This document shows, piece after piece, positions 1-64,000 of a stretch of DNA of 64,000 nt. How positions within the stretch are numbered: position 1 is the stretch's first letter; every line of letters begins with the position of its first letter. Under the pieces are notes generated by a model. That model was not told where the DNA came from and ran no database searches. It saw nothing but the letters and a program-made list of their open reading frames with translations. Both the position numbers and the translations under genes were made by a program. The DNA lies in IMG/VR virus record IMGVR_UViG_3300032236_002285, positions 248,001-312,000 of that record. One strand, written 5' to 3'.

Positions 1-122
1 GTATCTATAGATGAAAGTGATGATTCTAAGAAATATTCATATCATGTTAAAAGAGGATTTTTAAGAACTGATAAATGTTATATTAAGATAGCCCCTATAA
101 GAATAGAAATTCAATTAGCATA

Positions 123-647
123 ATGAAACATATAAAGACATATAAACTATTTGAAAGTATTGATACTGATAAAATTTATAATAACATAGATACTTCTGAT
201 AATGATGTTTATTATCAAATACCATTCCAATGGTTTTATGACGGTAAAGAATTTGGTGATGACTTTAAGTTATTTCTTGGTGAAAGATTTATTTATGATT
301 ACATAAAAGATGAAGAAATAACAAAAGAATTAGAATCTGATTTAAGTAATGTTGATTTAAGTAAAGGGTGGGAATCTGATACATTTCATTCTGGTGATAA
401 TAAAGATAACATACACACTAAAAGGATTGCTAAATTAGTTCAGTCATTACAAAATAATGAGCCACTAAGACCTATATCTTTTTGGGTATCAGAAAATAGT
501 TATATGCATGATTGTTATAATTTCATAGAAGATGGAAATCATAGGTTAAGAGCTTTACAGTATTTAGGTTATGATTATTTCCCAGCTTATGTTTATGGTT
601 CTCATGAGAAGTTTATTTTAGAAGAATTAAAAAAATTAAATAGTTAA
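123..647 (+). CDS. ParB/Srx-like N-terminal domain protein with capsid-targeting-like N-terminus
   Basis: IEDGNHRLRAL motif typical of the ParB/sulfiredoxin fold; begins MKHIKTYKLFES. Confidence 0.55.
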   Translation: MKHIKTYKLFESIDTDKIYNNIDTSDNDVYYQIPFQWFYDGKEFGDDFKLFLGERFIYDYIKDEEITKELESDLSNVDLSKGWESDTFHSGDNKDNIHTKRIAKLVQSLQNNEPLRPISFWVSENSYMHDCYNFIEDGNHRLRALQYLGYDYFPAYVYGSHEKFILEELKKLNS

Positions 648-658
648 TATATACTATA

Positions 659-1132
659 ATGAAACATCTAAAGACATACAAGATATTTGAAAATATTGAT
701 ACGATAATAAATGATCTTAAAGATATCTTATTAGAGTTACAAGATAAGAACTTTAACATACGAATTGCGAGTATTGAACATCATGCTGGTGAAAATGCCT
801 TAGATATAACTATATCTAAAGATGGTGGTAATTTTGATTTCTGGACAGAAAGTAATATAGGTGAACTCACACCTTTCAATTTTATTGAGGTTAAAGAGGA
901 TCTAATAAGATTATTAGAATATGCTAATAGTGAAGGATGGTATGACTTTAACTTTGAAATTATTACACCATCAAACACATTAAATGGTAGTAAAAAATTT
1001 AATGATGGTACATACCAAGCTTCGGTGGAAGTTAAAGGTGATGAGATTGTAACTAATTACAGTTGGAATCAAGGTGAACCAATTAAAGATGATGAAAAGA
1101 TCCTTTGTGTTTATATTGGATTGTTGAAATAA
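659..1132 (+). CDS. hypothetical protein, MKHLKTYKIFE family (putative head-internal protein)
   Basis: N-terminal tag plus DLKDILLELQD, shared with the next ORF; TAATATATA at 645-653. Confidence 0.6.
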   Translation: MKHLKTYKIFENIDTIINDLKDILLELQDKNFNIRIASIEHHAGENALDITISKDGGNFDFWTESNIGELTPFNFIEVKEDLIRLLEYANSEGWYDFNFEIITPSNTLNGSKKFNDGTYQASVEVKGDEIVTNYSWNQGEPIKDDEKILCVYIGLLK

Positions 1133-1143
1133 TATATACTCTA

Positions 1144-1536
1144 ATGAAACATCTAAAATCATATAAAGTATTTGAGTCAACTGAGACAGAGCAAGACTTA
1201 AAAGATATCCTACTTGAGCTACAAGATGAAGGATATAAAGTTATACATAATGATGATGTTATGTTAGGGGTTACTGGTGAACCAGGAAATATTAAAGCTA
1301 TCTGGGTAAGAGATGTTAATAATCCAAGTTATAGTGAAGGTAAAGATTGGGAAGAGTTAAGAGATTACGCTTTAAGAATTAAAGATTACTTAGGTGATAA
1401 GTATTTGAGCTTTGCTTGGAGACCTATTCTTTTAGGAAGTCAAGGTAAAGAAAATCCTTATCATACTGTTAAGTTAAATGAAGATACCCAAATAGATGAA
1501 AAAATATACTCATTCGTAATAAAATACAAAGAATAA
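1144..1536 (+). CDS. hypothetical protein, MKHLKSYKVFE family (paralog of 659..1132)
   Basis: Start moved from 1105 to ATG 1144, 5 nt after TAATATATA (1130-1138); shares DLKDILLELQD. Confidence 0.65.
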   Translation: MKHLKSYKVFESTETEQDLKDILLELQDEGYKVIHNDDVMLGVTGEPGNIKAIWVRDVNNPSYSEGKDWEELRDYALRIKDYLGDKYLSFAWRPILLGSQGKENPYHTVKLNEDTQIDEKIYSFVIKYKE

Positions 1537-1566
1537 AAAAGCCCTCTTAATGAGGGCTTTCTTTTT
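1535..1566. terminator. bidirectional intrinsic terminator
   Basis: AAAGCCCTC-ttaat-GAGGGCTTT flanked by A/T runs, between convergent genes. Confidence 0.8.
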
Positions 1567-4501
1567 ATCTTAATAAAGTGATATTACCTTTCTTATAGAA
1601 TCTCTTACCTTTATATGAATAAGCTTCTGCTTCATAAACATAAACACCAATCGGACAAGGCTCACCTTTAAATCTACCATCCCAGCCTTCATCTATATTC
1701 TTTGTTTCAAATACCATCTGACCCCATCTATTGAATATTCTAAAATGATCCAATGTAGCAATACCATGATGTTGTACTTTAATTATATCATTAGGTGAAG
1801 AACCCGGTGAAAAAGCATTAGCCACATCAATATAAGAATCATCTTCTACAATCACAACAACTGTATCAGTTACTTCACAACCATATTCTGTTTTAGCATT
1901 GACAGTATAAATAATACTAGATTGTACTGAAGTAATAGGTGATGATATACAAGGATTACTTAAACCATTAAGCGGAAACCAATTAAAGTATAAACAATTA
2001 CCACCTGGTGTAAATTGATATGATTCACCTGGATATAATCTAATCGTATCTGGTAGATTAATACTTGCTAAGTTTTTAATCTCTACATTTACAAGAGTAG
2101 AATCTATACAACCTGTTACTTCTTGTGCCACGACTAAATAAGTAAAATTACCTGGAGGCCATACTGTTGGCTCTTGAGCCGTATCACTACTAATATATAA
2201 ATTAGGGTACCAATGAATCCAAGTTAAAGGAGCGGCAAAAGTACTTAATAACTTAGTAGAATCTCCAGGACACAATGGTTTTATTCCTAAAGGTTGGAAA
2301 AAATTACTTGCAATTACCGTATAAGTCGCATCATCACTTCCATTACATCCGATTGGTGTTGTTACCGTTAAGTTAACATTTTGACTCAATACACTATTAA
2401 AGATTGGATTCGCTATTGATGGGTTATTAAACGCACCTGAAGGTGTCCAAGTGTAAGTGTAAAAAGGATATGTTCCTGGTGTTATTATTGGATCACATTG
2501 AATTGTATCACCATTACATATTGTTCTGTCCGCCCCAATAAACACAGTTGGATTTGGTTGAACATCAATATAGATTGTCTTAATTGAATCTTTACATCCT
2601 GTCTTGGTTGCTTTGATTGTATATAACCTTGAGGTGTCAGGTGTAATCGTTGGTGACATTATGTTTGGATTACTCACAAATAAATTAGGTGTCCATTTAT
2701 AAGTATAACGATTATCACCAGTTACATTTATGTTAACCGTATTACCCTTACAAATCGCAGTATCTTTATTGTTTAGTTTGAACCCTTGTAATACTTTTAT
2801 TTTCAATGTATCATAACGAGCACATTGATTTAATCCATTTGGAGTTATCTTAACAATATAAGTCGTATCTTTTGTAGGAGTACAAATTGGATTATTAATA
2901 GTATCCTTATTCAAAAAAGTTGAAGGAAACCATTTAACACTAAAAATTGTGTTAGCACTTGGAATTAAATTAGTATTCAATAATAACGAGTTATTGATAC
3001 AAGTTACAGTATCTGGTCCCAAATTGAATATCGGTATTGGTGATACTGTTACGGTAGTCGTATCTTTGTATTTATCACAAACACCCATCAAATTACTTGT
3101 AACCACATATTGAGTTGTTACAGTTGGATTAGCAAATGGAGCAGGACAATTAGTACAAGTTAATGAAGTCACAGGCGAACCACCAGGTAAAACTGACCAA
3201 GTGAATTGGGTACCACCAGCAACTTGCAACATAGCATAATCACCAATACATATTATTGGATATGTGGTGATATGAGTTTGTTGCCAAATATAAATTGGTA
3301 CAATAAATGTTTGTGATACAGGAATACCAGGAGGTGTACAAGTAGAATCTTTAATAGTAAATGTTAATATCCTTAAACCTGTATCAATTAATGAAGGAGA
3401 CCAATTAAAACAAGTTCTAACTGAATCTGTAAATGGATGAGTTGTAGTAAGTGTTGAACCAGGAGTGGTAATGCTATTATTAGATGATACAACTAATATA
3501 GCATTTGAATTAGTTGATTTGGCATCAAAACAAAATGATATTGTATGACCACCACATCCTTCTATTCTACCATTGTTCCAAGTACCACCTACAATAGATA
3601 CTGTATCTAAATTCAAGGTTGGTGGAGGGATGGTACAAGCTTTAACAATAATTTGTATATCTCTCATCACAGAACCTATTAACACACCATTTCTCCATTC
3701 TTTTACAAAAACAGTAACAACTGCAACTTGTTGAATGTTAGGTGTAAATGATATCTGTCCTGTTGTTGGACTAATAGTAAATGTATTGTTTGTACTTAAT
3801 GGGTTATTAGTTAAGTTATAGGTTACGGGTGGTGAAGTTGTGTTTGTAAATCCTATGTCTGAACCCGCAATAACATTACAACCGGCTGAACTTGTTTTTG
3901 GTTGAATTATAGAAAATGACATTGAATCGTTATTAGGGTCAACAGCGCCATTATTATAGTTGTATGGCATATTAACACAAAGATAAGGTACTGGTTTTAC
4001 GGTAAAATAAGGTGATGAATTACCTTGAGCATATTGATTGTTAAGCATTGCTTCAACATACATATTCTGAGTACCAGGTTGATATAAATTAGTAATGGCA
4101 TTATTTCTAGCACCTTCAGAAATATAAAATTTCCATGAATTACATCTTGAAGGCAGTGTGATTGTGTTTTCATATATCCACTCTCTATAACCAGGGAAGG
4201 TACCACCGTTACAAGTACTTGGGTAACCAGGACAACCGGTACTTACTTCTTGTCCATTGGTTGGACTTGTAATTTTACTGAGTGTTATGTTAGTACACCA
4301 ATTAGTACAAGGATTAAAACAATAACATAAAACATCACTGGGTTCTGGAATACCAGTACAATCTCTATAAAATTTGAATGTAATTTTATATGTTGAATCT
4401 GATATCCAACTATAAAGTAGTTCACCGCCAGCGCAGTGAGATGCTTTGCTCACGTTAGCAAAGGAAAGTAGCATAATTAATGCTAAGAGTAATCGTTTCA
4501 T
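1565..4501 (-). CDS. secreted T9SS type-B cargo (gliding motility-associated C-terminal domain, Ig/PKD-like repeats)
   Basis: Sec signal peptide; SHCAGGELLY..FYRDC N-terminus; C-terminal NAFSP..IFNRWGQMVF..GWDGRFKG..GVYVY..GNITLLR (CHU_C / type-B CTD). Confidence 0.85.
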   Translation of the reverse strand: MKRLLLALIMLLSFANVSKASHCAGGELLYSWISDSTYKITFKFYRDCTGIPEPSDVLCYCFNPCTNWCTNITLSKITSPTNGQEVSTGCPGYPSTCNGGTFPGYREWIYENTITLPSRCNSWKFYISEGARNNAITNLYQPGTQNMYVEAMLNNQYAQGNSSPYFTVKPVPYLCVNMPYNYNNGAVDPNNDSMSFSIIQPKTSSAGCNVIAGSDIGFTNTTSPPVTYNLTNNPLSTNNTFTISPTTGQISFTPNIQQVAVVTVFVKEWRNGVLIGSVMRDIQIIVKACTIPPPTLNLDTVSIVGGTWNNGRIEGCGGHTISFCFDAKSTNSNAILVVSSNNSITTPGSTLTTTHPFTDSVRTCFNWSPSLIDTGLRILTFTIKDSTCTPPGIPVSQTFIVPIYIWQQTHITTYPIICIGDYAMLQVAGGTQFTWSVLPGGSPVTSLTCTNCPAPFANPTVTTQYVVTSNLMGVCDKYKDTTTVTVSPIPIFNLGPDTVTCINNSLLLNTNLIPSANTIFSVKWFPSTFLNKDTINNPICTPTKDTTYIVKITPNGLNQCARYDTLKIKVLQGFKLNNKDTAICKGNTVNINVTGDNRYTYKWTPNLFVSNPNIMSPTITPDTSRLYTIKATKTGCKDSIKTIYIDVQPNPTVFIGADRTICNGDTIQCDPIITPGTYPFYTYTWTPSGAFNNPSIANPIFNSVLSQNVNLTVTTPIGCNGSDDATYTVIASNFFQPLGIKPLCPGDSTKLLSTFAAPLTWIHWYPNLYISSDTAQEPTVWPPGNFTYLVVAQEVTGCIDSTLVNVEIKNLASINLPDTIRLYPGESYQFTPGGNCLYFNWFPLNGLSNPCISSPITSVQSSIIYTVNAKTEYGCEVTDTVVVIVEDDSYIDVANAFSPGSSPNDIIKVQHHGIATLDHFRIFNRWGQMVFETKNIDEGWDGRFKGEPCPIGVYVYEAEAYSYKGKRFYKKGNITLLR

Positions 4502-4577
4502 ATTTAAGGTTTTACATAAAGTTATGACACTACCATGACAATTCCAAAAATTATTTTTTTATTTAATATATACTTTA

Positions 4578-4979
4578 ATGAAACACTTAAAGAAATATAA
4601 TGAATCTGATCAAGAATTCACATTCATAGACATTATTGATATCCTACAAGATATCATTGATGAAGGTCATGATATTGTTATTTATTCAGCTACAGGTAAT
4701 TATTATACACCTGAAGATATTAATAAAAGAGGTGTAGAAACTGAATTCAGGTTTCAGAGATATGCTAATGAAAATAAAAAGTCATTTAAGATTCAAATCA
4801 ACTTCAAGATGAGTTTAGAGTATAGTTATCTTGTTGATTTCTTTGATGAGATGAAAGTACCTATCGCCAGATTTGAAGATACTGGATTTTATCTAAGCCA
4901 TATGGAACCAAAAGTAACTGACGAATCGGATCTCTATCGTTGTTATGGGGTTTACTACAATTTTGAATCAGATAATTAA
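4578..4979 (+). CDS. hypothetical protein, MKHLKKYNES family
   Basis: N-terminal tag; TAATATATA at 4564-4572. Confidence 0.6.
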   Translation: MKHLKKYNESDQEFTFIDIIDILQDIIDEGHDIVIYSATGNYYTPEDINKRGVETEFRFQRYANENKKSFKIQINFKMSLEYSYLVDFFDEMKVPIARFEDTGFYLSHMEPKVTDESDLYRCYGVYYNFESDN

Positions 4980-4983
4980 TAAG

Positions 4984-5577
4984 CTATAATCCAGATTTTT
5001 CTAAACAATCCTTTAAGAAAACCTTTGCTTCTTCTGGTGTTAAATCATTAGCATCTTTTCCACTTGGTACGGTATAAGCAAAATCACCAGCTTTAATTAG
5101 TCTTCTACCAGCCGCATCATTATCATAAATAACAATCTTCTTTTGTATTAAAGTTTTTAACCAAGATTTTAGTGAATCACTTGGGTTATTACAAAGAACA
5201 GCTATAGCCGGATAACCAGCTTCTTGAATTCTAGCCGCATCAAATATACCTTCAGTTATAAATACAAACTCATCACTCATAACATCTAAAGATTCTAATC
5301 CCCAAACAGCAATCTTTTTACCTTTACCTTCATCAGAAACCCAAGTGAAATATTTAGCCATTCTTGGATCTTCTAAATTGGATTGACCTGTTTTTTGATA
5401 ATCAGGATTGTATTTTTGATAACCCACCATTTGACCAGACAGGTTGTAAAGAAAGAAATAAGAATCTCCAGTATCTTCATCCATAATGACTCTAGTCTTC
5501 GTAGGATCAACGCCACGACCTTTTAGATGGTCTGTTAGACTACCTTCAAATTCTTCATATAGTTTTAAATATCTCAT
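4984..5577 (-). CDS. Toprim-domain (DnaG primase core-like) protein with N-terminal tag
   Basis: VFITEGIFDA and IYDNDAAG Toprim motifs; begins MRYLKLYEEFE; late motif at 5582-5590. Confidence 0.7.
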   Translation of the reverse strand: MRYLKLYEEFEGSLTDHLKGRGVDPTKTRVIMDEDTGDSYFFLYNLSGQMVGYQKYNPDYQKTGQSNLEDPRMAKYFTWVSDEGKGKKIAVWGLESLDVMSDEFVFITEGIFDAARIQEAGYPAIAVLCNNPSDSLKSWLKTLIQKKIVIYDNDAAGRRLIKAGDFAYTVPSGKDANDLTPEEAKVFLKDCLEKSGL

Positions 5578-5654
5578 AGTGTATATATTAATTTTAAATT
5601 AATACAAACTGGATGTATATACATTTATATATACTAAAAATATAATCTTACGAT

Positions 5655-5849
5655 ATGGCAGCACCTAAAGACAAAATGTTCTCACTACGAATTCCTGAAA
5701 AACTCTTAAATGAATATAGAGAGTTTTGTGAAGAAAATTCTATTAACATTTCTATGAGATTAAGAAAATTTATTGAAAGAGACCTTGAGGGTTATAGGGC
5801 TAAAAAGCTTCAACAACAAATACAAAGAAAAAATAATAATCAATCTTAA
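5655..5849 (+). CDS. ribbon-helix-helix (CopG/Arc-like) DNA-binding protein
   Basis: MFSLRIPEKLLNEYREFCEENSINISMRLRKFIE beta-helix-helix pattern. Confidence 0.6.
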   Translation: MAAPKDKMFSLRIPEKLLNEYREFCEENSINISMRLRKFIERDLEGYRAKKLQQQIQRKNNNQS

Positions 5850-5859
5850 TATATAGATT

Positions 5860-6903
5860 ATGAGATATATTAAAACATACGAGTCATATAAAACTAACAA
5901 ACTTCTTCAAGAAGATTTTGACAGAAAGATAACTATTCTACATAATGTAGAATTAGATGGTACAGATGAAGAACTTTTTAGAAGAATTTTTGACAAAGTT
6001 GTTGAATCTATCAAAGATGAATCTATTAAACAAGAAATCAAGAATTATGTTTCTGAAAATCAATTACTAAATGAAGGATTTTTTGATAAATTAAAAGAAA
6101 GATTTCCTAAAGCGGCTCAAGTTTCTAAATCACTTTCGGATAAAGCTGAAGGTATTTTAAGTAATATCTTACAAAAGGTTAAAGATGCTGTTTCTTTTGT
6201 TAAAAAGATTACTGAAGGTATATCAGAGTTTTTCAAAATGGCTATTGAAAAAGGTAAAGCTTTTTATATTGAGCAATTGAAAACTGGTCAGTTAAAATCA
6301 AAAGTAGATGAATTAGTTAAAACTAAAAAAGAAGGTCTGAAGACTGATTTATTTACAATTGAAAGTGTTCTTAATTTTTATAGAGTAGATTTTATGGGTA
6401 AGATTAATAATACTATTACAACCAATCTTACTAACTTCTTAAATAAAGAACAAACTCCAATTGCAGAATCTATGTTAAATGAAGGTGGTAATGTTATTTC
6501 TACTTTAGTTCATGGTATTGAAGCTATTCCACCATTCTCTTGGTTGGAAGCCCTTGCTAAATCTGGTGAAAAGGGTGCTGCCGCAGTTATTGCTGCTTTA
6601 AGCTCTTTAACTCAAAAATTAGGTGGTCATGCTTTTCAACTTCCAGTTGTTGCTATTTTAATTGGTTTACTTATAGAACAAATCATTAAAGGCCAAGCAG
6701 GTCACTGGTTATTAGAATTAGCTGGTCCTACTCCACTAGGAATGGCAATTAAAGGTATTAAAATGACAGCTTCTATAATAGCACTTATTGTTGCCATTGA
6801 TTCTGTTGTTGGTGGTCAATTGGGTATTGTTAATAATCATCACGATGACCACACCGAACACGGTGAACATGCAGAAACTGAGACTACTGAAAACACAGCA
6901 TAA
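5860..6903 (+). CDS. putative head-internal/ejection protein with hydrophobic C-terminal helices
   Basis: MRYIKTYES tag, repeated LLxE/LNE sites, hydrophobic C-terminal third, late motif at 5847-5855. Confidence 0.5.
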   Translation: MRYIKTYESYKTNKLLQEDFDRKITILHNVELDGTDEELFRRIFDKVVESIKDESIKQEIKNYVSENQLLNEGFFDKLKERFPKAAQVSKSLSDKAEGILSNILQKVKDAVSFVKKITEGISEFFKMAIEKGKAFYIEQLKTGQLKSKVDELVKTKKEGLKTDLFTIESVLNFYRVDFMGKINNTITTNLTNFLNKEQTPIAESMLNEGGNVISTLVHGIEAIPPFSWLEALAKSGEKGAAAVIAALSSLTQKLGGHAFQLPVVAILIGLLIEQIIKGQAGHWLLELAGPTPLGMAIKGIKMTASIIALIVAIDSVVGGQLGIVNNHHDDHTEHGEHAETETTENTA

Positions 6904-6905
6904 AT

Positions 6906-6937
6906 AAAAAGAGGAAGTTAAAAACTTCCTCTTTTTT
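6906..6937. terminator. bidirectional intrinsic terminator
   Basis: AAAAAGAGGAAGT-taaaa-ACTTCCTCTTTTT. Confidence 0.8.
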
Positions 6938-7271
6938 ATCTTATTAAAGTAACATAACCTTTTTGAGCCATCATAGTTCCATCACAATCATATGTGATAT
7001 ACCAGTTATAAATTCCTAAATCTTGAACAACTCCATTAAAAGTTCCATCCCATCTTTTATCATTTAATTGAGATTCAAAAACGGTTTGACCCCATTTATT
7101 TTTAATTATAAAATTTAATATTTTATAATGATTACCAATTGGTCCAAAGGAATCGTTTTTACCATCATTATTTGGTGTAAAAGCGGATGGTAATGATAAA
7201 ACACAAGATTGAGATCTACCTAAATTAATAACACCTATTAAAAGCGCTATCATAAGCAATGTTTTTTTCAT
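6936..7271 (-). CDS. stand-alone T9SS type-B C-terminal domain with signal peptide
   Basis: Signal peptide followed directly by LPSAFTPNNDGKNDSF..NKWGQTVF..WDGTFNG..GIYNW..GYVTLIR. Confidence 0.85.
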   Translation of the reverse strand: MKKTLLMIALLIGVINLGRSQSCVLSLPSAFTPNNDGKNDSFGPIGNHYKILNFIIKNKWGQTVFESQLNDKRWDGTFNGVVQDLGIYNWYITYDCDGTMMAQKGYVTLIR

Positions 7272-7364
7272 AAATTATAACGTTATTTTCTTTATATATA
7301 ATACTGATAATCAAATGTTTTTATATTTTTTTAAAACAAATTAGGTTATTTAAAATAAACATCC

Positions 7365-7504
7365 TATCTTTGTATAACAAAACGAAAAAATAAATTACAA
7401 ATTAAAAAAAGATTAAAAAAGATTAAAAAAATTAGGTAGAATTAAAACTTTTTCTTAATTTTGTATAAAATAAGTCAAAAGGGACAAAAACTTTTTAATA
7501 TATA
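7365..7504 (+). promoter_or_regulatory. promoter block of tRNA operon 1: two Bacteroidota sigma70-type -7 boxes and a late motif
   Basis: TATCTTTG 7365-7372, TAATTTTG 7456-7463, TAATATATA 7496-7504; 7441-7504 closely matches 23022-23086. Confidence 0.7.
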
Positions 7505-7509
7505 CAACA

Positions 7510-7617
7510 ATGACAACAATGAATTTAAATATGAATATGAATCTAACGGTGGTGCTTAATACATTATGTATTAGACGCTCTGAGGGCTTCGTCATATCTA
7601 AACGATTTGTTGACTAA
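7510..7617 (+). CDS. attenuator leader peptide 1, MTTMNLNMNMNLTVVLNTLCIRRSEGFVISKRFVD
   Basis: ATG 5 nt after the late motif; TAA at 7615-7617; overlaps the antiterminator strand 7579-7591. Confidence 0.7.
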   Translation: MTTMNLNMNMNLTVVLNTLCIRRSEGFVISKRFVD

Positions 7618-7649
7618 ATGTATAACAAATTTTATAAAGGATAAAATCG

Positions 7650-7682
7650 AAACCCTCAGACAAAAAATCTGAGGGTTTTTTT
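7650..7682 (+). terminator. attenuator terminator upstream of tRNA array 1
   Basis: AAACCCTCAGA-caaaaaa-TCTGAGGGTTT plus T-run; 5' arm can instead pair with 7579-7591 (12 of 13 bp). Confidence 0.85.
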
Positions 7683-7697
7683 ATATGTAATAAATTT

Positions 7698-7769
7698 GGG
7701 GTGGTAGCTTAATGGTGAAGCAATCGGCTGTTAACCGATAGATTATAGGTTCGAATCCTATCCACCCCG
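7698..7769 (+). tRNA. tRNA-Asn(GTT)
   Basis: GGGGTGG/CCACCCC acceptor; ATCGG-CTGTTAA-CCGAT; TTCGAAT T-loop. Confidence 0.9.
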
Positions 7770-7780
7770 CAAAAATAAAC

Positions 7781-7865
7781 TGGTAGGTACCCGAGCGGTC
7801 TTCAGGGACTAGTCTGATATACTAGGTGAGAAATCACGACGTGGGTTCAAATCCCACCCTACCAA
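7781..7865 (+). tRNA. tRNA-Ile(GAT) with long variable arm
   Basis: TGGTAGG/CCTACCA; CTAGT-CTGATAT-ACTAG; variable hairpin GTGA-GAAA-TCAC. Confidence 0.8.
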
Positions 7866-7871
7866 CAACAT

Positions 7872-7943
7872 TCACTGGTAGCTCAGAGGCAGAGCAACCG
7901 CCTGTTAAGCGGTAGGTCGGGATATCGTAATTCACCCAGTGAG
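7872..7943 (+). tRNA. tRNA-Asn(GTT), irregular T-arm
   Basis: TCACTGG/CCAGTGA, G73; CCGC-CTGTTAA-GCGG; T-stem poorly paired. Confidence 0.75.
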
Positions 7944-7949
7944 CAAAAC

Positions 7950-8028
7950 GCCTCAGTAGCCGAGGTCGCCTTCTAAGCGACTAATCGTAACGGAACTGAA
8001 AATGTAGGTTCGAATCCTACCTGGGGTA
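7950..8028 (+). tRNA. atypical tRNA-Arg(TCT): D-arm nearly absent, long variable region
   Basis: GCCTCAG/CTGGGGT; GTCGC-CTTCTAA-GCGAC; GTAGG-TTCGAAT-CCTAC. Confidence 0.65.
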
Positions 8029-8083
8029 CAAAAAAAAGGGACACTAGTCTTATTAATATATAAGTAAAATGTAGGTTTGTATT

Positions 8084-8914
8084 ATGTTAGACTTTGAAAA
8101 TATTCAAAAAGACTTTGAAAGTGGTCTTTTTTATCAAAAAGATATACTAATTAAGTATAGTATATCAATTAAAAAATTAAGAACTTTTGTAAAAAAAGGT
8201 TTATTGAATAAAGAAAATTGGAAATTAAAAAAATATGAAGTAAAAAGAGAAACAAAAAAGTTAATATCAGAAGGTAGAAAAAAATGGTTGAAAGAAAATA
8301 CATCTAAACATCCTTGGAGAAATGGAAATAAATCTAAGCCTTGTGAGGAGTTTAAGAAATTCTTAAAAAGTAGGAATATTTTCTTTTTGGAAGAGGTTAT
8401 GATTTCAAAAGAAAGATTCTATTCGGTTGATATTTTAATACCTGAGTTCACTTCGGTTGTAGAAATTAATGGTAATCAACATTATAAATCTAATGGAGAA
8501 CTTAAAGATTACTATAGTGAAAGAAATAGTTTTATAAAAAATAAAGGATGGTCGATATATGAAGTACACTACTCAATTGTTTATAATTTAGAAATGTGTG
8601 ATTCTATTTTAGAAAATATTAAAAATAATAATAAAATCGATATACCATTTTATATAAAAAATAAGAAAGAAAAAAAATATAAGAATAGGGAAGAGTACTG
8701 GAATAAAAGAAAAATTAATAAATTGAATAGTTATAGTGAAAGATTAAATGAATTAAAAAACAGTAGTATAGATTTTAAAAAGATTGGATGGGTTAAACTA
8801 GCATCTGAGATATTAAAAGTTAAAAATGTAAATAAACTATTAAAAGAAATCGATCCAGAATTTTATAAAAATTGTTATAAAAGAAAACAAAATGCCGAGG
8901 TGGTGGAATGGTAG
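8084..8914 (+). CDS. DUF559/Vsr-like PD-(D/E)XK homing endonuclease inserted in tRNA array
   Basis: FYSVDILIP..VVEINGNQHY..RNSFI..GWSIYEVHY; Lys-rich; last 21 nt overlap tRNA-Leu. Confidence 0.7.
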   Translation: MLDFENIQKDFESGLFYQKDILIKYSISIKKLRTFVKKGLLNKENWKLKKYEVKRETKKLISEGRKKWLKENTSKHPWRNGNKSKPCEEFKKFLKSRNIFFLEEVMISKERFYSVDILIPEFTSVVEINGNQHYKSNGELKDYYSERNSFIKNKGWSIYEVHYSIVYNLEMCDSILENIKNNNKIDIPFYIKNKKEKKYKNREEYWNKRKINKLNSYSERLNELKNSSIDFKKIGWVKLASEILKVKNVNKLLKEIDPEFYKNCYKRKQNAEVVEW

Positions 8915-8976
8915 ACACGCTAGCCTTAGAAGCTAGTACCCGCAAGGGTGTGTGGGTTCGAGTCCCACCCTCGGTA
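8894..8976 (+). tRNA. tRNA-Leu(TAG)
   Basis: GCCGAGG/CCTCGGT; CTAGC-CTTAGAA-GCTAG; type II variable arm. Confidence 0.9.
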
Positions 8977-9001
8977 CTGAAGTGAAACGAAAGTTCACTA
9001 C
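8977..9001 (+). repeat. 25-nt tRNA-Leu 3' trailer, copy 1
   Basis: CTGAAGTGAAACGAAAGTTCACTAC, identical to 9810-9834; GAAA-capped hairpin. Confidence 0.9.
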
Positions 9002-9010
9002 AAAAAAAAT

Positions 9011-9096
9011 TGATAGGTTGCCGTAGTGGCCGAACGGTCCGGACTGTTAATCCGGTGACGAATAGTCCATCGTGGGTTCGAATCCCACCCTGTCAG
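9011..9096 (+). tRNA. tRNA-Asn(GTT) with long variable region
   Basis: TGATAGG/CCTGTCA, G73; CCGGA-CTGTTAA-TCCGG. Confidence 0.8.
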
Positions 9097-9103
9097 CAAA
9101 TAT

Positions 9104-9175
9104 AGTCCTGTAGCTTAATGGGAAAGCGCTTGCCTTACATGCAAGAGAGAGTCGGATCGTTACCGACCAGGACTA
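9104..9175 (+). tRNA. tRNA-Val(TAC)
   Basis: AGTCCTG/CAGGACT; CTTGC-CTTACAT-GCAAG; T-loop ATCGTTA. Confidence 0.85.
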
Positions 9176-9181
9176 CAAAAT

Positions 9182-9255
9182 TGGACTGTAGCTCATTTGG
9201 TTAGAGCGCCACGCTGATACCGTGGAGGTGGTCGGATCGTAACCGACCAGTCCAA
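9182..9255 (+). tRNA. tRNA-Ile(GAT)
   Basis: TGGACTG/CAGTCCA; CCACG-CTGATAC-CGTGG; T-loop ATCGTAA. Confidence 0.85.
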
Positions 9256-9261
9256 CAACAA

Positions 9262-9345
9262 GGTACTATGGCCGAGTGGAGTCTTTAAGACGGGAGGCAG
9301 TGGTCTGCAAAACTTCTCACACTGGTTCGAATCCAGTTAGTACCT
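9262..9345 (+). tRNA. tRNA-Cys(GCA) with expanded D-loop
   Basis: GGTACTA/TAGTACC, U73; loop CTGCAAA; extra GTCT-TTA-AGAC hairpin in the D-loop. Confidence 0.75.
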
Positions 9346-9350
9346 CAAAC

Positions 9351-9422
9351 GCTTCTTAAGCATTAATGGTGATGCACTAGTCTTGTAAACTAGAGAAATC
9401 GGATCGTTACCGGTAAGAAGCT
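9351..9422 (+). tRNA. tRNA-Thr(TGT)
   Basis: GCTTCTT/AAGAAGC; CTAGT-CTTGTAA-ACTAG. Confidence 0.85.
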
Positions 9423-9428
9423 CTAAAT

Positions 9429-9500
9429 TGTTCTGTAGCTCAATGGTAGAGCGCTTCTGTGACATGGAAGAGGTAGTCGGATCGTTACCGACCAGGACAA
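9429..9500 (+). tRNA. tRNA-Val(GAC)
   Basis: TGTTCTG/CAGGACA; CTTCT-GTGACAT-GGAAG. Confidence 0.8.
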
Positions 9501-9525
9501 CAAAATAATGGATGGTGATTAAGAG

Positions 9526-9598
9526 TGTTACTTCGTGAAATGGTATACACATTTGTCTTAAAAACAAACTTTTGAGGGTTCAAGTCCCTCAGTAAAAT
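9526..9598 (+). tRNA. degenerate tRNA-Leu(TAA)-like element lacking the variable arm
   Basis: Leu-type D-arm GTGAAATGGTATACAC; TTTGT-CTTAAAA-ACAAA; GAGGG-TTCAAGT-CCCTC; acceptor stem has a mismatch. Confidence 0.55.
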
Positions 9599-9625
9599 CA
9601 CTCTTTGAACTTTCCTCCATTATAT

Positions 9626-9709
9626 GCCGATGTGGCTCAGTGGCGACAGCACTGGTTTTGTAAACCAGAGACGAATAGTCCAACGGGGGTTCGAGTCCCT
9701 CCATCGGCT
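9626..9709 (+). tRNA. tRNA-Thr(TGT) with long variable region
   Basis: GCCGATG/CATCGGC; CTGGT-TTTGTAA-ACCAG. Confidence 0.85.
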
Positions 9710-9724
9710 CAAAATAAATCACCT

Positions 9725-9809
9725 GCCTGGGTGGTGGAACGGTAGACACGCTGGACTTAAAATCCAGTGGGCAGTAATGCCCGTGAGGGTTCGAGTCCCT
9801 CTCCAGGTA
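9725..9809 (+). tRNA. tRNA-Leu(TAA)
   Basis: GCCTGGG/TCCAGGT; CTGGA-CTTAAAA-TCCAG; type II arm. Confidence 0.9.
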
Positions 9810-9834
9810 CTGAAGTGAAACGAAAGTTCACTAC
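9810..9834 (+). repeat. 25-nt tRNA-Leu 3' trailer, copy 2
   Basis: Identical to 8977-9001. Confidence 0.9.
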
Positions 9835-9840
9835 TAAATT

Positions 9841-9911
9841 ATTGGGATAGTTTAATGGTAAATCGTGGGCCTGATATGCCCGTGTTCTTGGTTCGATTCC
9901 AGGTCTCAATA
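9841..9911 (+). tRNA. tRNA-Ile(GAT)
   Basis: ATTGGGA/TCTCAAT; TGGGC-CTGATAT-GCCCG. Confidence 0.8.
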
Positions 9912-9916
9912 CAAAC

Positions 9917-9988
9917 TTCGATATGGCCTATTGGTAGGGTGCAGGGGGACATGTTCCTGAGGACTTGGTTCGATTCCAGGTATCGATA
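9917..9988 (+). tRNA. tRNA-like element, anticodon undetermined (8-nt loop GGACATGT)
   Basis: Acceptor, D- and T-arms present (CTTGG-TTCGATT-CCAGG); non-canonical anticodon loop. Confidence 0.5.
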
Positions 9989-9995
9989 CAAACAT

Positions 9996-10082
9996 CGCGG
10001 GGTAGAGTAGAGGTCAAACTCACTGGGCTCATAACCCAGGGTTGCGCAAGTGACACGTCAGGTTCGAATCCTGCCCCCGCTA
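9996..10082 (+). tRNA. initiator-type tRNA-Met(CAT) with long variable arm
   Basis: Unpaired C1:U72; three consecutive G-C pairs in CTGGG-CTCATAA-CCCAG; extra GTTGC-GCAA-GTGAC hairpin. Confidence 0.8.
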
Positions 10083-10088
10083 CAACAA

Positions 10089-10161
10089 GCAGTCATCGTA
10101 TAGTAGGTGATTACACCACCTTGGTACGGTGGAGATTCCGGTTCGAATCCGGGTGATTGCT
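10089..10161 (+). tRNA. tRNA-Thr(GGT)
   Basis: GCAGTCA/TGATTGC; CCACC-TTGGTAC-GGTGG. Confidence 0.85.
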
Positions 10162-10166
10162 CAAAT

Positions 10167-10247
10167 GCCCAGATGGTGGAATGGTATACACGCCAGTCTA
10201 AGAAGCTGGTTCCTTCGGGATTGAGAGTTCGAGTCTCTCTCTGGGCA
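10167..10247 (+). tRNA. tRNA-Leu(AAG)
   Basis: GCCCAGA/TCTGGGC; CCAGT-CTAAGAA-GCTGG; Leu-type D-arm and variable arm. Confidence 0.85.
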
Positions 10248-10255
10248 CAACATAC

Positions 10256-10340
10256 GCCGGTGTGATCCGATGTGGTAATGGAGTTCGGCTCATATCCGAA
10301 TTGGTTTATCCTATTGCTGGTTCGACTCCAGCCACCGGTA
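10256..10340 (+). tRNA. tRNA-CAT (elongator Met or lysidine Ile2), long variable region
   Basis: GCCGGTG/CACCGGT; TTCGG-CTCATAT-CCGAA. Confidence 0.75.
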
Positions 10341-10345
10341 CAAAT

Positions 10346-10426
10346 GTCAGAATGGTGGAATGGTATACACGCTAGTTTCAAAAACTAGTGCCGAAAGGTA
10401 TGAGAGTTCAAATCTCTCTTCTGATA
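10346..10426 (+). tRNA. tRNA-Leu(CAA)
   Basis: GTCAGAA/TTCTGAT; CTAGT-TTCAAAA-ACTAG. Confidence 0.88.
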
Positions 10427-10448
10427 CTCGATAAAATAAAAAATAAAA

Positions 10449-10730
10449 ATGGAAAAGATTATCGACATCGTTAGAGATAACGTTGCAAGATTCGACTGGG
10501 CTTCTGAAGGAGTCCTCTACTACAAAGTAGAAACTGAAAAATATATCTATCACTTCCCAGTAGATATGAATAACAAAGAAGATGTGGGAACAGCTAATTT
10601 TGAATCAGAACATAAGGCTATAAATCTTATGAGATATTTAAGAAAAGCATCAGAAAACTTAGAAAAAATTAAAAACGATTCAGGTACGCCTGATTGGAAA
10701 AAGACATTAAGAGTTACACAAAAAGTATGA
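10449..10730 (+). CDS. hypothetical phage protein
   Basis: 93-aa ORF; its TGA overlaps the LeuRS ATG (ATGA). Confidence 0.6.
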   Translation: MEKIIDIVRDNVARFDWASEGVLYYKVETEKYIYHFPVDMNNKEDVGTANFESEHKAINLMRYLRKASENLEKIKNDSGTPDWKKTLRVTQKV

Positions 10731-11992
10731 AAGATGAAAAGTATATATGCGTTATGTTTCCTTACCCAAGTGGTTCGGGATTGCATGTAGGTCACTTTTA
10801 TAATTATGCTATAATTGATTCTTATTGTAGATACTTTAAATACAAAGGTCAACAAGTTTTTCAACCTTTTGGTTATGATGCCTTTGGTTTGCCGGCTGAA
10901 AACTATGCTAGAAAAGTAGGTCGTGATGCTAAAGATGTTACCTATGAAAACATCAGTCAATTTAGAAAACAGATGGAAAAGATGGATACCAACTATCAAG
11001 AAATGTTGGTAACATCTGATCCTTCTTATCAAAAATGGACACAATGGTTGTTTTTGAAATTGAAAGAACATGGCTTGGCTTATAAAAAAGATGGTGAAGT
11101 AAATTGGTGTCCTTCTTGTGAAACCGTATTGGCTCGTGAACAAGTTAAATCTGATTGTTGTGAAAGATGTTCAACTAAGGTAGAAATGAAAACAATGAAT
11201 CAGTGGTACTTTAAGATTACTGATTATAAAGAACGTTTGATTAAAAACTTGGATTGGATAGATTATCCAAAATCAACTATTAACGCGCAAAGAATGTGGT
11301 TGGAAAACTTGCACGATTGGTGTGTTTCTCGTCAAAGAAAATGGGGCTGTCCAATTCCAATAGAAGGTGAAACCGATACAATGGATACATTTGTAGATTC
11401 TTCATTTTACTATGTTAGATATTGTGATGCTACTAATGATAATGAATTGTGTGCTAAAGATAAATATAAACAAGTAGATGTTTATGTTGGTGGTAATGAA
11501 CACGCTTGTATGCACTTGATTTATGCTCGTTTTATTAATATGTTTTTGTATGATATTGGTGTTGTTTCAGAGGAAGAACCATTTAAGAAAGTTATACATC
11601 AAGGTATAATTTTGAACGAAGGTGAAAAAATGTCTAAAACAAAAGGTAATGTTATTAATCCAGATGATTATGACTCTGATGAATTGAGATTTTATATGAT
11701 GTTTATTGGTCATTATTTTGATGGTGGTTCTTGGTCTGACCAAAATATAGCTGGTATTAAAAGATTTATTAGTCGTTTTAAGGAGTGGATGTCAAGAGAA
11801 GGTTCTGATACTTTTGATATTGAATCATTTAAGAAAAAAATATTTAACTACACTGAGAGTTTTAAGTTTAATAAAGTTGTTAGTGAGTTTATGACAATAG
11901 TTAATCAAAATAGAACTAAAAACATAACACCTGAGATAAAAAAAGAATTGATTGAATTGATTAAGGTGTATATGCCTGGAATTAAAATTTAA
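10727..11992 (+). CDS. leuS: minimal leucyl-tRNA synthetase lacking the CP1 editing domain
   Basis: MFPYPSGSGLHVGH (HIGH), FGYDAFGLPAENYA, DWCVSRQRKWG, ETDTMDTFVDSSFYY, EKMSKTKGN; about 421 aa; start moved to ATG 10727. Confidence 0.9.
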   Translation: MKDEKYICVMFPYPSGSGLHVGHFYNYAIIDSYCRYFKYKGQQVFQPFGYDAFGLPAENYARKVGRDAKDVTYENISQFRKQMEKMDTNYQEMLVTSDPSYQKWTQWLFLKLKEHGLAYKKDGEVNWCPSCETVLAREQVKSDCCERCSTKVEMKTMNQWYFKITDYKERLIKNLDWIDYPKSTINAQRMWLENLHDWCVSRQRKWGCPIPIEGETDTMDTFVDSSFYYVRYCDATNDNELCAKDKYKQVDVYVGGNEHACMHLIYARFINMFLYDIGVVSEEEPFKKVIHQGIILNEGEKMSKTKGNVINPDDYDSDELRFYMMFIGHYFDGGSWSDQNIAGIKRFISRFKEWMSREGSDTFDIESFKKKIFNYTESFKFNKVVSEFMTIVNQNRTKNITPEIKKELIELIKVYMPGIKI

Positions 11993-11995
11993 ATT

Positions 11996-12024
11996 AAAAA
12001 AGTCCTCTATTTTAGAGGACTTTT
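11996..12024. terminator. bidirectional intrinsic terminator
   Basis: AAAAGTCCTCT-atttt-AGAGGACTTTT. Confidence 0.75.
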
Positions 12025-12077
12025 AATTTATTTAAGATTTTAAATATACACAATAAATGTTTATCACTATCATATCT

Positions 12078-12347
12078 TTATTTATCAGCTATAGTTAGTT
12101 TTAATCTTATTGTTGTATTTTCATCTGTGATATTACCAGTAGTTACTCTAACACCTTTTACCCAAACTTCTGACTCATTTACTTTAAAAGCATTAGTAAG
12201 ATTTAATCTACTAATTGATTGAGTTAAAAAATCGGCTACTGATAAGTCAGTATCTAACTTCATATCAAATGAAGGTGATGGGTAAGAACTTTTATTGCTC
12301 TTTGAATCTACATAAGTAATATCTGATTTAACGTGAAATAGTTTCAT
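12078..12347 (-). CDS. hypothetical protein
   Basis: 89-aa ORF co-oriented with the upstream 743-aa gene. Confidence 0.55.
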   Translation of the reverse strand: MKLFHVKSDITYVDSKSNKSSYPSPSFDMKLDTDLSVADFLTQSISRLNLTNAFKVNESEVWVKGVRVTTGNITDENTTIRLKLTIADK

Positions 12348-12368
12348 ATTTATTTTTATTATTTTTTA

Positions 12369-14600
12369 TTACCAAGTTATATCATTAATTTGATAATTAA
12401 TACTACCTAAGCCAGAACCTGTAGTAAATGTTTTAAGGGTATTACCTGAACCAAGAACATAAGTGTAGTTATTTGAATTATCGTGGAATGATGCAATTAA
12501 ACGACCATTGTAATAATCATAACTATCATTGTGTTCAAATCCATTAATAATATCTAAAGTGTTACCACTAAAGTCTAAAAGTTTAACACTCCAACTACCA
12601 GAATATGTTCCACTTGTATTGCTATATATACCCATAATCCTATCCAAACCAATTATAAAATAACTAGAGTTCATTGAATCACTACTTACTTCAAACTTAC
12701 TAGACATGCTATTTTTATTAACAAGTCTGTAATAAGGACTACCTGAGTTATAAATAATAGTAGTATTATCAGTGTAATCAAAATCTGAACCTTGTTGTGT
12801 TTCGGTCCAACCATAAGCAACATTGTCAAAAGTACTAAATGATCCACTTAATTTATTACTATACCAATCATTACCATCACCATCGGTGAACATAAATACA
12901 TCCCCAAGAGAATAGCCTATATTACTTGGTGATGTTCCATTCATAGTTTGTTCATCTAATTTAGTACCACTTGAATTAAAAGTTAAAGCAGTTGTACCAC
13001 CTGAGTTATTAACATAAACAGCATAGTATTTATCATCACCACCTGATAGATATTGAAAAGAAGAAAAATCTGTTAATGCAAAGTCTATATTACTTGTGCG
13101 TGATAAATACTTAATACTATAAACATCACCAGAACCATCATTAGTTCTAACTGATAAATATATACCATCTTTAGTTATTCTATTACTCCACTCATAATAG
13201 TTATTGTTACCACTATTAGAAAGTGCAACCGTTGTAAAATCATGACCTGGATATTTCATTAATGCTGTCCAGTTGGCTGAATAATCTGTTAATAAAATAA
13301 ATAAGTTTTCAGTAGATACCGGATCATCAGGATCGGTAGCATCTATATAATCCGCAAAAGCATATTGATCATTAAATAAAGAACTATCATAGGTATGATA
13401 ATCAAAAGTATCTGCATCACCATCATACACAACATAAGTATTTTGACTACCTGTATATGGACTATATAATTTGTAATAAAATTTATTATTACCATAAAAG
13501 TCGAAATTATGATTACCATATTGATAATCTGATGTTGATCCTAAATCAGCATAAACATTTATTCTTCTAATAGATGTACCACTAGTACTATAAACATCAA
13601 TATAATCTAAATAGCTATATGTAGTATCATAGTTAAAGAAAGCGATAACGTTTGATCTATAACCAACAACATAAGAACCGTGTCTATCTGATGTGTAAAC
13701 TAAACTCACAGCACCTGTATTAGTGTCAATTAAATAAGTATCATGATAACTAGATTGATAAACTCTAAAAAGAACGACATTACCGCTTCTTGAATAGTAA
13801 TCATAAGAGCCACCAAACCAATAAGTTTGAGAGTTAGGAACATTAAAAGTAGTTTTTTCTGACAAACCTGTATAAGTTATATAATCATAACCACCAGATA
13901 AATCATCTACAACAAATGTTATACCTTTTTTATAATTATGATAATCCCAACTGGCTACATTACTATCATAAGTATCTGAATATTGAATCACCCCATCAGG
14001 ACCAACAAATACCATTTTATACATATTACTATCACTATCATTAGTAAAGGTATACATTATATATCTTCCATCAACGGTATCATAGTATTGATAATTCCAG
14101 TCACTAGATGATAATCCAGAATCAATATCAGATATTAAAGTATCAGTTGTATAATTCATAACTGAAAATCCAAAATTTCCACTATTCATTACATAGTTAA
14201 AGAAAATTGCATCTCCTGAATTAAAATTACTAATGATGGTTCCATAGTTAGGAGAACTATTAAGCCAAGTTTTAGCATCATCAACATTTGAAAAAGTACC
14301 AGGACTTCCAGGTAATCTATTAATTAAGTGTAAAAGATCTGAATTTGTTTTTGTTGGAGTTTTCCAAAATGTCGGTTTATTAGGATCTGCGATACCTTTA
14401 CCACCAGCAGTTGTTCTACCTGCTAAGTTTGTTGAAGTTGTATCTGAATAAATAACATACCCTGATACATCATCAAGACCTGCTATCCAACCACCTGTTG
14501 TGTAATCAACTGCACCAGTTGCAACTGCTAAATTTCCTATTTGAGTAGCACCAGTAATTGGTGTTTTACTTGGATTGTACTTTACATCATATTTTGCCAT
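12369..14600 (-). CDS. putative virion structural protein (beta-rich, Ser/Tyr/Asp/Asn-rich; tail fibre/appendage-like)
   Basis: 743 aa, composition typical of fibre or propeller proteins; late motif at 14629-14637. Confidence 0.45.
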   Translation of the reverse strand: MAKYDVKYNPSKTPITGATQIGNLAVATGAVDYTTGGWIAGLDDVSGYVIYSDTTSTNLAGRTTAGGKGIADPNKPTFWKTPTKTNSDLLHLINRLPGSPGTFSNVDDAKTWLNSSPNYGTIISNFNSGDAIFFNYVMNSGNFGFSVMNYTTDTLISDIDSGLSSSDWNYQYYDTVDGRYIMYTFTNDSDSNMYKMVFVGPDGVIQYSDTYDSNVASWDYHNYKKGITFVVDDLSGGYDYITYTGLSEKTTFNVPNSQTYWFGGSYDYYSRSGNVVLFRVYQSSYHDTYLIDTNTGAVSLVYTSDRHGSYVVGYRSNVIAFFNYDTTYSYLDYIDVYSTSGTSIRRINVYADLGSTSDYQYGNHNFDFYGNNKFYYKLYSPYTGSQNTYVVYDGDADTFDYHTYDSSLFNDQYAFADYIDATDPDDPVSTENLFILLTDYSANWTALMKYPGHDFTTVALSNSGNNNYYEWSNRITKDGIYLSVRTNDGSGDVYSIKYLSRTSNIDFALTDFSSFQYLSGGDDKYYAVYVNNSGGTTALTFNSSGTKLDEQTMNGTSPSNIGYSLGDVFMFTDGDGNDWYSNKLSGSFSTFDNVAYGWTETQQGSDFDYTDNTTIIYNSGSPYYRLVNKNSMSSKFEVSSDSMNSSYFIIGLDRIMGIYSNTSGTYSGSWSVKLLDFSGNTLDIINGFEHNDSYDYYNGRLIASFHDNSNNYTYVLGSGNTLKTFTTGSGLGSINYQINDITW

Positions 14601-14696
14601 AGTGATTAAAATTTTTTATTTTATAGATTATATATTAAAATACCAAATAAACATTTTACAATCTCAGTTTTTTTCCATAAATTTGTAATCTAATTA

Positions 14697-14834
14697 ATGA
14701 GTATTTGTACAAAACTACAAACAATAACAGGTATACATAGATATCTTTTCAGACTACTATTTGTGATATGGTTCATCAATAGCGCATGGGCTTTATTTTG
14801 GTATATAGTGATTGGATTAATTATAGAAGATTAA
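14697..14834 (+). CDS. small predicted membrane protein (45 aa), not in the ORF track
   Basis: MSICTKLQTITGIHRYLFRLLFVIWFINSAWALFWYIVIGLIIED; TAAATTTG box at 14678-14685. Confidence 0.5.
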   Translation: MSICTKLQTITGIHRYLFRLLFVIWFINSAWALFWYIVIGLIIED

Positions 14835-14866
14835 TAAATTTATATTAAAAAATAATATATATGGAC

Positions 14867-16486
14867 ATGAAATACATTAAAACTAGAAATAGATTTCTTG
14901 CTGAATCAAAAGGTGAAATGAGCGACAACGCTCTTCATACACTTGCGACTCATGATGATGGACAATCTCCTGATGTTCAAAAAAGTTTGGATGCACTTGA
15001 CGAGGTTTCTCCTAAAGGTAAAGTGGTAACTCGTTTTGCTCCTTCACCAACAGGATTTTTACATATCGGAGGTGTTCGTACAGCTCTTTACAACTACTTG
15101 TTTGCTAAAAAACACGGTGGTATCTTTTATGTTCGTATTGAAGATACTGACCAAAAACGTTTTGTAGGCGATGCTGAAAAATATATTCAAGACGCTTTAG
15201 AATGGTGTGGTATTGACCCAGATTATGCACCTTGGAAAGGTGGTCCTAATGGACCTTACCGCCAATCGGAAAGAGATTATTCTGGTCATATTCAAACTCT
15301 TTTAGATAAGGGTATGGCTTACTATGCTTTTGATACAGAAGATGATATGGTTAAAGTAAGAGCTGAAAATGCTCACTTTGCTTACGATACTAAAACTCGT
15401 ATGTCAATGAAGAACTCACTCTCTTTATCTAAAGAAGAAGTTGATGCACTTCTTGCTGCTAATACTCCATTTGTAATTCGCTTCAAAACACCAGAAAATA
15501 GAACTATCACCGTTAATGATGTAATTCGTGGTGAAGTTAGTTTGAATACAAATCAAACTGATGATAAAGTTTTGGTTAAATCAAATGGTATTCCTACATA
15601 TCATATGGCTAACGTATGTGACGACCACGATATGGGAACTACTCACGTTATTCGTGGTGAAGAATGGTTGCCTTCAACTCCACTTCACTTAATGTTATAT
15701 GAAGCATTTGGTTGGGAAGCTCCTACATTTGCTCACCTACCTCTAATTTTGAATCCTGATGGTAAAGGTAAGTTGTCTAAACGTAAAGCTTTAGCTTTAG
15801 GTATTCCAGCTTTCCCAATGGGTGGTGAAGGTGAAGATGATAAAGGTCAAAAAGTAAAGTATCTTGGTTTCAAAGATGAAGGTTTTGAACCACAAGCTAT
15901 GTTGAATTTCTTGGTGCTTTTAGGTTGGTCCCCAACAGATACTCAAGAACTTATGACTATGGCTGACATGATTTCTAAATTTGACTTAGCTCATGTTCAT
16001 AAGGCTGGTGCTCGTTTTGATGTTGAAAAAGCTAAACACTTTAATGCTCAACACTTGAACACTTATAGAAGTGATGAAGAAATTCTTTCACATATTGATA
16101 TGGGTGATACCTATCATTACTCACCAGAAAATCTTTCTAAGATTGTGGATATCTGTAAAAAGAGAGCAGTCTTTACTAAAGATTTACAAGCTGTTGCTGA
16201 TATCTTCTTTAAGCCAATTGTGATTAAAGAAACAGATGTTAAGTTATTAACTGATGATTACAAAAAAGTATTCTCAGTTTTTGTAACTAAGTCAATTGAT
16301 TGGACGGCTGAAACTATTAAACAAACAATTCACGACATTTGTCAAGAAATAGGTGTTAAAATGGGTAAGATAATGCCTGCTTTAAGATTGGCTATTGCTG
16401 GTGGATTACCAGGTCCAGATTTGGCAACAACAATGGAAATAATTGGTAGGGATGAAACCTTAATAAGAATTAAAAACACTTTATAA
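14867..16486 (+). CDS. gltX: glutamyl-tRNA synthetase with ~50-aa N-terminal extension carrying the capsid-targeting-like tag
   Basis: VVTRFAPSPTGFLHIGG, RIEDTD, HVIRGEEW, KLSKRK; starts MKYIKTRNRFLAES 5 nt after TAATATATA (14853-14861). Confidence 0.92.
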   Translation: MKYIKTRNRFLAESKGEMSDNALHTLATHDDGQSPDVQKSLDALDEVSPKGKVVTRFAPSPTGFLHIGGVRTALYNYLFAKKHGGIFYVRIEDTDQKRFVGDAEKYIQDALEWCGIDPDYAPWKGGPNGPYRQSERDYSGHIQTLLDKGMAYYAFDTEDDMVKVRAENAHFAYDTKTRMSMKNSLSLSKEEVDALLAANTPFVIRFKTPENRTITVNDVIRGEVSLNTNQTDDKVLVKSNGIPTYHMANVCDDHDMGTTHVIRGEEWLPSTPLHLMLYEAFGWEAPTFAHLPLILNPDGKGKLSKRKALALGIPAFPMGGEGEDDKGQKVKYLGFKDEGFEPQAMLNFLVLLGWSPTDTQELMTMADMISKFDLAHVHKAGARFDVEKAKHFNAQHLNTYRSDEEILSHIDMGDTYHYSPENLSKIVDICKKRAVFTKDLQAVADIFFKPIVIKETDVKLLTDDYKKVFSVFVTKSIDWTAETIKQTIHDICQEIGVKMGKIMPALRLAIAGGLPGPDLATTMEIIGRDETLIRIKNTL

Positions 16487-16517
16487 AAAAAGCCTCTGAT
16501 TTTTCAGAGGCTTTTTT
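16485..16517. terminator. bidirectional intrinsic terminator
   Basis: AAAAAAGCCTCTGA-tttt-TCAGAGGCTTTTTT. Confidence 0.8.
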
Positions 16518-16518
16518 A

Positions 16519-18798
16519 CTATTCAAATAGTGGGAATTTTGGCAAATATAGTCTCGTAGTGGCGTTATCTGCAAATATCATATATTTAGAATCATCTCTA
16601 ATAACATATTGATTAAGTATTTTATTATGAACATCAGATGGTATAATATCTGTAAACATTCTAATATTAGTTATTCTCATATCAGAAGCAAGTATATCAA
16701 GATTTGTATTTTCAAGTTGATATTCAATTGGTATAATATTTTGAGTACTATTATACTCTAATCTAAGTATAGTTGATGTTAAATTAGGAGCATCACTTTC
16801 CTCTTCTACATTTCTCTTATAGATGAATTGACTCATAGTTCTTTGTCTTTGGTCTATATTAAGAACATAACAATACCAAACATCTTCTTGAAGTGCTGTA
16901 TTATCACTTGATGCATGTCCTAATAGATCATAGTTATAAGTATTTGAATTTAAAGTAACTTGTATAGCATCATTTACCAAATTAACTTTCCAACCTAGTG
17001 AGTTAGTAACATCATAATAGTTCATAAAGTTATAAACCTCATCTGTTATATAATTATTAATCTTAAACCAAAGCATATATCCAATATTATCAGATACTTT
17101 AAGAATTGGATCAAAGTTTTGATAGGTAACTGCAACTTGCTGATAATTTACGGTAGACAAGTCATAATTAGCCTTACTAATAATAGTTGAAGAGTTTTCA
17201 ATTAATTCTTTATCAATTGTTGCATTATAACTTAATCTAATAGGATCGGATGATAATGGTGTAAATTGTTGCTTATTAGCAATTGAAGCTTTATCTTGAG
17301 CATTCTCAATGCCAAATAACTCATCAATAGTAGAGTTCTTGGTAAGTTGTTGTAACTTGTCTTTGATTTCCTGAGTACCAGCTTTGACATTTGCTTTTTG
17401 AGTGTATTTCTTCAATATCAATTTATAGTAAATAGCTGAGTTATTGAAGTTTCTAAATTGCTGAGCATGGTCAACTTGAAACATTCTATTAACATCACAG
17501 AAATACAAGAAATCTTCTTTTGAAGGTCTTCTTTGAGGTCCAAAAATTTCTTTGAATTGCTTTTTAGTTATATGAACCGTCATGTTTTCAAATAAACTTA
17601 AATCAAATTGATTCATTACTATTTGAGAATCTGGGAAATTATTACCATCAACTGCTACTTTTAAGTTACCTTCACATACTACATTATATAATTGATACTC
17701 ATGCATTGTATGGTCTTGACCTCTTTTATCTGGATCAGTAACAAAGTAAATAACTCTATGTCCAAACATTTGCTCAGAATCAGCACTTAATTTATTCAAT
17801 AAATCCATAGCAGTGTTTTGCTTGTAAGGATTAAATAAGTTAGCTTTATCTTGAGAATTCAATTGTGGTAAAGTTGAACCATTACCAGTTGTATCACAAG
17901 CACCAGAAGAATTTGAAATACCACCACCAACACCAGTACCTGAACCATTTGTATTATCAGCAGGTATAAAATTACCACTTGGATCCACATAACCTACTAA
18001 GTTAGATTGACAACACTCTCTAATACCATAAAGATTAGTTTTGAAATAATCTTGACTGACATTTTGAAAATCACCAATTAAATTAATATCTTGAATACTT
18101 TTAACTGATTGAGAGTTATTTGTTATTGAGTATTCTATTTGGAAAAATCTAATAGGATTAATTCTAACCGTTGTTATATTTTCTTTAGTAAATGGTTCCC
18201 AATTAGACCAAGTTCTTGAATTATCTTGTGAGAATCTATATTTAATATCAACATCAACCGTTCCTGTTGCTGATATAATTTCTAAGTCACTTATATTAAA
18301 AACTTTATAAATAAATGGAGCTTTCCAAATAATATTATCACCAGGCACTAAACTAATAGTACTAACACCATCACCAGCATTTTCAGCAACAACTCTTTCG
18401 AGTTTACCGCCAATTGAGTATTCTAAAATTCTAATAGCACCAACAGCAGATGAACCAGATCTAACCCATTTAATATCTAAATAAAGTGGGTCTTTGGTAT
18501 CAATAGTTGGGAAGTTATCAATAGCTCTTTTTAGATCAAACCAATCAGTCCAAGCATTACCATCTCTTGATATGCGATAATAGTTTTTCAAAAATCTAGT
18601 ATCAGTCATACCTAAAGTATCATACTTAAATGTTGTTAATTCTTTAACATTTTGTAAATTAACAAAACTTATTGTATATTCGGATCCGATTGAATTGAAA
18701 TATGGCGTCGCATCAACTGAATTGACTTGAGCATTTATATCAAATTTATCAGATATATCAATGGTGCCGTTTTCTAAGTTTGAAACTATTTGTTGCAT
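16519..18798 (-). CDS. neck/head-closure (T4 gp14-like domain) multidomain structural protein
   Basis: Central FGHRVIYF..FDLSLFENMTVHITKKQF..RRPSKEDFLYF..MFQV resembles gp14; LamG-like C-terminus; late motif at 18803-18811. Confidence 0.55.
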   Translation of the reverse strand: MQQIVSNLENGTIDISDKFDINAQVNSVDATPYFNSIGSEYTISFVNLQNVKELTTFKYDTLGMTDTRFLKNYYRISRDGNAWTDWFDLKRAIDNFPTIDTKDPLYLDIKWVRSGSSAVGAIRILEYSIGGKLERVVAENAGDGVSTISLVPGDNIIWKAPFIYKVFNISDLEIISATGTVDVDIKYRFSQDNSRTWSNWEPFTKENITTVRINPIRFFQIEYSITNNSQSVKSIQDINLIGDFQNVSQDYFKTNLYGIRECCQSNLVGYVDPSGNFIPADNTNGSGTGVGGGISNSSGACDTTGNGSTLPQLNSQDKANLFNPYKQNTAMDLLNKLSADSEQMFGHRVIYFVTDPDKRGQDHTMHEYQLYNVVCEGNLKVAVDGNNFPDSQIVMNQFDLSLFENMTVHITKKQFKEIFGPQRRPSKEDFLYFCDVNRMFQVDHAQQFRNFNNSAIYYKLILKKYTQKANVKAGTQEIKDKLQQLTKNSTIDELFGIENAQDKASIANKQQFTPLSSDPIRLSYNATIDKELIENSSTIISKANYDLSTVNYQQVAVTYQNFDPILKVSDNIGYMLWFKINNYITDEVYNFMNYYDVTNSLGWKVNLVNDAIQVTLNSNTYNYDLLGHASSDNTALQEDVWYCYVLNIDQRQRTMSQFIYKRNVEEESDAPNLTSTILRLEYNSTQNIIPIEYQLENTNLDILASDMRITNIRMFTDIIPSDVHNKILNQYVIRDDSKYMIFADNATTRLYLPKFPLFE

Positions 18799-18853
18799 GA
18801 CTTATATATTAAAAAAGCAATTCCGGATATTAATTAAAATAATTCTATATAAA

Positions 18854-18885
18854 TTTGGATATTGTGGATAAGTAATGTATATTTG
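18854..18885 (+). promoter_or_regulatory. Bacteroidota sigma70-type promoter
   Basis: TTTG (18854) - 20 nt - TATATTTG (18878-18885). Confidence 0.75.
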
Positions 18886-18910
18886 TATTTAGAAAAATCA
18901 TAACCCTAAA

Positions 18911-20146
18911 ATGATGAATATAAAAGACAAGTTTATTGAGTTAACAAGTAGAACATATCCTCACGGAACTGAGGAAGATGTTTTTCCTTTGTTAAACCCT
19001 GAACTACAAAAAGATGAGTTTAATAACCTTTTTATTAAAATTGGTGAAAGTGATGTTATGTTTACATCGCACTTAGATACTGCAACATCTGCACTTACCT
19101 CTGTTAGTCACGTTTTTGATGGTAACATAATTAAGACAGATGGTAAATCTATTTTAGGTGCTGATGATAAAGCAGGTGTTACTATTATGCTTTATATGAT
19201 TGAAAATAAAATCCCAGGACTTTATTACTTTTTCTTAGGTGAAGAAGTAGGTTGTATTGGTTCTAAGAAAGTTTCTAATAAATATAAAACTGAAAAACTT
19301 GAAGGTATCAATAAAGTAATTTCATTTGACCGTAGAGGTACCGACTCTGTTATTACTTTTCAATCTAGTCAAAGATGTTGCTCTGATAAATTTGGTGAAG
19401 AATTATCTAAACAATTAAATTTAGCAAATGATACTTTTTCATATAAGAATGACCCAACTGGTATCTTAACTGACTCTATTCAATTTATTAGCATTTATCC
19501 AGAGTGTACTAACATTTCTGTTGGTTATCGTTCAGAACACACATTTGCTGAACAACAAGATATTGAACACTTGACTAAATTAGCTGAGGCTTGTTTGAAA
19601 GTAGATTGGAATGGTTTACCTGTTGAAAGAGATCCTTCTAAAACTGAATACAAATCATACGGTGGTTACGGTGGATATGGTTGGAGTGATTGGGATGATT
19701 ATGACTACGGTTATAAAACAACTACCAATAACACTTCAAAGTGGAATTGGAATAAAAATGTAACACCAAAGACTGATAAAATTTGGTTCCACGATAAGAA
19801 ATATAACTATGTTTCTAATGTAGAACTTGATTCTTTAACTAAAAAAGTTATATCAGTTGATTTGTGTAAAGAACGTGTTGAGTATGAAAAGATGATAGTT
19901 GAAGATTTATTAATGTCATTGGATTTAAGTTATAAAGATTTTACTTGGGATGGTTTTAAGTTGAAAGTATTCTATAAGCAAAATGCTGGTGACCACACAA
20001 CAGAGTGTGATCGTAATGACTTGTTAGAATATTTACCTGAACTTGACTATTCAAATGGTGATGATTTAGGTGATTATAAGAGTAACACAAATGAATTTGA
20101 TGATTTTACTGATTCTTCAGAATTTAATTACTCAGAATTTGACTAA
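18911..20146 (+). CDS. M28/M20-family zinc peptidase
   Basis: FTSHLDT, ILGADDKAG, FFLGEEVGCIGS, ISFDRRG metal-binding motifs. Confidence 0.8.
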   Translation: MMNIKDKFIELTSRTYPHGTEEDVFPLLNPELQKDEFNNLFIKIGESDVMFTSHLDTATSALTSVSHVFDGNIIKTDGKSILGADDKAGVTIMLYMIENKIPGLYYFFLGEEVGCIGSKKVSNKYKTEKLEGINKVISFDRRGTDSVITFQSSQRCCSDKFGEELSKQLNLANDTFSYKNDPTGILTDSIQFISIYPECTNISVGYRSEHTFAEQQDIEHLTKLAEACLKVDWNGLPVERDPSKTEYKSYGGYGGYGWSDWDDYDYGYKTTTNNTSKWNWNKNVTPKTDKIWFHDKKYNYVSNVELDSLTKKVISVDLCKERVEYEKMIVEDLLMSLDLSYKDFTWDGFKLKVFYKQNAGDHTTECDRNDLLEYLPELDYSNGDDLGDYKSNTNEFDDFTDSSEFNYSEFD

Positions 20147-20185
20147 TAAAGAGCCAGAAAACTGGCTCTTTTTAAATATTATATT

Positions 20186-20635
20186 ATGAAAACAATAGCA
20201 ATCTACGCTGGAAGTTTTAACCCATTTCACATCGGACATCTTAATATAGTTGAGAAAGCCGAAAAAATATTTGGTAGTGGTAATGTTGTTATCGCTATAG
20301 GAGTTAACCCAGAAAAGCCAAAATCTGATATTGAAATCAGATGTCAAGAAATCAGTAAAAAGATTAATCGTCAAGTTATTTACTATACTAAATTTCTTCA
20401 TGAACTAATTGAAGATTATGAAAAATCTGGTTATAGTGTTGTACTTATAAGAGGTTTAAGAAATGGTGACGACTTAGCTTATGAAGATAACCAACTTAAA
20501 TTTATCAATGATTTCAAAAAAGATATCAATGTTGTTTTCTTTCGCTGTGATGAAGAATTTAAACACATTAGTTCTTCTGCTATTAGAAATCTACAATCTT
20601 TCCGACCAGGTTCCGGTGATAAATATTTAGTATAA
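20186..20635 (+). CDS. coaD: pantetheine-phosphate adenylyltransferase
   Basis: AIYAGSFNPFHIGH, LIRGLRNGDDLAYE, ISSSAIR. Confidence 0.8.
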   Translation: MKTIAIYAGSFNPFHIGHLNIVEKAEKIFGSGNVVIAIGVNPEKPKSDIEIRCQEISKKINRQVIYYTKFLHELIEDYEKSGYSVVLIRGLRNGDDLAYEDNQLKFINDFKKDINVVFFRCDEEFKHISSSAIRNLQSFRPGSGDKYLV

Positions 20636-20883
20636 TGAGGGATATTGAGGGTAGATATTTATCTGATAATGAAATTGAAGCAATTAATTCTTATTTATTA
20701 CAAAATGGTTGCTCAACTATTAATGGCACACCAAATATAACAAATATACACTTTACTAATGGTTTTTATAAAACCGAATTTTCAGAGGCTAACAAAGCAA
20801 CATTAAGTTACCTTGAAGTACCTGAAAACTGGGTTAAGTCATTTATAAGAGATAAGAAAATAAATAAAATAATAAATGGATAA
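20635..20883 (+). CDS. hypothetical protein with C-terminal RDKKINKI motif
   Basis: Translationally coupled to neighbours; shared C-terminal motif. Confidence 0.55.
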   Translation: MRDIEGRYLSDNEIEAINSYLLQNGCSTINGTPNITNIHFTNGFYKTEFSEANKATLSYLEVPENWVKSFIRDKKINKIING

Positions 20884-21286
20884 GCAAAGATACTTCAATG
20901 TAATAAAAAACTATAAGAAAATGTGTTCAAACCTTATAGCAAGTATTTCATCATATAATTGGTCTGACGAATTTTGTAGAAAAGAAGTTAAAGAACTTTA
21001 TGCAAAACTAATTAAAGAATTTGAAAATGTTGACTTCACTCAATTCACACTTGAAGAACTAAAGCAACTTGATTTTAATATGTTGGATGATGATACAATC
21101 TTAATGCCAGTTTGGGCAATTGATTGTTTACCAGATGGTGCTATTGTAATGAGTATTAATGGTGATGAAATCACTTTTGATAAATCTAAAGGTTTAGATA
21201 AAGATGTAAGATTTGGATGTACCGCCTATGGATTTTCTAAATCTCAATTAAGAGATTCTGCTATTGAGCAAGTTTTAGGTAAGTAG
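20876..21286 (+). CDS. hypothetical protein with C-terminal RDSAIEQVL motif
   Basis: Operon position; shared C-terminal motif. Confidence 0.6.
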   Translation: MDKQRYFNVIKNYKKMCSNLIASISSYNWSDEFCRKEVKELYAKLIKEFENVDFTQFTLEELKQLDFNMLDDDTILMPVWAIDCLPDGAIVMSINGDEITFDKSKGLDKDVRFGCTAYGFSKSQLRDSAIEQVLGK

Positions 21287-21287
21287 T

Positions 21288-21692
21288 ATGAAAGAAGTAG
21301 AATTGCTAAAATTAGGGTACATAGTACATGCCGTTAGACAAGATAAAAAAAATCTTATAATGGTTGCTTTCAATGGTGGTCCATTATTTGACTATTATAT
21401 TTCAATTTTAACTAGTCAATGTGATGATTACGAATATCTAAAAACTGATAAGTCTATTATTGGTGGTATAAATTTAAACTTGATGAATCGAAAAGATTTA
21501 GAAACATTCAAGTGTGTACCAGATGATAATCCAATTGTAGGTAAAAACTTTACAGTAAATAATCATTATTGGAGTACATCAGAAGTTAAAAAGATAATAA
21601 ATAATAATATTATAATAACTAAAAACTCAGTCTATGCCATTCATGATATTTCTGAGTTAAGAGATAAAAAAATAAATGATTTAGGTATATGA
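21288..21692 (+). CDS. hypothetical protein with C-terminal RDKKINDLGI motif
   Basis: Operon position; shared C-terminal motif. Confidence 0.6.
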   Translation: MKEVELLKLGYIVHAVRQDKKNLIMVAFNGGPLFDYYISILTSQCDDYEYLKTDKSIIGGINLNLMNRKDLETFKCVPDDNPIVGKNFTVNNHYWSTSEVKKIINNNIIITKNSVYAIHDISELRDKKINDLGI

Positions 21693-22243
21693 TTAATTAT
21701 ATTCCAACAAATAGAAACAATCCAAGATTAGCAAATGTAGGTAGTGCTTGGGGTAATATTCCTACAATAATAAAAGACATAATTGATAGGTTTAATTTAA
21801 AACAAGATTTAGCTCTTGAATTTGGCGTTGAGTATGGTTATTCAACTTCAGCGTTAGCTAACTATTTTAATAATGTAATTGGTGTTGATACTTTTGAAGG
21901 AGATCCACACTCTGGATTTAAAATAAATCATCTTGAAACAACTACTGAAAATCTTAAAGATTTTAGTAATATTCAATTAGTTAAATCAGATTACAGAGAT
22001 TATATTAAAGATAATAATAATATGTATGATATGATTCATATTGATATTATACACACTTACAATGAAACATTTGAATGCGGTGAGTGGGCAATAAATCACT
22101 CAAAGTGTGTTGTTTTTCATGATACACTTTCATTTTATGAAATAATGAGAGTTTGTGAAGATCTATCAGCAAAACACAACCTTGATTTTTACAATTATGA
22201 GGAATCTTATGGTTTAGGTATTTTAATTAATAATAATCTATAA
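21689..22243 (+). CDS. class I SAM-dependent methyltransferase (Methyltransf_24-like)
   Basis: ALEFGVEYGYST, IGVDTF, YDMIHIDIIHTY, VVFHD. Confidence 0.8.
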   Translation: MINYIPTNRNNPRLANVGSAWGNIPTIIKDIIDRFNLKQDLALEFGVEYGYSTSALANYFNNVIGVDTFEGDPHSGFKINHLETTTENLKDFSNIQLVKSDYRDYIKDNNNMYDMIHIDIIHTYNETFECGEWAINHSKCVVFHDTLSFYEIMRVCEDLSAKHNLDFYNYEESYGLGILINNNL

Positions 22244-22310
22244 ACTAAATAAAGAATAAAAGTATAACAAATGGCAATAATGCCATAATTAAAAATAAAC
22301 AAGAATAAAA

Positions 22311-22502
22311 ATGAAAACAGGAACAGTAAAGTTCTACAATGAGGCTAAAGGATTTGGTTTCATCACAGACGAAAACGGAACTGACGTGTTTGTACACGCT
22401 ACAGGACTAAAAGATGAAATCAGAGAAAATGATTCAGTTAGCTTTGAAGTAACAGAAGGTAAAAAAGGATTAAATGCAATTAATGTAACAGTTAATGCTT
22501 AA
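22311..22502 (+). CDS. cspA: cold-shock protein
   Basis: GTVKFYNEAKGFGFI..DVFVH (RNP1/RNP2). Confidence 0.95.
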   Translation: MKTGTVKFYNEAKGFGFITDENGTDVFVHATGLKDEIRENDSVSFEVTEGKKGLNAINVTVNA

Positions 22503-22521
22503 TATATTTTTAGTACTAATT

Positions 22522-22551
22522 AAAACCCTTAGATTTATCTGAGGGTTTTTT
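22522..22551 (+). terminator. intrinsic terminator
   Basis: AAAACCCTTAGA-ttta-TCTGAGGGTTTTTT. Confidence 0.8.
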
Positions 22552-22576
22552 GTTTATAAAAATTAATATATAATGT

Positions 22577-22951
22577 ATGAAATATTTACAAACAATAAAC
22601 GAATATCAAAGAACTGTAGGTTTTAGATATTCTGAACCAAAAGAAAAATATAAAGTATCTTTATTATGTAAAGGTCAAGATATCAATGAAGATAAGATAA
22701 ATGAAGGTTTATCAAAAGTTAGTGAATTGACTTATGACTCAAAGTCTATTGAAGTAAATTTACTTGATGAAGGTATGATTGCTGAACTACCAGAAATTGG
22801 ATCTGTAGAGATTAGCGCAATTGTTAGTTTTAATGTAACTCTTTACAATGAGAAAGAAGTAAATGGTGTTGTTAGTGAATTAGGTCAAAAGTTATCAAAA
22901 TTTGATATTGAAATATTAGATTTTAAATCAAAAGAAAATTTGGAAGATTAA
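22577..22951 (+). CDS. hypothetical protein, MKYLQTINEY tag family
   Basis: Late motif at 22564-22572; N-terminal tag. Confidence 0.6.
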   Translation: MKYLQTINEYQRTVGFRYSEPKEKYKVSLLCKGQDINEDKINEGLSKVSELTYDSKSIEVNLLDEGMIAELPEIGSVEISAIVSFNVTLYNEKEVNGVVSELGQKLSKFDIEILDFKSKENLED

Positions 22952-23086
22952 AATATTATTTCTATCTTTGTATTCACAAAACAAAAAAGAATTAAAAAAA
23001 AATTAAAAAAATATTTGACAAATTAAAACTTTGTTGTATATTTGTATAAAATAAGAACAAAAGGAACAAAAACTTTTTAATATATA
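22939..23086 (+). promoter_or_regulatory. promoter block of tRNA operon 2: two sigma70-type promoters and a late motif
   Basis: TTTG22939/TATCTTTG22963; TTTG23014/TATATTTG23037; TAATATATA 23078-23086; homologous to 7441-7504. Confidence 0.75.
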
Positions 23087-23091
23087 CAGAA

Positions 23092-23190
23092 ATGAAAAAC
23101 TTAAACTTAAATATCGTTAACCCTCAACCGCAAGTTGTAATCGATCAGGATCCTGGTTCGAAAGGGGCTAACTATGTGGTTTTAAGTTAA
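23092..23190 (+). CDS. attenuator leader peptide 2, MKNLNLNIVNPQPQVVIDQDPGSKGANYVVLS
   Basis: ATG 5 nt after the late motif; TAA at 23188-23190; Pro/Gln/Asp-rich core. Confidence 0.6.
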   Translation: MKNLNLNIVNPQPQVVIDQDPGSKGANYVVLS

Positions 23191-23213
23191 AGATATTATA
23201 ACTATGAAACATT

Positions 23214-23246
23214 ACCCAGTTAGTCGAAAGATTAACTGGGTTTTTT
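23214..23246 (+). terminator. attenuator terminator upstream of the Asp/Pro tRNA block
   Basis: ACCCAGTTAGTC-gaaa-GATTAACTGGGT plus T-run; 23166-23173 GGCTAACT can pair with 23218-23225. Confidence 0.85.
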
Positions 23247-23257
23247 GTTTTAGATAC

Positions 23258-23329
23258 AGTCCGTGGGTATGTTGGTATGAATAACCTCCTGTCACGGGGA
23301 AGAAGCCGGTTCGATTCCGGTACGGACTG
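23258..23329 (+). tRNA. tRNA-Asp(GTC)
   Basis: AGTCCGT/ACGGACT, G73; loop CTGTCAC. Confidence 0.85.
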
Positions 23330-23334
23330 CAAAA

Positions 23335-23408
23335 CGAGAAGTGACTAAGGTTTTAAGCACGCGCCGTCTGGAGCGGTGAGTTAGCAGGTTCGATTCCTGT
23401 CTTCTCGA
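23335..23408 (+). tRNA. tRNA-Pro(TGG)-like with atypical anticodon loop
   Basis: C1:G72 and A73 (CGAGAAG/CTTCTCG-A); CGCCG-TCTGGAG-CGGTG has C33 and A37. Confidence 0.6.
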
Positions 23409-23471
23409 CAACAAGTAGCTTTTGAGGCGAAAAATACTCTTTAGAGAATAGAGTAAAACAATTCTCAAAAT

Positions 23472-23544
23472 GGTCTCGTGGTTGAATGGTTACAATACCA
23501 CCCTGTCACGGTGCGAGATGCCGGTTCGATTCCGGTCGAGACCG
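23472..23544 (+). tRNA. tRNA-Asp(GTC)
   Basis: GGTCTCG/CGAGACC, G73; loop CTGTCAC. Confidence 0.9.
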
Positions 23545-23549
23545 CAAAA

Positions 23550-23620
23550 GGACATATAGCTTAAAAGGAAAGAGTACCTCCAGTGGGAGGGGAGTCTTGG
23601 TTCAAGTCCAGGTATGTCCG
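23550..23620 (+). tRNA. tRNA-like element, anticodon undetermined (shortened loop)
   Basis: GGACATA/TATGTCC, G73; D- and T-arms intact; CCTCC-AGTG-GGAGG. Confidence 0.5.
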
Positions 23621-23626
23621 CAAAAA

Positions 23627-23698
23627 GGTCTATTAGGGTAGTGGTTATCCTTCCCGACTGTCTATCGGGAGACACCGGTTCGAATCCGGTATAGACCG
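23627..23698 (+). tRNA. tRNA-Asp(GTC)
   Basis: GGTCTAT/ATAGACC; CCCGA-CTGTCTA-TCGGG. Confidence 0.88.
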
Positions 23699-23745
23699 CA
23701 AATGGGCTTTTCAAGACAAAAAGTTTGTAGATTACTTAATGAAAC

Positions 23746-23820
23746 GGTCTAGTGGTGAAGTGGCTATCATATCTGCCTGTCACGCAGAAGTAGAGGGATC
23801 GAAACCCTTCTAGACCGCCA
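23746..23820 (+). tRNA. tRNA-Asp(GTC), CCA encoded
   Basis: GGTCTAG/CTAGACC-GCCA; TCTGC-CTGTCAC-GCAGA. Confidence 0.9.
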
Positions 23821-23826
23821 AAAATT

Positions 23827-23901
23827 CGGGGTGTAGCGTAGTCCGGTTATCGCGCATGCTTTGGGAGCATGAAATCGTAGGTTCGAATCCTGCCACCCCG
23901 A
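23827..23901 (+). tRNA. tRNA-Pro(TGG)
   Basis: CGGGGTG/CACCCCG-A; CATGC-TTTGGGA-GCATG. Confidence 0.92.
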
Positions 23902-23932
23902 CAAAGAAACAAAATATTAATAAATAGAAATT

Positions 23933-23986
23933 ATGAGAACAACAACACAATACCAGCAACAACAACAAATTAATCCAACGGATTGA
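23933..23986 (+). CDS. attenuator leader peptide 3, MRTTTQYQQQQQINPTD
   Basis: Six Gln codons (CAA x5, CAG x1) in 17; TGA lies inside segment 2 of a 1:2/2:3/3:4 hairpin set. Confidence 0.85.
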   Translation: MRTTTQYQQQQQINPTD

Positions 23987-24014
23987 TAACGGTATCGTAT
24001 TGTCTAAACTTTAC

Positions 24015-24048
24015 AAACCCTATTCAATCTGATTGAGTAGGGTTTTTT
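24015..24048 (+). terminator. attenuator terminator upstream of tRNA-Gln x3 and glnS
   Basis: AAACCCTATTCAA-tctga-TTGAGTAGGGTTT plus T-run, ending 2 nt before tRNA-Gln. Confidence 0.88.
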
Positions 24049-24050
24049 AT

Positions 24051-24121
24051 TGTCTGATGGTGTAGTGGTAGCACAAGGGTCTTTGATCCCCTTAGTTCAG
24101 GTCCGATTCCTGATCAGACAA
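24051..24121 (+). tRNA. tRNA-Gln(TTG)
   Basis: TGTCTGA/TCAGACA; loop CTTTGAT; T-loop TCCGATT. Confidence 0.8.
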
Positions 24122-24128
24122 CAAATAT

Positions 24129-24210
24129 TGAGGAATAGAATAATGGCAGTTCACCCGCCTTTGAAGCGGAGAGAGAAATCTCAGTGTAGGTTCGAGTCCT
24201 ACTTCCTCAA
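24129..24210 (+). tRNA. tRNA-Gln(TTG) with long variable arm
   Basis: TGAGGAA/TTCCTCA; CCGC-CTTTGAA-GCGG; GAGA-GAAA-TCTC arm. Confidence 0.82.
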
Positions 24211-24216
24211 CAAAAT

Positions 24217-24288
24217 TGCTTTATAGTATATGGGTTAACATATCTGTCTTTGAAACAGATGAACTTGGTTCGAGTCCAAGTGGAGCAA
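24217..24288 (+). tRNA. tRNA-Gln(TTG)
   Basis: TGCTTTA/TGGAGCA; TCTGT-CTTTGAA-ACAGA. Confidence 0.85.
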
Positions 24289-24306
24289 CAAAAAATAATA
24301 ACTACT

Positions 24307-25911
24307 ATGAATTTCATTGAAGAAAAAATAATTGAAAAAGGTAATCTTGATAAACTAACATTGAGATTTCCACCAGAACCAAATGGCTATTTACATATTG
24401 GTCACGCTAAATCCATTATCTTAAATTTTGGTTTAGCTGAAAAATATAATAGACCTTGTAACTTGAGATTTGATGATACTAACCCAACTACCGAAGATAC
24501 TCACTTTGTTGAGTCAATTATAAAAGATATAGAATGGTTAGGTTACAAACCCGCCAATATTTTCTATACATCTGATTATTTTGATTTTCTTTATGAATGT
24601 GCTATTACTTTAATTAAAAAAGGATTAGCTTATGTTGATGATTCAACATCAGAAGAAATTGCTAACTTAAAAGGAACACCAACTTCACCTGGTAAAGATT
24701 CACCTTATAAGTCAAGAAGTGTTGATGAAAATTTAGACCTATTTAATAGAATGAGATTAGGTGAATTTGTAGAAGGTTCTAAAATTCTTAGAGCTAATAT
24801 TGATATGACTTCTCCTAATATGATTTTAAGAGATCCAGTTCTTTATAGAATAATATCTAAGTCACACCACAGAACTGGTGATACTTGGAAGATTTATCCA
24901 ATGTATGACTTTGCTCATCCACTTTCAGATTATAAAGAAGGTATTACCGATTCTTTATGTACTTTAGAATTTGAAGTTCACAGACCTTTATATATGTGGG
25001 TTTTAGAAAATTGTGATTTAGAAAATCCGCTTCCAGAAGAAACTGAGTTTGCTCGTTTGAACATTGACTATACGGTTATGTCAAAGAGAAAATTAAAAAG
25101 ATTAGTTGAAGAAGGATTTGTAGATGGTTGGGATGATCCAAGAATGCCAACTATTTCTGGTTTAAGAAGAAGAGGTTTTACTCCAAATGCTATTAAAGAT
25201 TTTTGTGATAGAATTTCTGTTACAAGAAAAGATGGTATTGTTTCTTATTTACTTTTAGAAGAATGTTTAAGAACTGATTTGAACATAGTTACCAATAGAT
25301 TAATGGGTGTTATGGATCCAGTTAAGTTAGTTATTACTAATTGGGATAGCGGAACTGAAATGGTTGAAGTTGAAAATAATCCTGGTGATGAAAGTGCTGG
25401 TACAAGAATGATTCCTTTTAGTGGTGAACTATTTATTGAAAGAGAAGATTTCAGAGAAGAAGCTAATAATAAATTTCATAGATTGAAATTAGGTGGTGAA
25501 GTAAGATTAAAAGGCGCTTATGTTATTATGGCTAACGAAGTTATCAAAGATGAATTTGGAGAAATCACTGAGATTAGATGTACTTACGATCCTTTAACAA
25601 GATCAGGTATGTCTATTGAAAGAAAGATTAAAGGAACTATTCACTGGGTATCTGCTGAACACGGAGTTAGAATGAATGTAAATGAATATGATAGATTATT
25701 TAATGATGGATCACCAGATAAAAATGAAGATGATTTTATCAATTATATCAACCCAGATTCACTTATAATTAATGATAAGGCAATCTTTGAACCTCACGTT
25801 TTAAACGTCAAGGAACCAGTTCAAATGATGAGAAAAGGGTATTATATTTTAGATACTGATGGTAAAAGTTTCAATAAAACGGTAAGTTTAAAAGAAGGTT
25901 GGGTAGGTTAA
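24307..25911 (+). CDS. glnS: glutaminyl-tRNA synthetase
   Basis: RFPPEPNGYLHIGHAKS, RFDDTNP, IYPMYDFAH, SLCTLEF, VMSKRKL, GWDDPRMPTISGLRRRG; start moved to ATG 24307 (ORF-track start lies inside a tRNA). Confidence 0.95.
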   Translation: MNFIEEKIIEKGNLDKLTLRFPPEPNGYLHIGHAKSIILNFGLAEKYNRPCNLRFDDTNPTTEDTHFVESIIKDIEWLGYKPANIFYTSDYFDFLYECAITLIKKGLAYVDDSTSEEIANLKGTPTSPGKDSPYKSRSVDENLDLFNRMRLGEFVEGSKILRANIDMTSPNMILRDPVLYRIISKSHHRTGDTWKIYPMYDFAHPLSDYKEGITDSLCTLEFEVHRPLYMWVLENCDLENPLPEETEFARLNIDYTVMSKRKLKRLVEEGFVDGWDDPRMPTISGLRRRGFTPNAIKDFCDRISVTRKDGIVSYLLLEECLRTDLNIVTNRLMGVMDPVKLVITNWDSGTEMVEVENNPGDESAGTRMIPFSGELFIEREDFREEANNKFHRLKLGGEVRLKGAYVIMANEVIKDEFGEITEIRCTYDPLTRSGMSIERKIKGTIHWVSAEHGVRMNVNEYDRLFNDGSPDKNEDDFINYINPDSLIINDKAIFEPHVLNVKEPVQMMRKGYYILDTDGKSFNKTVSLKEGWVG

Positions 25912-26288
25912 ACTGCCTCCCATCTACCATCTGATAAAAATCTATATGAACCAATAAACTCAAATTTTGCCCATTGTTCCGGTGATATTAAAGAAAGAAA
26001 TTCTTCTCCATTTTTGGAGTAAAGATGATAAACTTCACCAGATATTGGTTCAAAATTATGCTTTGCTTTATAAAGTCTTTCATTTATTTTAATTTCAAGC
26101 ATTAGTGATTCGTATTCTTTAGCCATTTCTTCAAAACGAGCAGAGTAATATTTTTTTACTTTGCTTGTTTTTTCCAGCCTAAAAAGGTCGATGTTATCCG
26201 GTGAAAATTTTTGCGAGCCGATTTCCGTTGGATAGGTTTTAACCATTCTATCCACAACATAACTCATTGGTAATTTCTTATCTTGCAT
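25908..26288 (-). CDS. DUF2452-like protein
   Basis: TYPTEIGSQKF..FEPISGEVYHLY..FLSLISPEQW pattern recalled from Bacteroidota DUF2452. Confidence 0.55.
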   Translation of the reverse strand: MQDKKLPMSYVVDRMVKTYPTEIGSQKFSPDNIDLFRLEKTSKVKKYYSARFEEMAKEYESLMLEIKINERLYKAKHNFEPISGEVYHLYSKNGEEFLSLISPEQWAKFEFIGSYRFLSDGRWEAV

Positions 26289-26397
26289 ACAATTATATTA
26301 ATAATAACTATAATGTTTTTATAAGGTTATCATGATGTTTCATGAATTTAAATTTCCTATATTGTAAAATTATTATTATATTTGTGAATATATACAA

Positions 26398-26853
26398 TTG
26401 ATGCTCTGCGTTTATAAAATTAAATTTAATAAGTCACCTTTTGACCTTAATGATGACTATGAAAGACTTTCTGACATAGATAAGGAAAAGATTGCTGATA
26501 TGGAAGCAGAGTCATTTTTGGATTACGAGGAAGATGGTAGATATGCTTTCTTTATCATTGCTGAGCCAACTGAAGTTAAAAAATATACAAATGTTCTTAG
26601 TGAAAATTTAGTTCAATTTGAATTAAATAATATGTCTGATGATATATTAAAGGGAAATTTTAATATTGAAGACTCGGTTGGAAGTAAAGTAAAAACAATC
26701 AACTCGATGAAATATTCATTTTTTGTTGACGATTTGAAAGATTGGATATACAACAATTTAGATATTGATACTATATTAGATAGAATATCTTCTGTTGGAA
26801 TGGCATCTTTAACAGACGTAGAAAAGAAATTTTTAAAGAATTATAACTTATGA
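26398..26853 (+). CDS. hypothetical protein with C-terminal DUF6576-like helix bundle
   Basis: LDIDTILDRISSVGMASLTDVEKKFL. Confidence 0.5.
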   Translation: MMLCVYKIKFNKSPFDLNDDYERLSDIDKEKIADMEAESFLDYEEDGRYAFFIIAEPTEVKKYTNVLSENLVQFELNNMSDDILKGNFNIEDSVGSKVKTINSMKYSFFVDDLKDWIYNNLDIDTILDRISSVGMASLTDVEKKFLKNYNL

Positions 26854-27263
26854 ACTTATTTTTAGATGATATTAGAATTCCTGGAATGGCACACAATGCT
26901 AAGAAAGGATTAGGTCTTGACTATCTACCTACTAATAAATGGGTTATTGCTCGTGATTATTTTGAATTTGTTAATATAGTTGATAAACACTTTGACGAAA
27001 TTGAATTAGTTTCATTTGACCATGATTTGGCTTGTGTTAAAGATGGTATAGAATATACTGGTAAAACTGCTGTTGATTATTTAATCAACTATTGCTTAGA
27101 ACATAGTAAACAATTTCCTGATTGGTATGCTCATACTGATAACACTTCTGGTCGTCAAAACATCATTGGTGCTATTACCAACTATTTAAAAGTAGTTGAA
27201 GGCAAAGACCTTTCAGATTTTAGATATTATCATAATGGTATTGTTAATGGAAAATTTGTATGA
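26850..27263 (+). CDS. cyclic-phosphate-processing receiver-like domain protein
   Basis: LFLDDIRIP..SFDHDL..TG..HTDN motif pattern. Confidence 0.65.
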   Translation: MNLFLDDIRIPGMAHNAKKGLGLDYLPTNKWVIARDYFEFVNIVDKHFDEIELVSFDHDLACVKDGIEYTGKTAVDYLINYCLEHSKQFPDWYAHTDNTSGRQNIIGAITNYLKVVEGKDLSDFRYYHNGIVNGKFV

Positions 27264-27571
27264 ACTTTATCACAAAACACTTAATTGAAAAAATTGGCGA
27301 ACAGATTAGACAAAAACAATCTATTCTAAAACATAACCACTTTTATTACTTTGATGAACCTATTAAAGATGGTAAAAAGCATAAAAGAGTTATAGATAGA
27401 GTTGATAGGTCTTATCCTTACGTTAAGAATGAAATTTTACCAATTACTTGGTATGCTTTAGATGCTTCTTCTTTAAGAGAGCTTTACATGAAATTAAAAT
27501 ATAACCAGTTTTACATCTATAAAAAATTAGAAGATGGTAAAAGCTATAAAACAAGAATTAAAAACAAATGA
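27260..27571 (+). CDS. hypothetical protein
   Basis: Overlapping start/stop within an operon. Confidence 0.55.
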   Translation: MNFITKHLIEKIGEQIRQKQSILKHNHFYYFDEPIKDGKKHKRVIDRVDRSYPYVKNEILPITWYALDASSLRELYMKLKYNQFYIYKKLEDGKSYKTRIKNK

Positions 27572-28278
27572 TAGTAGGAAAAAGCTTTAAATATTGCACT
27601 GATTATGATTACAACACATATCGTGATTGTAGTAATCATGGGTGTGATGATGAAGGAATTTGTCGTTGTGGAACTATTGAAAATGCTCATATCATTTCAG
27701 TAAACATACCTTCAATGGTTGATGAAATATATTCAGAATATTTTGATAATAGTTTAGCTTCTAAAAGAAACTCTACTATCAATAATATATTAGGTGGTGT
27801 TTCTAAAGAAATTGATATTTATACCATTGATAGGATTTTAAGAATCAATGGTGCCTATGAACCATCTAATTGGGATATTCAAATTTGTGGTGGATATTAT
27901 GGTCAAGAAATTGACGATATTCTTTTAGAAGATAGTATTGCTAGAAAAGTTGAGGACCAAATCAATGAAGCTTTTTCAATTATTGATTTAACATCAAGAG
28001 TTGAATATCTTTTAACTTTGGAATATGGAGAGGTTTTACCTGCTTTAAAAGGTCGTCAATATTCAATTGAAATGGTTGAAAGAGATAGTATCATTTTTGG
28101 TTCAGATGAACATTATAGAAAAGTAAATACTAAAAACCTTGACCATTATTCTGATAAGAATTATGAAGGTATTAGAGGTATTGCTTTAGTTAAAGACAAT
28201 AAATTCAGATTGATTGATGGTTATCACCGTTGTTCAACATCTGAGAACATTAAGATTAAACTTTTAATCGCAAAATAA
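27568..28278 (+). CDS. protein with C-terminal ParB-like nuclease motif
   Basis: FRLIDGYHR. Confidence 0.5.
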   Translation: MIVGKSFKYCTDYDYNTYRDCSNHGCDDEGICRCGTIENAHIISVNIPSMVDEIYSEYFDNSLASKRNSTINNILGGVSKEIDIYTIDRILRINGAYEPSNWDIQICGGYYGQEIDDILLEDSIARKVEDQINEAFSIIDLTSRVEYLLTLEYGEVLPALKGRQYSIEMVERDSIIFGSDEHYRKVNTKNLDHYSDKNYEGIRGIALVKDNKFRLIDGYHRCSTSENIKIKLLIAK

Positions 28279-28721
28279 TGATTGATTTTTTTCATAGTGG
28301 AAGTCAAGTAGGATTTGTAATCAACGGTGTTGGTGGTGCAATCCTACTTTTTTATATATTGATAGAACTATCTATGGTGGTTGTAACTGGTACATTTTTA
28401 TGGCGTAAGTTATTAATTGCTTTTAATGTTCATAGACAAGTAAAGTCAACTATCCCAAGGTGGTGGAAGATTGATAGAATATCAATTATAACAATTGTTA
28501 AGAAAAAGAATAATCTTTTATCTTGGGATTACGAATGTTATGTTCATGTTAGTTCTAATTATATTGAGGGAGTTTGGACAAATGACCATGTAAAAACTAA
28601 TAGTTGGGGAAAAATTTTAAAGTGTGACCTTTTTGATGATATTAAAACTATTGATTCAAGACACGGTGATAAAGTAAAACAGTATAATAGAGATAATACA
28701 TTAGATAAACTTGGAATTTAG
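28278..28721 (+). CDS. membrane protein with C-terminal RDNTLDKLGI motif
   Basis: N-terminal hydrophobic helix; shared C-terminal motif. Confidence 0.55.
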   Translation: MIDFFHSGSQVGFVINGVGGAILLFYILIELSMVVVTGTFLWRKLLIAFNVHRQVKSTIPRWWKIDRISIITIVKKKNNLLSWDYECYVHVSSNYIEGVWTNDHVKTNSWGKILKCDLFDDIKTIDSRHGDKVKQYNRDNTLDKLGI

Positions 28722-30613
28722 TTCCAAGTTTCATTATCTAAGTCTTCTTTTCTATCTTCACACTTAGCTCTTAACATAGAAATTCTATCTCTATATTCTT
28801 GTTCTTCTTTATTGTCAAACTTGATTCTTAACTGACCTTTATCATTTAAGATATCGTCATACTTATTATATAATTTATCAACTCTTTCAATAAGAACATC
28901 TAAGAACTCACTAATACTTTCAGTATAAGTAAACCAATCAATTACTCTTTTCTCTTCACCATCAACAGATTGTTCTATTAAAGCATAACCTAAAGCTTTA
29001 GCATCTATTTCAGTTAGATATTCAACTCCTGTTATATCAACAGCATTACTATCTTTAGCTTCTTCTATCTTATAAACCTCAGTTGCGAATTTCTTAGGAA
29101 TGTAATTACCTTTATAATCAACAACTAATAAATCTTGACTTATGTAACTATAGCTAGACCAGTCGCTAAATTTATCAGATATTTTATCAAACCAAAACCA
29201 ATCAGTGTCTATTAGAGTAATATTGTTATCACCTTCATACATATATTTATCACCAGGACTTGGTACATCACCATCACTATAAATCTCAGTAACTACTCTT
29301 ACAGCGGTTTGATCGTATAACATTCTACGTTCAATATCAGACCAAACACCATCATCTACATGGAAATATTCATCATGATCTTCATCATAGAATATATCAT
29401 CATAGTCTTCTGGGTACCAACCTTGTCTTCTTCTACTACTTGCTCTTCTAACTTCAACCGATCTATCCAGGATTAAATAATCATCAAGAGGGTCTGACCA
29501 AATAGCATCATCTTCAGAAATTCTTCTATCATACCATTCAGAGTAAACACCACCTTCAATTTCTTGATATCCACCACCAGTATCTTCTAAAATATACTGA
29601 CCTTCATAGTCTTTATCTTGTTCATCATCATTGTGTAAAATGCCATTACTAACATCATATCTTCTAAAAGTATCCATATAAGGGTATCTGTTGTAATCTT
29701 TATCTTTAACCTTAACCGTCATCTGAACATTTTTAACTTCATCATTTATAGTAACCGTTGAATAACTATGATGGTTATTATATGATTTATAACACCAACC
29801 TTGTTCTTTAGCATAGTTTTTGAATTTTTGAACATCAGAGTCTTTAATAGTATATTGTCTATCCATAAAATACTCAACACCTTCAATAACATCACTACCT
29901 CTTTTTATAGATGATAATTTCCAAACCAAAGCTCTGCCTAATATTTTATCATCTTCTTTAAGTATTAATAATTTACAAACATCTTGGTTTTGAGTATAGA
30001 TTCCAAATAAACCTCTTTTTTTAGCCATACAAGATGAACCTAATGTACCACCTTCTTCTTTATAATTCTCATACCAGTACCAATATTCAATATCTTCGCC
30101 TTCAACTAAATCAAAATGCTCTCCAGTTTTTTCTAAAGAAGCTTTAAATGAATTTACAAAATCTTGTCTTTGTTTATCATTATATTTTCCGGGAAATAGT
30201 TTATTAACAAACTTACCTAATGCTACTTCGTTTCTTGATTTAGTAAATACTCCAGAAGCGTCAGGTGTTTTATTCATATCAAACTCATGTAAGTCATTTG
30301 AATAAGTCTGAGGATCTGGCATTGCCTTGTTATCAATGTTTATAGACCAATCTATATCAGGATATTTAGCATTAATCAACGGCTTAGCATTTCTCATTGT
30401 TATAAAAGAAAGATAACCTTCTTTACCTAAATCAATAAAAGTCATATCAGGCTTTACATCGGTACCTTCTGAATTTAATAATTCAGCCGCAATATCATTA
30501 TTCTTTATTCTACTAAGAGCTTTTCTAACATTTGGTGAGTAATACAAAAAAGACTCATTGATAGCCTTTTCTAATAATAAATCTTCAATAAAACTATTAT
30601 AATTTGAAATCAT
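28718..30613 (-). CDS. large putative head-internal protein (tag family)
   Basis: MISNYNSFIEDLLLEKAINES; late motif at 30620-30628; LGSSCM..GRALVW..MDRQY core; acidic C-terminal half. Confidence 0.5.
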   Translation of the reverse strand: MISNYNSFIEDLLLEKAINESFLYYSPNVRKALSRIKNNDIAAELLNSEGTDVKPDMTFIDLGKEGYLSFITMRNAKPLINAKYPDIDWSINIDNKAMPDPQTYSNDLHEFDMNKTPDASGVFTKSRNEVALGKFVNKLFPGKYNDKQRQDFVNSFKASLEKTGEHFDLVEGEDIEYWYWYENYKEEGGTLGSSCMAKKRGLFGIYTQNQDVCKLLILKEDDKILGRALVWKLSSIKRGSDVIEGVEYFMDRQYTIKDSDVQKFKNYAKEQGWCYKSYNNHHSYSTVTINDEVKNVQMTVKVKDKDYNRYPYMDTFRRYDVSNGILHNDDEQDKDYEGQYILEDTGGGYQEIEGGVYSEWYDRRISEDDAIWSDPLDDYLILDRSVEVRRASSRRRQGWYPEDYDDIFYDEDHDEYFHVDDGVWSDIERRMLYDQTAVRVVTEIYSDGDVPSPGDKYMYEGDNNITLIDTDWFWFDKISDKFSDWSSYSYISQDLLVVDYKGNYIPKKFATEVYKIEEAKDSNAVDITGVEYLTEIDAKALGYALIEQSVDGEEKRVIDWFTYTESISEFLDVLIERVDKLYNKYDDILNDKGQLRIKFDNKEEQEYRDRISMLRAKCEDRKEDLDNETWN

Positions 30614-30692
30614 ACAAACTATATATTAATTTTATATTGGTAAATTAATAAATATATCATATCTTTGTAAGACAAAAAATTATACACAATTA

Positions 30693-31298
30693 ATGGCAAC
30701 TATAAAAAAGTTCAACCAATTTAACACATCTGAATGGATAGGACCTTTAACAATCCTCGATATTAAGGATAATATCGTTTATACTAACTTTGGTAATTTC
30801 TCTAATAAGTCAGAAAATAAATTAACTATAGGCTACTCTTATATTTTAAGAGTTGTAGGTAATGATATTGTTGATACAGGAATGTCCTGTGTTGACTTAG
30901 TTGTTTTAGTAGATACTGGAACAAATTATAAAATTCTTTCTATTAAGCGTGGTAAAGAACCATTCAAAGGAATGTGGGCTAATCCAGGTGGTAACATTGA
31001 TGAAGGTGAGATACCTTTAGATGCCGCAATCCGTGAGTTAGAAGAAGAAACAGGACTTCTTATACATCCTAGAGACTTTACTTACGTTGGTGCCTTTGAT
31101 AAGCCTTATCGTGACCCTAGAAATAAAAACTGTGTTAGTCATGCTTTTGCTACTGTCTTAGATGAAATCCCAGAAGTTGTAGCTGGTGATGATGCTACAG
31201 AATGTACTTGGAATGATGTTAGTTATGACGGTGATGTAACCGTTGATATGGCATTTGACCACGCAGAAATAATTAAAAAATCAATTCAATCAATTTAA
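30693..31298 (+). CDS. NUDIX hydrolase
   Basis: PGGNIDEGEIPLDAAIRELEEETG Nudix box; MAFDHAEII. Confidence 0.9.
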   Translation: MATIKKFNQFNTSEWIGPLTILDIKDNIVYTNFGNFSNKSENKLTIGYSYILRVVGNDIVDTGMSCVDLVVLVDTGTNYKILSIKRGKEPFKGMWANPGGNIDEGEIPLDAAIRELEEETGLLIHPRDFTYVGAFDKPYRDPRNKNCVSHAFATVLDEIPEVVAGDDATECTWNDVSYDGDVTVDMAFDHAEIIKKSIQSI

Positions 31299-31299
31299 T

Positions 31300-31788
31300 A
31301 TGAATTTAAAATACTTAAAAGAACCATTTGTTATTATCCTTATCGGACCACCTCTTTCGGGTAAATCAACTTGGATTAGAGAAAACTTTCCAACGACTGA
31401 AGTAATTAGTCGTGATGAAACCGTTATGGAAGTATATGGTTCAAGAAACTATACAGAAGCATTTAACAATGTTGATCAAAAAGAAGTAGATAGAGTTTTA
31501 ACTCAAAAGTTTATTGATGCTAATGAGGCTAAGAAAAATGTGATTGTTGATATGACTCATATGGCTTCTAAACGTAGAAAGCAAAATCTAAACTATTTTT
31601 CTGATGATTACTATAAGTTGGGTGTTATCTTTCCTATTTTATCAGATGAAGAATATGAAAGAAGAAACAAAAAAAGAATTGAAGAGGAAAACAAAGATCT
31701 TCCAATGAGAATTGTAAAGAATATGATTTCTTCTTATCAACCAATTCAACCAGATGAAGATTTTAACAAAGTAATAACATTAAAATAA
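31300..31788 (+). CDS. P-loop kinase, AAA_33 / T4 polynucleotide-kinase-like
   Basis: LIGPPLSGKSTW..ISRD..VIVDMT..RR. Confidence 0.75.
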   Translation: MNLKYLKEPFVIILIGPPLSGKSTWIRENFPTTEVISRDETVMEVYGSRNYTEAFNNVDQKEVDRVLTQKFIDANEAKKNVIVDMTHMASKRRKQNLNYFSDDYYKLGVIFPILSDEEYERRNKKRIEEENKDLPMRIVKNMISSYQPIQPDEDFNKVITLK

Positions 31789-31793
31789 AATAT

Positions 31794-32120
31794 ATGTCAA
31801 GTACATTCGACGCATTGGTAGAAGCTATACAGGCTTCTGGTAAAAAATTTAACGAGATTGGTAAAGAATCTATTTTTGCTTATCTTCAAAAACAAGGTGA
31901 ACCTAAAAGCACATGGGATTCTACTTATCAAAAACTAAATGATATGTTTACTCCAACTAAAAAGAAATCTAACTTATCAAGTGCTGGAAATTCTGGAACT
32001 TCTATGATGGTAGATACACATGTGTCTGTTGTTGATTATTCAGACTCATCACACAATGATGTTAAGACTAGACAACCAAGGAAGTCAATTTTTTCTGAGA
32101 TAAAGAAAGTAGCTGGGTAA
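31794..32120 (+). CDS. hypothetical protein
   Basis: 108-aa ORF in operon; hairpin terminator at 32133-32167. Confidence 0.55.
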   Translation: MSSTFDALVEAIQASGKKFNEIGKESIFAYLQKQGEPKSTWDSTYQKLNDMFTPTKKKSNLSSAGNSGTSMMVDTHVSVVDYSDSSHNDVKTRQPRKSIFSEIKKVAG

Positions 32121-32216
32121 AAGAAATTATTTAATCATAGGCATACTATAAGTGTGCCTATGATTTTGTATTTTAAAAAGTATTTATTATATTTGTATTT
32201 CAAATAAAATATATAC

Positions 32217-32579
32217 ATGACTGATTTTATCTCTACATACTCTCTGAACACTAATGAAATTAACAAATTGGTTGATTTTGATTGTGTAAAATCAGATAGA
32301 TGGATTGATTTAGTACTTGAAAATGAAGGTCAATTTAGTAGAACTGGTGAGTTCATGGCATTCGATATAGATGGTGTGGAATTAGTTATATTTTATAATT
32401 TATCTGTATATGGTAAAATAGAATATGATAGAGGTGATTATTGGACACCACCATATTGTGATGTTGATATCACTGGTGAATCTATTGATGTGAATCAAGT
32501 TATCTTAGATAACTATGATATTGAGTTAACAAAAGAACTCAAAGATTCATTTTCAAAAGTAATTAAAAATAATTTATAA
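32217..32579 (+). CDS. hypothetical protein
   Basis: TATATTTG box ~20 nt upstream. Confidence 0.55.
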   Translation: MTDFISTYSLNTNEINKLVDFDCVKSDRWIDLVLENEGQFSRTGEFMAFDIDGVELVIFYNLSVYGKIEYDRGDYWTPPYCDVDITGESIDVNQVILDNYDIELTKELKDSFSKVIKNNL

Positions 32580-32581
32580 TT

Positions 32582-32908
32582 ATGGCAAATGTTTATTTTG
32601 ATAAGGAAAATTACGGTAACTGGGTAGTTTATGAATTAGAAGACTACTATAATTTTAAAGCCGTTAACTATCAAACAAATGAAGAATCAAATCATATTTT
32701 ATCTTGGTCTAGAAATTATGATGAATCTGATTTAAGTGATAATGTAGATAGAATCTATGATGTAGAAATAGATGAAGTAAAATATTATTTTCTTTTTTGT
32801 AAAAATAATAAAGGCTGGGATTTAATCTCAGAAGATCCAAGTAAATTAGAACTACTTATAAAAGAAAAAGGTTTATTTTTTACTGGTGAGACTAAGATAG
32901 TTGAGTAA
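32582..32908 (+). CDS. hypothetical protein
   Basis: Co-oriented acidic ORF. Confidence 0.5.
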   Translation: MANVYFDKENYGNWVVYELEDYYNFKAVNYQTNEESNHILSWSRNYDESDLSDNVDRIYDVEIDEVKYYFLFCKNNKGWDLISEDPSKLELLIKEKGLFFTGETKIVE

Positions 32909-33730
32909 GTTATCCATCAATTGGTCAGCTCTTTCAAAAAATTCTTTATTCTTTAATACTTTTATATTCGCTGTATAATAGTCAACTCCTTTATTTACAT
33001 AAAATGATTGTACCAATTCATCAGGTACATAAACACCGGAATACTTTAATTGATTTATAAAAGGCATAACAACATTTTTAGGATTGTGTGAAAAGCCATC
33101 ATCCATAATATCATATGAATCCGGTAATTCTCTATCGTGATAATCATCGGCACCATCATCACCATGTACATAAAACCCCGCAACTTTACCTTCTAAATGA
33201 TTTCTTAAAAGACTATCAAATTTTCTAGACTTTGATAGTTTACCAGTCACCTCGGCATTTTTAATATTCTCTCTACCCAATACATTAATAGCATCCCAAA
33301 CATTCATAGTTAAGTTAGAACAAACTAAACGATCAAACATTGTTTTAACTTGAGCTGATAAAGAATGCCAATGAACAGGTGAAACAATTATAAAAGCATC
33401 ACATTCTTGTAATAGATTATAAACATCTAATTCGTGTAGTAAGTCAGGTACTTTTTGGTCACCTTTGTTATAACAAGAACAAGGAAAGTGACAATGATAA
33501 CCACCCGCAGTTGAAACACAACCTTTACAAGGTTGAATAGTTGGCTTCTTATATTGATTAACAGAAAGGTCTATAAGTTTGAAGTTAATAAAAGGAGACC
33601 ACTCTTCTAAAATATAATCAACAATAACATGACTTTTAGAGTCCATGCCAGGACAAGTATCTTTATCTCTTGGAGAACCTTGAAATAAAACGACATTTGG
33701 TTTTTTGTCACCGAGCTTTCTAATAATCAT
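32873..33730 (-). CDS. flavodoxin-fold NADPH-dependent FMN reductase / iron-sulfur flavoprotein
   Basis: FQGSPR, IQPCKGC..HCHFPCSC, DAFIIVSPVHWHSLSAQVKTMFDRL; late motif at 33736-33744. Confidence 0.8.
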   Translation of the reverse strand: MIIRKLGDKKPNVVLFQGSPRDKDTCPGMDSKSHVIVDYILEEWSPFINFKLIDLSVNQYKKPTIQPCKGCVSTAGGYHCHFPCSCYNKGDQKVPDLLHELDVYNLLQECDAFIIVSPVHWHSLSAQVKTMFDRLVCSNLTMNVWDAINVLGRENIKNAEVTGKLSKSRKFDSLLRNHLEGKVAGFYVHGDDGADDYHDRELPDSYDIMDDGFSHNPKNVVMPFINQLKYSGVYVPDELVQSFYVNKGVDYYTANIKVLKNKEFFERADQLMDNLLNYLSLTSKK

Positions 33731-33767
33731 ATTTGTATATATTAATTATTTTTACTATCTTTGCCTT

Positions 33768-34196
33768 ATGAAAGTTAGTTTTGATTTTGATAATACGTTA
33801 TCTCGAAAGGATGTTCAAGAGTTTGCCAAAGAGTTGGTGAATGAAGGGCACGAAGTTTGGATTGTTACTTCTAGGTTTGATGATGAAACTGCTGAAAAAA
33901 ACCTTAATAAATCTGGTCTTTTTGCCGGTGTTGTTAATCAAAACCAAAAACTTTTTAAGGTTGCTGAACAATGTGGCATTAAAAAAGAGAATATTCAATT
34001 TACTTGTATGGAATCTAAATCTTTATTTTTAGAAGGTAAAGGATTTATATTTCATTTAGATGATGATGATATTGAGTTGATGGATATTCATGAAAATAAT
34101 AAATTTACTGGTTATAAATGTTTTCCAGTTCATGTTGACCATTTTGAGTGGAAAGAAACTTGTAAAGATATTTTGAAAAAAAGTTTGGCGGAATAA
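33768..34196 (+). CDS. HAD-superfamily-like protein
   Basis: MKVSFDFDNTL (DxD), IVTSR, HLDDD; start moved to ATG 33768. Confidence 0.7.
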   Translation: MKVSFDFDNTLSRKDVQEFAKELVNEGHEVWIVTSRFDDETAEKNLNKSGLFAGVVNQNQKLFKVAEQCGIKKENIQFTCMESKSLFLEGKGFIFHLDDDDIELMDIHENNKFTGYKCFPVHVDHFEWKETCKDILKKSLAE

Positions 34197-34214
34197 AAAA
34201 TTGTTGTATCTTTG
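34184..34214 (+). promoter_or_regulatory. Bacteroidota sigma70-type promoter
   Basis: TTTG (34184) - 19 nt - TATCTTTG (34207-34214). Confidence 0.7.
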
Positions 34215-34249
34215 TGTAACAAAAAGAGAACACAATGATTAAATAATAA

Positions 34250-34354
34250 ATGAAAACAATTTTCGTAATTAAATTATTTGTAATTCTAGGAATTACAAGT
34301 ATGGGTCCGAAAAACTATTCTTACTCTATAACATTGGCGACACGGTGCCGATAA
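34250..34354 (+). CDS. small ORF, 34 aa with hydrophobic N-terminus
   Basis: MKTIFVIKLFVILGITSMGPKNYSYSITLATRCR, first ORF after the promoter. Confidence 0.35.
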   Translation: MKTIFVIKLFVILGITSMGPKNYSYSITLATRCR

Positions 34355-34456
34355 TGGAAGAAAAACAAATTAGAGTGGATATTTATCCAAATTCTAAAAA
34401 GTGATAAAAATTTGCGGTTTTTTACAACTTTTGAAAATCGTAAAGTATAACATAAA

Positions 34457-34605
34457 GAGTTTTCGTAGTGGTTAACTCTTAATTCCTCCAACTGAGGGGT
34501 CTGTTTTTACAGGGTGGGTACTAAACCCCACGCAAAGTTTTCGTAGTGGTTAACTTACCTCTGAACAGAGGGGTCTGTTTTTACAGGGTGGATACCTAAC
34601 TCCAC
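34457..34605 (+). ncRNA. tandem pair of ~73-nt four-hairpin structured RNA repeats
   Basis: Copies 34457-34531 and 34535-34605; invariant TTCGTAGTGGTT loop and GAGGGGTCTGTTTTTACAGGGTGG core; compensatory stem changes. Confidence 0.65.
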
Positions 34606-34620
34606 ACTAAAATTAATTCT

Positions 34621-34731
34621 ATGAATGACACGGAAATGTATGCTTTAATAGCAACTCCTGTTATATTGTTTGGTTCAATAGCAATCGCAGTGTATAAGGA
34701 AAAGAGAGCCAAGAGAAAGAAAGGCGTTTAA
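34621..34731 (+). CDS. small single-pass membrane peptide (36 aa)
   Basis: MNDTEMYALIATPVILFGSIAIAVYKEKRAKRKKGV, followed by terminator at 34730-34757. Confidence 0.55.
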   Translation: MNDTEMYALIATPVILFGSIAIAVYKEKRAKRKKGV

Positions 34732-34791
34732 TCCCATCTAAGATGGGATTTTTTTTGTAAAACTTTTTAATAATTTTTAATATTAACATTA

Positions 34792-35241
34792 ATGGATTTA
34801 CTAACATCAGAAATAGATATTTTACTTCTTATATTACCTAGAATTTTAGTAGCCACAATATGTGGATTTCTTGTAGGTTGGGATAGAGAAAAGAAAAAGA
34901 AAGTAGCCGGTTTAAGAACAATGGTTCTTATTAGCGTTGGTACTTGTATATTTGTTTTATCAGCTCTTGTTTGTTCAAAAATGTATAATATATCAGACCC
35001 ATCCAGAATTATATCAACTATTATAACTGGTATAGGATTTTTAGGTGCTGGTGTTATTATGAAACATGATGATAAAATTGTTGGTGTAACAACCGCTTCT
35101 TTTATATGGGTAATCGCGGGTATAGGTATTATGGCTGGTCTTGGAATAATTATTATGCCAATTGTTTTGACTTTTGGACTTTTATTCATATCTTCGTATT
35201 TCGAAAAATTAGAAAAGTACATACAAAGAAAAAATCAATAG
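34792..35241 (+). CDS. MgtC/SapB family membrane protein
   Basis: GFLVGWDRE..AGLRTMVLISVG..DPSRIISTIITGIGFLGAGVI..GVTTAS. Confidence 0.9.
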   Translation: MDLLTSEIDILLLILPRILVATICGFLVGWDREKKKKVAGLRTMVLISVGTCIFVLSALVCSKMYNISDPSRIISTIITGIGFLGAGVIMKHDDKIVGVTTASFIWVIAGIGIMAGLGIIIMPIVLTFGLLFISSYFEKLEKYIQRKNQ

Positions 35242-35730
35242 ATGAAATTAGAAATCGAACGCAAATTTCTATTGAAGGCTATGCCTGATATAGATCCTAC
35301 CGAGGTTGTTAAAATTGACCAATACTATTTTAAAAATTCAAAAGGTGTTTGGGAACGAGCTCGATCATGGGAGTCTAATAAGAATGGTAAAAAATATATT
35401 CACACGGTTAAAAAAAGCATTTCTAAAGGTGTAAACCTTGAAGATGAAAAAGCATTAACTGATGTTGAGTTTGTTGATTTTAAAAATAAGTGTTTATCAA
35501 AAACACTTGAGTCTAAATTCATTTCCAAAGAAAGATGGATTTATCCAGATGGTAAACTTTATTGGGAAGTTGATATTTTTAATAGTGGTCACCATTTAAT
35601 TGTAGCAGAGATTGAAATACCTACAAAAAGCTATAAATTGACTATTCCGGATTTTATTAAAGATAAAATGCTGTTAGAAGTAACAGGATTAAAACAATTC
35701 AGTAATAGAAACCTTTCTAATAAAATCTAA
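35242..35730 (+). CDS. CYTH-domain (triphosphate tunnel metalloenzyme) protein
   Basis: LEIERKFL, KERWIY, WEVDIF, VAEIE. Confidence 0.85.
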   Translation: MKLEIERKFLLKAMPDIDPTEVVKIDQYYFKNSKGVWERARSWESNKNGKKYIHTVKKSISKGVNLEDEKALTDVEFVDFKNKCLSKTLESKFISKERWIYPDGKLYWEVDIFNSGHHLIVAEIEIPTKSYKLTIPDFIKDKMLLEVTGLKQFSNRNLSNKI

Positions 35731-35740
35731 TATAAAAAAC

Positions 35741-36274
35741 ATGAGTAATAAATTAGAATTAAGAATGTATGGTCTTGTACCATATAATATTTCACCAATT
35801 CAACAAGCTATCCAATTTGGACACGCTGTTGTTGAGTATGGTCAAAAAATGAAATACTTAGGTGAACATAAGCAGTCACTGAATACTCAGTACAATGATT
35901 GGGCTGATAACTGGAAAACATTTATCATCTTAAATGGTGGTACGACAAATCATAAAACTTCCTTAGAAAATGGATTACCATTTGGTAGTCTGAATAACCA
36001 CTTACTTACTTTATCTGAAAATGATGTTGAGCTTGCTCATTTTAGTGAGCCAGATTTGGGTGACCAATTAACTGCGGTTGTTTTCATTGTTGATGAAAGA
36101 GTATTTAATAAAAAGAAATATCCGGATTTTGGATTTGACTATGATGAAATAAATGAATGCTTTGTTAGAAATACTAATTTTGGTCTAAAGCCAGACTCTG
36201 CTTGGAAAGAAAGTATAGGTGGTGCTAAAAATGTCTTCCTAAGAGACTTTTTGAAAAACTTTAGATTAGCTTAA
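35741..36274 (+). CDS. peptidyl-tRNA hydrolase 2 (PTH2)-like protein
   Basis: AIQFGHAV, KTFIILNGG, FSEPDLGDQLTAV. Confidence 0.6.
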   Translation: MSNKLELRMYGLVPYNISPIQQAIQFGHAVVEYGQKMKYLGEHKQSLNTQYNDWADNWKTFIILNGGTTNHKTSLENGLPFGSLNNHLLTLSENDVELAHFSEPDLGDQLTAVVFIVDERVFNKKKYPDFGFDYDEINECFVRNTNFGLKPDSAWKESIGGAKNVFLRDFLKNFRLA

Positions 36275-36276
36275 CT

Positions 36277-36624
36277 ATGGCTGAAAGTTGGATAAAGATT
36301 AATGATGAAATATTTTACACTAAAGATATATCAATTCAATTAAGTATTGGATCACATGCTTCTTTATCATTGACATTTGATATTAATAAATATCCAAGCT
36401 ATTCAAATATATTTTTTACTAAATATGATGGTCGTGAAAAATTTAATATTGTAGGTAAAGATTTTGAAGCAAAAGGAACTATAATTAAAACAATTGATAT
36501 TGATAAAAGTACAATGATTGTATCTGTTAGATGTGATTTGCTTAATCATAAAGATATTTCAGAAAGAAGAGAAGAAATTCTTGATAAAGTACTAAACAAC
36601 CCTGAAAATAATAATATAAAATAA
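36277..36624 (+). CDS. hypothetical protein with RREEILDKVL motif
   Basis: Operon position; shared C-terminal motif. Confidence 0.55.
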   Translation: MAESWIKINDEIFYTKDISIQLSIGSHASLSLTFDINKYPSYSNIFFTKYDGREKFNIVGKDFEAKGTIIKTIDIDKSTMIVSVRCDLLNHKDISERREEILDKVLNNPENNNIK

Positions 36625-36642
36625 ACAAGTAAAATTTAAAAT

Positions 36643-38775
<2,133 letters not shown>

Positions 38776-38800
38776 ACTTCCTTCTGTTCATATCAAAGAT

Positions 38801-38832
38801 AAGAGAGAGTTGAAAAACTCTCTCTTTTTATT
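38801..38832 (+). terminator. intrinsic terminator
   Basis: AAGAGAGAGT-tgaaaa-ACTCTCTCTT plus T-run. Confidence 0.75.
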
Positions 38833-38866
38833 TTAAACAATTATTATAATAATCAGTATAAACAAT

Positions 38867-39451
38867 ATGGTACTTTACATTTTTATAACACATCAGAAAA
38901 ACATAAATAACTGCTATAATAGAATCTTTAATATGATGAAGGATGATTTTATAGTCGTTCAGGGTGGATTTGCTAAAGATGAATATGATGAGGACAAAAA
39001 AATACTGAAATTGAATTGTAATGATTTATATGTAGGTCTGCCGGAAAAAGTTATGAAAACATTTCATTATTTAATTAGTGATGATAGATTTAGTAAATAT
39101 ACACACTTTTGTAAATTGGATGATGATATGATAGTTACTAAAAGATTTGAAAATTTAACTGATGATTATTTAGGTAATGTTTCTTATCAAGAGGGTAATA
39201 GAAATTGGCACATTGGTAGATGTGGTAATTTTTGGGATAAGATTCCATATTTAGGTAAATTTGTACCTTGGTGTATGGGTGGGTTTGGTTATGTTGTTTC
39301 AAGAAAAGCTTTGCAAAAAGTATTACCAAATTTTAACTATTTAGATCATATTTATGAAGATCTATACATGGGTATTATTTTAAATAATTCAGGCATACTA
39401 CCTAAAATGATAAATACAAAAGAATATCTGATAAGCCCAGACCATAAATAA
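38867..39451 (+). CDS. glycosyltransferase, GT31 (galactosyltransferase/Fringe)-like
   Basis: GLPEKV, CKLDDD (DxD), WCMGGFGYVVS, YEDLYMG. Confidence 0.7.
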   Translation: MVLYIFITHQKNINNCYNRIFNMMKDDFIVVQGGFAKDEYDEDKKILKLNCNDLYVGLPEKVMKTFHYLISDDRFSKYTHFCKLDDDMIVTKRFENLTDDYLGNVSYQEGNRNWHIGRCGNFWDKIPYLGKFVPWCMGGFGYVVSRKALQKVLPNFNYLDHIYEDLYMGIILNNSGILPKMINTKEYLISPDHK

Positions 39452-39462
39452 GTAAAATAGTA

Positions 39463-40485
39463 ATGATTAAAATTTATACCTATGCTCATAAAAGACCAGA
39501 TTTTATCGCAATTCAATTTGACTCTATTTCTAAATACCTTAAAGACGACTATGAATATGTTGTTTTTAACAACGCTATAGATGATGAAAATTTAAGTTCT
39601 CAAATAGAAAAAGAATGTCAAAAGATTAATATAAAATGTATAAAAGTACAGCTACAAGAAGATATTAATAATCAAAATTTTATTGATGGTTCTGAGATAC
39701 AATTTATAAATAACAATGGTAATTACAAATACGCTAATCCAAATGTTGCTTGTTCTTACCCTCTTATTTGGTCTTTTAAAAATATTATATCTAAAGATGA
39801 TAATGAAAATATAATTGTTATCATTGATTCTGATATGTTTTTTAGTAGAGATATCTCTATTAAAGATTTAATGACCGGTTATGATATAGCCTTTATTCCT
39901 CAATATAGAAATAATGATGTTCACTATATGTGGAATGGGTTTGTTATTATAGATGGTAGTAAAAATAATTTAAATGAAATAAACTGGTTTTGTGGAAGAG
40001 TTAATGGCCAACCTGTTGATGTTGGTGGACAAACTCATTTTTATCTTAAAAATAATCCTCAATTAAAAATAATGTATTTAGAGTTTTGGAATCTAAATGA
40101 ATTTAATAATGATGAATATAGATCACATCTAAATGGTAATATGTGCGTTCTTTTTTCTTTGAAAGACAATGAAGTTGTAGATTTTACTCCAATAGATAGT
40201 AGGTTTACTGATAATAATAAATTATTTGATTACGAAATAGATAAAGATAGTTTTGATGAGTATATAAAATACTATACAGATAATATTAAATATATTAAAA
40301 ACTCTGTAGAATCATTTAACTTTCCAAAACCAGAGCATATAGATTTTATAAAATGTTATAATAAAAAAATAGAAGACTCTTTTATTTTTCATTACAAGAG
40401 TGGTAGTAACTATCTAAACTTCCAAGATAATAATTATAATAAGTTAAAGACTAATGCTCTTAAAAAATTAATTGAATCACTATGA
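39463..40485 (+). CDS. putative GT-A fold glycosyltransferase
   Basis: YVVFNNA, IIDSDMFF (DxD), HYMWNG, DVGGQ. Confidence 0.6.
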   Translation: MIKIYTYAHKRPDFIAIQFDSISKYLKDDYEYVVFNNAIDDENLSSQIEKECQKINIKCIKVQLQEDINNQNFIDGSEIQFINNNGNYKYANPNVACSYPLIWSFKNIISKDDNENIIVIIDSDMFFSRDISIKDLMTGYDIAFIPQYRNNDVHYMWNGFVIIDGSKNNLNEINWFCGRVNGQPVDVGGQTHFYLKNNPQLKIMYLEFWNLNEFNNDEYRSHLNGNMCVLFSLKDNEVVDFTPIDSRFTDNNKLFDYEIDKDSFDEYIKYYTDNIKYIKNSVESFNFPKPEHIDFIKCYNKKIEDSFIFHYKSGSNYLNFQDNNYNKLKTNALKKLIESL

Positions 40486-41186
40486 TATTTTTTTCAATTG
40501 CCATACCCACTTATGAAATGAAAGGTAAAGGTGTTGAGTATTTAAGACAAAGCTTTCAAATATTAAAAAATCAAACATTTAAGGATTTTGAAATTGTTAT
40601 ATCCGACCATAGTAAAAATGATGATATAAAAAACTTATGTGAAGAGTGGAAAGATACTTTAGATATTAAATACTTCCAAAATACAAAAGATATAGGTAGC
40701 TCTTCATCAAATATAAACAATGCTATTATTAATTCTAAAGGTGAATGGGTTAAAATATTATTTCAAGATGACTTTTTATATAATGATCAATCATTAGAAA
40801 ACACTCATAAAGTAATTATTGAAAATTCTGATAAAAAATGGTTTGCTTCATCATGTGAACACAGCAATGATGGTAATACTTTTTATCGACCACTTTATCC
40901 AAAATGGGATGATAGAATGTTATATGGTTTTAATAGCATTAGCTCACCTAGTGTTATAACTATTAAAAATGATAGCACAAGATTATTTTTTGATAAAGAT
41001 TATATATGGTTAATGGATTGTGACTATTATCAAAGATACTTTAATAAGTTTGGTCTACCAACTATTATACCCGATATAACCGTGGTTAATAGAACATGGG
41101 GTGACCAGTTAACAAATACTATTCCTGATTCTGTTAAAAAGAATGAACATTATCAGATATTAAAAAAACATAGAATTATATGGTAA
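40482..41186 (+). CDS. glycosyltransferase family 2
   Basis: SIAIPTY, IVISDHS, ILFQDDF, WLMDCD. Confidence 0.85.
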   Translation: MIFFSIAIPTYEMKGKGVEYLRQSFQILKNQTFKDFEIVISDHSKNDDIKNLCEEWKDTLDIKYFQNTKDIGSSSSNINNAIINSKGEWVKILFQDDFLYNDQSLENTHKVIIENSDKKWFASSCEHSNDGNTFYRPLYPKWDDRMLYGFNSISSPSVITIKNDSTRLFFDKDYIWLMDCDYYQRYFNKFGLPTIIPDITVVNRTWGDQLTNTIPDSVKKNEHYQILKKHRIIW

Positions 41187-41836
41187 ATAAAATTAATTTA
41201 AATAACGTAACAATAGTCTCTGTTGCTTGTGTTAGACCATTAGAAACATTAAAGGCTATTAAATATTCAATGAATGGAATTGAGTTTAATAAAGCAATGT
41301 TATTAACAAATCATAATATAACAGACAATGAAGTTGAAATAGTTAATATTAATAATCTAGATTATGAAGGCTACAATCGGTTCATTGTTTATGATTTACA
41401 CAAATATATTGAAACAGAATTTGCTTTAATTGTTCAAGATGATGGATATGTTATCAACCCTAATATGTGGCAAGATGATTTTTTAAAATACGATTACATA
41501 GGTGCTCCTTGGGGGTTGCCTAGTGATAATTTTAGTTTTAGAGATCCATTTGGTAATTTAATTAGAGTTGGTAATGGTGGTTTTTCTTTAAGAAGTAAAA
41601 AGATATTATCACTTCCTACTCAACTAGGATTAGAATGGAAAAGCTATTTTGGTTTTTATAACGAAGATGGGTTTTTTACTTGTCACAATAGACATCATTT
41701 TGAAAAAGAAGGTTGTGTATTTGCTCCAATTGATGTTGCTAAGTATTTCTCACATGAAGCAGAGATACCAGAAACAATAGGTATCCAACCATTTGGATTT
41801 CATGGTAAATGGTCAAAATATTTAAGAATGTTATAA
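41180..41836 (+). CDS. DUF5672-family putative glycosyltransferase
   Basis: LIVQDDG, YDYIGAPW, VGNGGFSLRS, NED, FSHE, PFGFH. Confidence 0.8.
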   Translation: MVNKINLNNVTIVSVACVRPLETLKAIKYSMNGIEFNKAMLLTNHNITDNEVEIVNINNLDYEGYNRFIVYDLHKYIETEFALIVQDDGYVINPNMWQDDFLKYDYIGAPWGLPSDNFSFRDPFGNLIRVGNGGFSLRSKKILSLPTQLGLEWKSYFGFYNEDGFFTCHNRHHFEKEGCVFAPIDVAKYFSHEAEIPETIGIQPFGFHGKWSKYLRML

Positions 41837-41838
41837 AT

Positions 41839-42768
41839 ATGTTAACAGCAACAATGACAGGTAATTTAGGCAACCATATGTGGAATTATGTTCTATGTAG
41901 AGTTGTCGCTGAGAAATTAGGATATGAATGGGGTGTTAATCCTGTTCCAACACATGATTATCATAATGGTTCAAACCAAATGTACTTCATGAATGTTGAT
42001 TTTGGTAAAGAAGTAGAGGTTATTGGTAAAAACGAAAGAGGTCTTAATGTTTATAAAAACATACCTAATGAGTATTATGATAGTCCAAAAAAATATAATT
42101 ACATCGGTAATGAGTGTTGGATAAATCTTTATGATTCTAATGTATTTAATGTACAAGATAATACAATGATTCATTTAATATCACAATCAGAAGATTATTT
42201 AATAGATAGAAAAAGTGAAATACAATCTTGGTTTAATATTAAAGATGAATATAAAAACGAATATAATAATAGACTACTCGAATCTGGTATAAATTTAGAT
42301 GATAATTTATGTGTTATAAATTTCAGAGGTGGTGAGTTTTTATCAGTTCATAATTTAGTTCCTAGACCTGAGTATTGGAGAGATTGTATCAATCATATGA
42401 AATCTATAAATCCAAATATGAACTTTATAATAATAACAGATGATGTTAGATCCGCTACTAGATATATCGGAAATTACCCTTGTTATCATTTTGATATTGG
42501 AATGGATTTTTATATTATAAACCAATCAAAATATTCTATATTGAGTAATTCCAGTTTTGGCTGGTGGGCTTCTTGGTTAAATATTAAATCAAATTTAACA
42601 ATTGGTCCAAAATATTGGGCAAGACATAACATAAGTGATGGTTATTGGTCATTAGGTGACCAGTATGTAAGAGGTTGGTATTATATGGGTAGAGATGGAT
42701 TACTATATGACTATGATGCTTGTAAAAAAGAATCTAATGAATACTATAAAAATAAAAATTTAATATAA
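41839..42768 (+). CDS. alpha-1,2-fucosyltransferase (GT11)-like
   Basis: GNLGNHMW, INFRGGEF, IITDD, SNSSFGWWASWL; start moved to ATG 41839. Confidence 0.8.
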   Translation: MLTATMTGNLGNHMWNYVLCRVVAEKLGYEWGVNPVPTHDYHNGSNQMYFMNVDFGKEVEVIGKNERGLNVYKNIPNEYYDSPKKYNYIGNECWINLYDSNVFNVQDNTMIHLISQSEDYLIDRKSEIQSWFNIKDEYKNEYNNRLLESGINLDDNLCVINFRGGEFLSVHNLVPRPEYWRDCINHMKSINPNMNFIIITDDVRSATRYIGNYPCYHFDIGMDFYIINQSKYSILSNSSFGWWASWLNIKSNLTIGPKYWARHNISDGYWSLGDQYVRGWYYMGRDGLLYDYDACKKESNEYYKNKNLI

Positions 42769-43637
42769 TGAGAAAAATTTATGATTGCTTTCTATTCTTT
42801 AATGAATTGGATTTACTTGAGATGAGATTAAACATTATGGATCCATATGTTGATTATTTTGTAATCACTGAAGCCTCAGTAACACATAGCGGAATACCTA
42901 AACCTTATAACTTTGAGGCAAATAAAGAAATGTTTTCTAAGTTTCTACATAAAATAATTTATATAAAAAACGATGACATTCCAAATGACTTTGTTAATTT
43001 ACCTCAAATTGAAAATCCAGATTCATATGAAGGACAATGTGTTAAAAAAATACATGAACTAATTGAATCTCAAAATGGATTATTCAATAGACAAACTGAA
43101 CCTTATTTTGGTAGAGACTTCTTTCAAAAAGAATCTATTCGTAAAGGCTTAGAAAATTGTCAAGATAATGATATTATAATCTCATCTGACTTAGATGAAA
43201 TACCAAACCCAGAGATATTAAAAAATATAGATGAGTATTTAGATAAGGCAAAGTTTTTCACGTTTGTTCAAAAAACATATTATTACTATTTGAACTTCTT
43301 AAAAGAATCTAATTGGAAAGGATCTAGATTAGCTTTATATAAAGATGTTAAAGACTACTCTTACAACAAATTAAGAGCTCAACAAAATTATGATTTAGAA
43401 AATGGTGGTTGGCATTTTAGTTTTATGGGTGGACCAGAAAGAGTTAGAACAAAGATAGCCTCATACTCACATCAAGATTTAAATAACCAATATGTTATGG
43501 CTAGTGTTGAAAGTAATATTGAAAAAGGTATGGATCCATTTTTTAGAGGTGGTTTAGCAAAAGTAGAAATAGATAATACATATCCAGAATATCTTTTAAA
43601 TAATTTAGATAGATACTCACATATGATTAAAAAATAA
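42768..43637 (+). CDS. glycosyltransferase family 17 (GlcNAc-transferase-like)
   Basis: IYDCFLFFNELDLLEMRL, SDLDEIP, GGWHFSFMG. Confidence 0.85.
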   Translation: MRKIYDCFLFFNELDLLEMRLNIMDPYVDYFVITEASVTHSGIPKPYNFEANKEMFSKFLHKIIYIKNDDIPNDFVNLPQIENPDSYEGQCVKKIHELIESQNGLFNRQTEPYFGRDFFQKESIRKGLENCQDNDIIISSDLDEIPNPEILKNIDEYLDKAKFFTFVQKTYYYYLNFLKESNWKGSRLALYKDVKDYSYNKLRAQQNYDLENGGWHFSFMGGPERVRTKIASYSHQDLNNQYVMASVESNIEKGMDPFFRGGLAKVEIDNTYPEYLLNNLDRYSHMIKK

Positions 43638-43648
43638 AAATATTAAAA

Positions 43649-44167
43649 ATGAATAATTACGACATTTTATCAGAAAACTCCGAGCATCACTGGCCTTTAC
43701 TAAATACTAATAATGAAGTTTTATTAGATTTAGGTTGTGGAAGACACTGGGCATTTGAATTAGAAGATTCAAGTCCTGTTTATTTAGGTAAAGAAGCATT
43801 AAAAGTTATAGCAATAGATGCTTCACCACAAGAAATAGACTATTTTAACTCCGCTGATTTAGATAAAGATAAGTTTACTTTTCTTTGTATGAAGATACAA
43901 TCTAAGCAAGATATACTTAATTTGATTGGTGAGTATAAACCAACCGTTTTAAAATGTGATATTGAAGGATTTGAGACAAATTTTTATGACATAACAAAAG
44001 AAGAAATGTCTAATATAAAAGAAATAGGAATGGAGTACCATAATTATGATATTTTAGATAAAATATCAAATAAGCTTATTGAGTGGGGATTTGATATTCA
44101 CACAAAAGCAAGATTTGCTTTTGTTGATGCTCCTCAAATGGGTGTTTTGTTCTGTAAAAGAAAATAA
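43649..44167 (+). CDS. FkbM-like methyltransferase-fold protein
   Basis: LLDLGCG, VIAIDA, LKCDIEG, MEYH. Confidence 0.6.
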   Translation: MNNYDILSENSEHHWPLLNTNNEVLLDLGCGRHWAFELEDSSPVYLGKEALKVIAIDASPQEIDYFNSADLDKDKFTFLCMKIQSKQDILNLIGEYKPTVLKCDIEGFETNFYDITKEEMSNIKEIGMEYHNYDILDKISNKLIEWGFDIHTKARFAFVDAPQMGVLFCKRK

Positions 44168-44176
44168 AATTAAAAT

Positions 44177-45169
44177 ATGAACATTAAAAGAATTATTATT
44201 TGGGGTCATTGTATAAACGGTAATACTGCCGGTAGCCATAGTTGGATACACAGAGGTTACTATCTGGCATTTAAAAAATTAGGTTATGAAACACATTGGA
44301 TTGACAATTTATCAACAATTGATCAAAATGATTTATCCGGAACTTTATTTTTTACAGAAGGTACTGCATCAGGTACTATGCCTGTAAGAGAGGATTGTTA
44401 TTATGTTTTACATCATATTGATAACAATCCTTTTATTCAAAAAGGTGCTAAGTATGTTAATCTTTGTAACTATTTACATGTTGAGTTAAATGAAGGTAGA
44501 AATTGGAACTACCCTGGTTCATCTATTGAAAAAATAAAAGATTATGTTTACTATGATATTAATAGTAAGGCTATTTATCAACCTTGGGCAACAGACCTTT
44601 TACCGGAACAAATAGAAGAAAATATAGCAAACTTTGATATTAACAAGAAAGAAATAAACTTTGTTGGTAGTGTTTGGTCAGAAAATATCAACGAAATAAT
44701 GCCATTTTTTATGGATTGTTTTAAGCGAGATATTAAGTTAAATATCTATGGTTGGTTTCAATTTCCAAATCTTATGAAATCATATACAAACATTTCTCAT
44801 ATGGCACCTTGTGGAACTAGTGAAGAAGTAGCAATTAATCTTATTAAATCTTCTTTAATATATCCTGATGTTAGAGGTGAGTTACACAGAAGAGTTGGAT
44901 ATATCCCATGTAGAACATTTAAGAATATAAGTTATGGTTGTATACCTTGTACTAATTCTTTGCCAGTTTATGAATTCTTTGATAAGATTTTACCATATTC
45001 TGAAAATACAGGTGAGTTTATTCAAAAGTCGATAGACTATTTAACAAATGATAAAAATAAAGAAAAATCAATTTATCTAATGAATAAGGTTAAAGAACAT
45101 CACACCTATATTAACAGAGCATTGGATTTATTAGATTTTATAAAAGTTATCTATAATAATGGAGAATAA
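44177..45169 (+). CDS. putative GT-B glycosyltransferase (CgeB-like C-terminus)
   Basis: FVGSVW, YIPCRTFKNISYG, HTYINRA. Confidence 0.6.
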   Translation: MNIKRIIIWGHCINGNTAGSHSWIHRGYYLAFKKLGYETHWIDNLSTIDQNDLSGTLFFTEGTASGTMPVREDCYYVLHHIDNNPFIQKGAKYVNLCNYLHVELNEGRNWNYPGSSIEKIKDYVYYDINSKAIYQPWATDLLPEQIEENIANFDINKKEINFVGSVWSENINEIMPFFMDCFKRDIKLNIYGWFQFPNLMKSYTNISHMAPCGTSEEVAINLIKSSLIYPDVRGELHRRVGYIPCRTFKNISYGCIPCTNSLPVYEFFDKILPYSENTGEFIQKSIDYLTNDKNKEKSIYLMNKVKEHHTYINRALDLLDFIKVIYNNGE

Positions 45170-46217
45170 AATAGCAATTATAACAGGTTCAGCTGGGCTT
45201 ATAGGTTCACAAGCATGTGACTTTTTTAGTAAGAAAGGATATAAAATTATTGGCATAGATAACGATATGAGAGCTTATTTCTTTGGTGAAGGTTCTTCTA
45301 CTAAAGACTCATTAAAGTCTCTTAAATCGAAAATAAATGACTATGAACACTATAATATAGATATCAGAGACTATCAAAAACTAAGTGAAGTATTTAGTAA
45401 CTACTCATCTGATATTGATATTGTAATTCACACAGCGGCTCAACCATCACATGACTGGGCGGCTAACGAGCCTTTAACAGATTTTAGTATTAATGCTACT
45501 GGAACAATGAATATGTTAGAAGTAACAAGATTGAATTGTCCTAAAGCTACATTTATCTTTACATCAACTAATAAAGTTTATGGTGATACACCTAATTATT
45601 TAGACTTGATTGAAACAGATACTAGATGGGAATTAATTGATGGTAGTATAAATGAAACCATGTCTATTGATAATACTAAACATTCTGTATTTGGTGCTTC
45701 TAAAGTAGCTGCTGATGTTATGTGTCAAGAATATGGTAAATACTTTGGAATGAATATTGGTATTTTCAGAGGTGGTTGTTTAACTGGACCAAATCATGCC
45801 GGTGCTGAATTACACGGCTTTCTTTCTTATTTAGTTAAGTGTATTGTTAATGATAAACCATATACAATCTTTGGTTACAAAGGCAAACAAGTAAGAGATA
45901 ATATTCACTCTTGGGATTTAGTTAATATGTTCTGGGAATTTCATCAGAATCCAAAACAAGGTGAGGTTTATAATGCTGGTGGTGGTAGAGATAACTCTAC
46001 TTCTATATTAGAAGCGATTGACACAATTAATAAAATTGCGGGAACTAATTGGTCTAATTACACTATATCTGAACAAAATAGAATTGGCGATCATATTTGG
46101 TATATTTCTGATTTAACAAAATTTAGAACTCATTACCCAAATTGGAATATAACTATTGACTTAGAAGAAACCATTAGACAAATGGTTGATTTTGAAAAAA
46201 GTAAATTAAATAAATGA
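45159..46217 (+). CDS. NAD-dependent nucleotide-sugar epimerase (CDP-paratose/tyvelose epimerase-like)
   Basis: ITGSAGLIG, HTAAQPSH, TSTNKVYG, FGASK, GKQVRDN. Confidence 0.85.
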   Translation: MENKIAIITGSAGLIGSQACDFFSKKGYKIIGIDNDMRAYFFGEGSSTKDSLKSLKSKINDYEHYNIDIRDYQKLSEVFSNYSSDIDIVIHTAAQPSHDWAANEPLTDFSINATGTMNMLEVTRLNCPKATFIFTSTNKVYGDTPNYLDLIETDTRWELIDGSINETMSIDNTKHSVFGASKVAADVMCQEYGKYFGMNIGIFRGGCLTGPNHAGAELHGFLSYLVKCIVNDKPYTIFGYKGKQVRDNIHSWDLVNMFWEFHQNPKQGEVYNAGGGRDNSTSILEAIDTINKIAGTNWSNYTISEQNRIGDHIWYISDLTKFRTHYPNWNITIDLEETIRQMVDFEKSKLNK

Positions 46218-47044
46218 TTATAGTAAAACTAATGGGTGGTATGGGTAACCAAATGTTTCAATACGCATTTGGTAGAGCGTTGTCCTTAAAATATAATACA
46301 CCATTAAAGATTGATTTATCATTCTTGAAAAACAGAAATATGGGTCCTGGCTTTATTTATCGTGATTATGATTTAAATCTTTTTAATGTATATGAGGATT
46401 TCAATGTTAATTATAATGGTGTTGCTGTTGCGAGTGAACCATTTTTTCATTATTCAAATGAGTTGGTTAATGCCATTGCTCAAGTAAAAGATAGAAATAT
46501 TTTAATTGATGGCTATTGGCAATCACCAAAATACTTTTTAGGATTAGACTCTCAAATTAGAAAAGATTTTGAATTTAAAAATAAAGTTGATGATAGTAAA
46601 GATGATAATATACTAAATATGGTTAATCTCATAACCAATTCAAACTCTGTTATGATAAACGTAAGAAGAACAGATTATCTAAATACAAATCATCATGGTG
46701 TTATGGGTTTAGAATATATTAATAATTCGGTTAATATTATTAAAAGTAAAGTAGAAAATCCTAAGTTTTTTATATTCTCTGATGATATTGATTGGTGTAA
46801 AAGTAATATAGTTTTAGATAATATGGTCATAGTTGATCACTCATATAAAGGTGATAGATTTTCATACTATTTACAATTAATGATGATGTGTAAAAACTTT
46901 ATTATACCCAATAGCACATTTGCTTGGTGGGCCGCTTGGTTGAATCAGTATGAAGATAAAATTGTAATAGCTCCTAAGAAGTGGCTAGCGAGTGATAAAA
47001 TAAATACAAATGATATAATACCAAGTGATTGGATAAGAATATAA
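46214..47044 (+). CDS. alpha-1,2-fucosyltransferase (GT11)
   Basis: GGMGNQMFQYA, GYWQS, NVRRTDY, FSDD, NSTFAWWAAWL. Confidence 0.88.
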   Translation: MIIVKLMGGMGNQMFQYAFGRALSLKYNTPLKIDLSFLKNRNMGPGFIYRDYDLNLFNVYEDFNVNYNGVAVASEPFFHYSNELVNAIAQVKDRNILIDGYWQSPKYFLGLDSQIRKDFEFKNKVDDSKDDNILNMVNLITNSNSVMINVRRTDYLNTNHHGVMGLEYINNSVNIIKSKVENPKFFIFSDDIDWCKSNIVLDNMVIVDHSYKGDRFSYYLQLMMMCKNFIIPNSTFAWWAAWLNQYEDKIVIAPKKWLASDKINTNDIIPSDWIRI

Positions 47045-47052
47045 AAATTAAA

Positions 47053-48045
47053 ATGAAAAAAATATTTATTACGGGTTGTGCCGGTTTACTGGGTGCTAAT
47101 TTTTCCAGATATCTACTAGATAAAGGATATTTTGTTGTAGGAGTTGATAACTTTTTTGGAGGTTATAAAGACTTTTTACCAAATCATGAAAACTTTAAAT
47201 TTTATGAAATTGATCTTTATGATAACAAATCAATATCAGAACTTTTTGAAAAATACGAATTTGATTGTGTATATCATTTTGCTGCTTATGCTGCAGAGGG
47301 GTTATCACCTTTCATAAGAAGATTTAATTATATAAACAATGTTGTTAACTCAATGTCAGTTATAAATGAATGTATTAATAGAGATATTAAAATTATATTC
47401 ACATCATCTATGGCTGTCTATGGTGGTCAAACTCCACCATTTGATGAGTCTATGCTTCCTAGCCCTGTTGACTCATATGGTATAGCTAAGTTTTCAGTTG
47501 AACAAGATTTAGCTTGTGGTGCTTCTCAATTTAATTTAAGATATAACATTATCAGACCTCATAATGTACTTGGTACTTATCAAAATATTTGGGATAAATA
47601 TAGAAATGTAATTGGTATTTTTATTAGACAATCATTGAATAATCAACCCATTACAATCTATGGTGATGGTCTTCAAACAAGAGCATTTTCTGATATTAAA
47701 TACTATATGAAACCATTTGAAATGTTAATTGATGGATTTGATGGAGAAACTTTTAATATAGGAGCAGACAAATACTATACAATTTTAGAGGTTGCTAATA
47801 AGGTTAAATCGATCGCGGATAAATATGGCTACAAAACAGACATTGTTCATCTTGAACCAAGACATGAAGTAAAACACGCTTATTGTGACCACACTAAAGC
47901 AAAAGATAAATTAAACTTTATTGATGATACAAATATTGATGTTTTAATTGAAGATATGTTTATTTGGGCAATGAAACAACCTAAAAGAGAAGTTAAAAAA
48001 ATTGAATATGAAGTAACTAATAAAATATATTCATATTGGAAATAA
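47053..48045 (+). CDS. NAD-dependent epimerase/dehydratase (GalE-like)
   Basis: ITGCAGLLG, TSSMAVYG, YGIAK (YxxxK), RAFSDI; start moved to ATG 47053. Confidence 0.88.
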   Translation: MKKIFITGCAGLLGANFSRYLLDKGYFVVGVDNFFGGYKDFLPNHENFKFYEIDLYDNKSISELFEKYEFDCVYHFAAYAAEGLSPFIRRFNYINNVVNSMSVINECINRDIKIIFTSSMAVYGGQTPPFDESMLPSPVDSYGIAKFSVEQDLACGASQFNLRYNIIRPHNVLGTYQNIWDKYRNVIGIFIRQSLNNQPITIYGDGLQTRAFSDIKYYMKPFEMLIDGFDGETFNIGADKYYTILEVANKVKSIADKYGYKTDIVHLEPRHEVKHAYCDHTKAKDKLNFIDDTNIDVLIEDMFIWAMKQPKREVKKIEYEVTNKIYSYWK

Positions 48046-48051
48046 ATTATT

Positions 48052-49503
48052 ATGATTAAAGAAAAAGATATAGTATTTGTAACAACTACTCTTTATACTA
48101 AGTGGTTGGGTTATCAAAAAAGAATAATTAAAGAATTATTTCCAGATAGTCATCATATAATAGTTGATGGTAGAAATAATTGGCCAAACTCTTGGTTTTA
48201 TTGGATAGATGAGGTTAAAAAGTGTGATCAGAAATACTACATTCACATTGATGAAGATTTTTTTATAACAAGTAAAGATGAACTTTTGAAGGTTATTGAA
48301 AAAATGGATTCAGAAAGTATAGATTTAATTGGTTGTCCAGATGGTCACCATCATTTTAGAGGAGCAAATCCAGTAGCTATCAATACATTTTTAATGTTTG
48401 GTAGAGTAGATGATATTAAAAGAATTAATACAGATTTAAAAAACATGAGATTTAATCTTACTTCTTTTGACGGTTCTACTTATTCGTGGCAAAATAGTTA
48501 TGGTATTAGGTTCAAAGAATCTTATAAATCTGATTTTAATTATCAATTTGATAAACAAGGTGGTTCAAACTTTATAAATGAGCATGAGCCTTACTATGCC
48601 TTTTTGTGGACAATGAAAGAACTGGGTTGTAAATTTGATTATTTGTTTCCTTACTTTGATGAGAGATTTAAATCAACTAATGCTAGATTAACTACAGACT
48701 CACCTGACATTGGTATACACATGTGGTATACTAGAAACTGGCACGAAACATTTGATGTTCATGGATTACCAAATCGTGAGAGATATGAAAGAGTTGAAAA
48801 GGTTTTATTAGATAATAAGAAAATAAATATTTATATCAATGTTGCTATTATTGGTAGTGTAAATTACATACTATCTGAATTATTAAATACTATATTCAAA
48901 AGTGGTTTATATTTTGCTTGTAATAAGATAGTGCTAATTTGTAATGGTGATTTTAATCAAATATCACTAAACTTAAATATTCCAAAAATTGAAATTGTTA
49001 AAGCAAATTCTGATATATCTAAATGTGAATTTCCTACATTAGATAGAATTTGGAATGATTGTCAACAAGAAGAACTAATAGTTTTATACTTACATACTAA
49101 AGGTGTTACTAAACCAGGTCAACAAACAATACAAGATTGGACAAACTTACTTTCTTATTTTAATATAGGAAAGTGGCAAGATAGGTTTTATGATTTAAAT
49201 GATTATGATTGTTCGGGTATAAATTTTGGAGGTAACAAAGAAGATATTAATGAAAATCCTGAAACTTGGGGATACGGTAAAGCACCTGTTCATTATAGTG
49301 GAAACTTCTGGTGGTCTAAATCATCTCATATTAAAAAGCTACCTAATCCTATAAGTTGGCTACCTGATAACAATTATAGAAAATGGAGAGTTATGGCTGA
49401 GATGTGGTTGTGTCAAATAGATGGTGATTACAAATCTGCATGGCAGTCAAATGTAAATCACTATAAACAAAATTACCCAAAAAATTTATATGAATCAAAT
49501 TAA
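48052..49503 (+). CDS. two-domain putative glycosyltransferase
   Basis: N-terminal HIDEDFF (DxD) domain; C-terminal LYLHTKG..HYSGNFWW..AEMW domain. Confidence 0.6.
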   Translation: MIKEKDIVFVTTTLYTKWLGYQKRIIKELFPDSHHIIVDGRNNWPNSWFYWIDEVKKCDQKYYIHIDEDFFITSKDELLKVIEKMDSESIDLIGCPDGHHHFRGANPVAINTFLMFGRVDDIKRINTDLKNMRFNLTSFDGSTYSWQNSYGIRFKESYKSDFNYQFDKQGGSNFINEHEPYYAFLWTMKELGCKFDYLFPYFDERFKSTNARLTTDSPDIGIHMWYTRNWHETFDVHGLPNRERYERVEKVLLDNKKINIYINVAIIGSVNYILSELLNTIFKSGLYFACNKIVLICNGDFNQISLNLNIPKIEIVKANSDISKCEFPTLDRIWNDCQQEELIVLYLHTKGVTKPGQQTIQDWTNLLSYFNIGKWQDRFYDLNDYDCSGINFGGNKEDINENPETWGYGKAPVHYSGNFWWSKSSHIKKLPNPISWLPDNNYRKWRVMAEMWLCQIDGDYKSAWQSNVNHYKQNYPKNLYESN

Positions 49504-49717
49504 AACAGGAGCTGGTGGTGAAATCTATTCAAATCCAGAAGCAGATAAATTAAGTGAGCACTACGGTATTGATATAGCTGATCAATTAACATCTATGTTA
49601 TCGGCTGAATTAGCCAAAAGTATTGATAGAGATATTCTAAGAAGTTTAGGTTTAGAACCAGATAGAAATAAAAGAAGGATAAATTCTATTAATAAGATAT
49701 TTAAAGACGTTGAATAA
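49490..49717 (+). CDS. 75-aa protein containing a T4 gp23 major-capsid-like helix
   Basis: EHYGIDIADQLTSMLSAELAKSIDRDILRSL resembles the gp23 HGLDAE.ELANILS.EI..EINREVVR segment. Confidence 0.45.
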   Translation: MNQIKTGAGGEIYSNPEADKLSEHYGIDIADQLTSMLSAELAKSIDRDILRSLGLEPDRNKRRINSINKIFKDVE

Positions 49718-50300
49718 TAGTTGGTAAAGAACCAAGTTCAAGTACTTTAGATTTATCCAATAAGAACTCAATATCATAAAAGTTAAAGTGAAATGTCATT
49801 GTAAATTCTTTAGCATTCACTTTTTGTTGTGAATAGTTAAATGTATTATCTGAAAGACCTTTAAGAACTATTTCATAGAATCTAATTACATAAATAGCGT
49901 CTCTGTGTATATCAACACAAGTAATTGTAAAAGGATTAACCCAAGCATTTTCAACATCTAAATAGTGTTTAGTTAAAATATCAAACATTAACCAATAGTT
50001 CAAATCAGCATCAACAGATCTAAATGTGACATTTAACTCATGAGTTGTTGTGATATCTTGAACATTTTTAGCTGGTTTGAATTCTCTAATTTTACCTCTC
50101 ATATTAGTTTGTTTAGGCATATCAAAACTAATTCCTGGAAAATTAACAGACTTAATAGTTGAGTTAATATAATCAATTACATTCTCATACTGAACCCAAT
50201 TTTTTTCTAATATTGGTGTATAAGTTTGAATAACATCATGTTCCACAAAATCACTTGGTAAGTTAAATATAAACTGACTCCCTTGACTACTTAATCTCAT
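49701..50300 (-). CDS. tail tube / tube-associated (T4 gp19/gp54-like) structural protein
   Basis: TIKSVNFPGISF..ELNVTF..LNYWLMF..FTITC..EFTMTFHFNFY pattern; size fits. Confidence 0.5.
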   Translation of the reverse strand: MRLSSQGSQFIFNLPSDFVEHDVIQTYTPILEKNWVQYENVIDYINSTIKSVNFPGISFDMPKQTNMRGKIREFKPAKNVQDITTTHELNVTFRSVDADLNYWLMFDILTKHYLDVENAWVNPFTITCVDIHRDAIYVIRFYEIVLKGLSDNTFNYSQQKVNAKEFTMTFHFNFYDIEFLLDKSKVLELGSLPTIIQRL

Positions 50301-50316
50301 TTATTATTGTTATTTT

Positions 50317-52206
50317 TTATCCAGTAAGACCTGTTGCTGATGTCGCTGATGATATTGCATTATTTGATAATACACCTGGTTTAGATACCGGTATAGACTC
50401 AGTTGTTATTGCTCTTCTAGTAACTACAGCAGTTTCTTTAGGTAAATTAGGATCTTTAATAATTGTTGGGTTAGCACTAGCCGCTTGATTCAATCCAGCA
50501 ACATTAGCAACATTATCATGTACTCTAAATAAACCAGTATAAATAACAGATGTGATATTTTGAACATAACTAGTAATATAAAAAACATTAATACCTGATT
50601 CGTAAATCTTTTTAAGATCAGGATATTTATTTTGTGTAACTTTAAAGGCTAATTGACCAATTGATAAGTCAATTGAACCAGATTCTGTATAAAGTGGAAA
50701 TTCAAAATATTTAGAATCCGTTTTGAATACCAACTTAATATCACCATAAGTAGTTAGATTCAAGTAGTTAGGTTTAAGAACATCACCATTAGCTATATAA
50801 AAATTAACAATATTATCAAATGGGTATAGAACAATAGTAATTTTACCATTTCCATAGAATGTTGTATTATTAAATAAAGCATTATCTGATTTACCAACAA
50901 TATTAGCTCTGTCTATTAAAACAGGGAATGGAACATTAACCGTTTCAACCTTTACATTATTAGTATTAGTGCTAGGAATAACTCTACCTGTTGATGCTTT
51001 ACTAACAGAGTTAGGTAAAGTTATCTGACCCATTGAGTTTGATAAACCTACTAATGAAGGATCAATATTAGATTTAATATTATAGATTTTTGGTTTATGA
51101 GCATTTGATAAATTAATCTTAGTTAGATTTAAAGCATATTTAGATACTTCATCTTGTAGCATACCATAAGAAGCTCTTCTAATAATATAAGAATCATCTA
51201 CAGCATCTATTAATCTCATTTCAACATCTATAATAGCTGTTGTAGTTGAATATTTAATAATCGGTCTATATTCAACGGTTTCATTAAAGTTTTCATTTTG
51301 AGTAACCGTTGTTGTTTTACCTCTAATATTTTGTTCATACATTGTTATATTATACTGAACATAATACCTATGACCAATATTATAAGACTCTTCTATAAAC
51401 TGGTTAAACCCACCAATTGTATCATTGTAAGTTCCGTATATTTCAAAGAAATCACCATTAGCTGAATGTGCTACAACCAAACCAAGTCTTTCAAATTCTG
51501 GAGTTTGTGGAAGAGTTGTTGTTACTTTAGATGCTAAAAGGTAGCTAGTTATACCATTTATTGTTTGTATATTATTTATAAAGTGAAAATCAATAAATAT
51601 TGGTGATGTTGAATTCATACCACCACCATTGGTAAGATTAGCATTTATACTATTCTCTTTTGGAAGATTATTGGTCTTTTGAGAAGCAATATCACTTAAA
51701 GCAGGTACTAAAATAGTTATATTTTTACCCCATTGTTTTTCTTGAAAAAGAAGTGGAGGTGTTGTAAAATTTAACAAGTATTGCTGACTAACATCAGTCA
51801 TATCAAAGTAAAAATTAGAAACATCAAATGTTCTTTGGTTTGAAACATCAAACCCATATACTTTAATATAAAAACCTAAATATTCACCAAATGTCCAGTT
51901 TATTGGAACGTGAATTTTAATAGTATCAAATCTAGTTGGGGTACCAGAAGCATACTCTTTTAATTGTAAAAATGAATAATAAGATGGATTTACTTTTGCG
52001 TATTTCTGACTTACTGAATCAACTCTAAATAATTGATTACCTAATGTGTTTGCAGTAACAGATGAGCTACCTGATATAAAAGATTGGCTTCTGTCTCTAG
52101 AATCTACCAAAACATCATAAGATTCACTTAATAAATTACCGTCATCATAAATGTATTCAAGTAAAATATTTTTATCTAGTTTTATAAATTTAGAAATTTT
52201 AGCCAT
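50317..52206 (-). CDS. putative structural protein
   Basis: 629 aa, beta-rich; late motif at 52227-52235; adjacent to the tube-like gene. Confidence 0.45.
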   Translation of the reverse strand: MAKISKFIKLDKNILLEYIYDDGNLLSESYDVLVDSRDRSQSFISGSSSVTANTLGNQLFRVDSVSQKYAKVNPSYYSFLQLKEYASGTPTRFDTIKIHVPINWTFGEYLGFYIKVYGFDVSNQRTFDVSNFYFDMTDVSQQYLLNFTTPPLLFQEKQWGKNITILVPALSDIASQKTNNLPKENSINANLTNGGGMNSTSPIFIDFHFINNIQTINGITSYLLASKVTTTLPQTPEFERLGLVVAHSANGDFFEIYGTYNDTIGGFNQFIEESYNIGHRYYVQYNITMYEQNIRGKTTTVTQNENFNETVEYRPIIKYSTTTAIIDVEMRLIDAVDDSYIIRRASYGMLQDEVSKYALNLTKINLSNAHKPKIYNIKSNIDPSLVGLSNSMGQITLPNSVSKASTGRVIPSTNTNNVKVETVNVPFPVLIDRANIVGKSDNALFNNTTFYGNGKITIVLYPFDNIVNFYIANGDVLKPNYLNLTTYGDIKLVFKTDSKYFEFPLYTESGSIDLSIGQLAFKVTQNKYPDLKKIYESGINVFYITSYVQNITSVIYTGLFRVHDNVANVAGLNQAASANPTIIKDPNLPKETAVVTRRAITTESIPVSKPGVLSNNAISSATSATGLTG

Positions 52207-52254
52207 CAGATAGATATCTTTTGGTTTATATATTAAAAAAGAAAACCTTTCTTA

Positions 52255-52668
52255 TTAAGAAAGGCCCTCTTTTATTAATCTATCTTTAACAGATTCTACT
52301 ATTTGATCTTCTGTTAGACTTGGATGGTTATCAACTATCTGTCGATATAATTCCATCTCTTCTTTGGCTAACTTTTCTATCTCTACATTTATTGGATTTA
52401 CAAGATTCTCCAATCTTTTTCCTTCTTCCTCAACTTCATCAATAATTTTAAGTAGTTTTTCAAAAACTTCTACTTGACTCATATTGTTGTTTTTCTTCTT
52501 TGCGCTTTCCTCAACTTCTTTATTAAAGTCATCAAGTTTCTTAACGGTTTCTTCTAATCTATCAGAAACCTGTAAAGCTCTTGCTCTGTAAAGATCTAAA
52601 TTATTTATTAGTTTCAAATAGGTTCTCCTAATAGAGATAGCCATCTGTAAGTATTTTTCATCTACCAT
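52255..52668 (-). CDS. hypothetical coiled-coil protein
   Basis: Heptad-rich 137-aa ORF. Confidence 0.6.
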   Translation of the reverse strand: MVDEKYLQMAISIRRTYLKLINNLDLYRARALQVSDRLEETVKKLDDFNKEVEESAKKKNNNMSQVEVFEKLLKIIDEVEEEGKRLENLVNPINVEIEKLAKEEMELYRQIVDNHPSLTEDQIVESVKDRLIKEGLS

Positions 52669-53555
52669 TATTTAGAAACTTCTTTTTTAGCTCTAGGTTT
52701 TCTAGTAGTTTTTGGTGCTTCAGTTTCAGTTTTATTAACTTGAGTAACTGAATCGGTTATTTGTGAATTTACATCTTTAACCACCTCAGCGCCATAAACC
52801 AATTCCTTAATCTTTTGTTTAATCATATCTTCAATAATTTGAGGATTTCTTAAAAGATTATCAGTAAATTCTGCTGCTAAGAAGTCAATTATACTTGTAT
52901 TATAAGAATCTTCCATCATCTCGATAAAGTCAGGACGTGGAATTTTATTTTTAATCTCAAGAGATATTGAAAAATCTTTAGATCTTTTAACATTCTTAAA
53001 CATAGTTATAATAGGATCTTCCTGAGCAATTGGTTGTTGAAATGTTTGAACTGGTCTAGAAACTGGTTGCTGAACTTGTTCAACTCTACTAACCTCAACC
53101 TTTTGAACTTCTTCAGATTCAGGATTTAATAATTTATTAAATGCTTCATTTTGTTTATTAACAGCATCTTGTGTATTGGTAGCACCATATTTTCTAGCTA
53201 ATTCAGCTCTTTCGTCTTCTTCAGTAGTCATTATTATAGCACTTTCATTCATTGCTGGTTTAGCAATGTTAGAATTAATACCATCGACATTTATCATAAC
53301 TTCTCCGGCATTTATATCATCTCTAATTTTATCCACAGGAATACTTTTAATTTTTTCAGCTAAGCTGTTATAAGCGCCTTGATTATTAAAAAAATTAGAA
53401 ACATCAATTTGTTCAGTATATAAATCAGGATTTAGAAGATTGGAAACTTTTTCTTTTCCTTTATTTTCAAGAATAGCAATATCTTCAAATGCGTCAATAA
53501 CTCTTATAGACTCACCAGTTCTGTTATTCTTAAATGTTTTATTACTAATGCTCAT
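52668..53555 (-). CDS. hypothetical protein
   Basis: 295-aa ORF coupled to the downstream gene. Confidence 0.6.
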   Translation of the reverse strand: MSISNKTFKNNRTGESIRVIDAFEDIAILENKGKEKVSNLLNPDLYTEQIDVSNFFNNQGAYNSLAEKIKSIPVDKIRDDINAGEVMINVDGINSNIAKPAMNESAIIMTTEEDERAELARKYGATNTQDAVNKQNEAFNKLLNPESEEVQKVEVSRVEQVQQPVSRPVQTFQQPIAQEDPIITMFKNVKRSKDFSISLEIKNKIPRPDFIEMMEDSYNTSIIDFLAAEFTDNLLRNPQIIEDMIKQKIKELVYGAEVVKDVNSQITDSVTQVNKTETEAPKTTRKPRAKKEVSK

Positions 53556-53601
53556 ATTGAAATATTATTTTTATTTTTATAGTATTTTTTATACTAAAAG
53601 T

Positions 53602-54270
53602 TTATTGAAAATCAACTCTGTCTTTTTTAATCACTCTATTTATGTATGAATTTAGTGGTTGTAAGTTTGTATAATGATTTAATTTTATTACATCATCTTC
53701 TGATTTAGCAGTTGATAGTGGTATTATATGATCAATATCCCAGAATGTTCCGTGGTTTTCCCAAGTCATTTCTGATGTAAATTTTTCTTCAATATAATTT
53801 TTGAAAAAAGTTACATCACAGCCTAAAATTTCAAATGTTTTTGATTTTTTTGTATAGTTTTTATTTTTGAATGCTTTTCTTATCATAGAGGATATTGAGA
53901 ATTTCAATTTAAATAAAGGATCTGATTTTCTTCTTTCTCTCTGATAGTTTGATTTATATTCTGTAATCTTCTCTTTATTTAACTTAGCGTGTTCGGATTT
54001 ATACTTTTTTATTTTTTCTTTGTTGTTTGTAGCATAATTCTTTTGATAATCCAACTTACTATCTCTGTTTGATTTATAGTTTTCTTTTAACCTTTCAAGA
54101 ATTTCATCTTTATTTGAGTCATAATAATTACTCATGTATTCTTTAATTTTTTCTGAGTTTTTCTGTCTATGATTTTTTTTATACTCAAACATGCATTTTT
54201 TACAAGAGTTTCTACCCCTAACAAAAAGATCTATTTCTTTTTCCTCTCCACATTTTATACACTTTTTCAT
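53602..54270 (-). CDS. HNH homing endonuclease
   Basis: N-terminal CxxC..CxxC; TWENHGTFWDIDHIIPL..NHYTNLQPL..N; start moved to ATG 54270. Confidence 0.85.
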   Translation of the reverse strand: MKKCIKCGEEKEIDLFVRGRNSCKKCMFEYKKNHRQKNSEKIKEYMSNYYDSNKDEILERLKENYKSNRDSKLDYQKNYATNNKEKIKKYKSEHAKLNKEKITEYKSNYQRERRKSDPLFKLKFSISSMIRKAFKNKNYTKKSKTFEILGCDVTFFKNYIEEKFTSEMTWENHGTFWDIDHIIPLSTAKSEDDVIKLNHYTNLQPLNSYINRVIKKDRVDFQ

Positions 54271-54341
54271 AAAGTATATATAAAAAAAATAAGGGTTCCT
54301 TGAAAAAAGAACCACTTATTTTTGATTGATTGACTTTTTGA

Positions 54342-55310
54342 TTATAAATCAGCAAAGAAATCATCTTCATCAGCTGAAGCACTTGTAGTTGCCGCTGGTT
54401 TACCAGAGAAGTTATCTTCAAAATCAAAATCATCAGATGATGGTTTTGCCTCTTGTTTAGGGTTAGAGAAAGAAGAAGAAGCTTTACCAGTTAAGAAGTT
54501 TGAAATCTCAGTGATTTTAGCTTGTTGCTCTTCAGTCAATTTCTTTGGAGCAAATTCTTCTAAATCGTGGTCACGGTCTAATAAGAAATCTTTGATTTTA
54601 CTTTGAACACCAGCTTCAATTTTACCATCGTTAAGAGGAGCATTTTTGAAAGCTTGTTTCTCTTTGAAATAAATTGGAAGAGAAGTTGTTTCTGGTTTGA
54701 ACATACTCATTTTGTAGTCAGGGTATGTTTCGTCACCTGTTTGGATTTCTTTAACAACTAATACAAAATCTTTACCAGCTGCTAAGTCAAATACGTTACA
54801 ACCTACACCAGAGATTTCACCATTCTTTTCAGCCATGATTTTATCTTTGATAGTTTTACCATATTGGAAGATTAAAATCTTACCAACTAATTCTGGTTGT
54901 TGTTCGTCTTCGATAACTAATACATAAGAGTAGTATTTCTTAGAGTACTTTAATTGCTTTGATTTTTCAATCAAAATCGCATTTTTTGAATTTTGCATTT
55001 GGTAATACAAATCAGTCAAAGGACACTTCTCGTTGAAGTTCTTTGGTGAATCAAACCAACCGCTTAATTCTTTAGGTTGTTTAATATCAACATAGTGAGT
55101 AATTTTCTCAATTGCTGATTGACCAACTTTACCTTCTTTGGTCAAGTTAGGAAGTAATCTTACTACAGATCTCCATCCTCTTTTTTTGTCTTTCACTTTT
55201 GAAAGATCTACACGATAAATACCATCGTTGTTGTTGTTTGCTTTCGCCTCATTAAGGAAGTCCATTTTGCTGTCTAAACCGCCATTAAATAAATCATCTA
55301 ATTCTGCCAT
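54342..55310 (-). CDS. single-stranded DNA-binding protein, T4 gp32-like
   Basis: VVRLLP, KCPLTD, KYYSYVLVIED..GKILIFQYGKTI, FDLAAGKDFVL, YPDY, acidic C-terminal tail DDFFADL. Confidence 0.85.
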   Translation of the reverse strand: MAELDDLFNGGLDSKMDFLNEAKANNNNDGIYRVDLSKVKDKKRGWRSVVRLLPNLTKEGKVGQSAIEKITHYVDIKQPKELSGWFDSPKNFNEKCPLTDLYYQMQNSKNAILIEKSKQLKYSKKYYSYVLVIEDEQQPELVGKILIFQYGKTIKDKIMAEKNGEISGVGCNVFDLAAGKDFVLVVKEIQTGDETYPDYKMSMFKPETTSLPIYFKEKQAFKNAPLNDGKIEAGVQSKIKDFLLDRDHDLEEFAPKKLTEEQQAKITEISNFLTGKASSSFSNPKQEAKPSSDDFDFEDNFSGKPAATTSASADEDDFFADL

Positions 55311-55528
55311 GATTGCTTTTTATTTTTTTTGTTTATCAAATACATTATTGTATCTGATTAATATTTATATTATAGGATTAAAAAAAGTTTTAAGATTGTT
55401 TGGAAGTGTGGTTAATATTTAATATATTATTGGAAATTTGAAAAAATTCCACACTTTTTATAGAAAAAAAATTATTAAAAGTTCAATAAAATCTTGAGAG
55501 ATCAATCATTAACATCGGTATCATCATA

Positions 55529-56104
55529 TTAAATGAAATAACCTTTTAAGAAATCAATTAATCTATTACCAACTTCAATTTTCTCTTCGTTTGGATTCCA
55601 CATTGGTCTTTCATAAGCCCAATTTGCCAAAACCTGAGCTTTTGTAAGATATTCTACAGCATCTTCTAAAATAGTAATAATTTGTTCTGGTTCAACATTT
55701 TCACCTTCCTCAATATGCTTTTTAAGATCTTCAACAGAATCATCAAATCCCATTTCAATAGTACCTATAATAGCTTGAAATGCTACTTGTAAGGCTTGCA
55801 TATTATATTCGGATTTAAGTTTCTCTAACTTGTTATCCATAACTAAAACTCTAAATTTAAATTGATCCTCATCTGATAAATCATACTTATCAACCATGTC
55901 TTCAATGATACTTAGAATATCTTCACCATCAGAGACTCTATACATAAACTCTTGTTTATTTGACTTTGGTAAAGCTTTAGCAAATTGCTCAGCTTGATAT
56001 CCAATATTATATTTATCGGGGTTAGCATTATATGATTTTATAGTTGATTTAAAATCATCAGATAATGATTCAATAAATAATTTAAAGTTTTTTATATTTT
56101 TCAT
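55529..56104 (-). CDS. hypothetical protein, MKNIKNFKLFIES tag family
   Basis: N-terminal tag. Confidence 0.6.
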   Translation of the reverse strand: MKNIKNFKLFIESLSDDFKSTIKSYNANPDKYNIGYQAEQFAKALPKSNKQEFMYRVSDGEDILSIIEDMVDKYDLSDEDQFKFRVLVMDNKLEKLKSEYNMQALQVAFQAIIGTIEMGFDDSVEDLKKHIEEGENVEPEQIITILEDAVEYLTKAQVLANWAYERPMWNPNEEKIEVGNRLIDFLKGYFI

Positions 56105-56889
56105 TTTGATTTAATTACTTTTATTCTTTCCAATTGATACTTCATAATATCAACTTCTTGATTCTGTTTTAAGAAATCAACTATTTTTTGATACATCTGT
56201 ATGGTAATCCTGCAGTCTGTAAGAGCATCGTGATAGTTTGTCATATTAATTCCAAGCGCTGGTCCTACTTTAGACATTGATGATGATATTAATCCACCAT
56301 CTCTATCAGATGTTCCAATAAAATTAATTATATCTTTATATTTAACATCAGTTTCAGCCAATGCTTGTAATAGTGGTAGGTAGTATAATTGAATTAACAT
56401 CTTAGTGTCAAATACTTCATTCTTAATTTTATGACCATATCTACCAGATAACATAGCCATATCAAAAGCAGCATTTTGTGCTATAAGTAAACAAGGTTCG
56501 TAATTACCAACCCAATCAAAGAACTGATCTAATATTTCTTGTTCATTTTTATATTTGAACTTACCGGAACCATAATGATTGAATCCTAAAACCCATTTAG
56601 TTTTATCACCAGGTTTACTAAATTTTGACTTAGTTTCATCAGTTAGTTTAATCTTCTCATCAAATAAACCTAATTCTTTGAATGTATTTGAATTAAAATT
56701 ATAATCAGTAGACAAACAAGATACTTGAGTTAATTGTTGTTTCTTAGGACCACCCAACCCAGTCGTCTCGGTATCTATGAACAACCACTTTAAATTAGAT
56801 TTTGACTCAATCCAATTGAGAATCTCTGGTATACTTTTATACCACATCTTATTCTCATTAATTAATTCACTATATTTTAATATTTTCAT
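56101..56889 (-). CDS. DEDDh 3'-5' exonuclease (DnaQ-like) with N-terminal tag
   Basis: FIDTETTG, AQNAAFD, HDALTDC; MKILKYSELINE; late motif at 56894-56902. Confidence 0.8.
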   Translation of the reverse strand: MKILKYSELINENKMWYKSIPEILNWIESKSNLKWLFIDTETTGLGGPKKQQLTQVSCLSTDYNFNSNTFKELGLFDEKIKLTDETKSKFSKPGDKTKWVLGFNHYGSGKFKYKNEQEILDQFFDWVGNYEPCLLIAQNAAFDMAMLSGRYGHKIKNEVFDTKMLIQLYYLPLLQALAETDVKYKDIINFIGTSDRDGGLISSSMSKVGPALGINMTNYHDALTDCRITIQMYQKIVDFLKQNQEVDIMKYQLERIKVIKSK

Positions 56890-56984
56890 AAACTATATAT
56901 TAAAACCTATACTATGTTTTTTATTTTGGGTTGATACAGAAAGACATTAAAAAATTAATATATAAGTAAAATAGAATTTTATAT

Positions 56985-57746
56985 ATGAAAAATTGTTTAA
57001 AGTGTAATGAGGATATAACAAAAAGAGGTGCTAGATTTAAATATTGTAAAGAATGTTCAGAGATATCAAAAAAAGAATCTTATAAAAAATATCTAAGTAG
57101 TGAAGATGTTAAAATTTCAAAAAATAAATATAGCAAAGAATATTACAAAGAAAATAAAGACAAATTAAAACCAGTTAGAAAAAAATGGAGGGAAACTAAT
57201 TCACAAAAAGAGAAAAATTACAATAAAGATAGATATCAATCATTTGATAAAGAAAGATTATCAAACTACTACACCGAGAATAAAGAAGAAATAAATAGAA
57301 AAAAATTAGAATATAGAAAAACTGAAGAGTATAAAAAATGGATATCTGAATATAGAATAAAAAATGCTCATAAGCAAAGATATAGAGATTCATTAAAATC
57401 TGTTATTAGGCGACTTAACCGTGATAAAAATGATTATACAAATAATCTATTAGGATATAGTGATTTAGAATTTAAGTTACATATAGAAAGCCAATTCACT
57501 GAAAAAATGAGTTGGTCTGAAAGAAAATCATTTGAAATTGACCATATCATACCAATAGTTGCTTTTATAGAAAATACTCCTTTGTCTATTGTTAGTTCTT
57601 TAGAAAATTTAAGACCAATGGATCCTGAAGATAATATTAAAAAATATACATCTCTGGATTATAACTATATTGAATTGTATGAAAAATATATTGAATTTTT
57701 AACGGATGATTATAAGAGTAAGGTATTGGATTATATTTCAAAGTAA
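56985..57746 (+). CDS. HNH homing endonuclease
   Basis: N-terminal CxxC..CxxC; FEIDHIIPI..SLENLRPM..NIKK. Confidence 0.8.
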   Translation: MKNCLKCNEDITKRGARFKYCKECSEISKKESYKKYLSSEDVKISKNKYSKEYYKENKDKLKPVRKKWRETNSQKEKNYNKDRYQSFDKERLSNYYTENKEEINRKKLEYRKTEEYKKWISEYRIKNAHKQRYRDSLKSVIRRLNRDKNDYTNNLLGYSDLEFKLHIESQFTEKMSWSERKSFEIDHIIPIVAFIENTPLSIVSSLENLRPMDPEDNIKKYTSLDYNYIELYEKYIEFLTDDYKSKVLDYISK

Positions 57747-58276
57747 ATCTTTTCACCATTTGATAGTGAATAACAAATTTTATTTACATTCTTAACTTCG
57801 TATTTATAATCGGGTTTTACATATTTCTTACCAGTTCCTTTCTTAACATAAGAAATTGTAATATGTGGCTTGTAATCAGGGAATTGATCCGAGTTAGGAA
57901 ATTTAGACAACTCATCGTGTAAATGTTGTAAAGCACCATCCGGTATTACATTAAACTTAACAACATCAAATTTATCGTTTTTTTCAAATATACCTATACC
58001 ATCTACTTTAATATTAATATCATCTGAATAGTTCTCAAATACTGATTTAACCATTTCAGGAGTTACATCATCATGTAAACCATATAAAATAGTAACATGT
58101 GGATTATCTTGAATGCCTTTAGGATCATCATTTTCATCACCGTAAAATATGTCTTCTGGATCAATAGATGATGTTATTTCATCCCAGTTACTTACCGGAA
58201 TATTAATCATTACACAGCCATATTTATGACCGTTAATTGATTCATTTACAAATTGTATATAGTTTTTAATTATCAT
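57731..58276 (-). CDS. 2H phosphoesterase, T4 gp57B/Acb1-like, with N-terminal tag
   Basis: Two HxT motifs, PHVTILY and FPDYKPHITISY; begins MIIKNYIQFVNES. Confidence 0.75.
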   Translation of the reverse strand: MIIKNYIQFVNESINGHKYGCVMINIPVSNWDEITSSIDPEDIFYGDENDDPKGIQDNPHVTILYGLHDDVTPEMVKSVFENYSDDINIKVDGIGIFEKNDKFDVVKFNVIPDGALQHLHDELSKFPNSDQFPDYKPHITISYVKKGTGKKYVKPDYKYEVKNVNKICYSLSNGEKIYFEI

Positions 58277-58704
58277 ATTTTACCTTGTATTATTATTCTA
58301 TTAGTTTCCCATAAATTATTATATGAAAATTCGAAATCAAGTCCAGTTTCATCGTGCAATCTTTTTATAGCGATTATAAAATCCTGATAATCTTCTGAAG
58401 AAAAATTCACAGAATTGGTTGTTGTTCTTTTTTCCCAAGAAATATCACCACTAGAGTTTATCTCTCCTGTAAATTCAAATTTCTTATAATTATAAGGATC
58501 ATACGAAAATATATGATCCTTTTCTCGTTTTTTCATTATATATTTGAAATGTGGCATTGGATGATATGATAAATTATTATCTGGGTCTTGTGACCAATAC
58601 CAACCATTATCTTCAAACTCTTGAAAACAATCTTTAATAGTATCAAAAACTTGTTGATAGATTTTTTCCTCTATTGATTCATTAAATCTTTTAAGATATT
58701 TCAT
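58273..58704 (-). CDS. hypothetical protein, MKYLKRFNES tag family
   Basis: Start moved to ATG 58704, 7 nt from the late motif (58712-58720). Confidence 0.65.
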   Translation of the reverse strand: MKYLKRFNESIEEKIYQQVFDTIKDCFQEFEDNGWYWSQDPDNNLSYHPMPHFKYIMKKREKDHIFSYDPYNYKKFEFTGEINSSGDISWEKRTTTNSVNFSSEDYQDFIIAIKRLHDETGLDFEFSYNNLWETNRIIIQGKI

Positions 58705-58841
58705 ATATCTATATATATTATTTGTTGTAATCAAATTTATTTTATATCTTTGTAATGTTAATTTCTTCTTAGATAGAATTTAATTGGTGGCACAAGGACG
58801 GACTCGAACCCAGATTGTTAAACAAATTAAATTAAAGAATT

Positions 58842-59930
58842 ATGAGTAATTTTAAAGTATCTAAAGAAAAAATCGAGCTCTTCGTTCACCCGAACGCTGA
58901 CGCTCTTGAACTCGCAAAAATTGGTTCTTACCAAGTAGTAGTTCAAAAAGGTCTTTACACGACCGGTGATGAGGTAATCTTCGCACCTGAAAAATCTGTT
59001 CTAACCGGACAGCTTAAATCAGAGTACGAAAAATATCTTTCTGGTCCAAATAAAGATAGGGTAAAGGCGGTTCGTCTTAGAAATGAAATCTCTTCTGGGA
59101 TTATCATTCCAAAAGAATTAGTTCCTAACTTTGAAAGCTATACGGTTGGTGTAGATATTTCAGAGGATTTAGGAATCACTAAATACGAACCACCAATTCC
59201 AGTTCACTTGGCTGGAAGTGTGACAAGATTTGATATGCCACACATCGGAAATCACGACTGCGAACATGCAAATGTTTATGTTAATGATTTAGTACCAGGT
59301 GAAAGAGTTGTTATCACTGAGAAAGTACATGGGTCTCAATTCATCTTAGCACATGAGATTGAAACTGAGAAAACGATTGTAAGTTCTAAGGGTATGTTAA
59401 AAGCCGGATTGTCTTTACAAGATGAAGAAGGTAACACATACTGGGTAGCGGCTAGGAACGATAATATCATTGGTAGAATTAGAAATAATTTTACAGAAGG
59501 TGTTGTTCAAGTGTTTGGTGAGGTTATTCCAGTTCAAAGTGGATATAACTACGGACAAACAAAACCAACCGCAAGGTTGTTTGATGTTAGGGTAAATGGC
59601 AAATCCATTCCTTACGATATGGTACCTGATGAATTGAGAGAGTTGTGGGTACCAATCATTTACGATGGTACTCTTAATTTAGAATCTAAAGAAGTAGTTC
59701 TTTATGAAGATGAATCAAGAGGAATCCGTAAGACAAGAGTTGACTTCATCCTTCCAAAAGATGTCGTAGAACTTTGTAAGGGAAAAGAGTTAGTGTCTGG
59801 TCAAGAATTACATATCCGTGAAGGTGTTGTACTTCGTCCTTACATTGACCGTGATGCTAAAGATGGTACTAAACTTAGGTTGAAAATCATCAACCCGGCA
59901 TACAAGGAATCCGGAGAAGAAATTAACTAA
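58842..59930 (+). CDS. RNA ligase, DRB0094/Rnl5-like with N-terminal tRNA-binding OB domain
   Basis: HPNADALEL..VVQKG..LRNEISSG (OB domain); TEKVHGS (motif I), VFGE, LFDV, REGVVL, LKIIN. Confidence 0.85.
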   Translation: MSNFKVSKEKIELFVHPNADALELAKIGSYQVVVQKGLYTTGDEVIFAPEKSVLTGQLKSEYEKYLSGPNKDRVKAVRLRNEISSGIIIPKELVPNFESYTVGVDISEDLGITKYEPPIPVHLAGSVTRFDMPHIGNHDCEHANVYVNDLVPGERVVITEKVHGSQFILAHEIETEKTIVSSKGMLKAGLSLQDEEGNTYWVAARNDNIIGRIRNNFTEGVVQVFGEVIPVQSGYNYGQTKPTARLFDVRVNGKSIPYDMVPDELRELWVPIIYDGTLNLESKEVVLYEDESRGIRKTRVDFILPKDVVELCKGKELVSGQELHIREGVVLRPYIDRDAKDGTKLRLKIINPAYKESGEEIN

Positions 59931-59933
59931 AAG

Positions 59934-59962
59934 AAAAACCCACTCATTTGAGTGGGTTTTTT
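59934..59962. terminator. bidirectional intrinsic terminator
   Basis: AAAAACCCACTCA-tt-TGAGTGGGTTTTT between convergent genes. Confidence 0.75.
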
Positions 59963-60252
59963 TATTCTTCGTCTTTGTGAATTAATTTAATTTCATCTTG
60001 CCATCCTTCTGGAAGTTCTTCCTCTTCTTCTGTATCAAAATCAAAACCCATTGAAACAAGATAATTCATTACTGAGTTTATCATAATATCATCAGCACCT
60101 CTTTCTTTCATATAATCTTCAAAATCTTCTACCGTATAAGAACCTTTCTCAGCTCTTAACTCTTCTAATTTAGGTAATATATCTACTGCGATATCTTCAT
60201 GAATATCAGAATCTATTTTACCGTATGCTTCAAATGTTTTTAAGTATTTCAT
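59962..60252 (-). CDS. acidic hypothetical protein, MKYLKTFEAY tag family
   Basis: N-terminal tag. Confidence 0.6.
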   Translation of the reverse strand: MKYLKTFEAYGKIDSDIHEDIAVDILPKLEELRAEKGSYTVEDFEDYMKERGADDIMINSVMNYLVSMGFDFDTEEEEELPEGWQDEIKLIHKDEE

Positions 60253-60261
60253 ATAACTATA

Positions 60262-60780
60262 TTATTTTTTTGACCAGATAGATTTATTAAAAACCTTTTC
60301 AGCTTCAGACTTTATTACAGAATACAATTGAGAGAATTTATTTAAATCAAATGGCGCTTCTTCGTCTGATTCAAAGTAACAATTTTGTATAAACTCTAAA
60401 GGTGGACAAGCCGCAACAACTCTATTGATATATTCTTCTTCATCAAAATCTCTATTGTGAATACTACTATCAATATTCATTAAGTTTCTGTATTTCTCAC
60501 GGTTATAAGTTCCTATTTGTTGCATTATAGGATCTAATAAGATTGAAATATCAACTATTGTTTGAGTTAAGTTTTGCTCTTTACTCGTAGCTTGTGTTAA
60601 CAATAATAAGCCGGTAAATGCTCTAGATAAAACTAAGTGTGGTACAACATTTGTACCACGAACCGTGCCTTTCCATTTTAACTCATGTTTAAATTGGTCA
60701 TTATATACAACAAAACTATCATTTATATAATCATCAAGTGTATATTTTGATGATTCATTAAATCTCTTTAAGTGTTTCAT
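60262..60780 (-). CDS. hypothetical protein, MKHLKRFNES tag family
   Basis: N-terminal tag. Confidence 0.6.
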   Translation of the reverse strand: MKHLKRFNESSKYTLDDYINDSFVVYNDQFKHELKWKGTVRGTNVVPHLVLSRAFTGLLLLTQATSKEQNLTQTIVDISILLDPIMQQIGTYNREKYRNLMNIDSSIHNRDFDEEEYINRVVAACPPLEFIQNCYFESDEEAPFDLNKFSQLYSVIKSEAEKVFNKSIWSKK

Positions 60781-60782
60781 AA

Positions 60783-61301
60783 TTATTTCTTCTTTTTTGA
60801 TTCACCTGAAAATGGAGACATTAAATGTTTAAGATTCCAAGAAGGTACAAATTTTTTATTATGCTTTTCAAAGTCTTCATATGATTCAATTCCTGTATCA
60901 ATAGGATTTTCAATATATTGAATATTAGCACCTTGTTTATTCATATCAGAGATTCTGTTACCAATGTCGGTTTTAGCTGACATCTTCATAACTCTTTTAA
61001 GTTGATCTACCGTATGTTGTCTAGGTAAAGCTTCATTTGTTTGTTCAACAACATCAATTGTACCATCATCATTAAATTGAGCCAACCAAGGTCCGTTACA
61101 AATTATAATTGATTGACCTACTAGCTCTGGGTTAATGTTTTCTGGTCCGAATTCCTTAACACTTTTAACACCATCTTCATCTATAACAAAGTGAAAGTCA
61201 TCTCCTTTATTTTTATCAAGAAGTCCTTTGATTCTACCTGCTACAGATATAAATTCAGTTACACCACCAATTGGTTTAAGTCTAGCTCTAATAATTTTCA
61301 T
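60783..61301 (-). CDS. hypothetical late protein
   Basis: Late motif at 61306-61314. Confidence 0.6.
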   Translation of the reverse strand: MKIIRARLKPIGGVTEFISVAGRIKGLLDKNKGDDFHFVIDEDGVKSVKEFGPENINPELVGQSIIICNGPWLAQFNDDGTIDVVEQTNEALPRQHTVDQLKRVMKMSAKTDIGNRISDMNKQGANIQYIENPIDTGIESYEDFEKHNKKFVPSWNLKHLMSPFSGESKKKK

Positions 61302-61343
61302 AAAGTATATATTAAATAAAAAAACTCAATCTTTTAATTGAGT

Positions 61344-62441
61344 TTAAATAGTGTTTATCCAACAATAGTCATCATACTTAAACCAGTAAAATGCTCTGTT
61401 ATTTCTTCTTAGTAAGTTAAAATAAAAATCTTTATTTTCATCTGTTTCAGTTAAAATAAAAACTTTTTTATTATTTATATCTGGTTCTATTTTTGACTTA
61501 CCGCAAATAACAATGTTATCTGATTTAGAATTAACTGAGTCAAATGTAATTTCTATATCAGGAAATAATTCTATTAAAAGTCTTCTTTTAACCAATAAAT
61601 TGGAAAATCCATAAATATCTATAGACTTTACATTTTTCCAATCAAGTGTTAAAAAGTTGTAACAATCTAGTTCAAAATCACAACCATCACCGGTGAAAAA
61701 GTAAGGAAAATAAAAAAAATCTCTTTTATTTTTTTGATACCATTTATCAAACTCATCATCTATCTGCTTAATTTGACTAACTTCTTCAGGTGTTCTTTCT
61801 TTTGTACTATTAGATACTTTATCAGTTTCATACTCAACATAACATCTTGGTAAACAAAGTACATCACCTTTTGTACTTAAATATTTAACAATATATTGGT
61901 CATTCATTCTAATCATTTTACTATCATCAGTAAATACATCAGACCAATCTATTTTAATTTTACTCCTCCAAACTCTACCTAAAAAGCTGAGAGCTGGCAT
62001 AACTCTACCTTTGTCAATAAAGGGATTTAAAAAAGGCGTATGAACAAAGTATCTTTTTAATTTACCTGACTTTTTTATCCATTTTGAAGCAGATAAAATA
62101 CAAACAACTTCCGGAAATTTATCAAACCAAATTTGACAATGTTCTAGATATGATGGATGATATAAATCATCACCGTCTATGTGAAATATAAATTCACCTT
62201 TAGCATATAAAGAAGGATTTCTATAGAATTCTCTCTTCTCAGTTTGTATAATTCTTCTAACCCTTTTATCTTTTTTAGATATCTCTAATAAAGTTTTATC
62301 AGTTTCTGGATTATCTGAAAAATCATCAGTGACAACCCATTCCCAATCTACATTTTGAGTTTTAGCACACTCATATAATCTGTAGATGTAAGATGGATCG
62401 TCACCGAAGAAAGATGTTACAATAGAGAATTTAGGACTCAT
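61344..62441 (-). CDS. glycosyltransferase family 2
   Basis: SIVTSF, VVTDDFS, FHIDGDD. Confidence 0.75.
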   Translation of the reverse strand: MSPKFSIVTSFFGDDPSYIYRLYECAKTQNVDWEWVVTDDFSDNPETDKTLLEISKKDKRVRRIIQTEKREFYRNPSLYAKGEFIFHIDGDDLYHPSYLEHCQIWFDKFPEVVCILSASKWIKKSGKLKRYFVHTPFLNPFIDKGRVMPALSFLGRVWRSKIKIDWSDVFTDDSKMIRMNDQYIVKYLSTKGDVLCLPRCYVEYETDKVSNSTKERTPEEVSQIKQIDDEFDKWYQKNKRDFFYFPYFFTGDGCDFELDCYNFLTLDWKNVKSIDIYGFSNLLVKRRLLIELFPDIEITFDSVNSKSDNIVICGKSKIEPDINNKKVFILTETDENKDFYFNLLRRNNRAFYWFKYDDYCWINTI

Positions 62442-62444
62442 TAA

Positions 62445-63401
62445 TTAAAAATCGTCATCTAATTTATCAAAGTCAATAGCCTTGTCTGATACTTTTTGAT
62501 ATTCAGCAACTCTTTTCTCAAAGAAGTTAGTTTTACCTTGTAAAGAAATCATATCCATAAAGTCAAAAGGATTTTCAACATTATAAACCTTTTTACAACC
62601 TAAAGCACTCATCCAAAAATCAGCAACATACTCAATATATTGTTCCATCAATCTAGAATTCATACCAATTAAAGATACTGGTAAAGACTCAGTGATGAAT
62701 TCTCTTTCGATATCAACAGCTGAGCAAATAATTTCTTGAATTCTTTCAGCACTTACTTTGTTTTGAATATATCTATTGTGTAACAAAGTAGCAAATTGAC
62801 AATGTAAGCCTTCATCTCTTGAGATTAACTCATTAGAGAAAGTTAAACCTGGCATTAAACCTCTTTTCTTTAACCAGAAGATAGAACAGAATGAACCAGA
62901 GAAAAAGATACCTTCAACAGCAGCAAATGCGATTAATCTTTCAGCAAATGATTCAGAGTTAATCCACTTCAAAGCCCAATCAGCTTTCTTCATAATAGAA
63001 GGGAAGTTGTCAATTGCGTGAAACAATCTATCTTTTTCAGCTGAATCTTTGATATAAGTATCAATTAAAAGAGAGTATGTTTCAGAGTGAACATTCTCCA
63101 TCGCAATTTGAAAACCATAGAAAGATTTTGCTTCTGGGTACTGAACTTCTTTTAGGAAGTTTTCGGCTAAGTTTTCATTTACAATACCGTCAGATGCGGC
63201 AAAGAATGCTAAAACCATTTTAATAAAATGCTGTTCATCGGCATTTAATTTTTCATTCCAATCGGTTAAGTCTTGAGCTAAATCAATTTCCTCGGCAGTC
63301 CAAAAGCTCATCTCAGCCGTCTTATACATTTCCCAAATATCGTGATATTTTAAGGGAAACATTACAAATCTGTCTTTGTTTTCTTGTAGTATGTGTTCCA
63401 T
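62445..63401 (-). CDS. nrdB: ribonucleotide reductase class Ia beta subunit
   Basis: [60 protein letters not shown]. Confidence 0.97.
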
Positions 63402-63535
63402 ATTTTTAATTTATTTGTATTTATTTATATAGGTATTTATTAATAATGTTTAGTTTCTTTTTTATTTAATCCAAACTTACTATATTTGTACTTTATAACA
63501 TTTAAAAGTTGAATACCGCAGAAACAAATAAAAAA

Positions 63536-64000
63536 ATGAAATGGACGAATAAGCGATCGAGAATAGTCGATGCGCTTGAAAGTAACGCGCATGAGAATAA
63601 ATTGGAAAGTATGATAAGTAACTTATCACTTTTGAACTCAGATGAATTTTCAAAAGTAAAAAATCGACTACTTTTCTTGGCTTTAAAAAATGCTTCAAAA
63701 GAGTGTGCTGAATTTCTTTTAAGTAAAGAATCAAAGTTTAACTCTATTGATATATTGCGTAAGTGTGACTGGACTAAAATGGTTGAGGTATTTAATTTAT
63801 TAAAACTTCATGAAGATAAAGACGACTCAGGAAATCATAAATCACTTCAAAAAGCATATCTAATAAATCGTTTAGTTGATCCTTCAAAAGTAGATGCTAA
63901 TAAAGAAAGAGTTGATTTCTTATTCAAGTTAATATCTGATGGATTTTTTACGGCTGAACAAGTTAGAGACCAAATAGAAGAAAACTACAAAGGTAAGCCT
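63536..64000 (+). CDS. hypothetical helical protein, truncated by window end
   Basis: ATG 63536 after TATATTTG (63481); open frame to 64000; one ankyrin-like LLFLALKN..CAEFLL segment. Confidence 0.55.
   Translation, partial: MKWTNKRSRIVDALESNAHENKLESMISNLSLLNSDEFSKVKNRLLFLALKNASKECAEFLLSKESKFNSIDILRKCDWTKMVEVFNLLKLHEDKDDSGNHKSLQKAYLINRLVDPSKVDANKERVDFLFKLISDGFFTAEQVRDQIEENYKGKP

What the first reader, a model, noticed from the sequence alone, without database searches (positions are those of the whole stretch)
123..60780. About 15 proteins share a T4 capsid-targeting-like N-terminal tag (MK[HY][LI]Kx[YF]xxF[LI]xE[SN])
Seen: related N-termini at 123, 659, 1144, 4578, 5577(-), 5860, 14867, 22577, 30613(-), 56104(-), 56889(-), 58276(-), 58704(-), 60252(-) and 60780(-) on otherwise mostly unrelated proteins, most of them just after the late motif. 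Established: T4 internal proteins carry a 10-aa capsid-targeting sequence (MKTYQEFIAE) that gp21 protease removes after Glu. Inference: this is a portable packaging tag that defines a large injected proteome, including enzymes (GluRS, Toprim, DEDDh, 2H phosphoesterase, ParB-like).
Basis: partly seen in the sequence, partly recalled or inferred. Interest (0 to 1): 0.8.

Follow-up and report, generated by a model that had tools for sequence, protein, structure and literature searches.

The report
Megaphage capsid-cargo tag on many proteins
About a dozen unrelated proteins in this piece of a giant freshwater phage start with the same 10-12 residue tag, which resembles the phage T4 signal that loads proteins into the capsid; a related genome carries it on about 10% of its genes, so the phage may deliver about a hundred proteins with its DNA.

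Summary
Twelve genes start with M-[KR]-[HYN]-[LI]-[KQ]-x-[YF]. Two more (58276, 30613) carry a divergent variant and one (56889) is doubtful.

The tag is selected at the protein level. It sits on unrelated folds and is gained or lost on orthologues. It is widespread in uncultured Mahaphage-type megaphages: at least 120 IMG/VR loci, and 97 of 921 genes in the 635-kb genome LR745206. It was absent from bacterial genomes at the stringency tested.

The complete relative has a T4-type head module: a Gp23-family capsid protein, a gp20-like portal and a gp21-type prohead protease. The protease is fused to a scaffold made of (L/I)AE repeats.

Tagged genes lie almost only in transcription units behind TAATATATA. 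This motif also precedes every identified structural gene. A tag profile ranks T4 internal protein I first among T4 N-termini.

The best reading is a T4-like capsid-targeting propeptide that marks packaged, probably ejected, cargo. Packaging, cleavage and injection are inferred, not shown. I found no cultured relative with the tag, no proteome and no RNA data.

The parts
123..647 (+). Tagged gene (MKHIKTYKLFES), 174 aa. It has a weak ParB-like PHROG hit. Its upstream region is cut by the window edge.
   Evidence: 24.1 bits
659..1132 (+). Tagged gene (MKHLKTYKIFEN), 157 aa. It belongs to the large 'DI[LF]xEL.D.G' cargo family. TAATATATA lies at 645-653, 5 nt before the ATG.
1144..1536 (+). Tagged gene (MKHLKSYKVFES), 130 aa, same cargo family. 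In the AF2 model the tag (residues 1-13) lies outside the globular domain.
4578..4979 (+). Tagged gene (MKHLKKYNES), 133 aa, same cargo family. The late motif lies at 4564-4572.
4984..5577 (-). Tagged Toprim-domain protein (MRYLKLYEEFEG), 197 aa. The late motif lies at 5582-5590. The LR745206 orthologue carries the variant tag MIIKKYIKFINEE.
5860..6903 (+). Tagged 347-aa protein (MRYIKTYESY) with two predicted transmembrane segments. The late motif lies at 5847-5855.
14867..16486 (+). Tagged glutamyl-tRNA synthetase (MKYIKTRNRFLAES). The tag and a linker of about 40 aa precede the catalytic domain, which starts at residue 52. The late motif lies at 14853-14861.
22577..22951 (+). Tagged 124-aa protein (MKYLQTINEY). 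The late motif lies at 22564-22572.
55529..56104 (-). Tagged 191-aa protein (MKNIKNFKLFIES). It is internal to an operon, downstream of the late promoter at 56894-56902.
58273..58704 (-). Tagged 143-aa protein (MKYLKRFNES), cargo family member. The late motif lies at 58712-58720.
59962..60252 (-). Tagged 96-aa protein (MKYLKTFEAY). A variant late motif, AATAATATAG, ends 4 nt upstream of the ATG.
60262..60780 (-). Tagged 172-aa protein (MKHLKRFNES). It is internal to the operon behind the late promoter at 61306-61314.
57731..58276 (-). 2H phosphoesterase (Acb1/LigT-like) with the variant tag MIIKNYIQFVNES. In LR745206 the orthologue is fused to the DEDDh exonuclease and starts MKLKKYKQFIKES.
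28718..30613 (-). 631-aa protein with the variant N-terminus MISNYNSFIEDLLLE. It has several paralogues in LR745206 (six have similar N-termini), and the late motif lies at 30620-30628. Probably a divergent tag.
56101..56889 (-). DEDDh exonuclease (MKILKYSELINEN) with a late motif at 56894-56902. The tag is doubtful because its N-terminus aligns with an internal linker of the fused LR745206 orthologue.
16519..18798 (-). Untagged late gene of 759 aa. TAATATATA lies at 18803-18811, 4 nt before the ATG. Protein-atlas look-alikes are T4 neck-protein/Laminin_G_3 clusters. It serves as a reference for the promoter class.
49701..52206 (-). Untagged late operon: a 629-aa protein and a 199-aa protein. 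The 199-aa protein has a weak T4 gp3 (tail completion) match. TAATATATA lies at 52227-52235 with a 20-nt leader.

Best explanation
The tag is a capsid-targeting propeptide of the T4 kind, used on a much larger scale. It is a 10-13 residue amphipathic N-terminal peptide with the consensus M-K-[YH]-[LI]-K-x-[FY]-(E/N/K)-x-[FY], ending in a hydrophobic-x-Glu site. It is joined by a variable acidic linker to otherwise unrelated proteins that are made late, at the same time as the head proteins.

Inferred mechanism: the tag docks the protein onto the scaffolding core of the assembling prohead. The gp21-type prohead protease then cuts after the Glu, just as it cuts the (L/I)AE repeats of its own scaffold part. 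The trimmed protein stays inside the DNA-filled head and is probably released into the next host cell with the DNA.

Shown here: the tag is real, selected at the protein level, portable, specific to the late promoter class and restricted to viral sequence at the stringency tested. Relatives encode the T4-type head module and protease.

Inferred only: docking, cleavage, retention in the virion and ejection.
For: (1) Protein-level selection. Synonymous codon use at tag positions equals the background of the same genes, for example K AAA/AAG 86/14 against 85/15 and E GAA/GAG 83/17 against 85/15. Other lineages keep the tag behind different upstream motifs.
(2) Portability. 233 tagged proteins fall into 148 BLAST clusters. 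Domains include GluRS, Toprim, NUDIX, ART-PolyVal, Tpt1/KptA, P-loop, ankyrin and GNAT. The LR745206 GluRS orthologue is untagged, starts at window residue 52 and sits behind a host-type promoter. The window GluRS has a late promoter, the tag and a linker. Three members of the main cargo family lack the tag.
(3) T4-type head machinery in the complete relative LR745206. phmmer finds T4 gp17 (4e-50), gp20 (5e-23), gp4, gp18, gp23 and gp25. The capsid protein matches Pfam Gp23 at 1.8e-26. The 707-aa gene directly upstream of the capsid gene has a gp21 protease domain: tblastn finds annotated prohead proteases at 1e-15 to 1e-17, hhalign against T4 gp21 gives 97.3% probability and E = 1.7e-11, PDB 5JBL matches at E = 8e-9, and His, Ser and Asp are invariant. 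The rest of that protein holds 10-11 tandem 14-residue repeats YSEY[LI]AEN. These give 15.6 [LIV]AE[NHS] sites per 1000 residues, against 0.067 in the rest of the proteome.
(4) Timing. T[TA]ATATATA precedes the portal, capsid, sheath, tube, gp25, gp4 and protease genes. A second motif, TAnnTTTG, matches the Bacteroidota host promoter type. In LR745206, 61 tagged genes lie in late units and 4 in host-type units, against 301 and 342 untagged genes (odds ratio 17, p = 1e-14). In the window the split is 11 late, 0 early.
(5) None of the identified shell or tail homologues carries the tag.
(6) Resemblance to the T4 CTS. The T4 record gives IPII/IPIII MKTYQEFIAE and IPI MKTFKEF. The megaphage tag profile ranks IPI first and IPII/IPIII fifth and sixth among 372 T4 ORF N-termini. 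The helical hydrophobic moment is 0.42 for tags, 0.42-0.46 for T4 internal proteins and 0.29 for untagged N-termini.
(7) A hydrophobic-x-E-[SNDAG] site lies in residues 6-18 of 56/97 tagged against 67/767 untagged proteins.
(8) Tagged proteins are poor in transmembrane segments, 2/97 against 73/767.
(9) In the AF2 model of 1144-1533 (pLDDT 79.7) the tag is a low-confidence appendage and the fold starts at residue 14.
(10) The exact 27-base pattern for MKYLKxFENF gives 9 viral loci and 0 hits in 596 Gb of bacterial and archaeal genomes.
(11) T4 background: the CTS encapsidates diverse internal proteins and foreign proteins, and gp21 removes it (PMC3012670; PMC5694885).
Against: There is no direct evidence. 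I found no cultured relative with the tag: Tenacibaculum phage PTm1 had 1 of 56 sampled N-termini and Pelagibacter phage HTVC008M had none. No virion proteome exists and no RNA run was listed.

The head module was found in relatives, not in the 64-kb window itself.

About 10% of the proteome (97 proteins) is far more cargo than T4's handful. The cargo is more acidic than other proteins (median net charge -0.051 against -0.019 per residue), which fits poorly with lying among packed DNA.

A tRNA synthetase is an odd thing to package. One tagged family (5860 and its orthologue) has two predicted transmembrane segments.

The Glu position varies (residues 8, 9, 11 and beyond), and the P3 residue is often not aliphatic.

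Other phages with the same protease family lack the canonical tag in the 40-kb samples I took: LR756501, LR756504 and Lak-A1. The machinery therefore does not need this particular tag.
Confidence: 0.62

Rival explanations
1. The tag is a late-protein address for something other than the capsid interior. Candidates are an amphipathic helix that binds the membrane or an assembly site, a handle for the phage ClpB/ClpC-like AAA+ protein (window 36643-38775) or another chaperone, or a signal for timed degradation.
For: The peptide is a short amphipathic helix, which is a generic binding element. The phage encodes a two-ring ClpB/ClpC-type AAA+ ATPase. The cargo is acidic and includes cytoplasmic enzymes such as GluRS. 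One tagged family has transmembrane segments. Other phages with the same protease lack the tag.
Against: This does not explain the specific resemblance to T4 IPI/IPII/IPIII. It does not explain the hydrophobic-x-Glu ending, which mirrors the scaffold repeats. It does not explain the restriction to the promoter class shared with head genes, or the presence of ART-type domains typical of injected proteins. No precedent is known to me for such an N-terminal Clp or membrane tag on about 100 phage proteins.
Confidence: 0.2
2. The shared start is a nucleic-acid or translation feature. It would be part of a mobile promoter-plus-5' cassette, or an optimal start for leaderless late mRNAs, with no role for the peptide itself.
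For: The late motif ends only 4-6 nt before the ATG of most promoter-proximal tagged genes, so these mRNAs are probably leaderless. Promoter and tag appear together on the GluRS. T-even phages are known to shuffle genes through conserved regulatory flanks; this last point is from my own knowledge and was not tested.
Against: Codon choice inside the tag follows background usage while the amino acids stay fixed. 38 of the 73 strictly tagged LR745206 genes have no late motif within 60 nt, and many are internal to operons. About 65 untagged genes share the same 4-6 nt leaderless geometry. Other lineages combine the same peptide with different upstream DNA motifs. Structural late genes lack the tag.
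Confidence: 0.08
3. The tagged proteins are one old paralogous family that has diverged everywhere except at the N-terminus.
For: A real paralogous family exists among them. A profile search gathers 34 members, including window genes 659, 1144, 4578 and 58704.
Against: The tagged set includes clearly unrelated folds: class I aaRS, Toprim, NUDIX, ART, P-loop, ankyrin and 2H. The GluRS body is orthologous to an untagged GluRS. Within the paralogous family some members lack the tag and the linker length varies.
Confidence: 0.03

Closest known systems
Phage T4 capsid targeting sequence (CTS) of internal proteins IPI, IPII and IPIII (and Alt), removed by the gp21 prohead protease
   Same: A short N-terminal peptide shared by otherwise unrelated proteins, with the common pattern M-K-x-hydrophobic-[KQ]-x-F. 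It has an amphipathic helix character and ends in hydrophobic-x-Glu. Expression is late. Relatives have a gp20/gp21/gp23-type head module. The cargo genes are small and turn over quickly.
   Different: The scale is about 97 proteins (10% of genes) against a handful in T4. The cargo includes housekeeping-type enzymes such as GluRS and is on average acidic. The Glu position is variable. The protease is fused to a repeat scaffold. Nothing has been tested experimentally, and sequence similarity to the T4 CTS is only at the level of a pattern.
N-terminal propeptides of phiKZ / SPN3US giant-phage head and ejection proteins, cut by gp175/gp245 (gp21 homologues) at (S/A/G)-x-E
   Same: Many inner-head proteins are targeted through N-terminal propeptides and trimmed after Glu by a gp21-family protease. 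The injected proteome is large (PMC5694885).
   Different: Those propeptides are mostly over 100 residues long and are not one shared short consensus. The tag here is 10-13 residues and nearly identical across more than 140 protein families.
Polyvalent proteins of phages and conjugative elements (Iyer et al. 2017, as cited in PMC7824862)
   Same: Tagged proteins include ART-PolyVal, DUF3990, Tpt1/KptA, GNAT and peptidase domains. These domains typify proteins delivered with the DNA.
   Different: Polyvalent proteins string many domains into one giant polypeptide. Here each domain is a separate small gene with its own tag.
Encapsulin cargo-loading peptides
   Same: The logic is analogous: a roughly 10-residue portable peptide loads diverse enzymes into an HK97-fold shell. 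This comparison comes from my own knowledge and was not tested.
   Different: Encapsulin peptides are usually C-terminal, bind the shell directly and are not cleaved. No sequence relationship is claimed.

Membership tests
T4-type capsid targeting sequence (CTS) cargo | A short (10-20 aa) N-terminal peptide shared by otherwise unrelated proteins | tested here: met
   12 window genes carry it. 233 tagged proteins fall into 148 BLAST clusters with unrelated Pfam domains.
T4-type capsid targeting sequence (CTS) cargo | Sequence resemblance to the T4 CTS (MKTYQEFIAE / MKTFKEF) | tested here: inconclusive
   The pattern MK-x-hydrophobic-[KQ]-x-F is shared. The tag profile ranks IPI first (9.6 bits) and IPII/IPIII fifth and sixth among 372 T4 N-termini. 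All three score below the 10-bit cut-off used for the megaphage.
T4-type capsid targeting sequence (CTS) cargo | The peptide ends at a prohead-protease site, (L/I)-x-Glu in T4, and is removed | tested here: inconclusive
   A hydrophobic-x-E site lies in residues 6-20 of 200/273 tags. It is enriched against untagged N-termini (odds ratio 14) and mirrors the [LI]AE repeats of the scaffold. Cleavage itself was not observable.
T4-type capsid targeting sequence (CTS) cargo | The phage encodes a gp21-family prohead protease with a gp20 portal and a gp23 capsid protein | tested here: met
   Met in the complete relative LR745206. The window itself holds only T4-like gp32 and a weak gp3 match.
T4-type capsid targeting sequence (CTS) cargo | Synthesis at the time of head assembly (late) | tested here: met
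   This rests on promoter class only. 61 of 65 assignable tagged genes in LR745206, and 11 of 11 in the window, lie in units behind the motif that precedes all identified structural genes. There are no expression data.
T4-type capsid targeting sequence (CTS) cargo | Physical presence of the mature protein in virions, and sufficiency of the tag to package a foreign protein | not testable with these tools
   The phage is uncultured. No proteome was available and no RNA run was listed.
phiKZ/SPN3US-type long propeptides | N-terminal propeptides of about 80-160 residues on inner-head proteins | tested here: not met
   The conserved part is 10-13 residues. In the model of 1144-1533 the fold starts at residue 14.
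Secretion signal or lipoprotein signal peptide | A hydrophobic core of 10 or more residues after a basic N-terminus | tested here: not met
   The tag alternates charged and aromatic residues with no hydrophobic stretch. True signal peptides in the window look different (1565-4501 and 6936-7271).

The most novel reading that the evidence does not exclude
A single portable cargo-loading tag, related to the T4 CTS, marks about 100 proteins (10% of the genes) of Mahaphage-type megaphages of Bacteroidota. These include a glutamyl-tRNA synthetase, nucleases, ADP-ribosyltransferases and a large family with no detectable fold match. If so, these phages would carry a pre-made proteome into the cell with their DNA. 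The injected proteome of an uncultured virus could then be read directly from its sequence.
Probability: 0.5. Interest if true: 0.8.

Novelty: new variant of a known kind. Interest (0 to 1): 0.66.

Why it matters
If the tag is a packaging signal, it gives a sequence-only way to list the proteins that the largest known phages carry into their hosts. None of these phages is cultured.

It would raise the known size of a phage's delivered proteome to about a hundred species. It would also show translation and anti-defence enzymes being delivered rather than made after entry.

It offers a compact natural tag for loading foreign proteins into very large capsids.

It extends the T4 CTS and gp21 system, so far studied mainly in T-even phages, to a distant and environmentally widespread clade.

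The companion findings, if confirmed by RNA data, would help annotate Bacteroidota megaphages in general. These are two promoter classes, one of host type and one phage-specific, and a geometry that predicts leaderless mRNAs.

Tried and rejected
- PHROGs on tagged and on large untagged proteins gave almost nothing.
- Exact tag strings were not found in any paper. Megaphage and jumbo-phage papers do not mention capsid targeting.
- RNA evidence for transcription starts and timing was not available. No RNA run was listed.
- The single-sequence AF2 model of the protease domain failed (pLDDT 30). I used profile methods instead.
- phmmer of the protease domain against PDB found nothing. The profile search did.
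I did not resend those rows and used only window and IMG/VR sequences.
- Foldseek of the cargo-family model against PDB and BFVD gave no match at E <= 0.001, so the fold stays unassigned.
- Protein-atlas look-alikes of the 629-aa late protein were uninformative.
- I looked for the tag in cultured T4-related phages with known biology. HTVC008M (100 kb sampled), PTm1 (50 kb) and a Vibrio phage region have no canonical tag.
- 30693 (NUDIX) was rejected as a tag member because it lies in a host-type promoter unit.
- The turnover test was only a trend: 4/12 tagged against 32/50 untagged window genes have a homologue in LR745206 (p = 0.10).

Full report
**What the window is.** The 64-kb window has 30% G+C and carries 27 tRNA genes in two arrays. 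It encodes GluRS, GlnRS and a MetRS-like protein, a ClpB/ClpC-type AAA+ ATPase, a T4 gp32-like single-strand DNA-binding protein, an RNR small subunit, an RNA ligase and a glycosyltransferase island. Its only nucleotide-level relatives among deposited phages are the 635-735 kb uncultured genomes LR745206, LR756502 and LR756501/3. These are the Mahaphage megaphages, predicted to infect Bacteroidetes (PMC7162821). The closest IMG/VR contig, L023, is 83% identical over 5.4 kb. DNA runs that hold the window are freshwater metagenomes.

**The observation.** All 15 coordinates are true ORF starts.
- Twelve share M-[KR]-[HYN]-[LI]-[KQ]-x-[YFIR]. This pattern matches 14 of the 2341 ATGs in the window, and 12 of those are gene starts.
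- With the first 15 residues removed, BLAST links only 659 and 1144.
- TAATATATA occurs 20 times against 5.2 expected. It or a close variant ends 4-8 nt before the ATG of 9 of the 12 tagged genes.
- A profile trained only on tags from other contigs scores the 12 at 11-25 bits. The claims at 30613, 56889 and 58276 score under 4 bits.
- 58276 and 30613 look like a variant one residue shorter. The same variant (MIIKKYIKFINEE) replaces the canonical tag on the LR745206 orthologue of the window's Toprim protein.
- 56889 aligns with an interdomain linker of an LR745206 protein in which the 2H and DEDDh enzymes are fused. I regard that tag as doubtful.

**The tag is widespread and acts at the protein level.** In those hits the positions the pattern left free were conserved: [FY] at 7, E/N/K at 8 and [FY] at 10. 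The same loci held 177 further tagged ORFs that the DNA pattern had not selected. Many of these lie behind different upstream motifs, such as CAAATAAATTTAACAT or GGATATACTTATAT, and often form tandem arrays of 100-170 aa genes. In the unselected set, synonymous codon use at tag positions equals the background of the same genes. Selection therefore acts on the peptide, not on DNA or RNA. The exact 27-base pattern for MKYLKxFENF gives 9 viral loci and none in 596 Gb of bacterial and archaeal genomes.

**The tag is portable.**
- 233 tagged proteins of at least 90 aa form 148 BLAST clusters. Pfam finds ART-PolyVal, NUDIX, DUF3990, Tpt1/KptA, ankyrin, P-loop, GNAT, a C39 peptidase and others among 61 representatives. 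In the window it finds GluRS, Toprim and 2H.
- The clearest case is the GluRS. In the window and L023 it has a late motif, the tag and a linker, and the catalytic domain starts at residue 52. Its 50%-identical orthologue in LR745206 starts directly with the catalytic domain and sits behind a TAnnTTTG promoter. Synteny with the neighbouring 759/744-aa late gene is kept. Promoter class and tag switched together.
- The commonest cargo is a divergent family: tag, variable linker, a DI[LF]xEL.D.G helix and an alpha/beta domain. It has four members in the window and about 23 in LR745206. Three members lack the tag.
- An AF2 model of 1144-1533 (pLDDT 79.7, pTM 0.74) starts its fold at residue 14 and leaves the tag as a low-confidence appendage. 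The fold has no significant match in PDB or BFVD.

**Genome-wide picture in a complete relative.** I fetched all of LR745206. Of 921 ORF-genes, 73 match the strict pattern. 97 (10.5%) reach 10 bits with the profile, against 3 of 2705 internal-Met controls. Tagged proteins have a median length of 162 aa. They are poor in transmembrane segments (2/97 against 73/767) and more acidic than the rest. Their first 11 residues have the hydrophobic moment of an amphipathic helix: 0.42 against 0.29 for untagged N-termini. The T4 IPIII and IPI values are 0.42 and 0.46.

**Head machinery.**
- phmmer with T4 proteins finds terminase gp17 (4e-50), portal gp20 (5e-23), gp4, sheath gp18, tube, gp25, gp5, gp3 and the capsid protein gp23 in LR745206. 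It also gives a weak gp3 match in the window.
- The capsid protein is Pfam Gp23 (1.8e-26), with about 85 residues before the domain.
- The 707-aa gene directly upstream has a gp21-type protease domain. tblastn hits 757 phage records, including annotated prohead proteases of Pelagibacter phage HTVC008M, PA5oct, cyanophages and the Lak phages. hhalign against T4 gp21 gives 97.3% probability and E = 1.7e-11. A profile search of PDB finds 5JBL at 8e-9. His72, Ser127/128 and Asp149 are invariant in 20 diverse homologues.
- The rest of that protein is 10-11 tandem 14-residue repeats YSEY[LI]AEN[LV]DKNI, followed by a poly-acidic stretch. [LIV]AE[NHS] occurs at 15.6 per 1000 residues there, against 0.067 in the rest of the proteome.
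- This looks like a scaffold built of T4-style (L/I)-x-Glu cleavage sites. The T4 CTS itself ends in IAE.
- Tags end the same way. A hydrophobic-x-E-[SNDAG] site lies in residues 6-18 of 56/97 tagged against 67/767 untagged proteins, and P1' is mostly S or N. The window GluRS tag reads ...FLAE|S.

**Timing.** Two upstream motifs are over-represented in LR745206. T[TA]ATATATA has 256 sites, lying either 4-6 nt or 17-30 nt before the ATG. TAnnTTTG matches the Bacteroidota sigma-A -7 box; I know that box from the literature and did not test it here. The first motif precedes the portal, capsid, protease-scaffold, sheath, tube, gp25, gp4 and UvsW genes, so I call it late. A simple walk along same-strand runs assigns 61 tagged genes to late units, 4 to host-type units and 8 to neither. 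Untagged genes split 301, 342 and 205 (odds ratio 17, p = 1e-14). In the window the split is 11 late, 0 early and 1 unknown. None of the shell or tail homologues carries the tag. About 65 untagged genes share the 4-6 nt geometry, and about half of the tagged genes have no promoter directly upstream. The tag is therefore not a by-product of leaderless starts.

**Comparison with T4.** The T4 record gives IPII/IPIII MKTYQEFIAE, IPI MKTFKEF... and Alt MELITELFDE. The megaphage tag profile ranks IPI first (9.6 bits) and IPIII/IPII fifth and sixth among 372 T4 ORF N-termini. Reviews state that diverse T-even internal proteins share only the CTS. It encapsidates them, and foreign proteins too, into the scaffolding core, and gp21 removes it (PMC3012670; PMC5694885).

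**Limits.** Nothing shows the proteins in virions.
- The canonical tag is rare in 40-kb samples of LR756501, LR756504 and Lak-A1. LR756501 has a shorter MIKKFESY form.
- It is absent from HTVC008M and nearly absent from Tenacibaculum phage PTm1. No cultured model or proteome can therefore be borrowed.
- The acidity of the cargo, the GluRS, a tagged protein with two transmembrane segments (5860) and the sheer number of tagged proteins all sit awkwardly with simple capsid filling.

**Verdict.** I put 0.62 on a T4-like capsid-targeting propeptide, 0.2 on another late-stage address, 0.08 on a nucleic-acid or translation feature and 0.03 on common descent. The kind is known from T4. The scale, the cargo and the clade are new. 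I found no paper that reports it.

Noticed in passing
window-wide, e.g. 26398, 32217, 63509 (TAnnTTTG) and 645, 18803, 52227 (TAATATATA); LR745206 genome-wide: There are two promoter-like classes. TAnnTTTG is of the Bacteroidota host type. T[TA]ATATATA is phage-specific and precedes all identified structural genes. Both often end only 4-6 nt before the ATG, which implies many leaderless mRNAs. A weak gp55-like late sigma candidate lies at LR745206 189151-189516 (E = 4e-4).
   Followed up: partly
window 7698-10427 and 23258-24289: Two tRNA arrays hold 27 genes in total. Each lies downstream of a TAATATATA site (7496, 23078). Several genes are unusually long (82-87 nt), and ARAGORN reports odd anticodon loops for two (9917-9989, 23550-23621). 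GlnRS (24307-25911) directly follows three tRNA-Gln genes, and a MetRS-like gene (10757-11992) follows the first array.
   Followed up: no
window 56101-58276 (-) versus LR745206 448257-449573: The 2H phosphoesterase (Acb1/LigT-like) and the DEDDh exonuclease are two genes in the window, the second with its own late promoter. In LR745206 they form one fused 438-aa ORF. This is a gene fission or fusion event.
   Followed up: partly
L136:38546-40669 (LR745206 198546-200669): The prohead protease is fused to a scaffold-like region of 10-11 tandem 14-residue repeats (YSEY[LI]AEN[LV]DKNI) and a poly-Glu/Asp stretch. The N-terminal 230 residues are 86-93% identical across the 120 closest database proteins, out of more than 1600 homologues found.
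   Followed up: partly
window 659-1132, 1144-1536, 4578-4979, 58273-58704; about 23 copies in LR745206: A large, fast-diverging paralogous family of small alpha/beta proteins follows the tag, with the signature DI[LF]xEL.D.G. The AF2 model is confident, but Foldseek finds no significant match in PDB or BFVD.
   Followed up: partly
window 39463-49503: A block of about 11 same-strand genes has neither promoter motif in front of them and a lower G+C (0.27-0.29). By their N-terminal sequence motifs they look like glycosyltransferase and sugar-nucleotide (epimerase/dehydratase-like) genes. Pfam was not run on them.
   Followed up: no
window 1565-4501 (-) and 6936-7271 (-): Two proteins (978 aa and 111 aa) have classical hydrophobic signal peptides. 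They are probably exported or surface proteins and have no family match.
   Followed up: no
L121:6959-8913 (Vibrio phage VB_VaC_SRILMA, record 882-2836): A cluster of small hypothetical genes starts MKFKQFLAES, MKFKEYLNEL and MNFKEYIQLGE. These N-termini resemble the T4 CTS, in a cultured 196-kb Vibrio phage that shares a multi-copy protein family with the megaphages.
   Followed up: no
window 36643-38775: The ClpB/ClpC-type AAA+ gene is the part of the 11.4-kb stretch queried (36643-48045) that is conserved at the DNA level: 80% identity to LR745206 and LR756502. It also matches short contigs deposited as 'Listeria phage LM 4-11-1/4-14-1' at 74-75%. Those may simply reflect a conserved cellular-type clpB/clpC gene.
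   Followed up: no

What the first reader, a model, noticed from the sequence alone, without database searches (positions are those of the whole stretch)
1565..4501. Phage-encoded 978-aa T9SS type-B cargo (SprB-like surface protein)
Seen: signal peptide, Cys-paired N-terminal domain, Ig/PKD-like repeats and a complete type-B CTD. Established: type-B CTD proteins, such as the gliding adhesin SprB, are exported by the Bacteroidota T9SS with a PorP/SprF-like partner. Inference: the phage displays its own adhesin on the infected cell, which could alter adhesion, motility or susceptibility to competing phages.
Basis: partly seen in the sequence, partly recalled or inferred. Interest (0 to 1): 0.72.

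Follow-up and report, generated by a model that had tools for sequence, protein, structure and literature searches.

The report
Huge phage carries captured host surface proteins
A 476-kb phage of freshwater Chitinophagaceae bacteria carries an intact, selected copy of a host surface protein that leaves the cell through the host's type IX secretion system. It is one of three such captured genes, so the phage probably re-dresses the surface of the cell it infects.

Summary
Window 1565-4501 (-) is an intact 978-aa ORF with a signal peptide, a Cys-rich N-terminal module, Ig-like domains and a complete T9SS type-B CTD. PF13585 scores 47.6 bits and TIGR04131 36.8 bits, both above cut-off.

The record is a real contractile-tailed huge phage: TerL, portal, major head protein, tail sheath and 27 tRNAs in the window.

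The protein is not SprB-like beyond its CTD class. It is a full-length member of a ~980-aa family of Chitinophagaceae, whose chromosomal copies follow purB-rsmF-LysM-GT9.

The phage holds two copies, A (this ORF) and B, 48% identical. Each groups with different bacterial syntenic copies, and a single phage clade is rejected (AU p = 0.0001). A third, unrelated type-B cargo is 81% identical to a bacterial gene.

The phage copies have phage-like codon composition, keep every family-invariant residue, and evolve under purifying selection (dN/dS 0.12-0.25).

The phage has no PorP/SprF shuttle, while donor-lineage genomes have 6-8. A predicted complex of the phage CTD with an orphan host-lineage shuttle scores 0.87, against 0.00 for the controls.

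Most likely the gene is a moron-like cassette whose product is displayed on the infected cell through the host's machinery. Its purpose is unproven; exclusion of other phages, or altered adhesion, are the candidates. No expression data were found.

The parts
1565..4501 (-). Gene A: the 978-aa T9SS type-B cargo. It is a captured member of a ~980-aa Chitinophagaceae surface-protein family.
   Evidence: ORF. Family membership at full length, 44-87% identity. Purifying selection, dN/dS 0.12-0.25.
4442..4501 (-). Sec-type signal peptide (aa 1-20), with a likely cut after VSKA.
   Evidence: Read from the sequence. AF2 gives a helix at 2-12 and low pLDDT at 12-19. No predictor was run.
3632..4441 (-). 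N-terminal Cys-rich two-sandwich module (aa 21-290). It is the end furthest from the C-terminal anchor.
   Evidence: Separate AF2 model with pLDDT 90 and pTM 0.86. No solved-structure match (TM<0.3). AFDB matches to other bacterial CHU_C proteins and to the 'Integrin beta-like protein A-E N-terminal domain' (TM 0.56-0.76). Invariant H22, A24, G25 and cysteines.
1847..3631 (-). Chain of about seven Ig-like beta-sandwich domains (aa 291-885) with conserved Cys pairs.
   Evidence: AF2 model with pLDDT 85.6, all-beta. The best PDB matches are Ig-rod proteins such as Aureispira GhpA 9flp/9fly. Homologs carry PF19081, PF18911 and PF22352.
1568..1846 (-). T9SS type-B C-terminal sorting domain (aa 886-978); the stop codon is at 1565-1567.
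   Evidence: PF13585 47.6 bits; TIGR04131 36.8 bits. Predicted to dock on an orphan PorP/SprF-like protein of the donor lineage, ipSAE 0.87 against 0.00 for the best control.
4517..4548 (-). Promoter-like site of Bacteroidota type: TTTG, 20 nt, TAACTTTA, ending 16 nt before the ATG.
   Evidence: Read from the sequence and compared with the TTTG / TAnnTTTG consensus that I recall from the literature. Not tested. The sigma-70 scan found nothing better here.
1535..1563 (.). G+C-rich hairpin with T runs on both strands, directly after the stop codon. It is a bidirectional terminator-like site shared with the convergent ORF 1141-1536.
   Evidence: Terminator scan: 12-bp stem on the minus strand and 9-bp stem on the plus strand.
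6936..7271 (-). Companion ORF of 111 aa made only of a signal peptide plus a type-B CTD. It also lies inverted relative to its neighbours.
   Evidence: PF13585 53.7 bits and TIGR04131 43 bits, covering aa 26-111. Similar mini-proteins occur in other viral contigs.

Best explanation
Gene A is a host gene captured by a huge phage and kept as a self-contained cassette, with its own promoter-like site and terminator, inverted inside an array of phage ORFans.

In an infected Chitinophagaceae cell the proposed steps are:
1. The protein is made and crosses the inner membrane by Sec, through its signal peptide.
2. Its type-B CTD is recognised by the host T9SS.
3. It is handed to a host PorP/SprF-type shuttle. 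The phage brings none, so this is most likely the 'orphan' shuttle that serves the host's own ortholog.
4. It ends up on the cell surface as an Ig-domain rod, with the Cys-rich N-terminal module at the tip.

It uses the same export and anchoring slots as the host ortholog, so it supplements or displaces that ortholog. Together with paralog B, a third captured type-B cargo and a signal-peptide-plus-CTD mini-protein, it changes the surface coat of the infected cell. The consequence I think most likely is altered recognition of the cell: exclusion of other phages, or changed adhesion.

What is shown and what is inferred:
- Shown: gene integrity, phage location, host origin, two separate captures, purifying selection, absence of a phage shuttle, and presence of host shuttles.
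- Predicted only: CTD-shuttle docking.
- Inferred: expression, secretion, display and purpose.
For: Intact ORF with a signal peptide and a complete type-B CTD.

Real phage: TerL, portal, major head protein, tail sheath, tRNA arrays.

Host origin:
- Full-length orthologs lie in Chitinophagaceae chromosomes, in conserved purB-rsmF-LysM-GT9 synteny.
- No phage locus has these neighbours.
- Clade A (this gene plus 6-9 metagenomic relatives, of which those checked have phage-like contexts) is sister to the bacterial syntenic copies P0007/L020/L021.
- Paralog B is sister to the bacterial P0067 at 72% identity.
- A single phage clade is rejected (delta lnL 592, p-AU 0.0001).
- A third cargo is 81% identical to a bacterial chromosomal gene.

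Kept for function:
- dN/dS is 0.12 (91%-identical phage copy), 0.17 and 0.25.
- All 80 invariant family columns are kept.
- Every domain is conserved to a similar degree.
- GC3 is 0.17, fully phage-like.

Cassette behaviour:
- Similarity to three other phage contigs stops at the gene's ends.
- The gene is in inverted orientation and has a terminator.

Machinery:
- No PF11751 in the phage; 6-8 per donor-lineage genome.
- gldL, gldM and gldN lie on the contig of B's nearest bacterial relative.
- In MAG G001 the ortholog is an orphan cargo and there is one orphan shuttle.
- Phage CTD plus that shuttle scores ipSAE 0.87 against 0.00 for the best control. That mark was reached by 51 of 78 solved complexes and 2 of 108 mismatched pairs.

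Established knowledge: type-B CTDs need PorP/SprF-like shuttles, orphan CTDs share an orphan shuttle, and similar CTDs cross-talk (PMC12618676, PMC9143113).
Against: - There is no expression or proteomic evidence. No RNA run was listed.
- The host is not identified, so CTD-shuttle compatibility in the real host is unknown. CTD identity to the nearest bacterial copies is only 60-71%, and type-B CTD-shuttle pairing is reported to be specific (PMC12618676).
- The complex prediction cannot tell which member of the shuttle family binds, and it may reflect memory of solved relatives.
- The promoter assignment is my reading of a recalled consensus.
- The function of the bacterial family itself is unknown, so the purpose is a guess.
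Confidence: 0.6

Rival explanations
1. Exclusion by receptor swap. This is a specific version of the main idea. The host ortholog is a receptor for this phage or for competitors. The phage expresses diverged orthologs taken from other lineages. They take over the shared shuttle and surface slots, so the infected cell loses adsorption sites. The CTD-only mini-protein adds to the blockade.
For: - Two separate captures of the same family from different bacterial lineages sit in one genome.
- The phage copies are only 66-72% identical to the nearest bacterial copies.
- There is no phage shuttle, so sharing the host's is obligatory.
- Mini-proteins of signal peptide plus CTD recur in viral contigs.
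- The same window has a large glycan-synthesis cluster, which fits surface remodelling.
- Bellas et al. suggested superinfection-related roles for phage T9SS cargo (PMC7468147).
Against: - Nothing shows that the family is a phage receptor.
- The bacterial orthologs evolve under purifying selection, not diversifying selection (dN/dS 0.085-0.16).
- No domain of the phage copies stands out as fast-evolving.
Confidence: 0.25
2. Auxiliary gene that sustains a host function. During a long huge-phage infection that shuts down host expression, the phage copy replaces the decaying host protein. Adhesion, gliding or nutrient capture at the surface then continues until lysis.
For: - The copy is full length, keeps every invariant residue and is under purifying selection, like the bacterial orthologs.
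- The family is conserved in a housekeeping neighbourhood.
- Three different surface cargos were captured.
Against: - One copy close to the host's would be enough. Instead there are two copies 48% identical to each other, from different lineages.
- Surface proteins are usually stable over one infection cycle.
- The function of the family is unknown.
Confidence: 0.2
3. Virion component. The Ig-domain rod decorates the capsid or serves as a fibre, as Ig-like domains do on many phage particles.
For: Ig-like domains are common on phage structural proteins (my knowledge). The model is a rod of Ig-like domains.
Against: - A cleavable signal peptide and a complete, conserved T9SS CTD send the protein out of the cytoplasm, where virions assemble.
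- The gene lies among ORFans, a primase and tRNAs, about 180 kb or more from the structural genes found (C1:27-64 kb).
- It is an ortholog of chromosomal bacterial genes.
Confidence: 0.03
4. Artefact or dead cargo: an assembly chimera with host DNA, or a recently acquired passenger with no function in the phage.
For: IMG/VR classes the record as 'provirus'. The gene is clearly of bacterial origin.
Against: - The gene lies 249 kb into a 476-kb record, with phage genes on both sides.
- GC3 is 0.17, like the phage and unlike any bacterial copy.
- An independent Logan assembly has one 33.6-kb contig across the whole stretch with 0 differences, though that run may be the source sample.
- The clade is kept in at least three other phage-like contigs down to 60% identity, with dN/dS of 0.12-0.25.
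Confidence: 0.03

Closest known systems
Unnamed ~980-aa 'gliding motility-associated C-terminal domain' protein family of Chitinophagaceae (Flavipsychrobacter, Taibaiella, strains MMS25-I14, IBVUCB1, LGM1), encoded after purB-rsmF-LysM-GT9
   Same: Colinear over the full length at 44-66% identity. Same signal peptide, N-module, Ig-domain and type-B CTD architecture. All invariant residues are shared.
   Different: The phage copies lack the chromosomal synteny, have phage codon composition, and sit as single-gene cassettes in changing contexts. The function of the bacterial family is unknown.
'Cryophage' T9SS cargo genes (Bellas et al. 2020, PMC7468147)
   Same: Phage-encoded proteins that carry a T9SS sorting domain and are presumed to hijack the host T9SS. 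They are variable between phage variants, and a role in competition or superinfection was suggested.
   Different: The Cryophage genes carry type-A CTDs (PorV route, LPS anchoring) on enzymes or PA14 proteins. Here the CTD is type B and needs a PorP/SprF-type shuttle. The cargo is a whole captured host surface protein, captured repeatedly.
Orphan type-B CTD substrates of Flavobacterium johnsoniae (Fjoh_1123, Fjoh_1720, Fjoh_4934) and their shared shuttle Fjoh_1677 (Paillat et al. 2025, PMC12618676)
   Same: Type-B cargo encoded without an adjacent porP/sprF-like gene, and so dependent on a shuttle encoded elsewhere. In donor-lineage MAG G001 the ortholog is such an orphan, and exactly one shuttle is an orphan. 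Docking is predicted.
   Different: There is no sequence relationship outside the CTD. Shuttle use here is predicted, not shown.
SprB, the gliding adhesin of F. johnsoniae, with SprF (Gorasia et al. 2022, PMC9143113)
   Same: Cell-surface protein with a type-B CTD that binds a PorP-like outer-membrane protein.
   Different: SprB is several times larger (my recollection) and is built of SprB repeats. This protein has no SprB-repeat hit, is 978 aa, and has no sprF-like neighbour. It is not an SprB homolog outside the CTD.
GhpA grappling-hook protein of Aureispira (PDB 9flp, 9fly)
   Same: Best solved-structure match: a string of small Ig-like domains (Foldseek E 6e-26).
   Different: TM-scores are below 0.2 over the whole chain and identity is 14-15%. 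The resemblance is one of generic Ig-rod architecture. The N-terminal module has no solved counterpart.

Membership tests
T9SS type-B CTD cargo (TIGR04131 / PF13585) | A type-B sorting domain at the extreme C-terminus that scores above the curated cut-offs | tested here: met
   PF13585 47.6 bits (cut-off 27), aa 892-975, profile 2-85 of 86. TIGR04131 36.8 bits (cut-off 35), aa 892-978. The TIGR04131 margin is narrow.
T9SS type-B CTD cargo (TIGR04131 / PF13585) | N-terminal Sec signal peptide | tested here: met
   Read from the sequence: positive n-region, hydrophobic core, VSKA|S site. AF2 gives helix 2-12 and then a low-confidence linker. All homologs start the same way. No SignalP-type tool was available.
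T9SS type-B CTD cargo (TIGR04131 / PF13585) | A producing cell that has a T9SS | tested here: inconclusive
   The real host is unknown. The contig of paralog B's nearest bacterial relative carries gldL, gldM and gldN. All relatives are Bacteroidota of the Chitinophagaceae type.
T9SS type-B CTD cargo (TIGR04131 / PF13585) | A PorP/SprF-like shuttle or anchor partner | tested here: inconclusive
   None in the phage (PF11751, E<=1). There are 6-8 in each of three donor-lineage genomes. The predicted complex with the orphan shuttle of G001 scores ipSAE 0.87 against 0.00 for the best control; that mark was reached by 51 of 78 solved complexes and 2 of 108 mismatched pairs. This is a prediction only.
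T9SS type-B CTD cargo (TIGR04131 / PF13585) | T9SS-dependent export and surface localisation | not testable with these tools
   This needs expression in wild-type and T9SS-mutant cells.
SprB-type gliding adhesin | SprB repeats (PF13573) making up a very large protein | tested here: not met
   No SprB-repeat hit at E<=0.1. The protein is 978 aa.
SprB-type gliding adhesin | Genetic linkage to sprF or another porP-like gene | tested here: not met
   No PF11751 anywhere in the 476-kb record. The bacterial orthologs also have none within 10 kb.
Chitinophagaceae ~980-aa syntenic CHU_C family | Full-length colinear homology with the family-invariant residues retained | tested here: met
   100% query coverage at 44-87% identity. 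There are 80 invariant columns, including H22, A24, G25 and the Cys set, shared by phage and bacterial rows.
Chitinophagaceae ~980-aa syntenic CHU_C family | Chromosomal position after purB-rsmF-LysM-GT9 | tested here: not met
   35 of 78 bacterial loci have GT9 (with or without the others) upstream. The window, L006, L010, L014 and L018 do not. This is expected for a captured copy.
Phage moron / auxiliary gene cassette | A self-contained unit of non-phage origin, with similarity between phages confined to the gene and under selection in the phage | tested here: met
   Nucleotide similarity to L006, L010 and L014 ends at the gene borders. The gene is inverted, with a terminator hairpin. dN/dS is 0.12-0.25. 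One contig in run X4 appears to join 1533 to 4576 without the gene; this evidence is weak.

The most novel reading that the evidence does not exclude
The phage runs a T9SS-directed takeover of the host surface. It brings several type-B cargos captured from different Chitinophagaceae lineages, plus a cargo-less mini-protein of signal peptide and CTD, but no shuttle. Together they out-compete the host's own type-B cargos for the limited PorP/SprF shuttles. The cell's native surface proteins, including phage receptors or gliding adhesins, are replaced within one infection cycle. That would be a new mode of superinfection exclusion or host manipulation acting at the level of secretion-signal competition. 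Mini-CTD proteins in other viral contigs would be its minimal form.
Probability: 0.15. Interest if true: 0.8.

Novelty: new variant of a known kind. Interest (0 to 1): 0.5.

Why it matters
Phage-encoded T9SS cargo has been reported once in the library I could search. That report was for type-A CTDs, and it was called a unique occurrence (PMC7468147).

This case differs in four ways:
- A huge phage carries whole host surface proteins of the type-B class.
- The same family was captured twice, independently, and a second family as well.
- All copies are under purifying selection.
- The phage has no shuttle of its own.

This gives a natural experiment on an open question in T9SS biology: how type-B CTDs are matched to PorP/SprF shuttles, and how much cross-talk is tolerated (PMC12618676). 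It also points to cell-surface remodelling through the T9SS as a phage strategy in Bacteroidota.

The captured genes also help predict the host. The nearest relatives are low-GC freshwater Chitinophagaceae MAGs, at 66-81% identity.

The scan of IMG/VR found about 88 viral stretches with type-B CTD relatives. The phenomenon is therefore probably widespread and under-described rather than unique to this phage.

Tried and rejected
- SprB homology is rejected. There are no SprB repeats and the family is different.
- A phage-encoded PorP/SprF was searched for at E<=1 and not found.
- HK97-type capsid model PF05065 gave no hit. The major head protein was then found through PHROGs.
- GenBank phage records hold only three weak matches, at 23-33% identity. 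Two are 634-642-kb metagenomic phages. There is no close named relative.
- The fold search of the whole model returned only generic Ig-rod proteins. The N-terminal module has no solved counterpart, so no binding specificity could be inferred.
- A per-domain identity comparison looked for a fast-evolving or specially conserved domain in the phage copies. Nothing was clear-cut. The C-terminal half of paralog B is more diverged than its N-terminal half.
- Expression: no RNA run was listed.
- Read-level junction check: only Logan contigs were available, and the one full-length run may be the source sample. This supports the assembly but is not independent of it.
- The neighbouring ORFans gave no Pfam hits.
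- The virion-component and chimera readings were considered and rejected for the reasons given under the rival explanations.
Full report
WHAT IS THERE

Window 1565-4501 (minus strand) is an uninterrupted ATG-started ORF of 978 aa. Its last ~90 residues match the type-B T9SS sorting domain over the whole profile. PF13585 scores 47.6 bits against a cut-off of 27, and TIGR04131 scores 36.8 bits against 35.

The first 20 residues read as a Sec signal peptide.

An AlphaFold2 model built on 52 family members is confident (mean pLDDT 85.6) and entirely beta. It has three parts:
- a Cys-rich N-terminal module (aa 21-290);
- about seven small Ig-like domains;
- the CTD.

IS IT REALLY PHAGE DNA?

The window is bases 248,001-312,000 of a single 476,236-bp IMG/VR record with 30% G+C. 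CheckV rates it 97% complete. The record encodes:
- a large terminase;
- a 1,296-aa tail sheath, a portal and a major head protein;
- a gp32-like SSB, a primase, an RNA ligase, RNR and a Lon-like protease.

The window alone holds 27 tRNA genes.

The gene lies between phage ORFans and a primase fragment, far from either end. IMG/VR labels the record 'provirus'. The 111-aa protein from this window is recorded on a 481,145-bp contig. I infer that about 5 kb was trimmed from one end, not that the phage is integrated.

A chimera is unlikely, for three reasons:
- The gene's third-position G+C is 0.17, like the phage. Bacterial orthologs have 0.23-0.69, each matching its own flanks.
- A 33.6-kb Logan contig from run X1 covers window 1-6000 with no differences. 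That run may be the source sample.
- Homologs lie in three other phage-like contigs.

WHERE THE GENE CAME FROM

The protein is a full-length member of a large family of ~980-aa proteins, with 100% coverage at 44-87% identity.

The species-representative genome scan returned 431 relatives. Nearly all come from Chitinophagaceae-type genomes: Flavipsychrobacter, Taibaiella soli, and strains MMS25-I14, IBVUCB1 and LGM1. Some genomes hold several copies.

In bacteria the copies closest to the phage's sit in a conserved housekeeping neighbourhood: purB - rsmF - LysM protein - GT9 glycosyltransferase - this gene. A second CHU_C gene often follows. Of 78 bacterial loci, 35 have this upstream synteny. 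None of the phage loci does.

The phage genome holds a second full-length copy, paralog B (C1:233836-236799, 987 aa). It is only 48% identical to copy A.

The trees place the two copies apart:
- Copy A groups with 6-9 metagenomic proteins. The two of these whose contigs I inspected look phage-like. This clade is sister to the bacterial syntenic copies P0007/L020/L021, at 65-67% identity.
- Copy B is sister to P0067, which is 72% identical and bacterial, with gldLMN on the same contig.

Forcing all phage copies into one clade costs 592 log-likelihood units (p-AU 0.0001). I named that group after seeing a first tree.

The simplest reading is two separate captures from two bacterial lineages.

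A third, unrelated type-B cargo (C1:320982-323789, 935 aa; PKD and Ig_7 domains) is 81% identical to a gene in an ordinary bacterial neighbourhood.

The record also has the 111-aa signal-peptide-plus-CTD ORF (window 6936-7271) and a 208-aa signal-peptide-plus-type-A-CTD ORF at its last bases.

IS IT KEPT FOR A FUNCTION?

- Between phage copies, dN/dS is 0.12 (91% identity), 0.17 (77%) and 0.25 (61%). Bacterial pairs give 0.085-0.16.
- All 80 columns that are invariant in the 52-sequence alignment are shared by the phage rows.
- Every domain, including the signal peptide region and the CTD, is retained. Identity is broadly even across them.
- Nucleotide similarity between this phage and the three other phage contigs begins and ends at the gene.
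- The gene is inverted relative to the array of small paralogous ORFs around it. A bidirectional terminator hairpin follows it.
- Upstream there is TTTG-N20-TAACTTTA. I read this as a Bacteroidota-type promoter from the consensus I recall. This is my inference.
- In run X4, from another study, one low-depth contig appears to join 1533 to 4576, skipping exactly this cassette. The evidence is weak.

Together these are the hallmarks of a moron-like cassette under selection.

HOW IT MOST LIKELY WORKS

Established knowledge:
- Type-B CTD proteins cross the inner membrane by Sec and the outer membrane by the T9SS.
- They need a PorP/SprF-like outer-membrane shuttle, to which they stay bound on the surface (PMC9143113).
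- In F. johnsoniae, CTDs and shuttles form cognate pairs.
- Cargos encoded without a neighbouring shuttle share one orphan shuttle, and similar CTDs can cross-talk (PMC12618676).

Here:
- The phage has no PF11751 gene.
- Three donor-lineage genomes have 6-8 each.
- The 1.9-Mb MAG G001 carries the nearest bacterial relative of copy A. It has 17 CHU_C ORFs and 7 shuttles. Six shuttles are adjacent to a cargo, and one (contig 40) is an orphan.
- The ortholog of copy A in that MAG is an orphan cargo.

The last 99 residues of copy A were co-folded with that orphan shuttle. The score was ipSAE 0.87 in three runs, against 0.00 for the best of three controls. In the tool's calibration that mark was reached by 51 of 78 solved complexes and 2 of 108 mismatched pairs. 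This supports docking on a shuttle of this family. It cannot say which member binds.

I therefore propose that the phage protein is exported and displayed with host machinery, in the slots used by the host ortholog.

WHAT FOR?

This is the weakest step, because the function of the bacterial family is unknown.

The N-terminal module, which would be the distal tip, has no solved counterpart. It resembles only other uncharacterised bacterial CHU_C proteins and the N-terminal domain of Dictyostelium integrin-beta-like Sib proteins in AlphaFold DB (TM 0.56-0.76). The rod resembles Ig-domain adhesins such as Aureispira GhpA only generically.

Several facts make remodelling of the cell surface the most economical reading:
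- two diverged captures of one family, plus a third cargo;
- a cargo-less CTD;
- an 11-kb glycan-synthesis cluster in the same window (GT2, GT11 x2, GT17, a galactosyltransferase and two sugar epimerase/dehydratases).

Exclusion of other phages by receptor replacement, and maintenance or alteration of adhesion, are the two leading purposes. A virion role is contradicted by the secretion signals.

COMPARISON AND NOVELTY

The protein is a member of the type-B cargo class and of the Chitinophagaceae ~980-aa family. It is not an SprB homolog.

Phage-borne T9SS cargo was described for 'Cryophage', with type-A CTDs, and was called unique there (PMC7468147). I found no paper on phage type-B cargo.

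It is not rare in data. A scan of IMG/VR with the family alignment found 88 viral stretches with a relative. Most share only the CTD, and they include several mini-proteins of 107-190 aa. I did not verify that each of these contigs is a true phage.

I rate this a new variant of a known kind. The interest is moderate. It lies mainly in the repeated capture and the dependence on host shuttles, which make CTD-shuttle specificity and phage manipulation of the Bacteroidota surface testable.

LIMITS

- There is no expression data.
- The host is not identified.
- There is no signal-peptide predictor result.
- The complex is a prediction.
- Logan contigs cannot prove the junctions independently.
- The context of several clade-A relatives on short contigs was not inspected.

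Noticed in passing
window 6936-7271 (-): A 111-aa ORF made only of a signal peptide and a complete type-B CTD (PF13585 53.7 bits), inverted relative to its neighbours. Similar signal-peptide-plus-CTD mini-proteins of 107-190 aa occur in other IMG/VR contigs, for example L184 (107 aa, 47% identical) and L150 (125 aa, in a contig that shares 11 ORFs with this phage). It could be a competitor for T9SS shuttles.
   Followed up: partly
G000:C1:233836-236799 (+), outside the window (L018:5836-8799): A second full-length paralog (B, 987 aa) of the same family. It is 48% identical to the studied gene and 72% identical to a bacterial syntenic copy. It was captured independently (AU p 0.0001).
   Followed up: yes
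G000:C1:320982-323789 (+), outside the window (L019:8982-11789): A third type-B cargo (935 aa; PKD, Ig_7, CHU_C; N-terminal ~340 aa unassigned) from a different Chitinophagaceae family. It is 81% identical to a gene in a normal bacterial neighbourhood, which is the best clue to the host.
   Followed up: partly
G000:C1:475610-476236 (-): A 208-aa signal-peptide protein with a type-A CTD (Por_Secre_tail, 27.4 bits, just over the cut-off). The virus record ends exactly at its start codon, which suggests the 'provirus' trimming was done at a gene border.
   Followed up: no
window 100-690, 1121-1187, 4555-4609, 5555-5591, 5846-5882, 7495-7513: An array of small paralogous ORFans whose products start MKHLKTYK.FE / MRYLK.YE. 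Each is preceded by the motif TTAATATATACTnTAATG, which abuts the start codon, so it is probably a phage promoter or leader element. They have no Pfam hits. The same short elements recur in related contigs of other runs.
   Followed up: partly
window 1533 / 4576: In run X4 (a different study) one low-depth contig joins 1533 to 4576, skipping exactly the cargo gene. This may be a presence/absence polymorphism of the cassette. A joint made through the repeated start motifs is also possible.
   Followed up: no
window 7698-10427 and 23258-24289: Two tRNA arrays with 27 genes in total. There are multiple copies for Leu, Ile, Thr, Asp and Gln. Two have abnormal anticodon loops (9917-9989 and 23550-23621), and several are unusually long (85-87 nt) for Asn, Ile, Met and Thr.
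   Followed up: no
window 38867-49503 (+): A co-directional glycan-synthesis cluster: a galactosyltransferase, GT2, DUF5672, two GT11 (fucosyltransferase-type), GT17, and two NAD-dependent sugar epimerase/dehydratases. It suggests the phage also alters surface polysaccharide or glycosylation.
   Followed up: partly
window 36643-38775 (+): A 710-aa Lon-like ATP-dependent protease (phrog_4871, E 3e-249).
   Followed up: no
L005, L007, L008, L015 (bacterial loci): In many Chitinophagaceae the ortholog is followed directly by a second, larger CHU_C protein (1,063-1,424 aa). The pair may work together. The phage did not take the second gene.
   Followed up: no

What the first reader, a model, noticed from the sequence alone, without database searches (positions are those of the whole stretch)
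6936..7271. Cargo-less T9SS CTD: signal peptide fused directly to a secretion signal, a possible T9SS decoy
Seen: the 111-aa protein is a ~21-aa signal peptide plus one type-B CTD with no passenger domain, and it has its own terminator. Inference: a secretion signal with no cargo could occupy the PorP/SprF shuttle or the translocon. That would block export of host SprB-like adhesins, stopping gliding or removing phage receptors (superinfection exclusion).
Basis: partly seen in the sequence, partly recalled or inferred. Interest (0 to 1): 0.8.

Follow-up and report, generated by a model that had tools for sequence, protein, structure and literature searches.

The report
Cargo-less T9SS sorting tag in megaphage
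A giant freshwater phage carries a small intact gene whose product is only an export signal peptide joined to a Bacteroidota type IX secretion "type B" sorting domain with nothing to deliver; the same bare-tag design recurs in several phages and in a bacterial family, and nobody has tested whether it blocks, caps or tunes the host's secretion and gliding machinery.

Summary
Window 6936-7271(-) is a clean 111-aa ORF made of a hydrophobic signal peptide (about 22 aa) followed directly by a complete type B T9SS C-terminal domain (PF13585 at 2.4e-14, TIGR04131 at 3.7e-11, AF2 pLDDT about 95). It ends at a bidirectional hairpin terminator. There is no trace of a lost passenger upstream.

The host genome is a 476-481 kb, 30% GC freshwater megaphage, probably of Chitinophagales. 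The gene is an accessory cassette. A near-identical variant keeps it with two synonymous changes while the neighbouring gene is deleted. In relatives about 92% identical it is replaced.

The design is not unique. Bare signal-peptide-plus-CTD proteins of 106-111 aa arose in at least four separate CTD lineages on phage contigs. A conserved bacterial family of about 130 aa (Taibaiella, Chryseobacterium, Edaphocola) has the same layout. Small type B CTD proteins are strongly enriched on viral contigs (24/54 versus 1/63, p = 4e-9). None of the eight phage genes whose flanking ORFs I scanned had a PorP/SprF carrier next to it.

The decoy idea fits published data that carriers are scarce, bind 1:1 and are not recycled, but it is untested. 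The native bacterial family suggests a capping or regulatory role is equally possible. This is a real, moderately interesting new variant of a known kind, with the mechanism inferred.

The parts
6936..7271 (-). Gene for the 111-aa signal-peptide-plus-type-B-CTD protein (stop codon at 6936-6938)
   Evidence: ORF. PF13585 and TIGR04131 hits. The identical protein is found on 7 contigs.
7206..7271 (-). Codons 1-22, a Sec-type signal peptide (MKKTLLMIALLIGVINLGRSQS) with likely cleavage before Cys23
   Evidence: Hydrophobic core with Kyte-Doolittle about 3.3. AF2 pLDDT about 61 here against about 95 for the rest. The -3/-1 rule was applied by inspection; no predictor was run.
6939..7205 (-). Codons 23-111, a complete type B T9SS C-terminal sorting domain of the 'CC...YDC' subfamily. 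Cys23 and Cys96 are nearly invariant (90% or more) across the alignment.
   Evidence: Alignments A1 and A3. Identity of 50-59% to the CTDs of bacterial proteins mostly 580-3000 aa long. AF2 model with four main strands.
6906..6936 (.). Bidirectional intrinsic terminator hairpin shared with the convergent 347-aa gene (5860-6903)
   Evidence: It is retained in variant L002.
7272..7424 (-). AT-rich upstream region (about 21% GC) that travels with the gene. It presumably holds the promoter, but no consensus promoter was identified.
   Evidence: Sequence. GC content. It lies inside the block replaced in relatives.
6835..7424 (.). Presence/absence cassette. In contigs of relatives about 92-93% identical, this 590-bp block (3' end of the neighbouring gene, the terminator, the CTD gene and its upstream region) is replaced by 254 other bases.
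   Evidence: read laying joint 6834>7425 in runs X3 and X4.
1565..4501 (-). Second phage-encoded type B T9SS substrate nearby: 978 aa, with its own signal peptide and a large passenger. Its CTD is only 40% identical to the 111-aa protein.

Best explanation
Shown: this is a real, intact, strain-variable accessory gene of a Bacteroidota-infecting megaphage. Its product is a signal peptide plus a complete type B T9SS sorting domain and nothing else.

Inferred mechanism: in the infected cell the 89-aa mature protein is exported by Sec and recognised through its type B CTD. It is then loaded onto a host PorP/SprF-type outer-membrane carrier, since no carrier gene was found next to it. It stays there uncleaved as a passenger-less cap. 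These carriers are scarce, pair 1:1 with their substrate and are not recycled. A well-expressed bare CTD would therefore take carriers away from host adhesins of the same CTD subfamily (50-59% identical, within the range where carrier cross-talk was shown). This would strip or thin a class of surface adhesins.

Speculative last step: the benefit to the phage is surface remodelling, such as loss of adhesin receptors giving superinfection exclusion or less adsorption of progeny to infected cells, or arrest of gliding.
For: - **Gene reality:** domain hits, all invariant CTD residues kept, a confident fold, a strong signal-peptide core, a terminator, and composition matching the phage (GC3 13% against 18%).
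- **Conservation:** a variant phage (L002-L004) keeps the gene with 2 of 2 differences synonymous, while 794 bp of the adjacent gene and an 855-bp insert nearby are missing.
- **Recurrence:** bare signal-peptide-plus-CTD genes occur in at least four separate CTD lineages on phage contigs (24-46% identical to each other; the window's CTD is 60% identical to that of a 748-aa protein on viral contig L009). One of them sits in a bona fide phage with a head protease, RNA ligase and NAMPT.
- **Enrichment:** small type B CTD proteins of 200 aa or less make up 24 of 54 dereplicated viral ORFs against 1 of 63 bacterial ORFs, Fisher p = 4e-9.
- **No carrier seen:** a Pfam scan of the window's ORFs of 230 aa or more listed no PorP/SprF family among the 25 of 44 families shown. 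The ORFs flanking eight other small phage CTD genes were scanned and none is a carrier.
- **Literature:** carriers are limiting, 1:1 and not recycled, and cross-talk occurs at about 44-68% CTD identity (PMC12618676). The CTD stays uncleaved on PorP and was proposed as a 'cap' (PMC9143113). SprF joins the gliding track only after a substrate is loaded (PMC12635249).
Against: - There is no expression, localisation or phenotype data. No RNA run was listed.
- Published work says efficient type B secretion needs 150-235 C-terminal residues (PMC12618676). This protein has 89, so it may be poorly secreted or not recognised.
- Bacteria keep their own conserved cargo-less family of about 130 aa. This suggests a native, non-inhibitory role for bare CTDs.
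- The gene is dispensable: it is replaced in close relatives.
- Two synonymous differences are weak evidence of selection.
- The LR745206 counterpart has a degenerate FTPNGDGxND block and may be decaying.
- The host and its carriers are unknown.
Confidence: 0.4

Rival explanations
1. The phage protein copies the role of the host's own minimal type B CTD protein. Bacteria keep cargo-less proteins of about 130 aa, perhaps as caps or stabilisers for unoccupied PorP-like barrels, or as assembly or quality-control factors. The phage protein would do the same supportive or neutral job, keeping the T9SS or envelope working during a long megaphage infection instead of blocking it.
For: There is a large conserved bacterial family (89 of 112 hits have a signal-peptide-like N-terminus and 85 of these are 116-140 aa). 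It includes cultured Taibaiella species and shows conserved synteny in two genomes. The phage proteins L019/P0219/P0366 belong to that clade. PG1035 was proposed as a non-essential 'cap' for PorP (PMC9143113). The same phage also encodes a full-size 978-aa T9SS substrate that needs a working T9SS.
Against: The window's CTD does not belong to the bacterial minimal clade. It groups with CTDs of long adhesin-like proteins (50-60% identity against 39-46%). It therefore reached the design independently, by losing a passenger. The role of the bacterial family is itself unknown.
Confidence: 0.22
2. The gene is a neutral remnant. A phage-borne long adhesin gene lost its passenger by an in-frame deletion, and the leftover signal-peptide-plus-CTD ORF persists for a while without function.
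For: In the published 635-642 kb megaphages, a 107-aa signal-peptide-plus-CTD gene (LR745206) occupies the syntenic place of a SprB-repeat/PKD protein of at least 1147 aa (LR756502). The short copy has a degenerate conserved block. The window gene is absent from close relatives. Its nearest relative is a 748-aa protein on a viral contig.
Against: The ORF is intact with every invariant residue kept, and its junction falls exactly at the domain boundary. Its composition is fully ameliorated to the phage. It is retained unchanged in protein sequence while flanking DNA is deleted. The same end state arose in several lineages and persists through divergence down to 57% identity (P0219 against L019). 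Small CTD proteins are enriched on viral contigs.
Confidence: 0.15
3. The protein acts as a translocon or periplasmic jam, or as a signalling ligand. Lacking the extended region needed for export, the bare CTD stays in the periplasm. There it either sits unproductively in the SprA translocon or carrier entry site, or it binds a sensor in the way the PorA CTD binds PorY, changing T9SS gene expression.
For: Type B secretion signals are reported to need 150-235 residues (PMC12618676). A CTD can act as a periplasmic ligand of PorY (PMC12152298).
Against: PorA carries a type A CTD and belongs to Porphyromonas. No type B precedent exists. Over-produced type B CTD fusions that were not secreted were not reported to poison the T9SS (PMC12618676).
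Confidence: 0.1

Closest known systems
Type B CTD substrates of the T9SS (SprB, Fjoh_3952, Fjoh_1123 and others in F. johnsoniae; PG1035 in P. gingivalis)
   Same: It has the same C-terminal sorting domain (TIGR04131/PF13585), an N-terminal Sec signal and conserved sequence blocks. It is expected to bind PorP/SprF-like carriers without cleavage of the CTD.
   Different: Known substrates carry large adhesin-like passengers (the closest relatives here are mostly 580-3000 aa) and usually sit next to their carrier gene. This one has no passenger, no adjacent carrier gene, and is encoded by a phage.
Orphan type B substrates sharing one carrier (Fjoh_1123/1720/4934 with Fjoh_1677; PMC12618676)
   Same: The substrate gene is not linked to a carrier gene, so it depends on a carrier encoded elsewhere. 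Cross-talk is set by CTD similarity.
   Different: Those are host genes with passengers. Here the carrier would have to be the host's, so use of it is competitive by construction.
Bacterial family of about 126-132 aa, annotated 'gliding motility-associated C-terminal domain-containing protein' (Taibaiella, Chryseobacterium, Edaphocola), and the phage relatives of 106-118 aa (P0292, P0219, P0366, P0361)
   Same: It has the same cargo-less layout of a signal peptide followed by a type B CTD.
   Different: The bacterial members have a linker of about 20 aa and lack the Cys pair. The window protein falls in a different CTD clade (39-46% identity). The family has no studied function.
Phage-encoded T9SS cargo (type A sorting domains on 'Cryophage' flexible genes, PMC7468147; T9SS sorting-domain proteins in crAss-like phages, PMC6949934)
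   Same: A phage uses the host T9SS for its own exported proteins, and the genes lie in strain-variable regions.
   Different: Those carry enzymes or BACON/PA14 passengers and mostly type A CTDs. None was described as a bare sorting domain.
Prophage FimU-like minor pilins that disable type IV pili for superinfection exclusion (PMC12952977)
   Same: Conceptually, this is a phage-made look-alike of a host surface-machine part that would alter receptor display.
   Different: It involves a different machine and fold. In that case the function was demonstrated; here it is only inferred.
PorA CTD as ligand of PorY (PMC12152298)
   Same: It is a precedent that a T9SS CTD can have a job beyond being a secretion signal.
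   Different: PorA has a type A CTD, is a host protein and is a regulator. No homology beyond the general Ig-like fold was found.

Membership tests
T9SS type B sorting domain proteins (TIGR04131 / PF13585 CHU_C) | HMM match above the curated cutoff, covering the whole domain, at the extreme C-terminus | tested here: met
   PF13585 scores 53.7 bits (cutoff 27) over profile positions 2-86 of 86. TIGR04131 scores 43 bits (cutoff 35) over residues 26-111.
T9SS type B sorting domain proteins (TIGR04131 / PF13585 CHU_C) | Conserved sequence blocks (FTPNxDGxND, NRWG, WDG, Y-rich strand, GxVxLxR) that are all required for secretion in SprB | tested here: met
   All invariant columns are present. Two conservative or unusual changes occur (NKWG for NRWG, GYVTLIR for GDVTLIR). 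The requirement comes from PMC12618676.
T9SS type B sorting domain proteins (TIGR04131 / PF13585 CHU_C) | N-terminal Sec signal peptide | tested here: met
   An n/h/c-region pattern with Kyte-Doolittle 3.3 in the core and low pLDDT over residues 1-21. This is heuristic only; no SignalP-type tool was available.
T9SS type B sorting domain proteins (TIGR04131 / PF13585 CHU_C) | Extended C-terminal region of about 150-235 aa reported as needed for efficient secretion | tested here: not met
   The mature protein is 89 aa. The requirement comes from PMC12618676, so secretion competence is uncertain.
T9SS type B sorting domain proteins (TIGR04131 / PF13585 CHU_C) | Cognate PorP/SprF-like carrier gene adjacent (common, but not universal) | tested here: not met
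   The neighbouring ORFs have no PorP/SprF hit. No such family appears among the 25 of 44 families listed for the window's ORFs of 230 aa or more (not exhaustive). The gene is therefore an 'orphan' substrate.
T9SS type B sorting domain proteins (TIGR04131 / PF13585 CHU_C) | T9SS- and carrier-dependent export and surface anchoring | not testable with these tools
   This needs expression in a T9SS host.
Phage-encoded inhibitor or decoy of a host secretion or motility machine | Demonstrated reduction of host substrate export, gliding or phage adsorption | not testable with these tools
   Only indirect support exists: carriers are limiting (literature), no carrier gene was found on the phage, and the design recurs in phages.
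Phage accessory ('moron'-like) gene | Self-contained unit with its own terminator, variably present among close relatives, not part of a core module | tested here: met
   Terminator. The 6835-7424 block is replaced in relatives. The gene is kept while its neighbours are deleted. It lies between tRNA arrays and small unknown genes. The promoter was not identified.
Bacterial/phage minimal CHU_C clade (P0274, P0299, P0292, P0219) | Groups with that clade by CTD sequence | tested here: not met
   Identity to that clade is 39-46%, against 50-60% to CTDs of long proteins. The FastTree topology places it beside L009 (748 aa), inside a clade of CTDs that otherwise come from long proteins. The tree is built on 92 aa and branch support was not examined.

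The most novel reading that the evidence does not exclude
Phages of Bacteroidota have repeatedly evolved bare or nearly bare type B sorting domains (106-111 aa, 133-142 aa and the abundant forms of about 187 aa). These would act as 'carrier sponges' that occupy the host's scarce, non-recycled PorP/SprF carriers. That would disarm gliding adhesins and remove receptors. It would be a new class of phage-encoded secretion and motility inhibitors, or superinfection-exclusion factors, acting at the T9SS.
Probability: 0.2. Interest if true: 0.8.

Novelty: new variant of a known kind. Interest (0 to 1): 0.5.

Why it matters
Type B sorting domains are the less understood half of T9SS targeting. No structure of one has been described in the literature read here, and the rules of carrier pairing are only now being worked out. 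A natural protein that is nothing but the sorting domain is a ready-made minimal probe for carrier binding, export competence and loading onto the gliding track.

Phages hold many small type B CTD proteins without any carrier gene nearby. If these titrate host carriers, that would be a new way for phages to reshape the Bacteroidota cell surface. This is relevant because loss of gliding or T9SS function is a main route to phage resistance in flavobacteria (PMC9804748). If they instead act like the conserved bacterial minimal family, they point to an unstudied accessory component of the T9SS or envelope.

Tried and rejected
- **Pseudogene remnant upstream:** tblastn of 158 long homologues against 6800-8100 found nothing beyond the ORF. 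Rejected.
- **Recent duplication of the neighbouring 978-aa protein's CTD:** only 40% identity over 60 aa. Rejected.
- **Recent capture from a host:** GC3 of 13% is at or below the phage norm. Rejected as recent.
- **PHROGs:** no meaningful family for the protein or its neighbours.
- **Short homologues in the first searches:** nearly all are fragments of long proteins without signal peptides. Signal-peptide-bearing minimal proteins appeared in the profile searches restricted to short proteins and in the viral scan.
- **dN/dS:** not feasible. L019-L022 are identical in DNA, and the window variants differ at only two sites.
- **Solved structures:** no type B CTD fold in the PDB beyond a sequence hit to GhpA 9flp. 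Foldseek gave only weak hits, among them type A CTDs (8gl8_D, 5m11, 6za2).
- **Expression:** no RNA run was listed.
- **Carrier gene next to phage CTD genes:** ten flanking ORFs, next to eight of the small viral CTD genes, turned out to be a GNAT, a PKD protein, a 2H phosphoesterase, a RecA-like protein, thymidylate synthase, a decarboxylase or unknowns.
- **Bacteroidota -7 promoter motif TAnnTTTG:** not found upstream by eye, and the sigma-70 scan was no better than shuffles. The promoter is left unassigned.

Full report
**What is there.**
Window 6936-7271 on the minus strand is an ATG-started ORF of 111 codons. Pfam CHU_C (PF13585) covers residues 26-109 end to end (E = 2.4e-14). NCBIfam TIGR04131, the 'T9SS type B sorting domain', covers residues 26-111 (E = 3.7e-11). 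Both are above their curated cutoffs.

The first 22 residues (MKKTLLMIALLIGVINLGRSQS) have the basic, hydrophobic and small-polar pattern of a Sec signal peptide, with a core hydrophobicity of 3.3. I aligned the protein with the CTDs of 33 other proteins. The point where their CTDs begin ('CCxVxFPxAFTPN') coincides with Cys23, directly after the predicted cleavage site. The signal peptide is therefore joined to the domain boundary with no passenger at all.

Every invariant column of the domain is retained. AlphaFold2 with a 77-sequence alignment gives pLDDT of about 95 for residues 23-111 and about 61 for the signal peptide. The model has four main strands, matching the published description of predicted type B CTDs (PMC12618676).

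The gene stops one base from a 14-pair hairpin with T-runs on both strands (6906-6936). This hairpin also terminates the convergent 347-aa gene. No similarity to passenger regions of long homologues survives upstream.

**Whose gene it is.**
The window is part of IMG/VR UViG_3300032236_002285 (476 kb), which is the same sequence as a JGI contig of 481 kb. It is 30% GC. It carries 27 tRNA genes, several aminoacyl-tRNA synthetases, gp32, RNR, RNA ligase and a ClpB-like ATPase. It has distant DNA similarity to the 635-642 kb uncultured phages LR745206 and LR756502. DNA runs holding it are freshwater metagenomes.

The closest CTDs in genomes belong mainly to Chitinophagaceae and Chitinophagales (Flavipsychrobacter, Lacibacter and others). 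This suggests the host clade but does not prove it. The gene's GC (27%) and GC3 (13%) match or undershoot the phage average, so it is a long-term resident. A second type B substrate with its own signal peptide and a large passenger, 978 aa long, lies 2.4 kb away. Its CTD is only 40% identical.

**An accessory cassette.**
- Three other contigs (L002-L004) carry the gene with two nucleotide differences, both synonymous. In these contigs 794 bp of the adjacent 347-aa gene and an 855-bp segment containing the 276-aa ORF are missing.
- In contigs of more distant relatives (about 92-93% identical flanks, runs X3 and X4), the block 6835-7424 is replaced by 254 other bases. This block holds the gene, its terminator and its upstream region.
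- The gene is therefore dispensable and strain-variable. The published Cryophage T9SS cargo genes behave the same way (PMC7468147).

**Is the design unique? No.**
- *Phages.* LR745206 encodes a 107-aa signal-peptide-plus-CTD protein. The syntenic position in LR756502 holds a SprB-repeat/PKD protein of at least 1147 aa. The short one has a degenerate FTPNGDGxND block and may be decaying. A scan of IMG/VR found 455 CTD-encoding stretches. Among the best 80 are a 108-aa protein (L019-L022, which is P0292, seen on 22 contigs up to 159 kb) in a phage with a head protease, RNA ligase and NAMPT, and a 111-aa protein (L084). There is also a family of 133-142 aa and many proteins of about 187 aa with a small Cys-rich module before the CTD.
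- *Bacteria.* A profile search restricted to short proteins found a large family of 126-132 aa made of a signal peptide, a linker of about 20 aa and the CTD. It occurs in cultured Taibaiella species, Chryseobacterium and Edaphocola. Of 112 hits, 89 have signal-peptide-like N-termini. In two Taibaiella-like genomes (one cultured T. chishuiensis, one a metagenome-assembled chromosome) the gene lies between a 1161-aa outer-membrane-like protein and a pyrophosphatase-OmpA fusion. The ESM Atlas also lists many CHU_C-only clusters of about 116-135 aa.
- *Independent origins.* The bare phage proteins are only 24-46% identical across lineages and fall in different parts of a CTD tree. The window protein sits among CTDs of long proteins, next to a 748-aa protein of viral contig L009 (60% identity). 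The design therefore arose several times.
- *Enrichment.* Among complete ORFs in the best 80 loci of each collection, 24 of 54 dereplicated viral proteins are 200 aa or shorter, against 1 of 63 bacterial proteins (Fisher p = 4e-9). There are caveats.

**Mechanism.**
Published work gives a frame for interpreting the gene:
- Type B CTDs bind cognate PorP/SprF-like outer-membrane carriers 1:1 and are not cleaved (PMC9143113).
- Carriers are barely detectable and are apparently not recycled. Over-produced CTD fusions are secreted only when extra carrier is supplied. Cross-talk occurs between CTDs about 44-68% identical (PMC12618676).
- SprF becomes disulfide-linked to the gliding track only after a substrate is loaded (PMC12635249).

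No PorP/SprF-like gene was found near the window gene. The ORFs flanking eight other small phage CTD genes were scanned and none is a carrier. These proteins must therefore depend on host carriers.

The best-supported reading is that the bare CTD is exported and occupies a host carrier as a passenger-less cap. It would compete with host adhesins whose CTDs it resembles (50-59% identity). The downstream benefit (receptor loss, superinfection exclusion, gliding arrest) is speculation. It rests on the known link between gliding or T9SS mutations and phage resistance (PMC9804748).

Several points count against this reading:
- The literature reports that 150-235 residues are needed for efficient type B secretion.
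- Bacteria keep their own cargo-less family, which suggests a native capping or regulatory role.
- There are no expression data.

Rival explanations are a host-like cap or regulator, a neutral deletion remnant, and a periplasmic jam or ligand modelled on PorA-PorY (PMC12152298).

**Verdict.**

I rate the gene as a new variant of a known kind, namely a phage-borne, cargo-less, orphan type B T9SS substrate. Interest is about 0.5. The most novel reading not excluded is a recurrent class of phage 'carrier sponges', at about 0.2 probability.

Noticed in passing
L168:6001-6390, L169:6001-6393, L007:8001-8396 (bacterial loci); proteins P0280-P0391: There is a conserved bacterial family of 126-132 aa proteins made of a signal peptide, a linker of about 20 aa and a type B CTD, found in Taibaiella, Chryseobacterium and Edaphocola. 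In two Taibaiella-like genomes it lies between a 1161-aa outer-membrane-like protein (weak Omp85/TolB hits) and a pyrophosphatase fused to an OmpA-like domain. No paper on this family was found.
   Followed up: partly
viral loci L023-L087 (for example L031, L036, L053, L069; CTD gene ending near 6260-6300): An abundant class of phage proteins of about 182-193 aa consists of a signal peptide, one small Cys-containing Ig-like module and a type B CTD. The neighbours are typical phage genes (RecA-like, thymidylate synthase, 2H phosphoesterase), and no PorP/SprF gene is adjacent.
   Followed up: partly
window 1565-4501 (-): A 978-aa phage-encoded type B T9SS substrate with its own signal peptide (MKRLLLALIMLLSFANVSKA). 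Its passenger matches no Pfam or PHROG family.
   Followed up: partly
window 8034-8888 (ORF 8084-8914, +): A 276-aa ORF with a weak RAP-domain hit sits inside the tRNA array. It is precisely absent from the otherwise 96-97% identical variant L002, which suggests an inserted mobile (homing-endonuclease-like) gene.
   Followed up: partly
window 6103-6896 (inside the 347-aa gene 5860-6903): Variant contigs L002-L004 have a 794-bp deletion that truncates this membrane-like, His-rich protein to 92 aa. The adjacent CTD gene is untouched.
   Followed up: yes
window 7698-10427 and 23258-24289: There are 27 tRNA genes in two arrays, with many duplicated isoacceptors (Asp x4, Gln x3, Leu x5, Ile x3). 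Several are unusually long (85-87 nt: Asn, Ile, Met, Thr, Leu). Two calls have abnormal anticodon loops (9917-9989 and 23550-23621).
   Followed up: no
window 40482-48045 (+): A glycan-synthesis block: GT2, DUF5672, two GT11 (fucosyltransferase-type), GT17 and two GDP-mannose-dehydratase/epimerase-like genes. This is another sign that the phage remodels the host surface.
   Followed up: partly
L005:4001-4324 (LR745206) versus L006:821-4264 (LR756502): At syntenic loci of the two published megaphages of about 640 kb, one has a 107-aa signal-peptide-plus-CTD gene with a degenerate FTPNGDGxND block. The other has a SprB-repeat/PKD type B substrate of at least 1147 aa. This looks like a snapshot of passenger loss.
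   Followed up: partly
window 7649-7679 and 7400-7430: A 12-pair bidirectional hairpin lies just before tRNA-Asn. A short tandem AAAAAAGATT repeat lies in the AT-rich spacer upstream of the CTD gene.
   Followed up: no
window 10694-11992 and other ORFs of 230 aa or more: The window holds MetRS-like and two GluRS/GlnRS-like synthetases, RNR small subunit, gp32, RNA ligase, a ClpB-like AAA+ protein and a STAND NTPase. This is typical huge-phage cargo.
   Followed up: no
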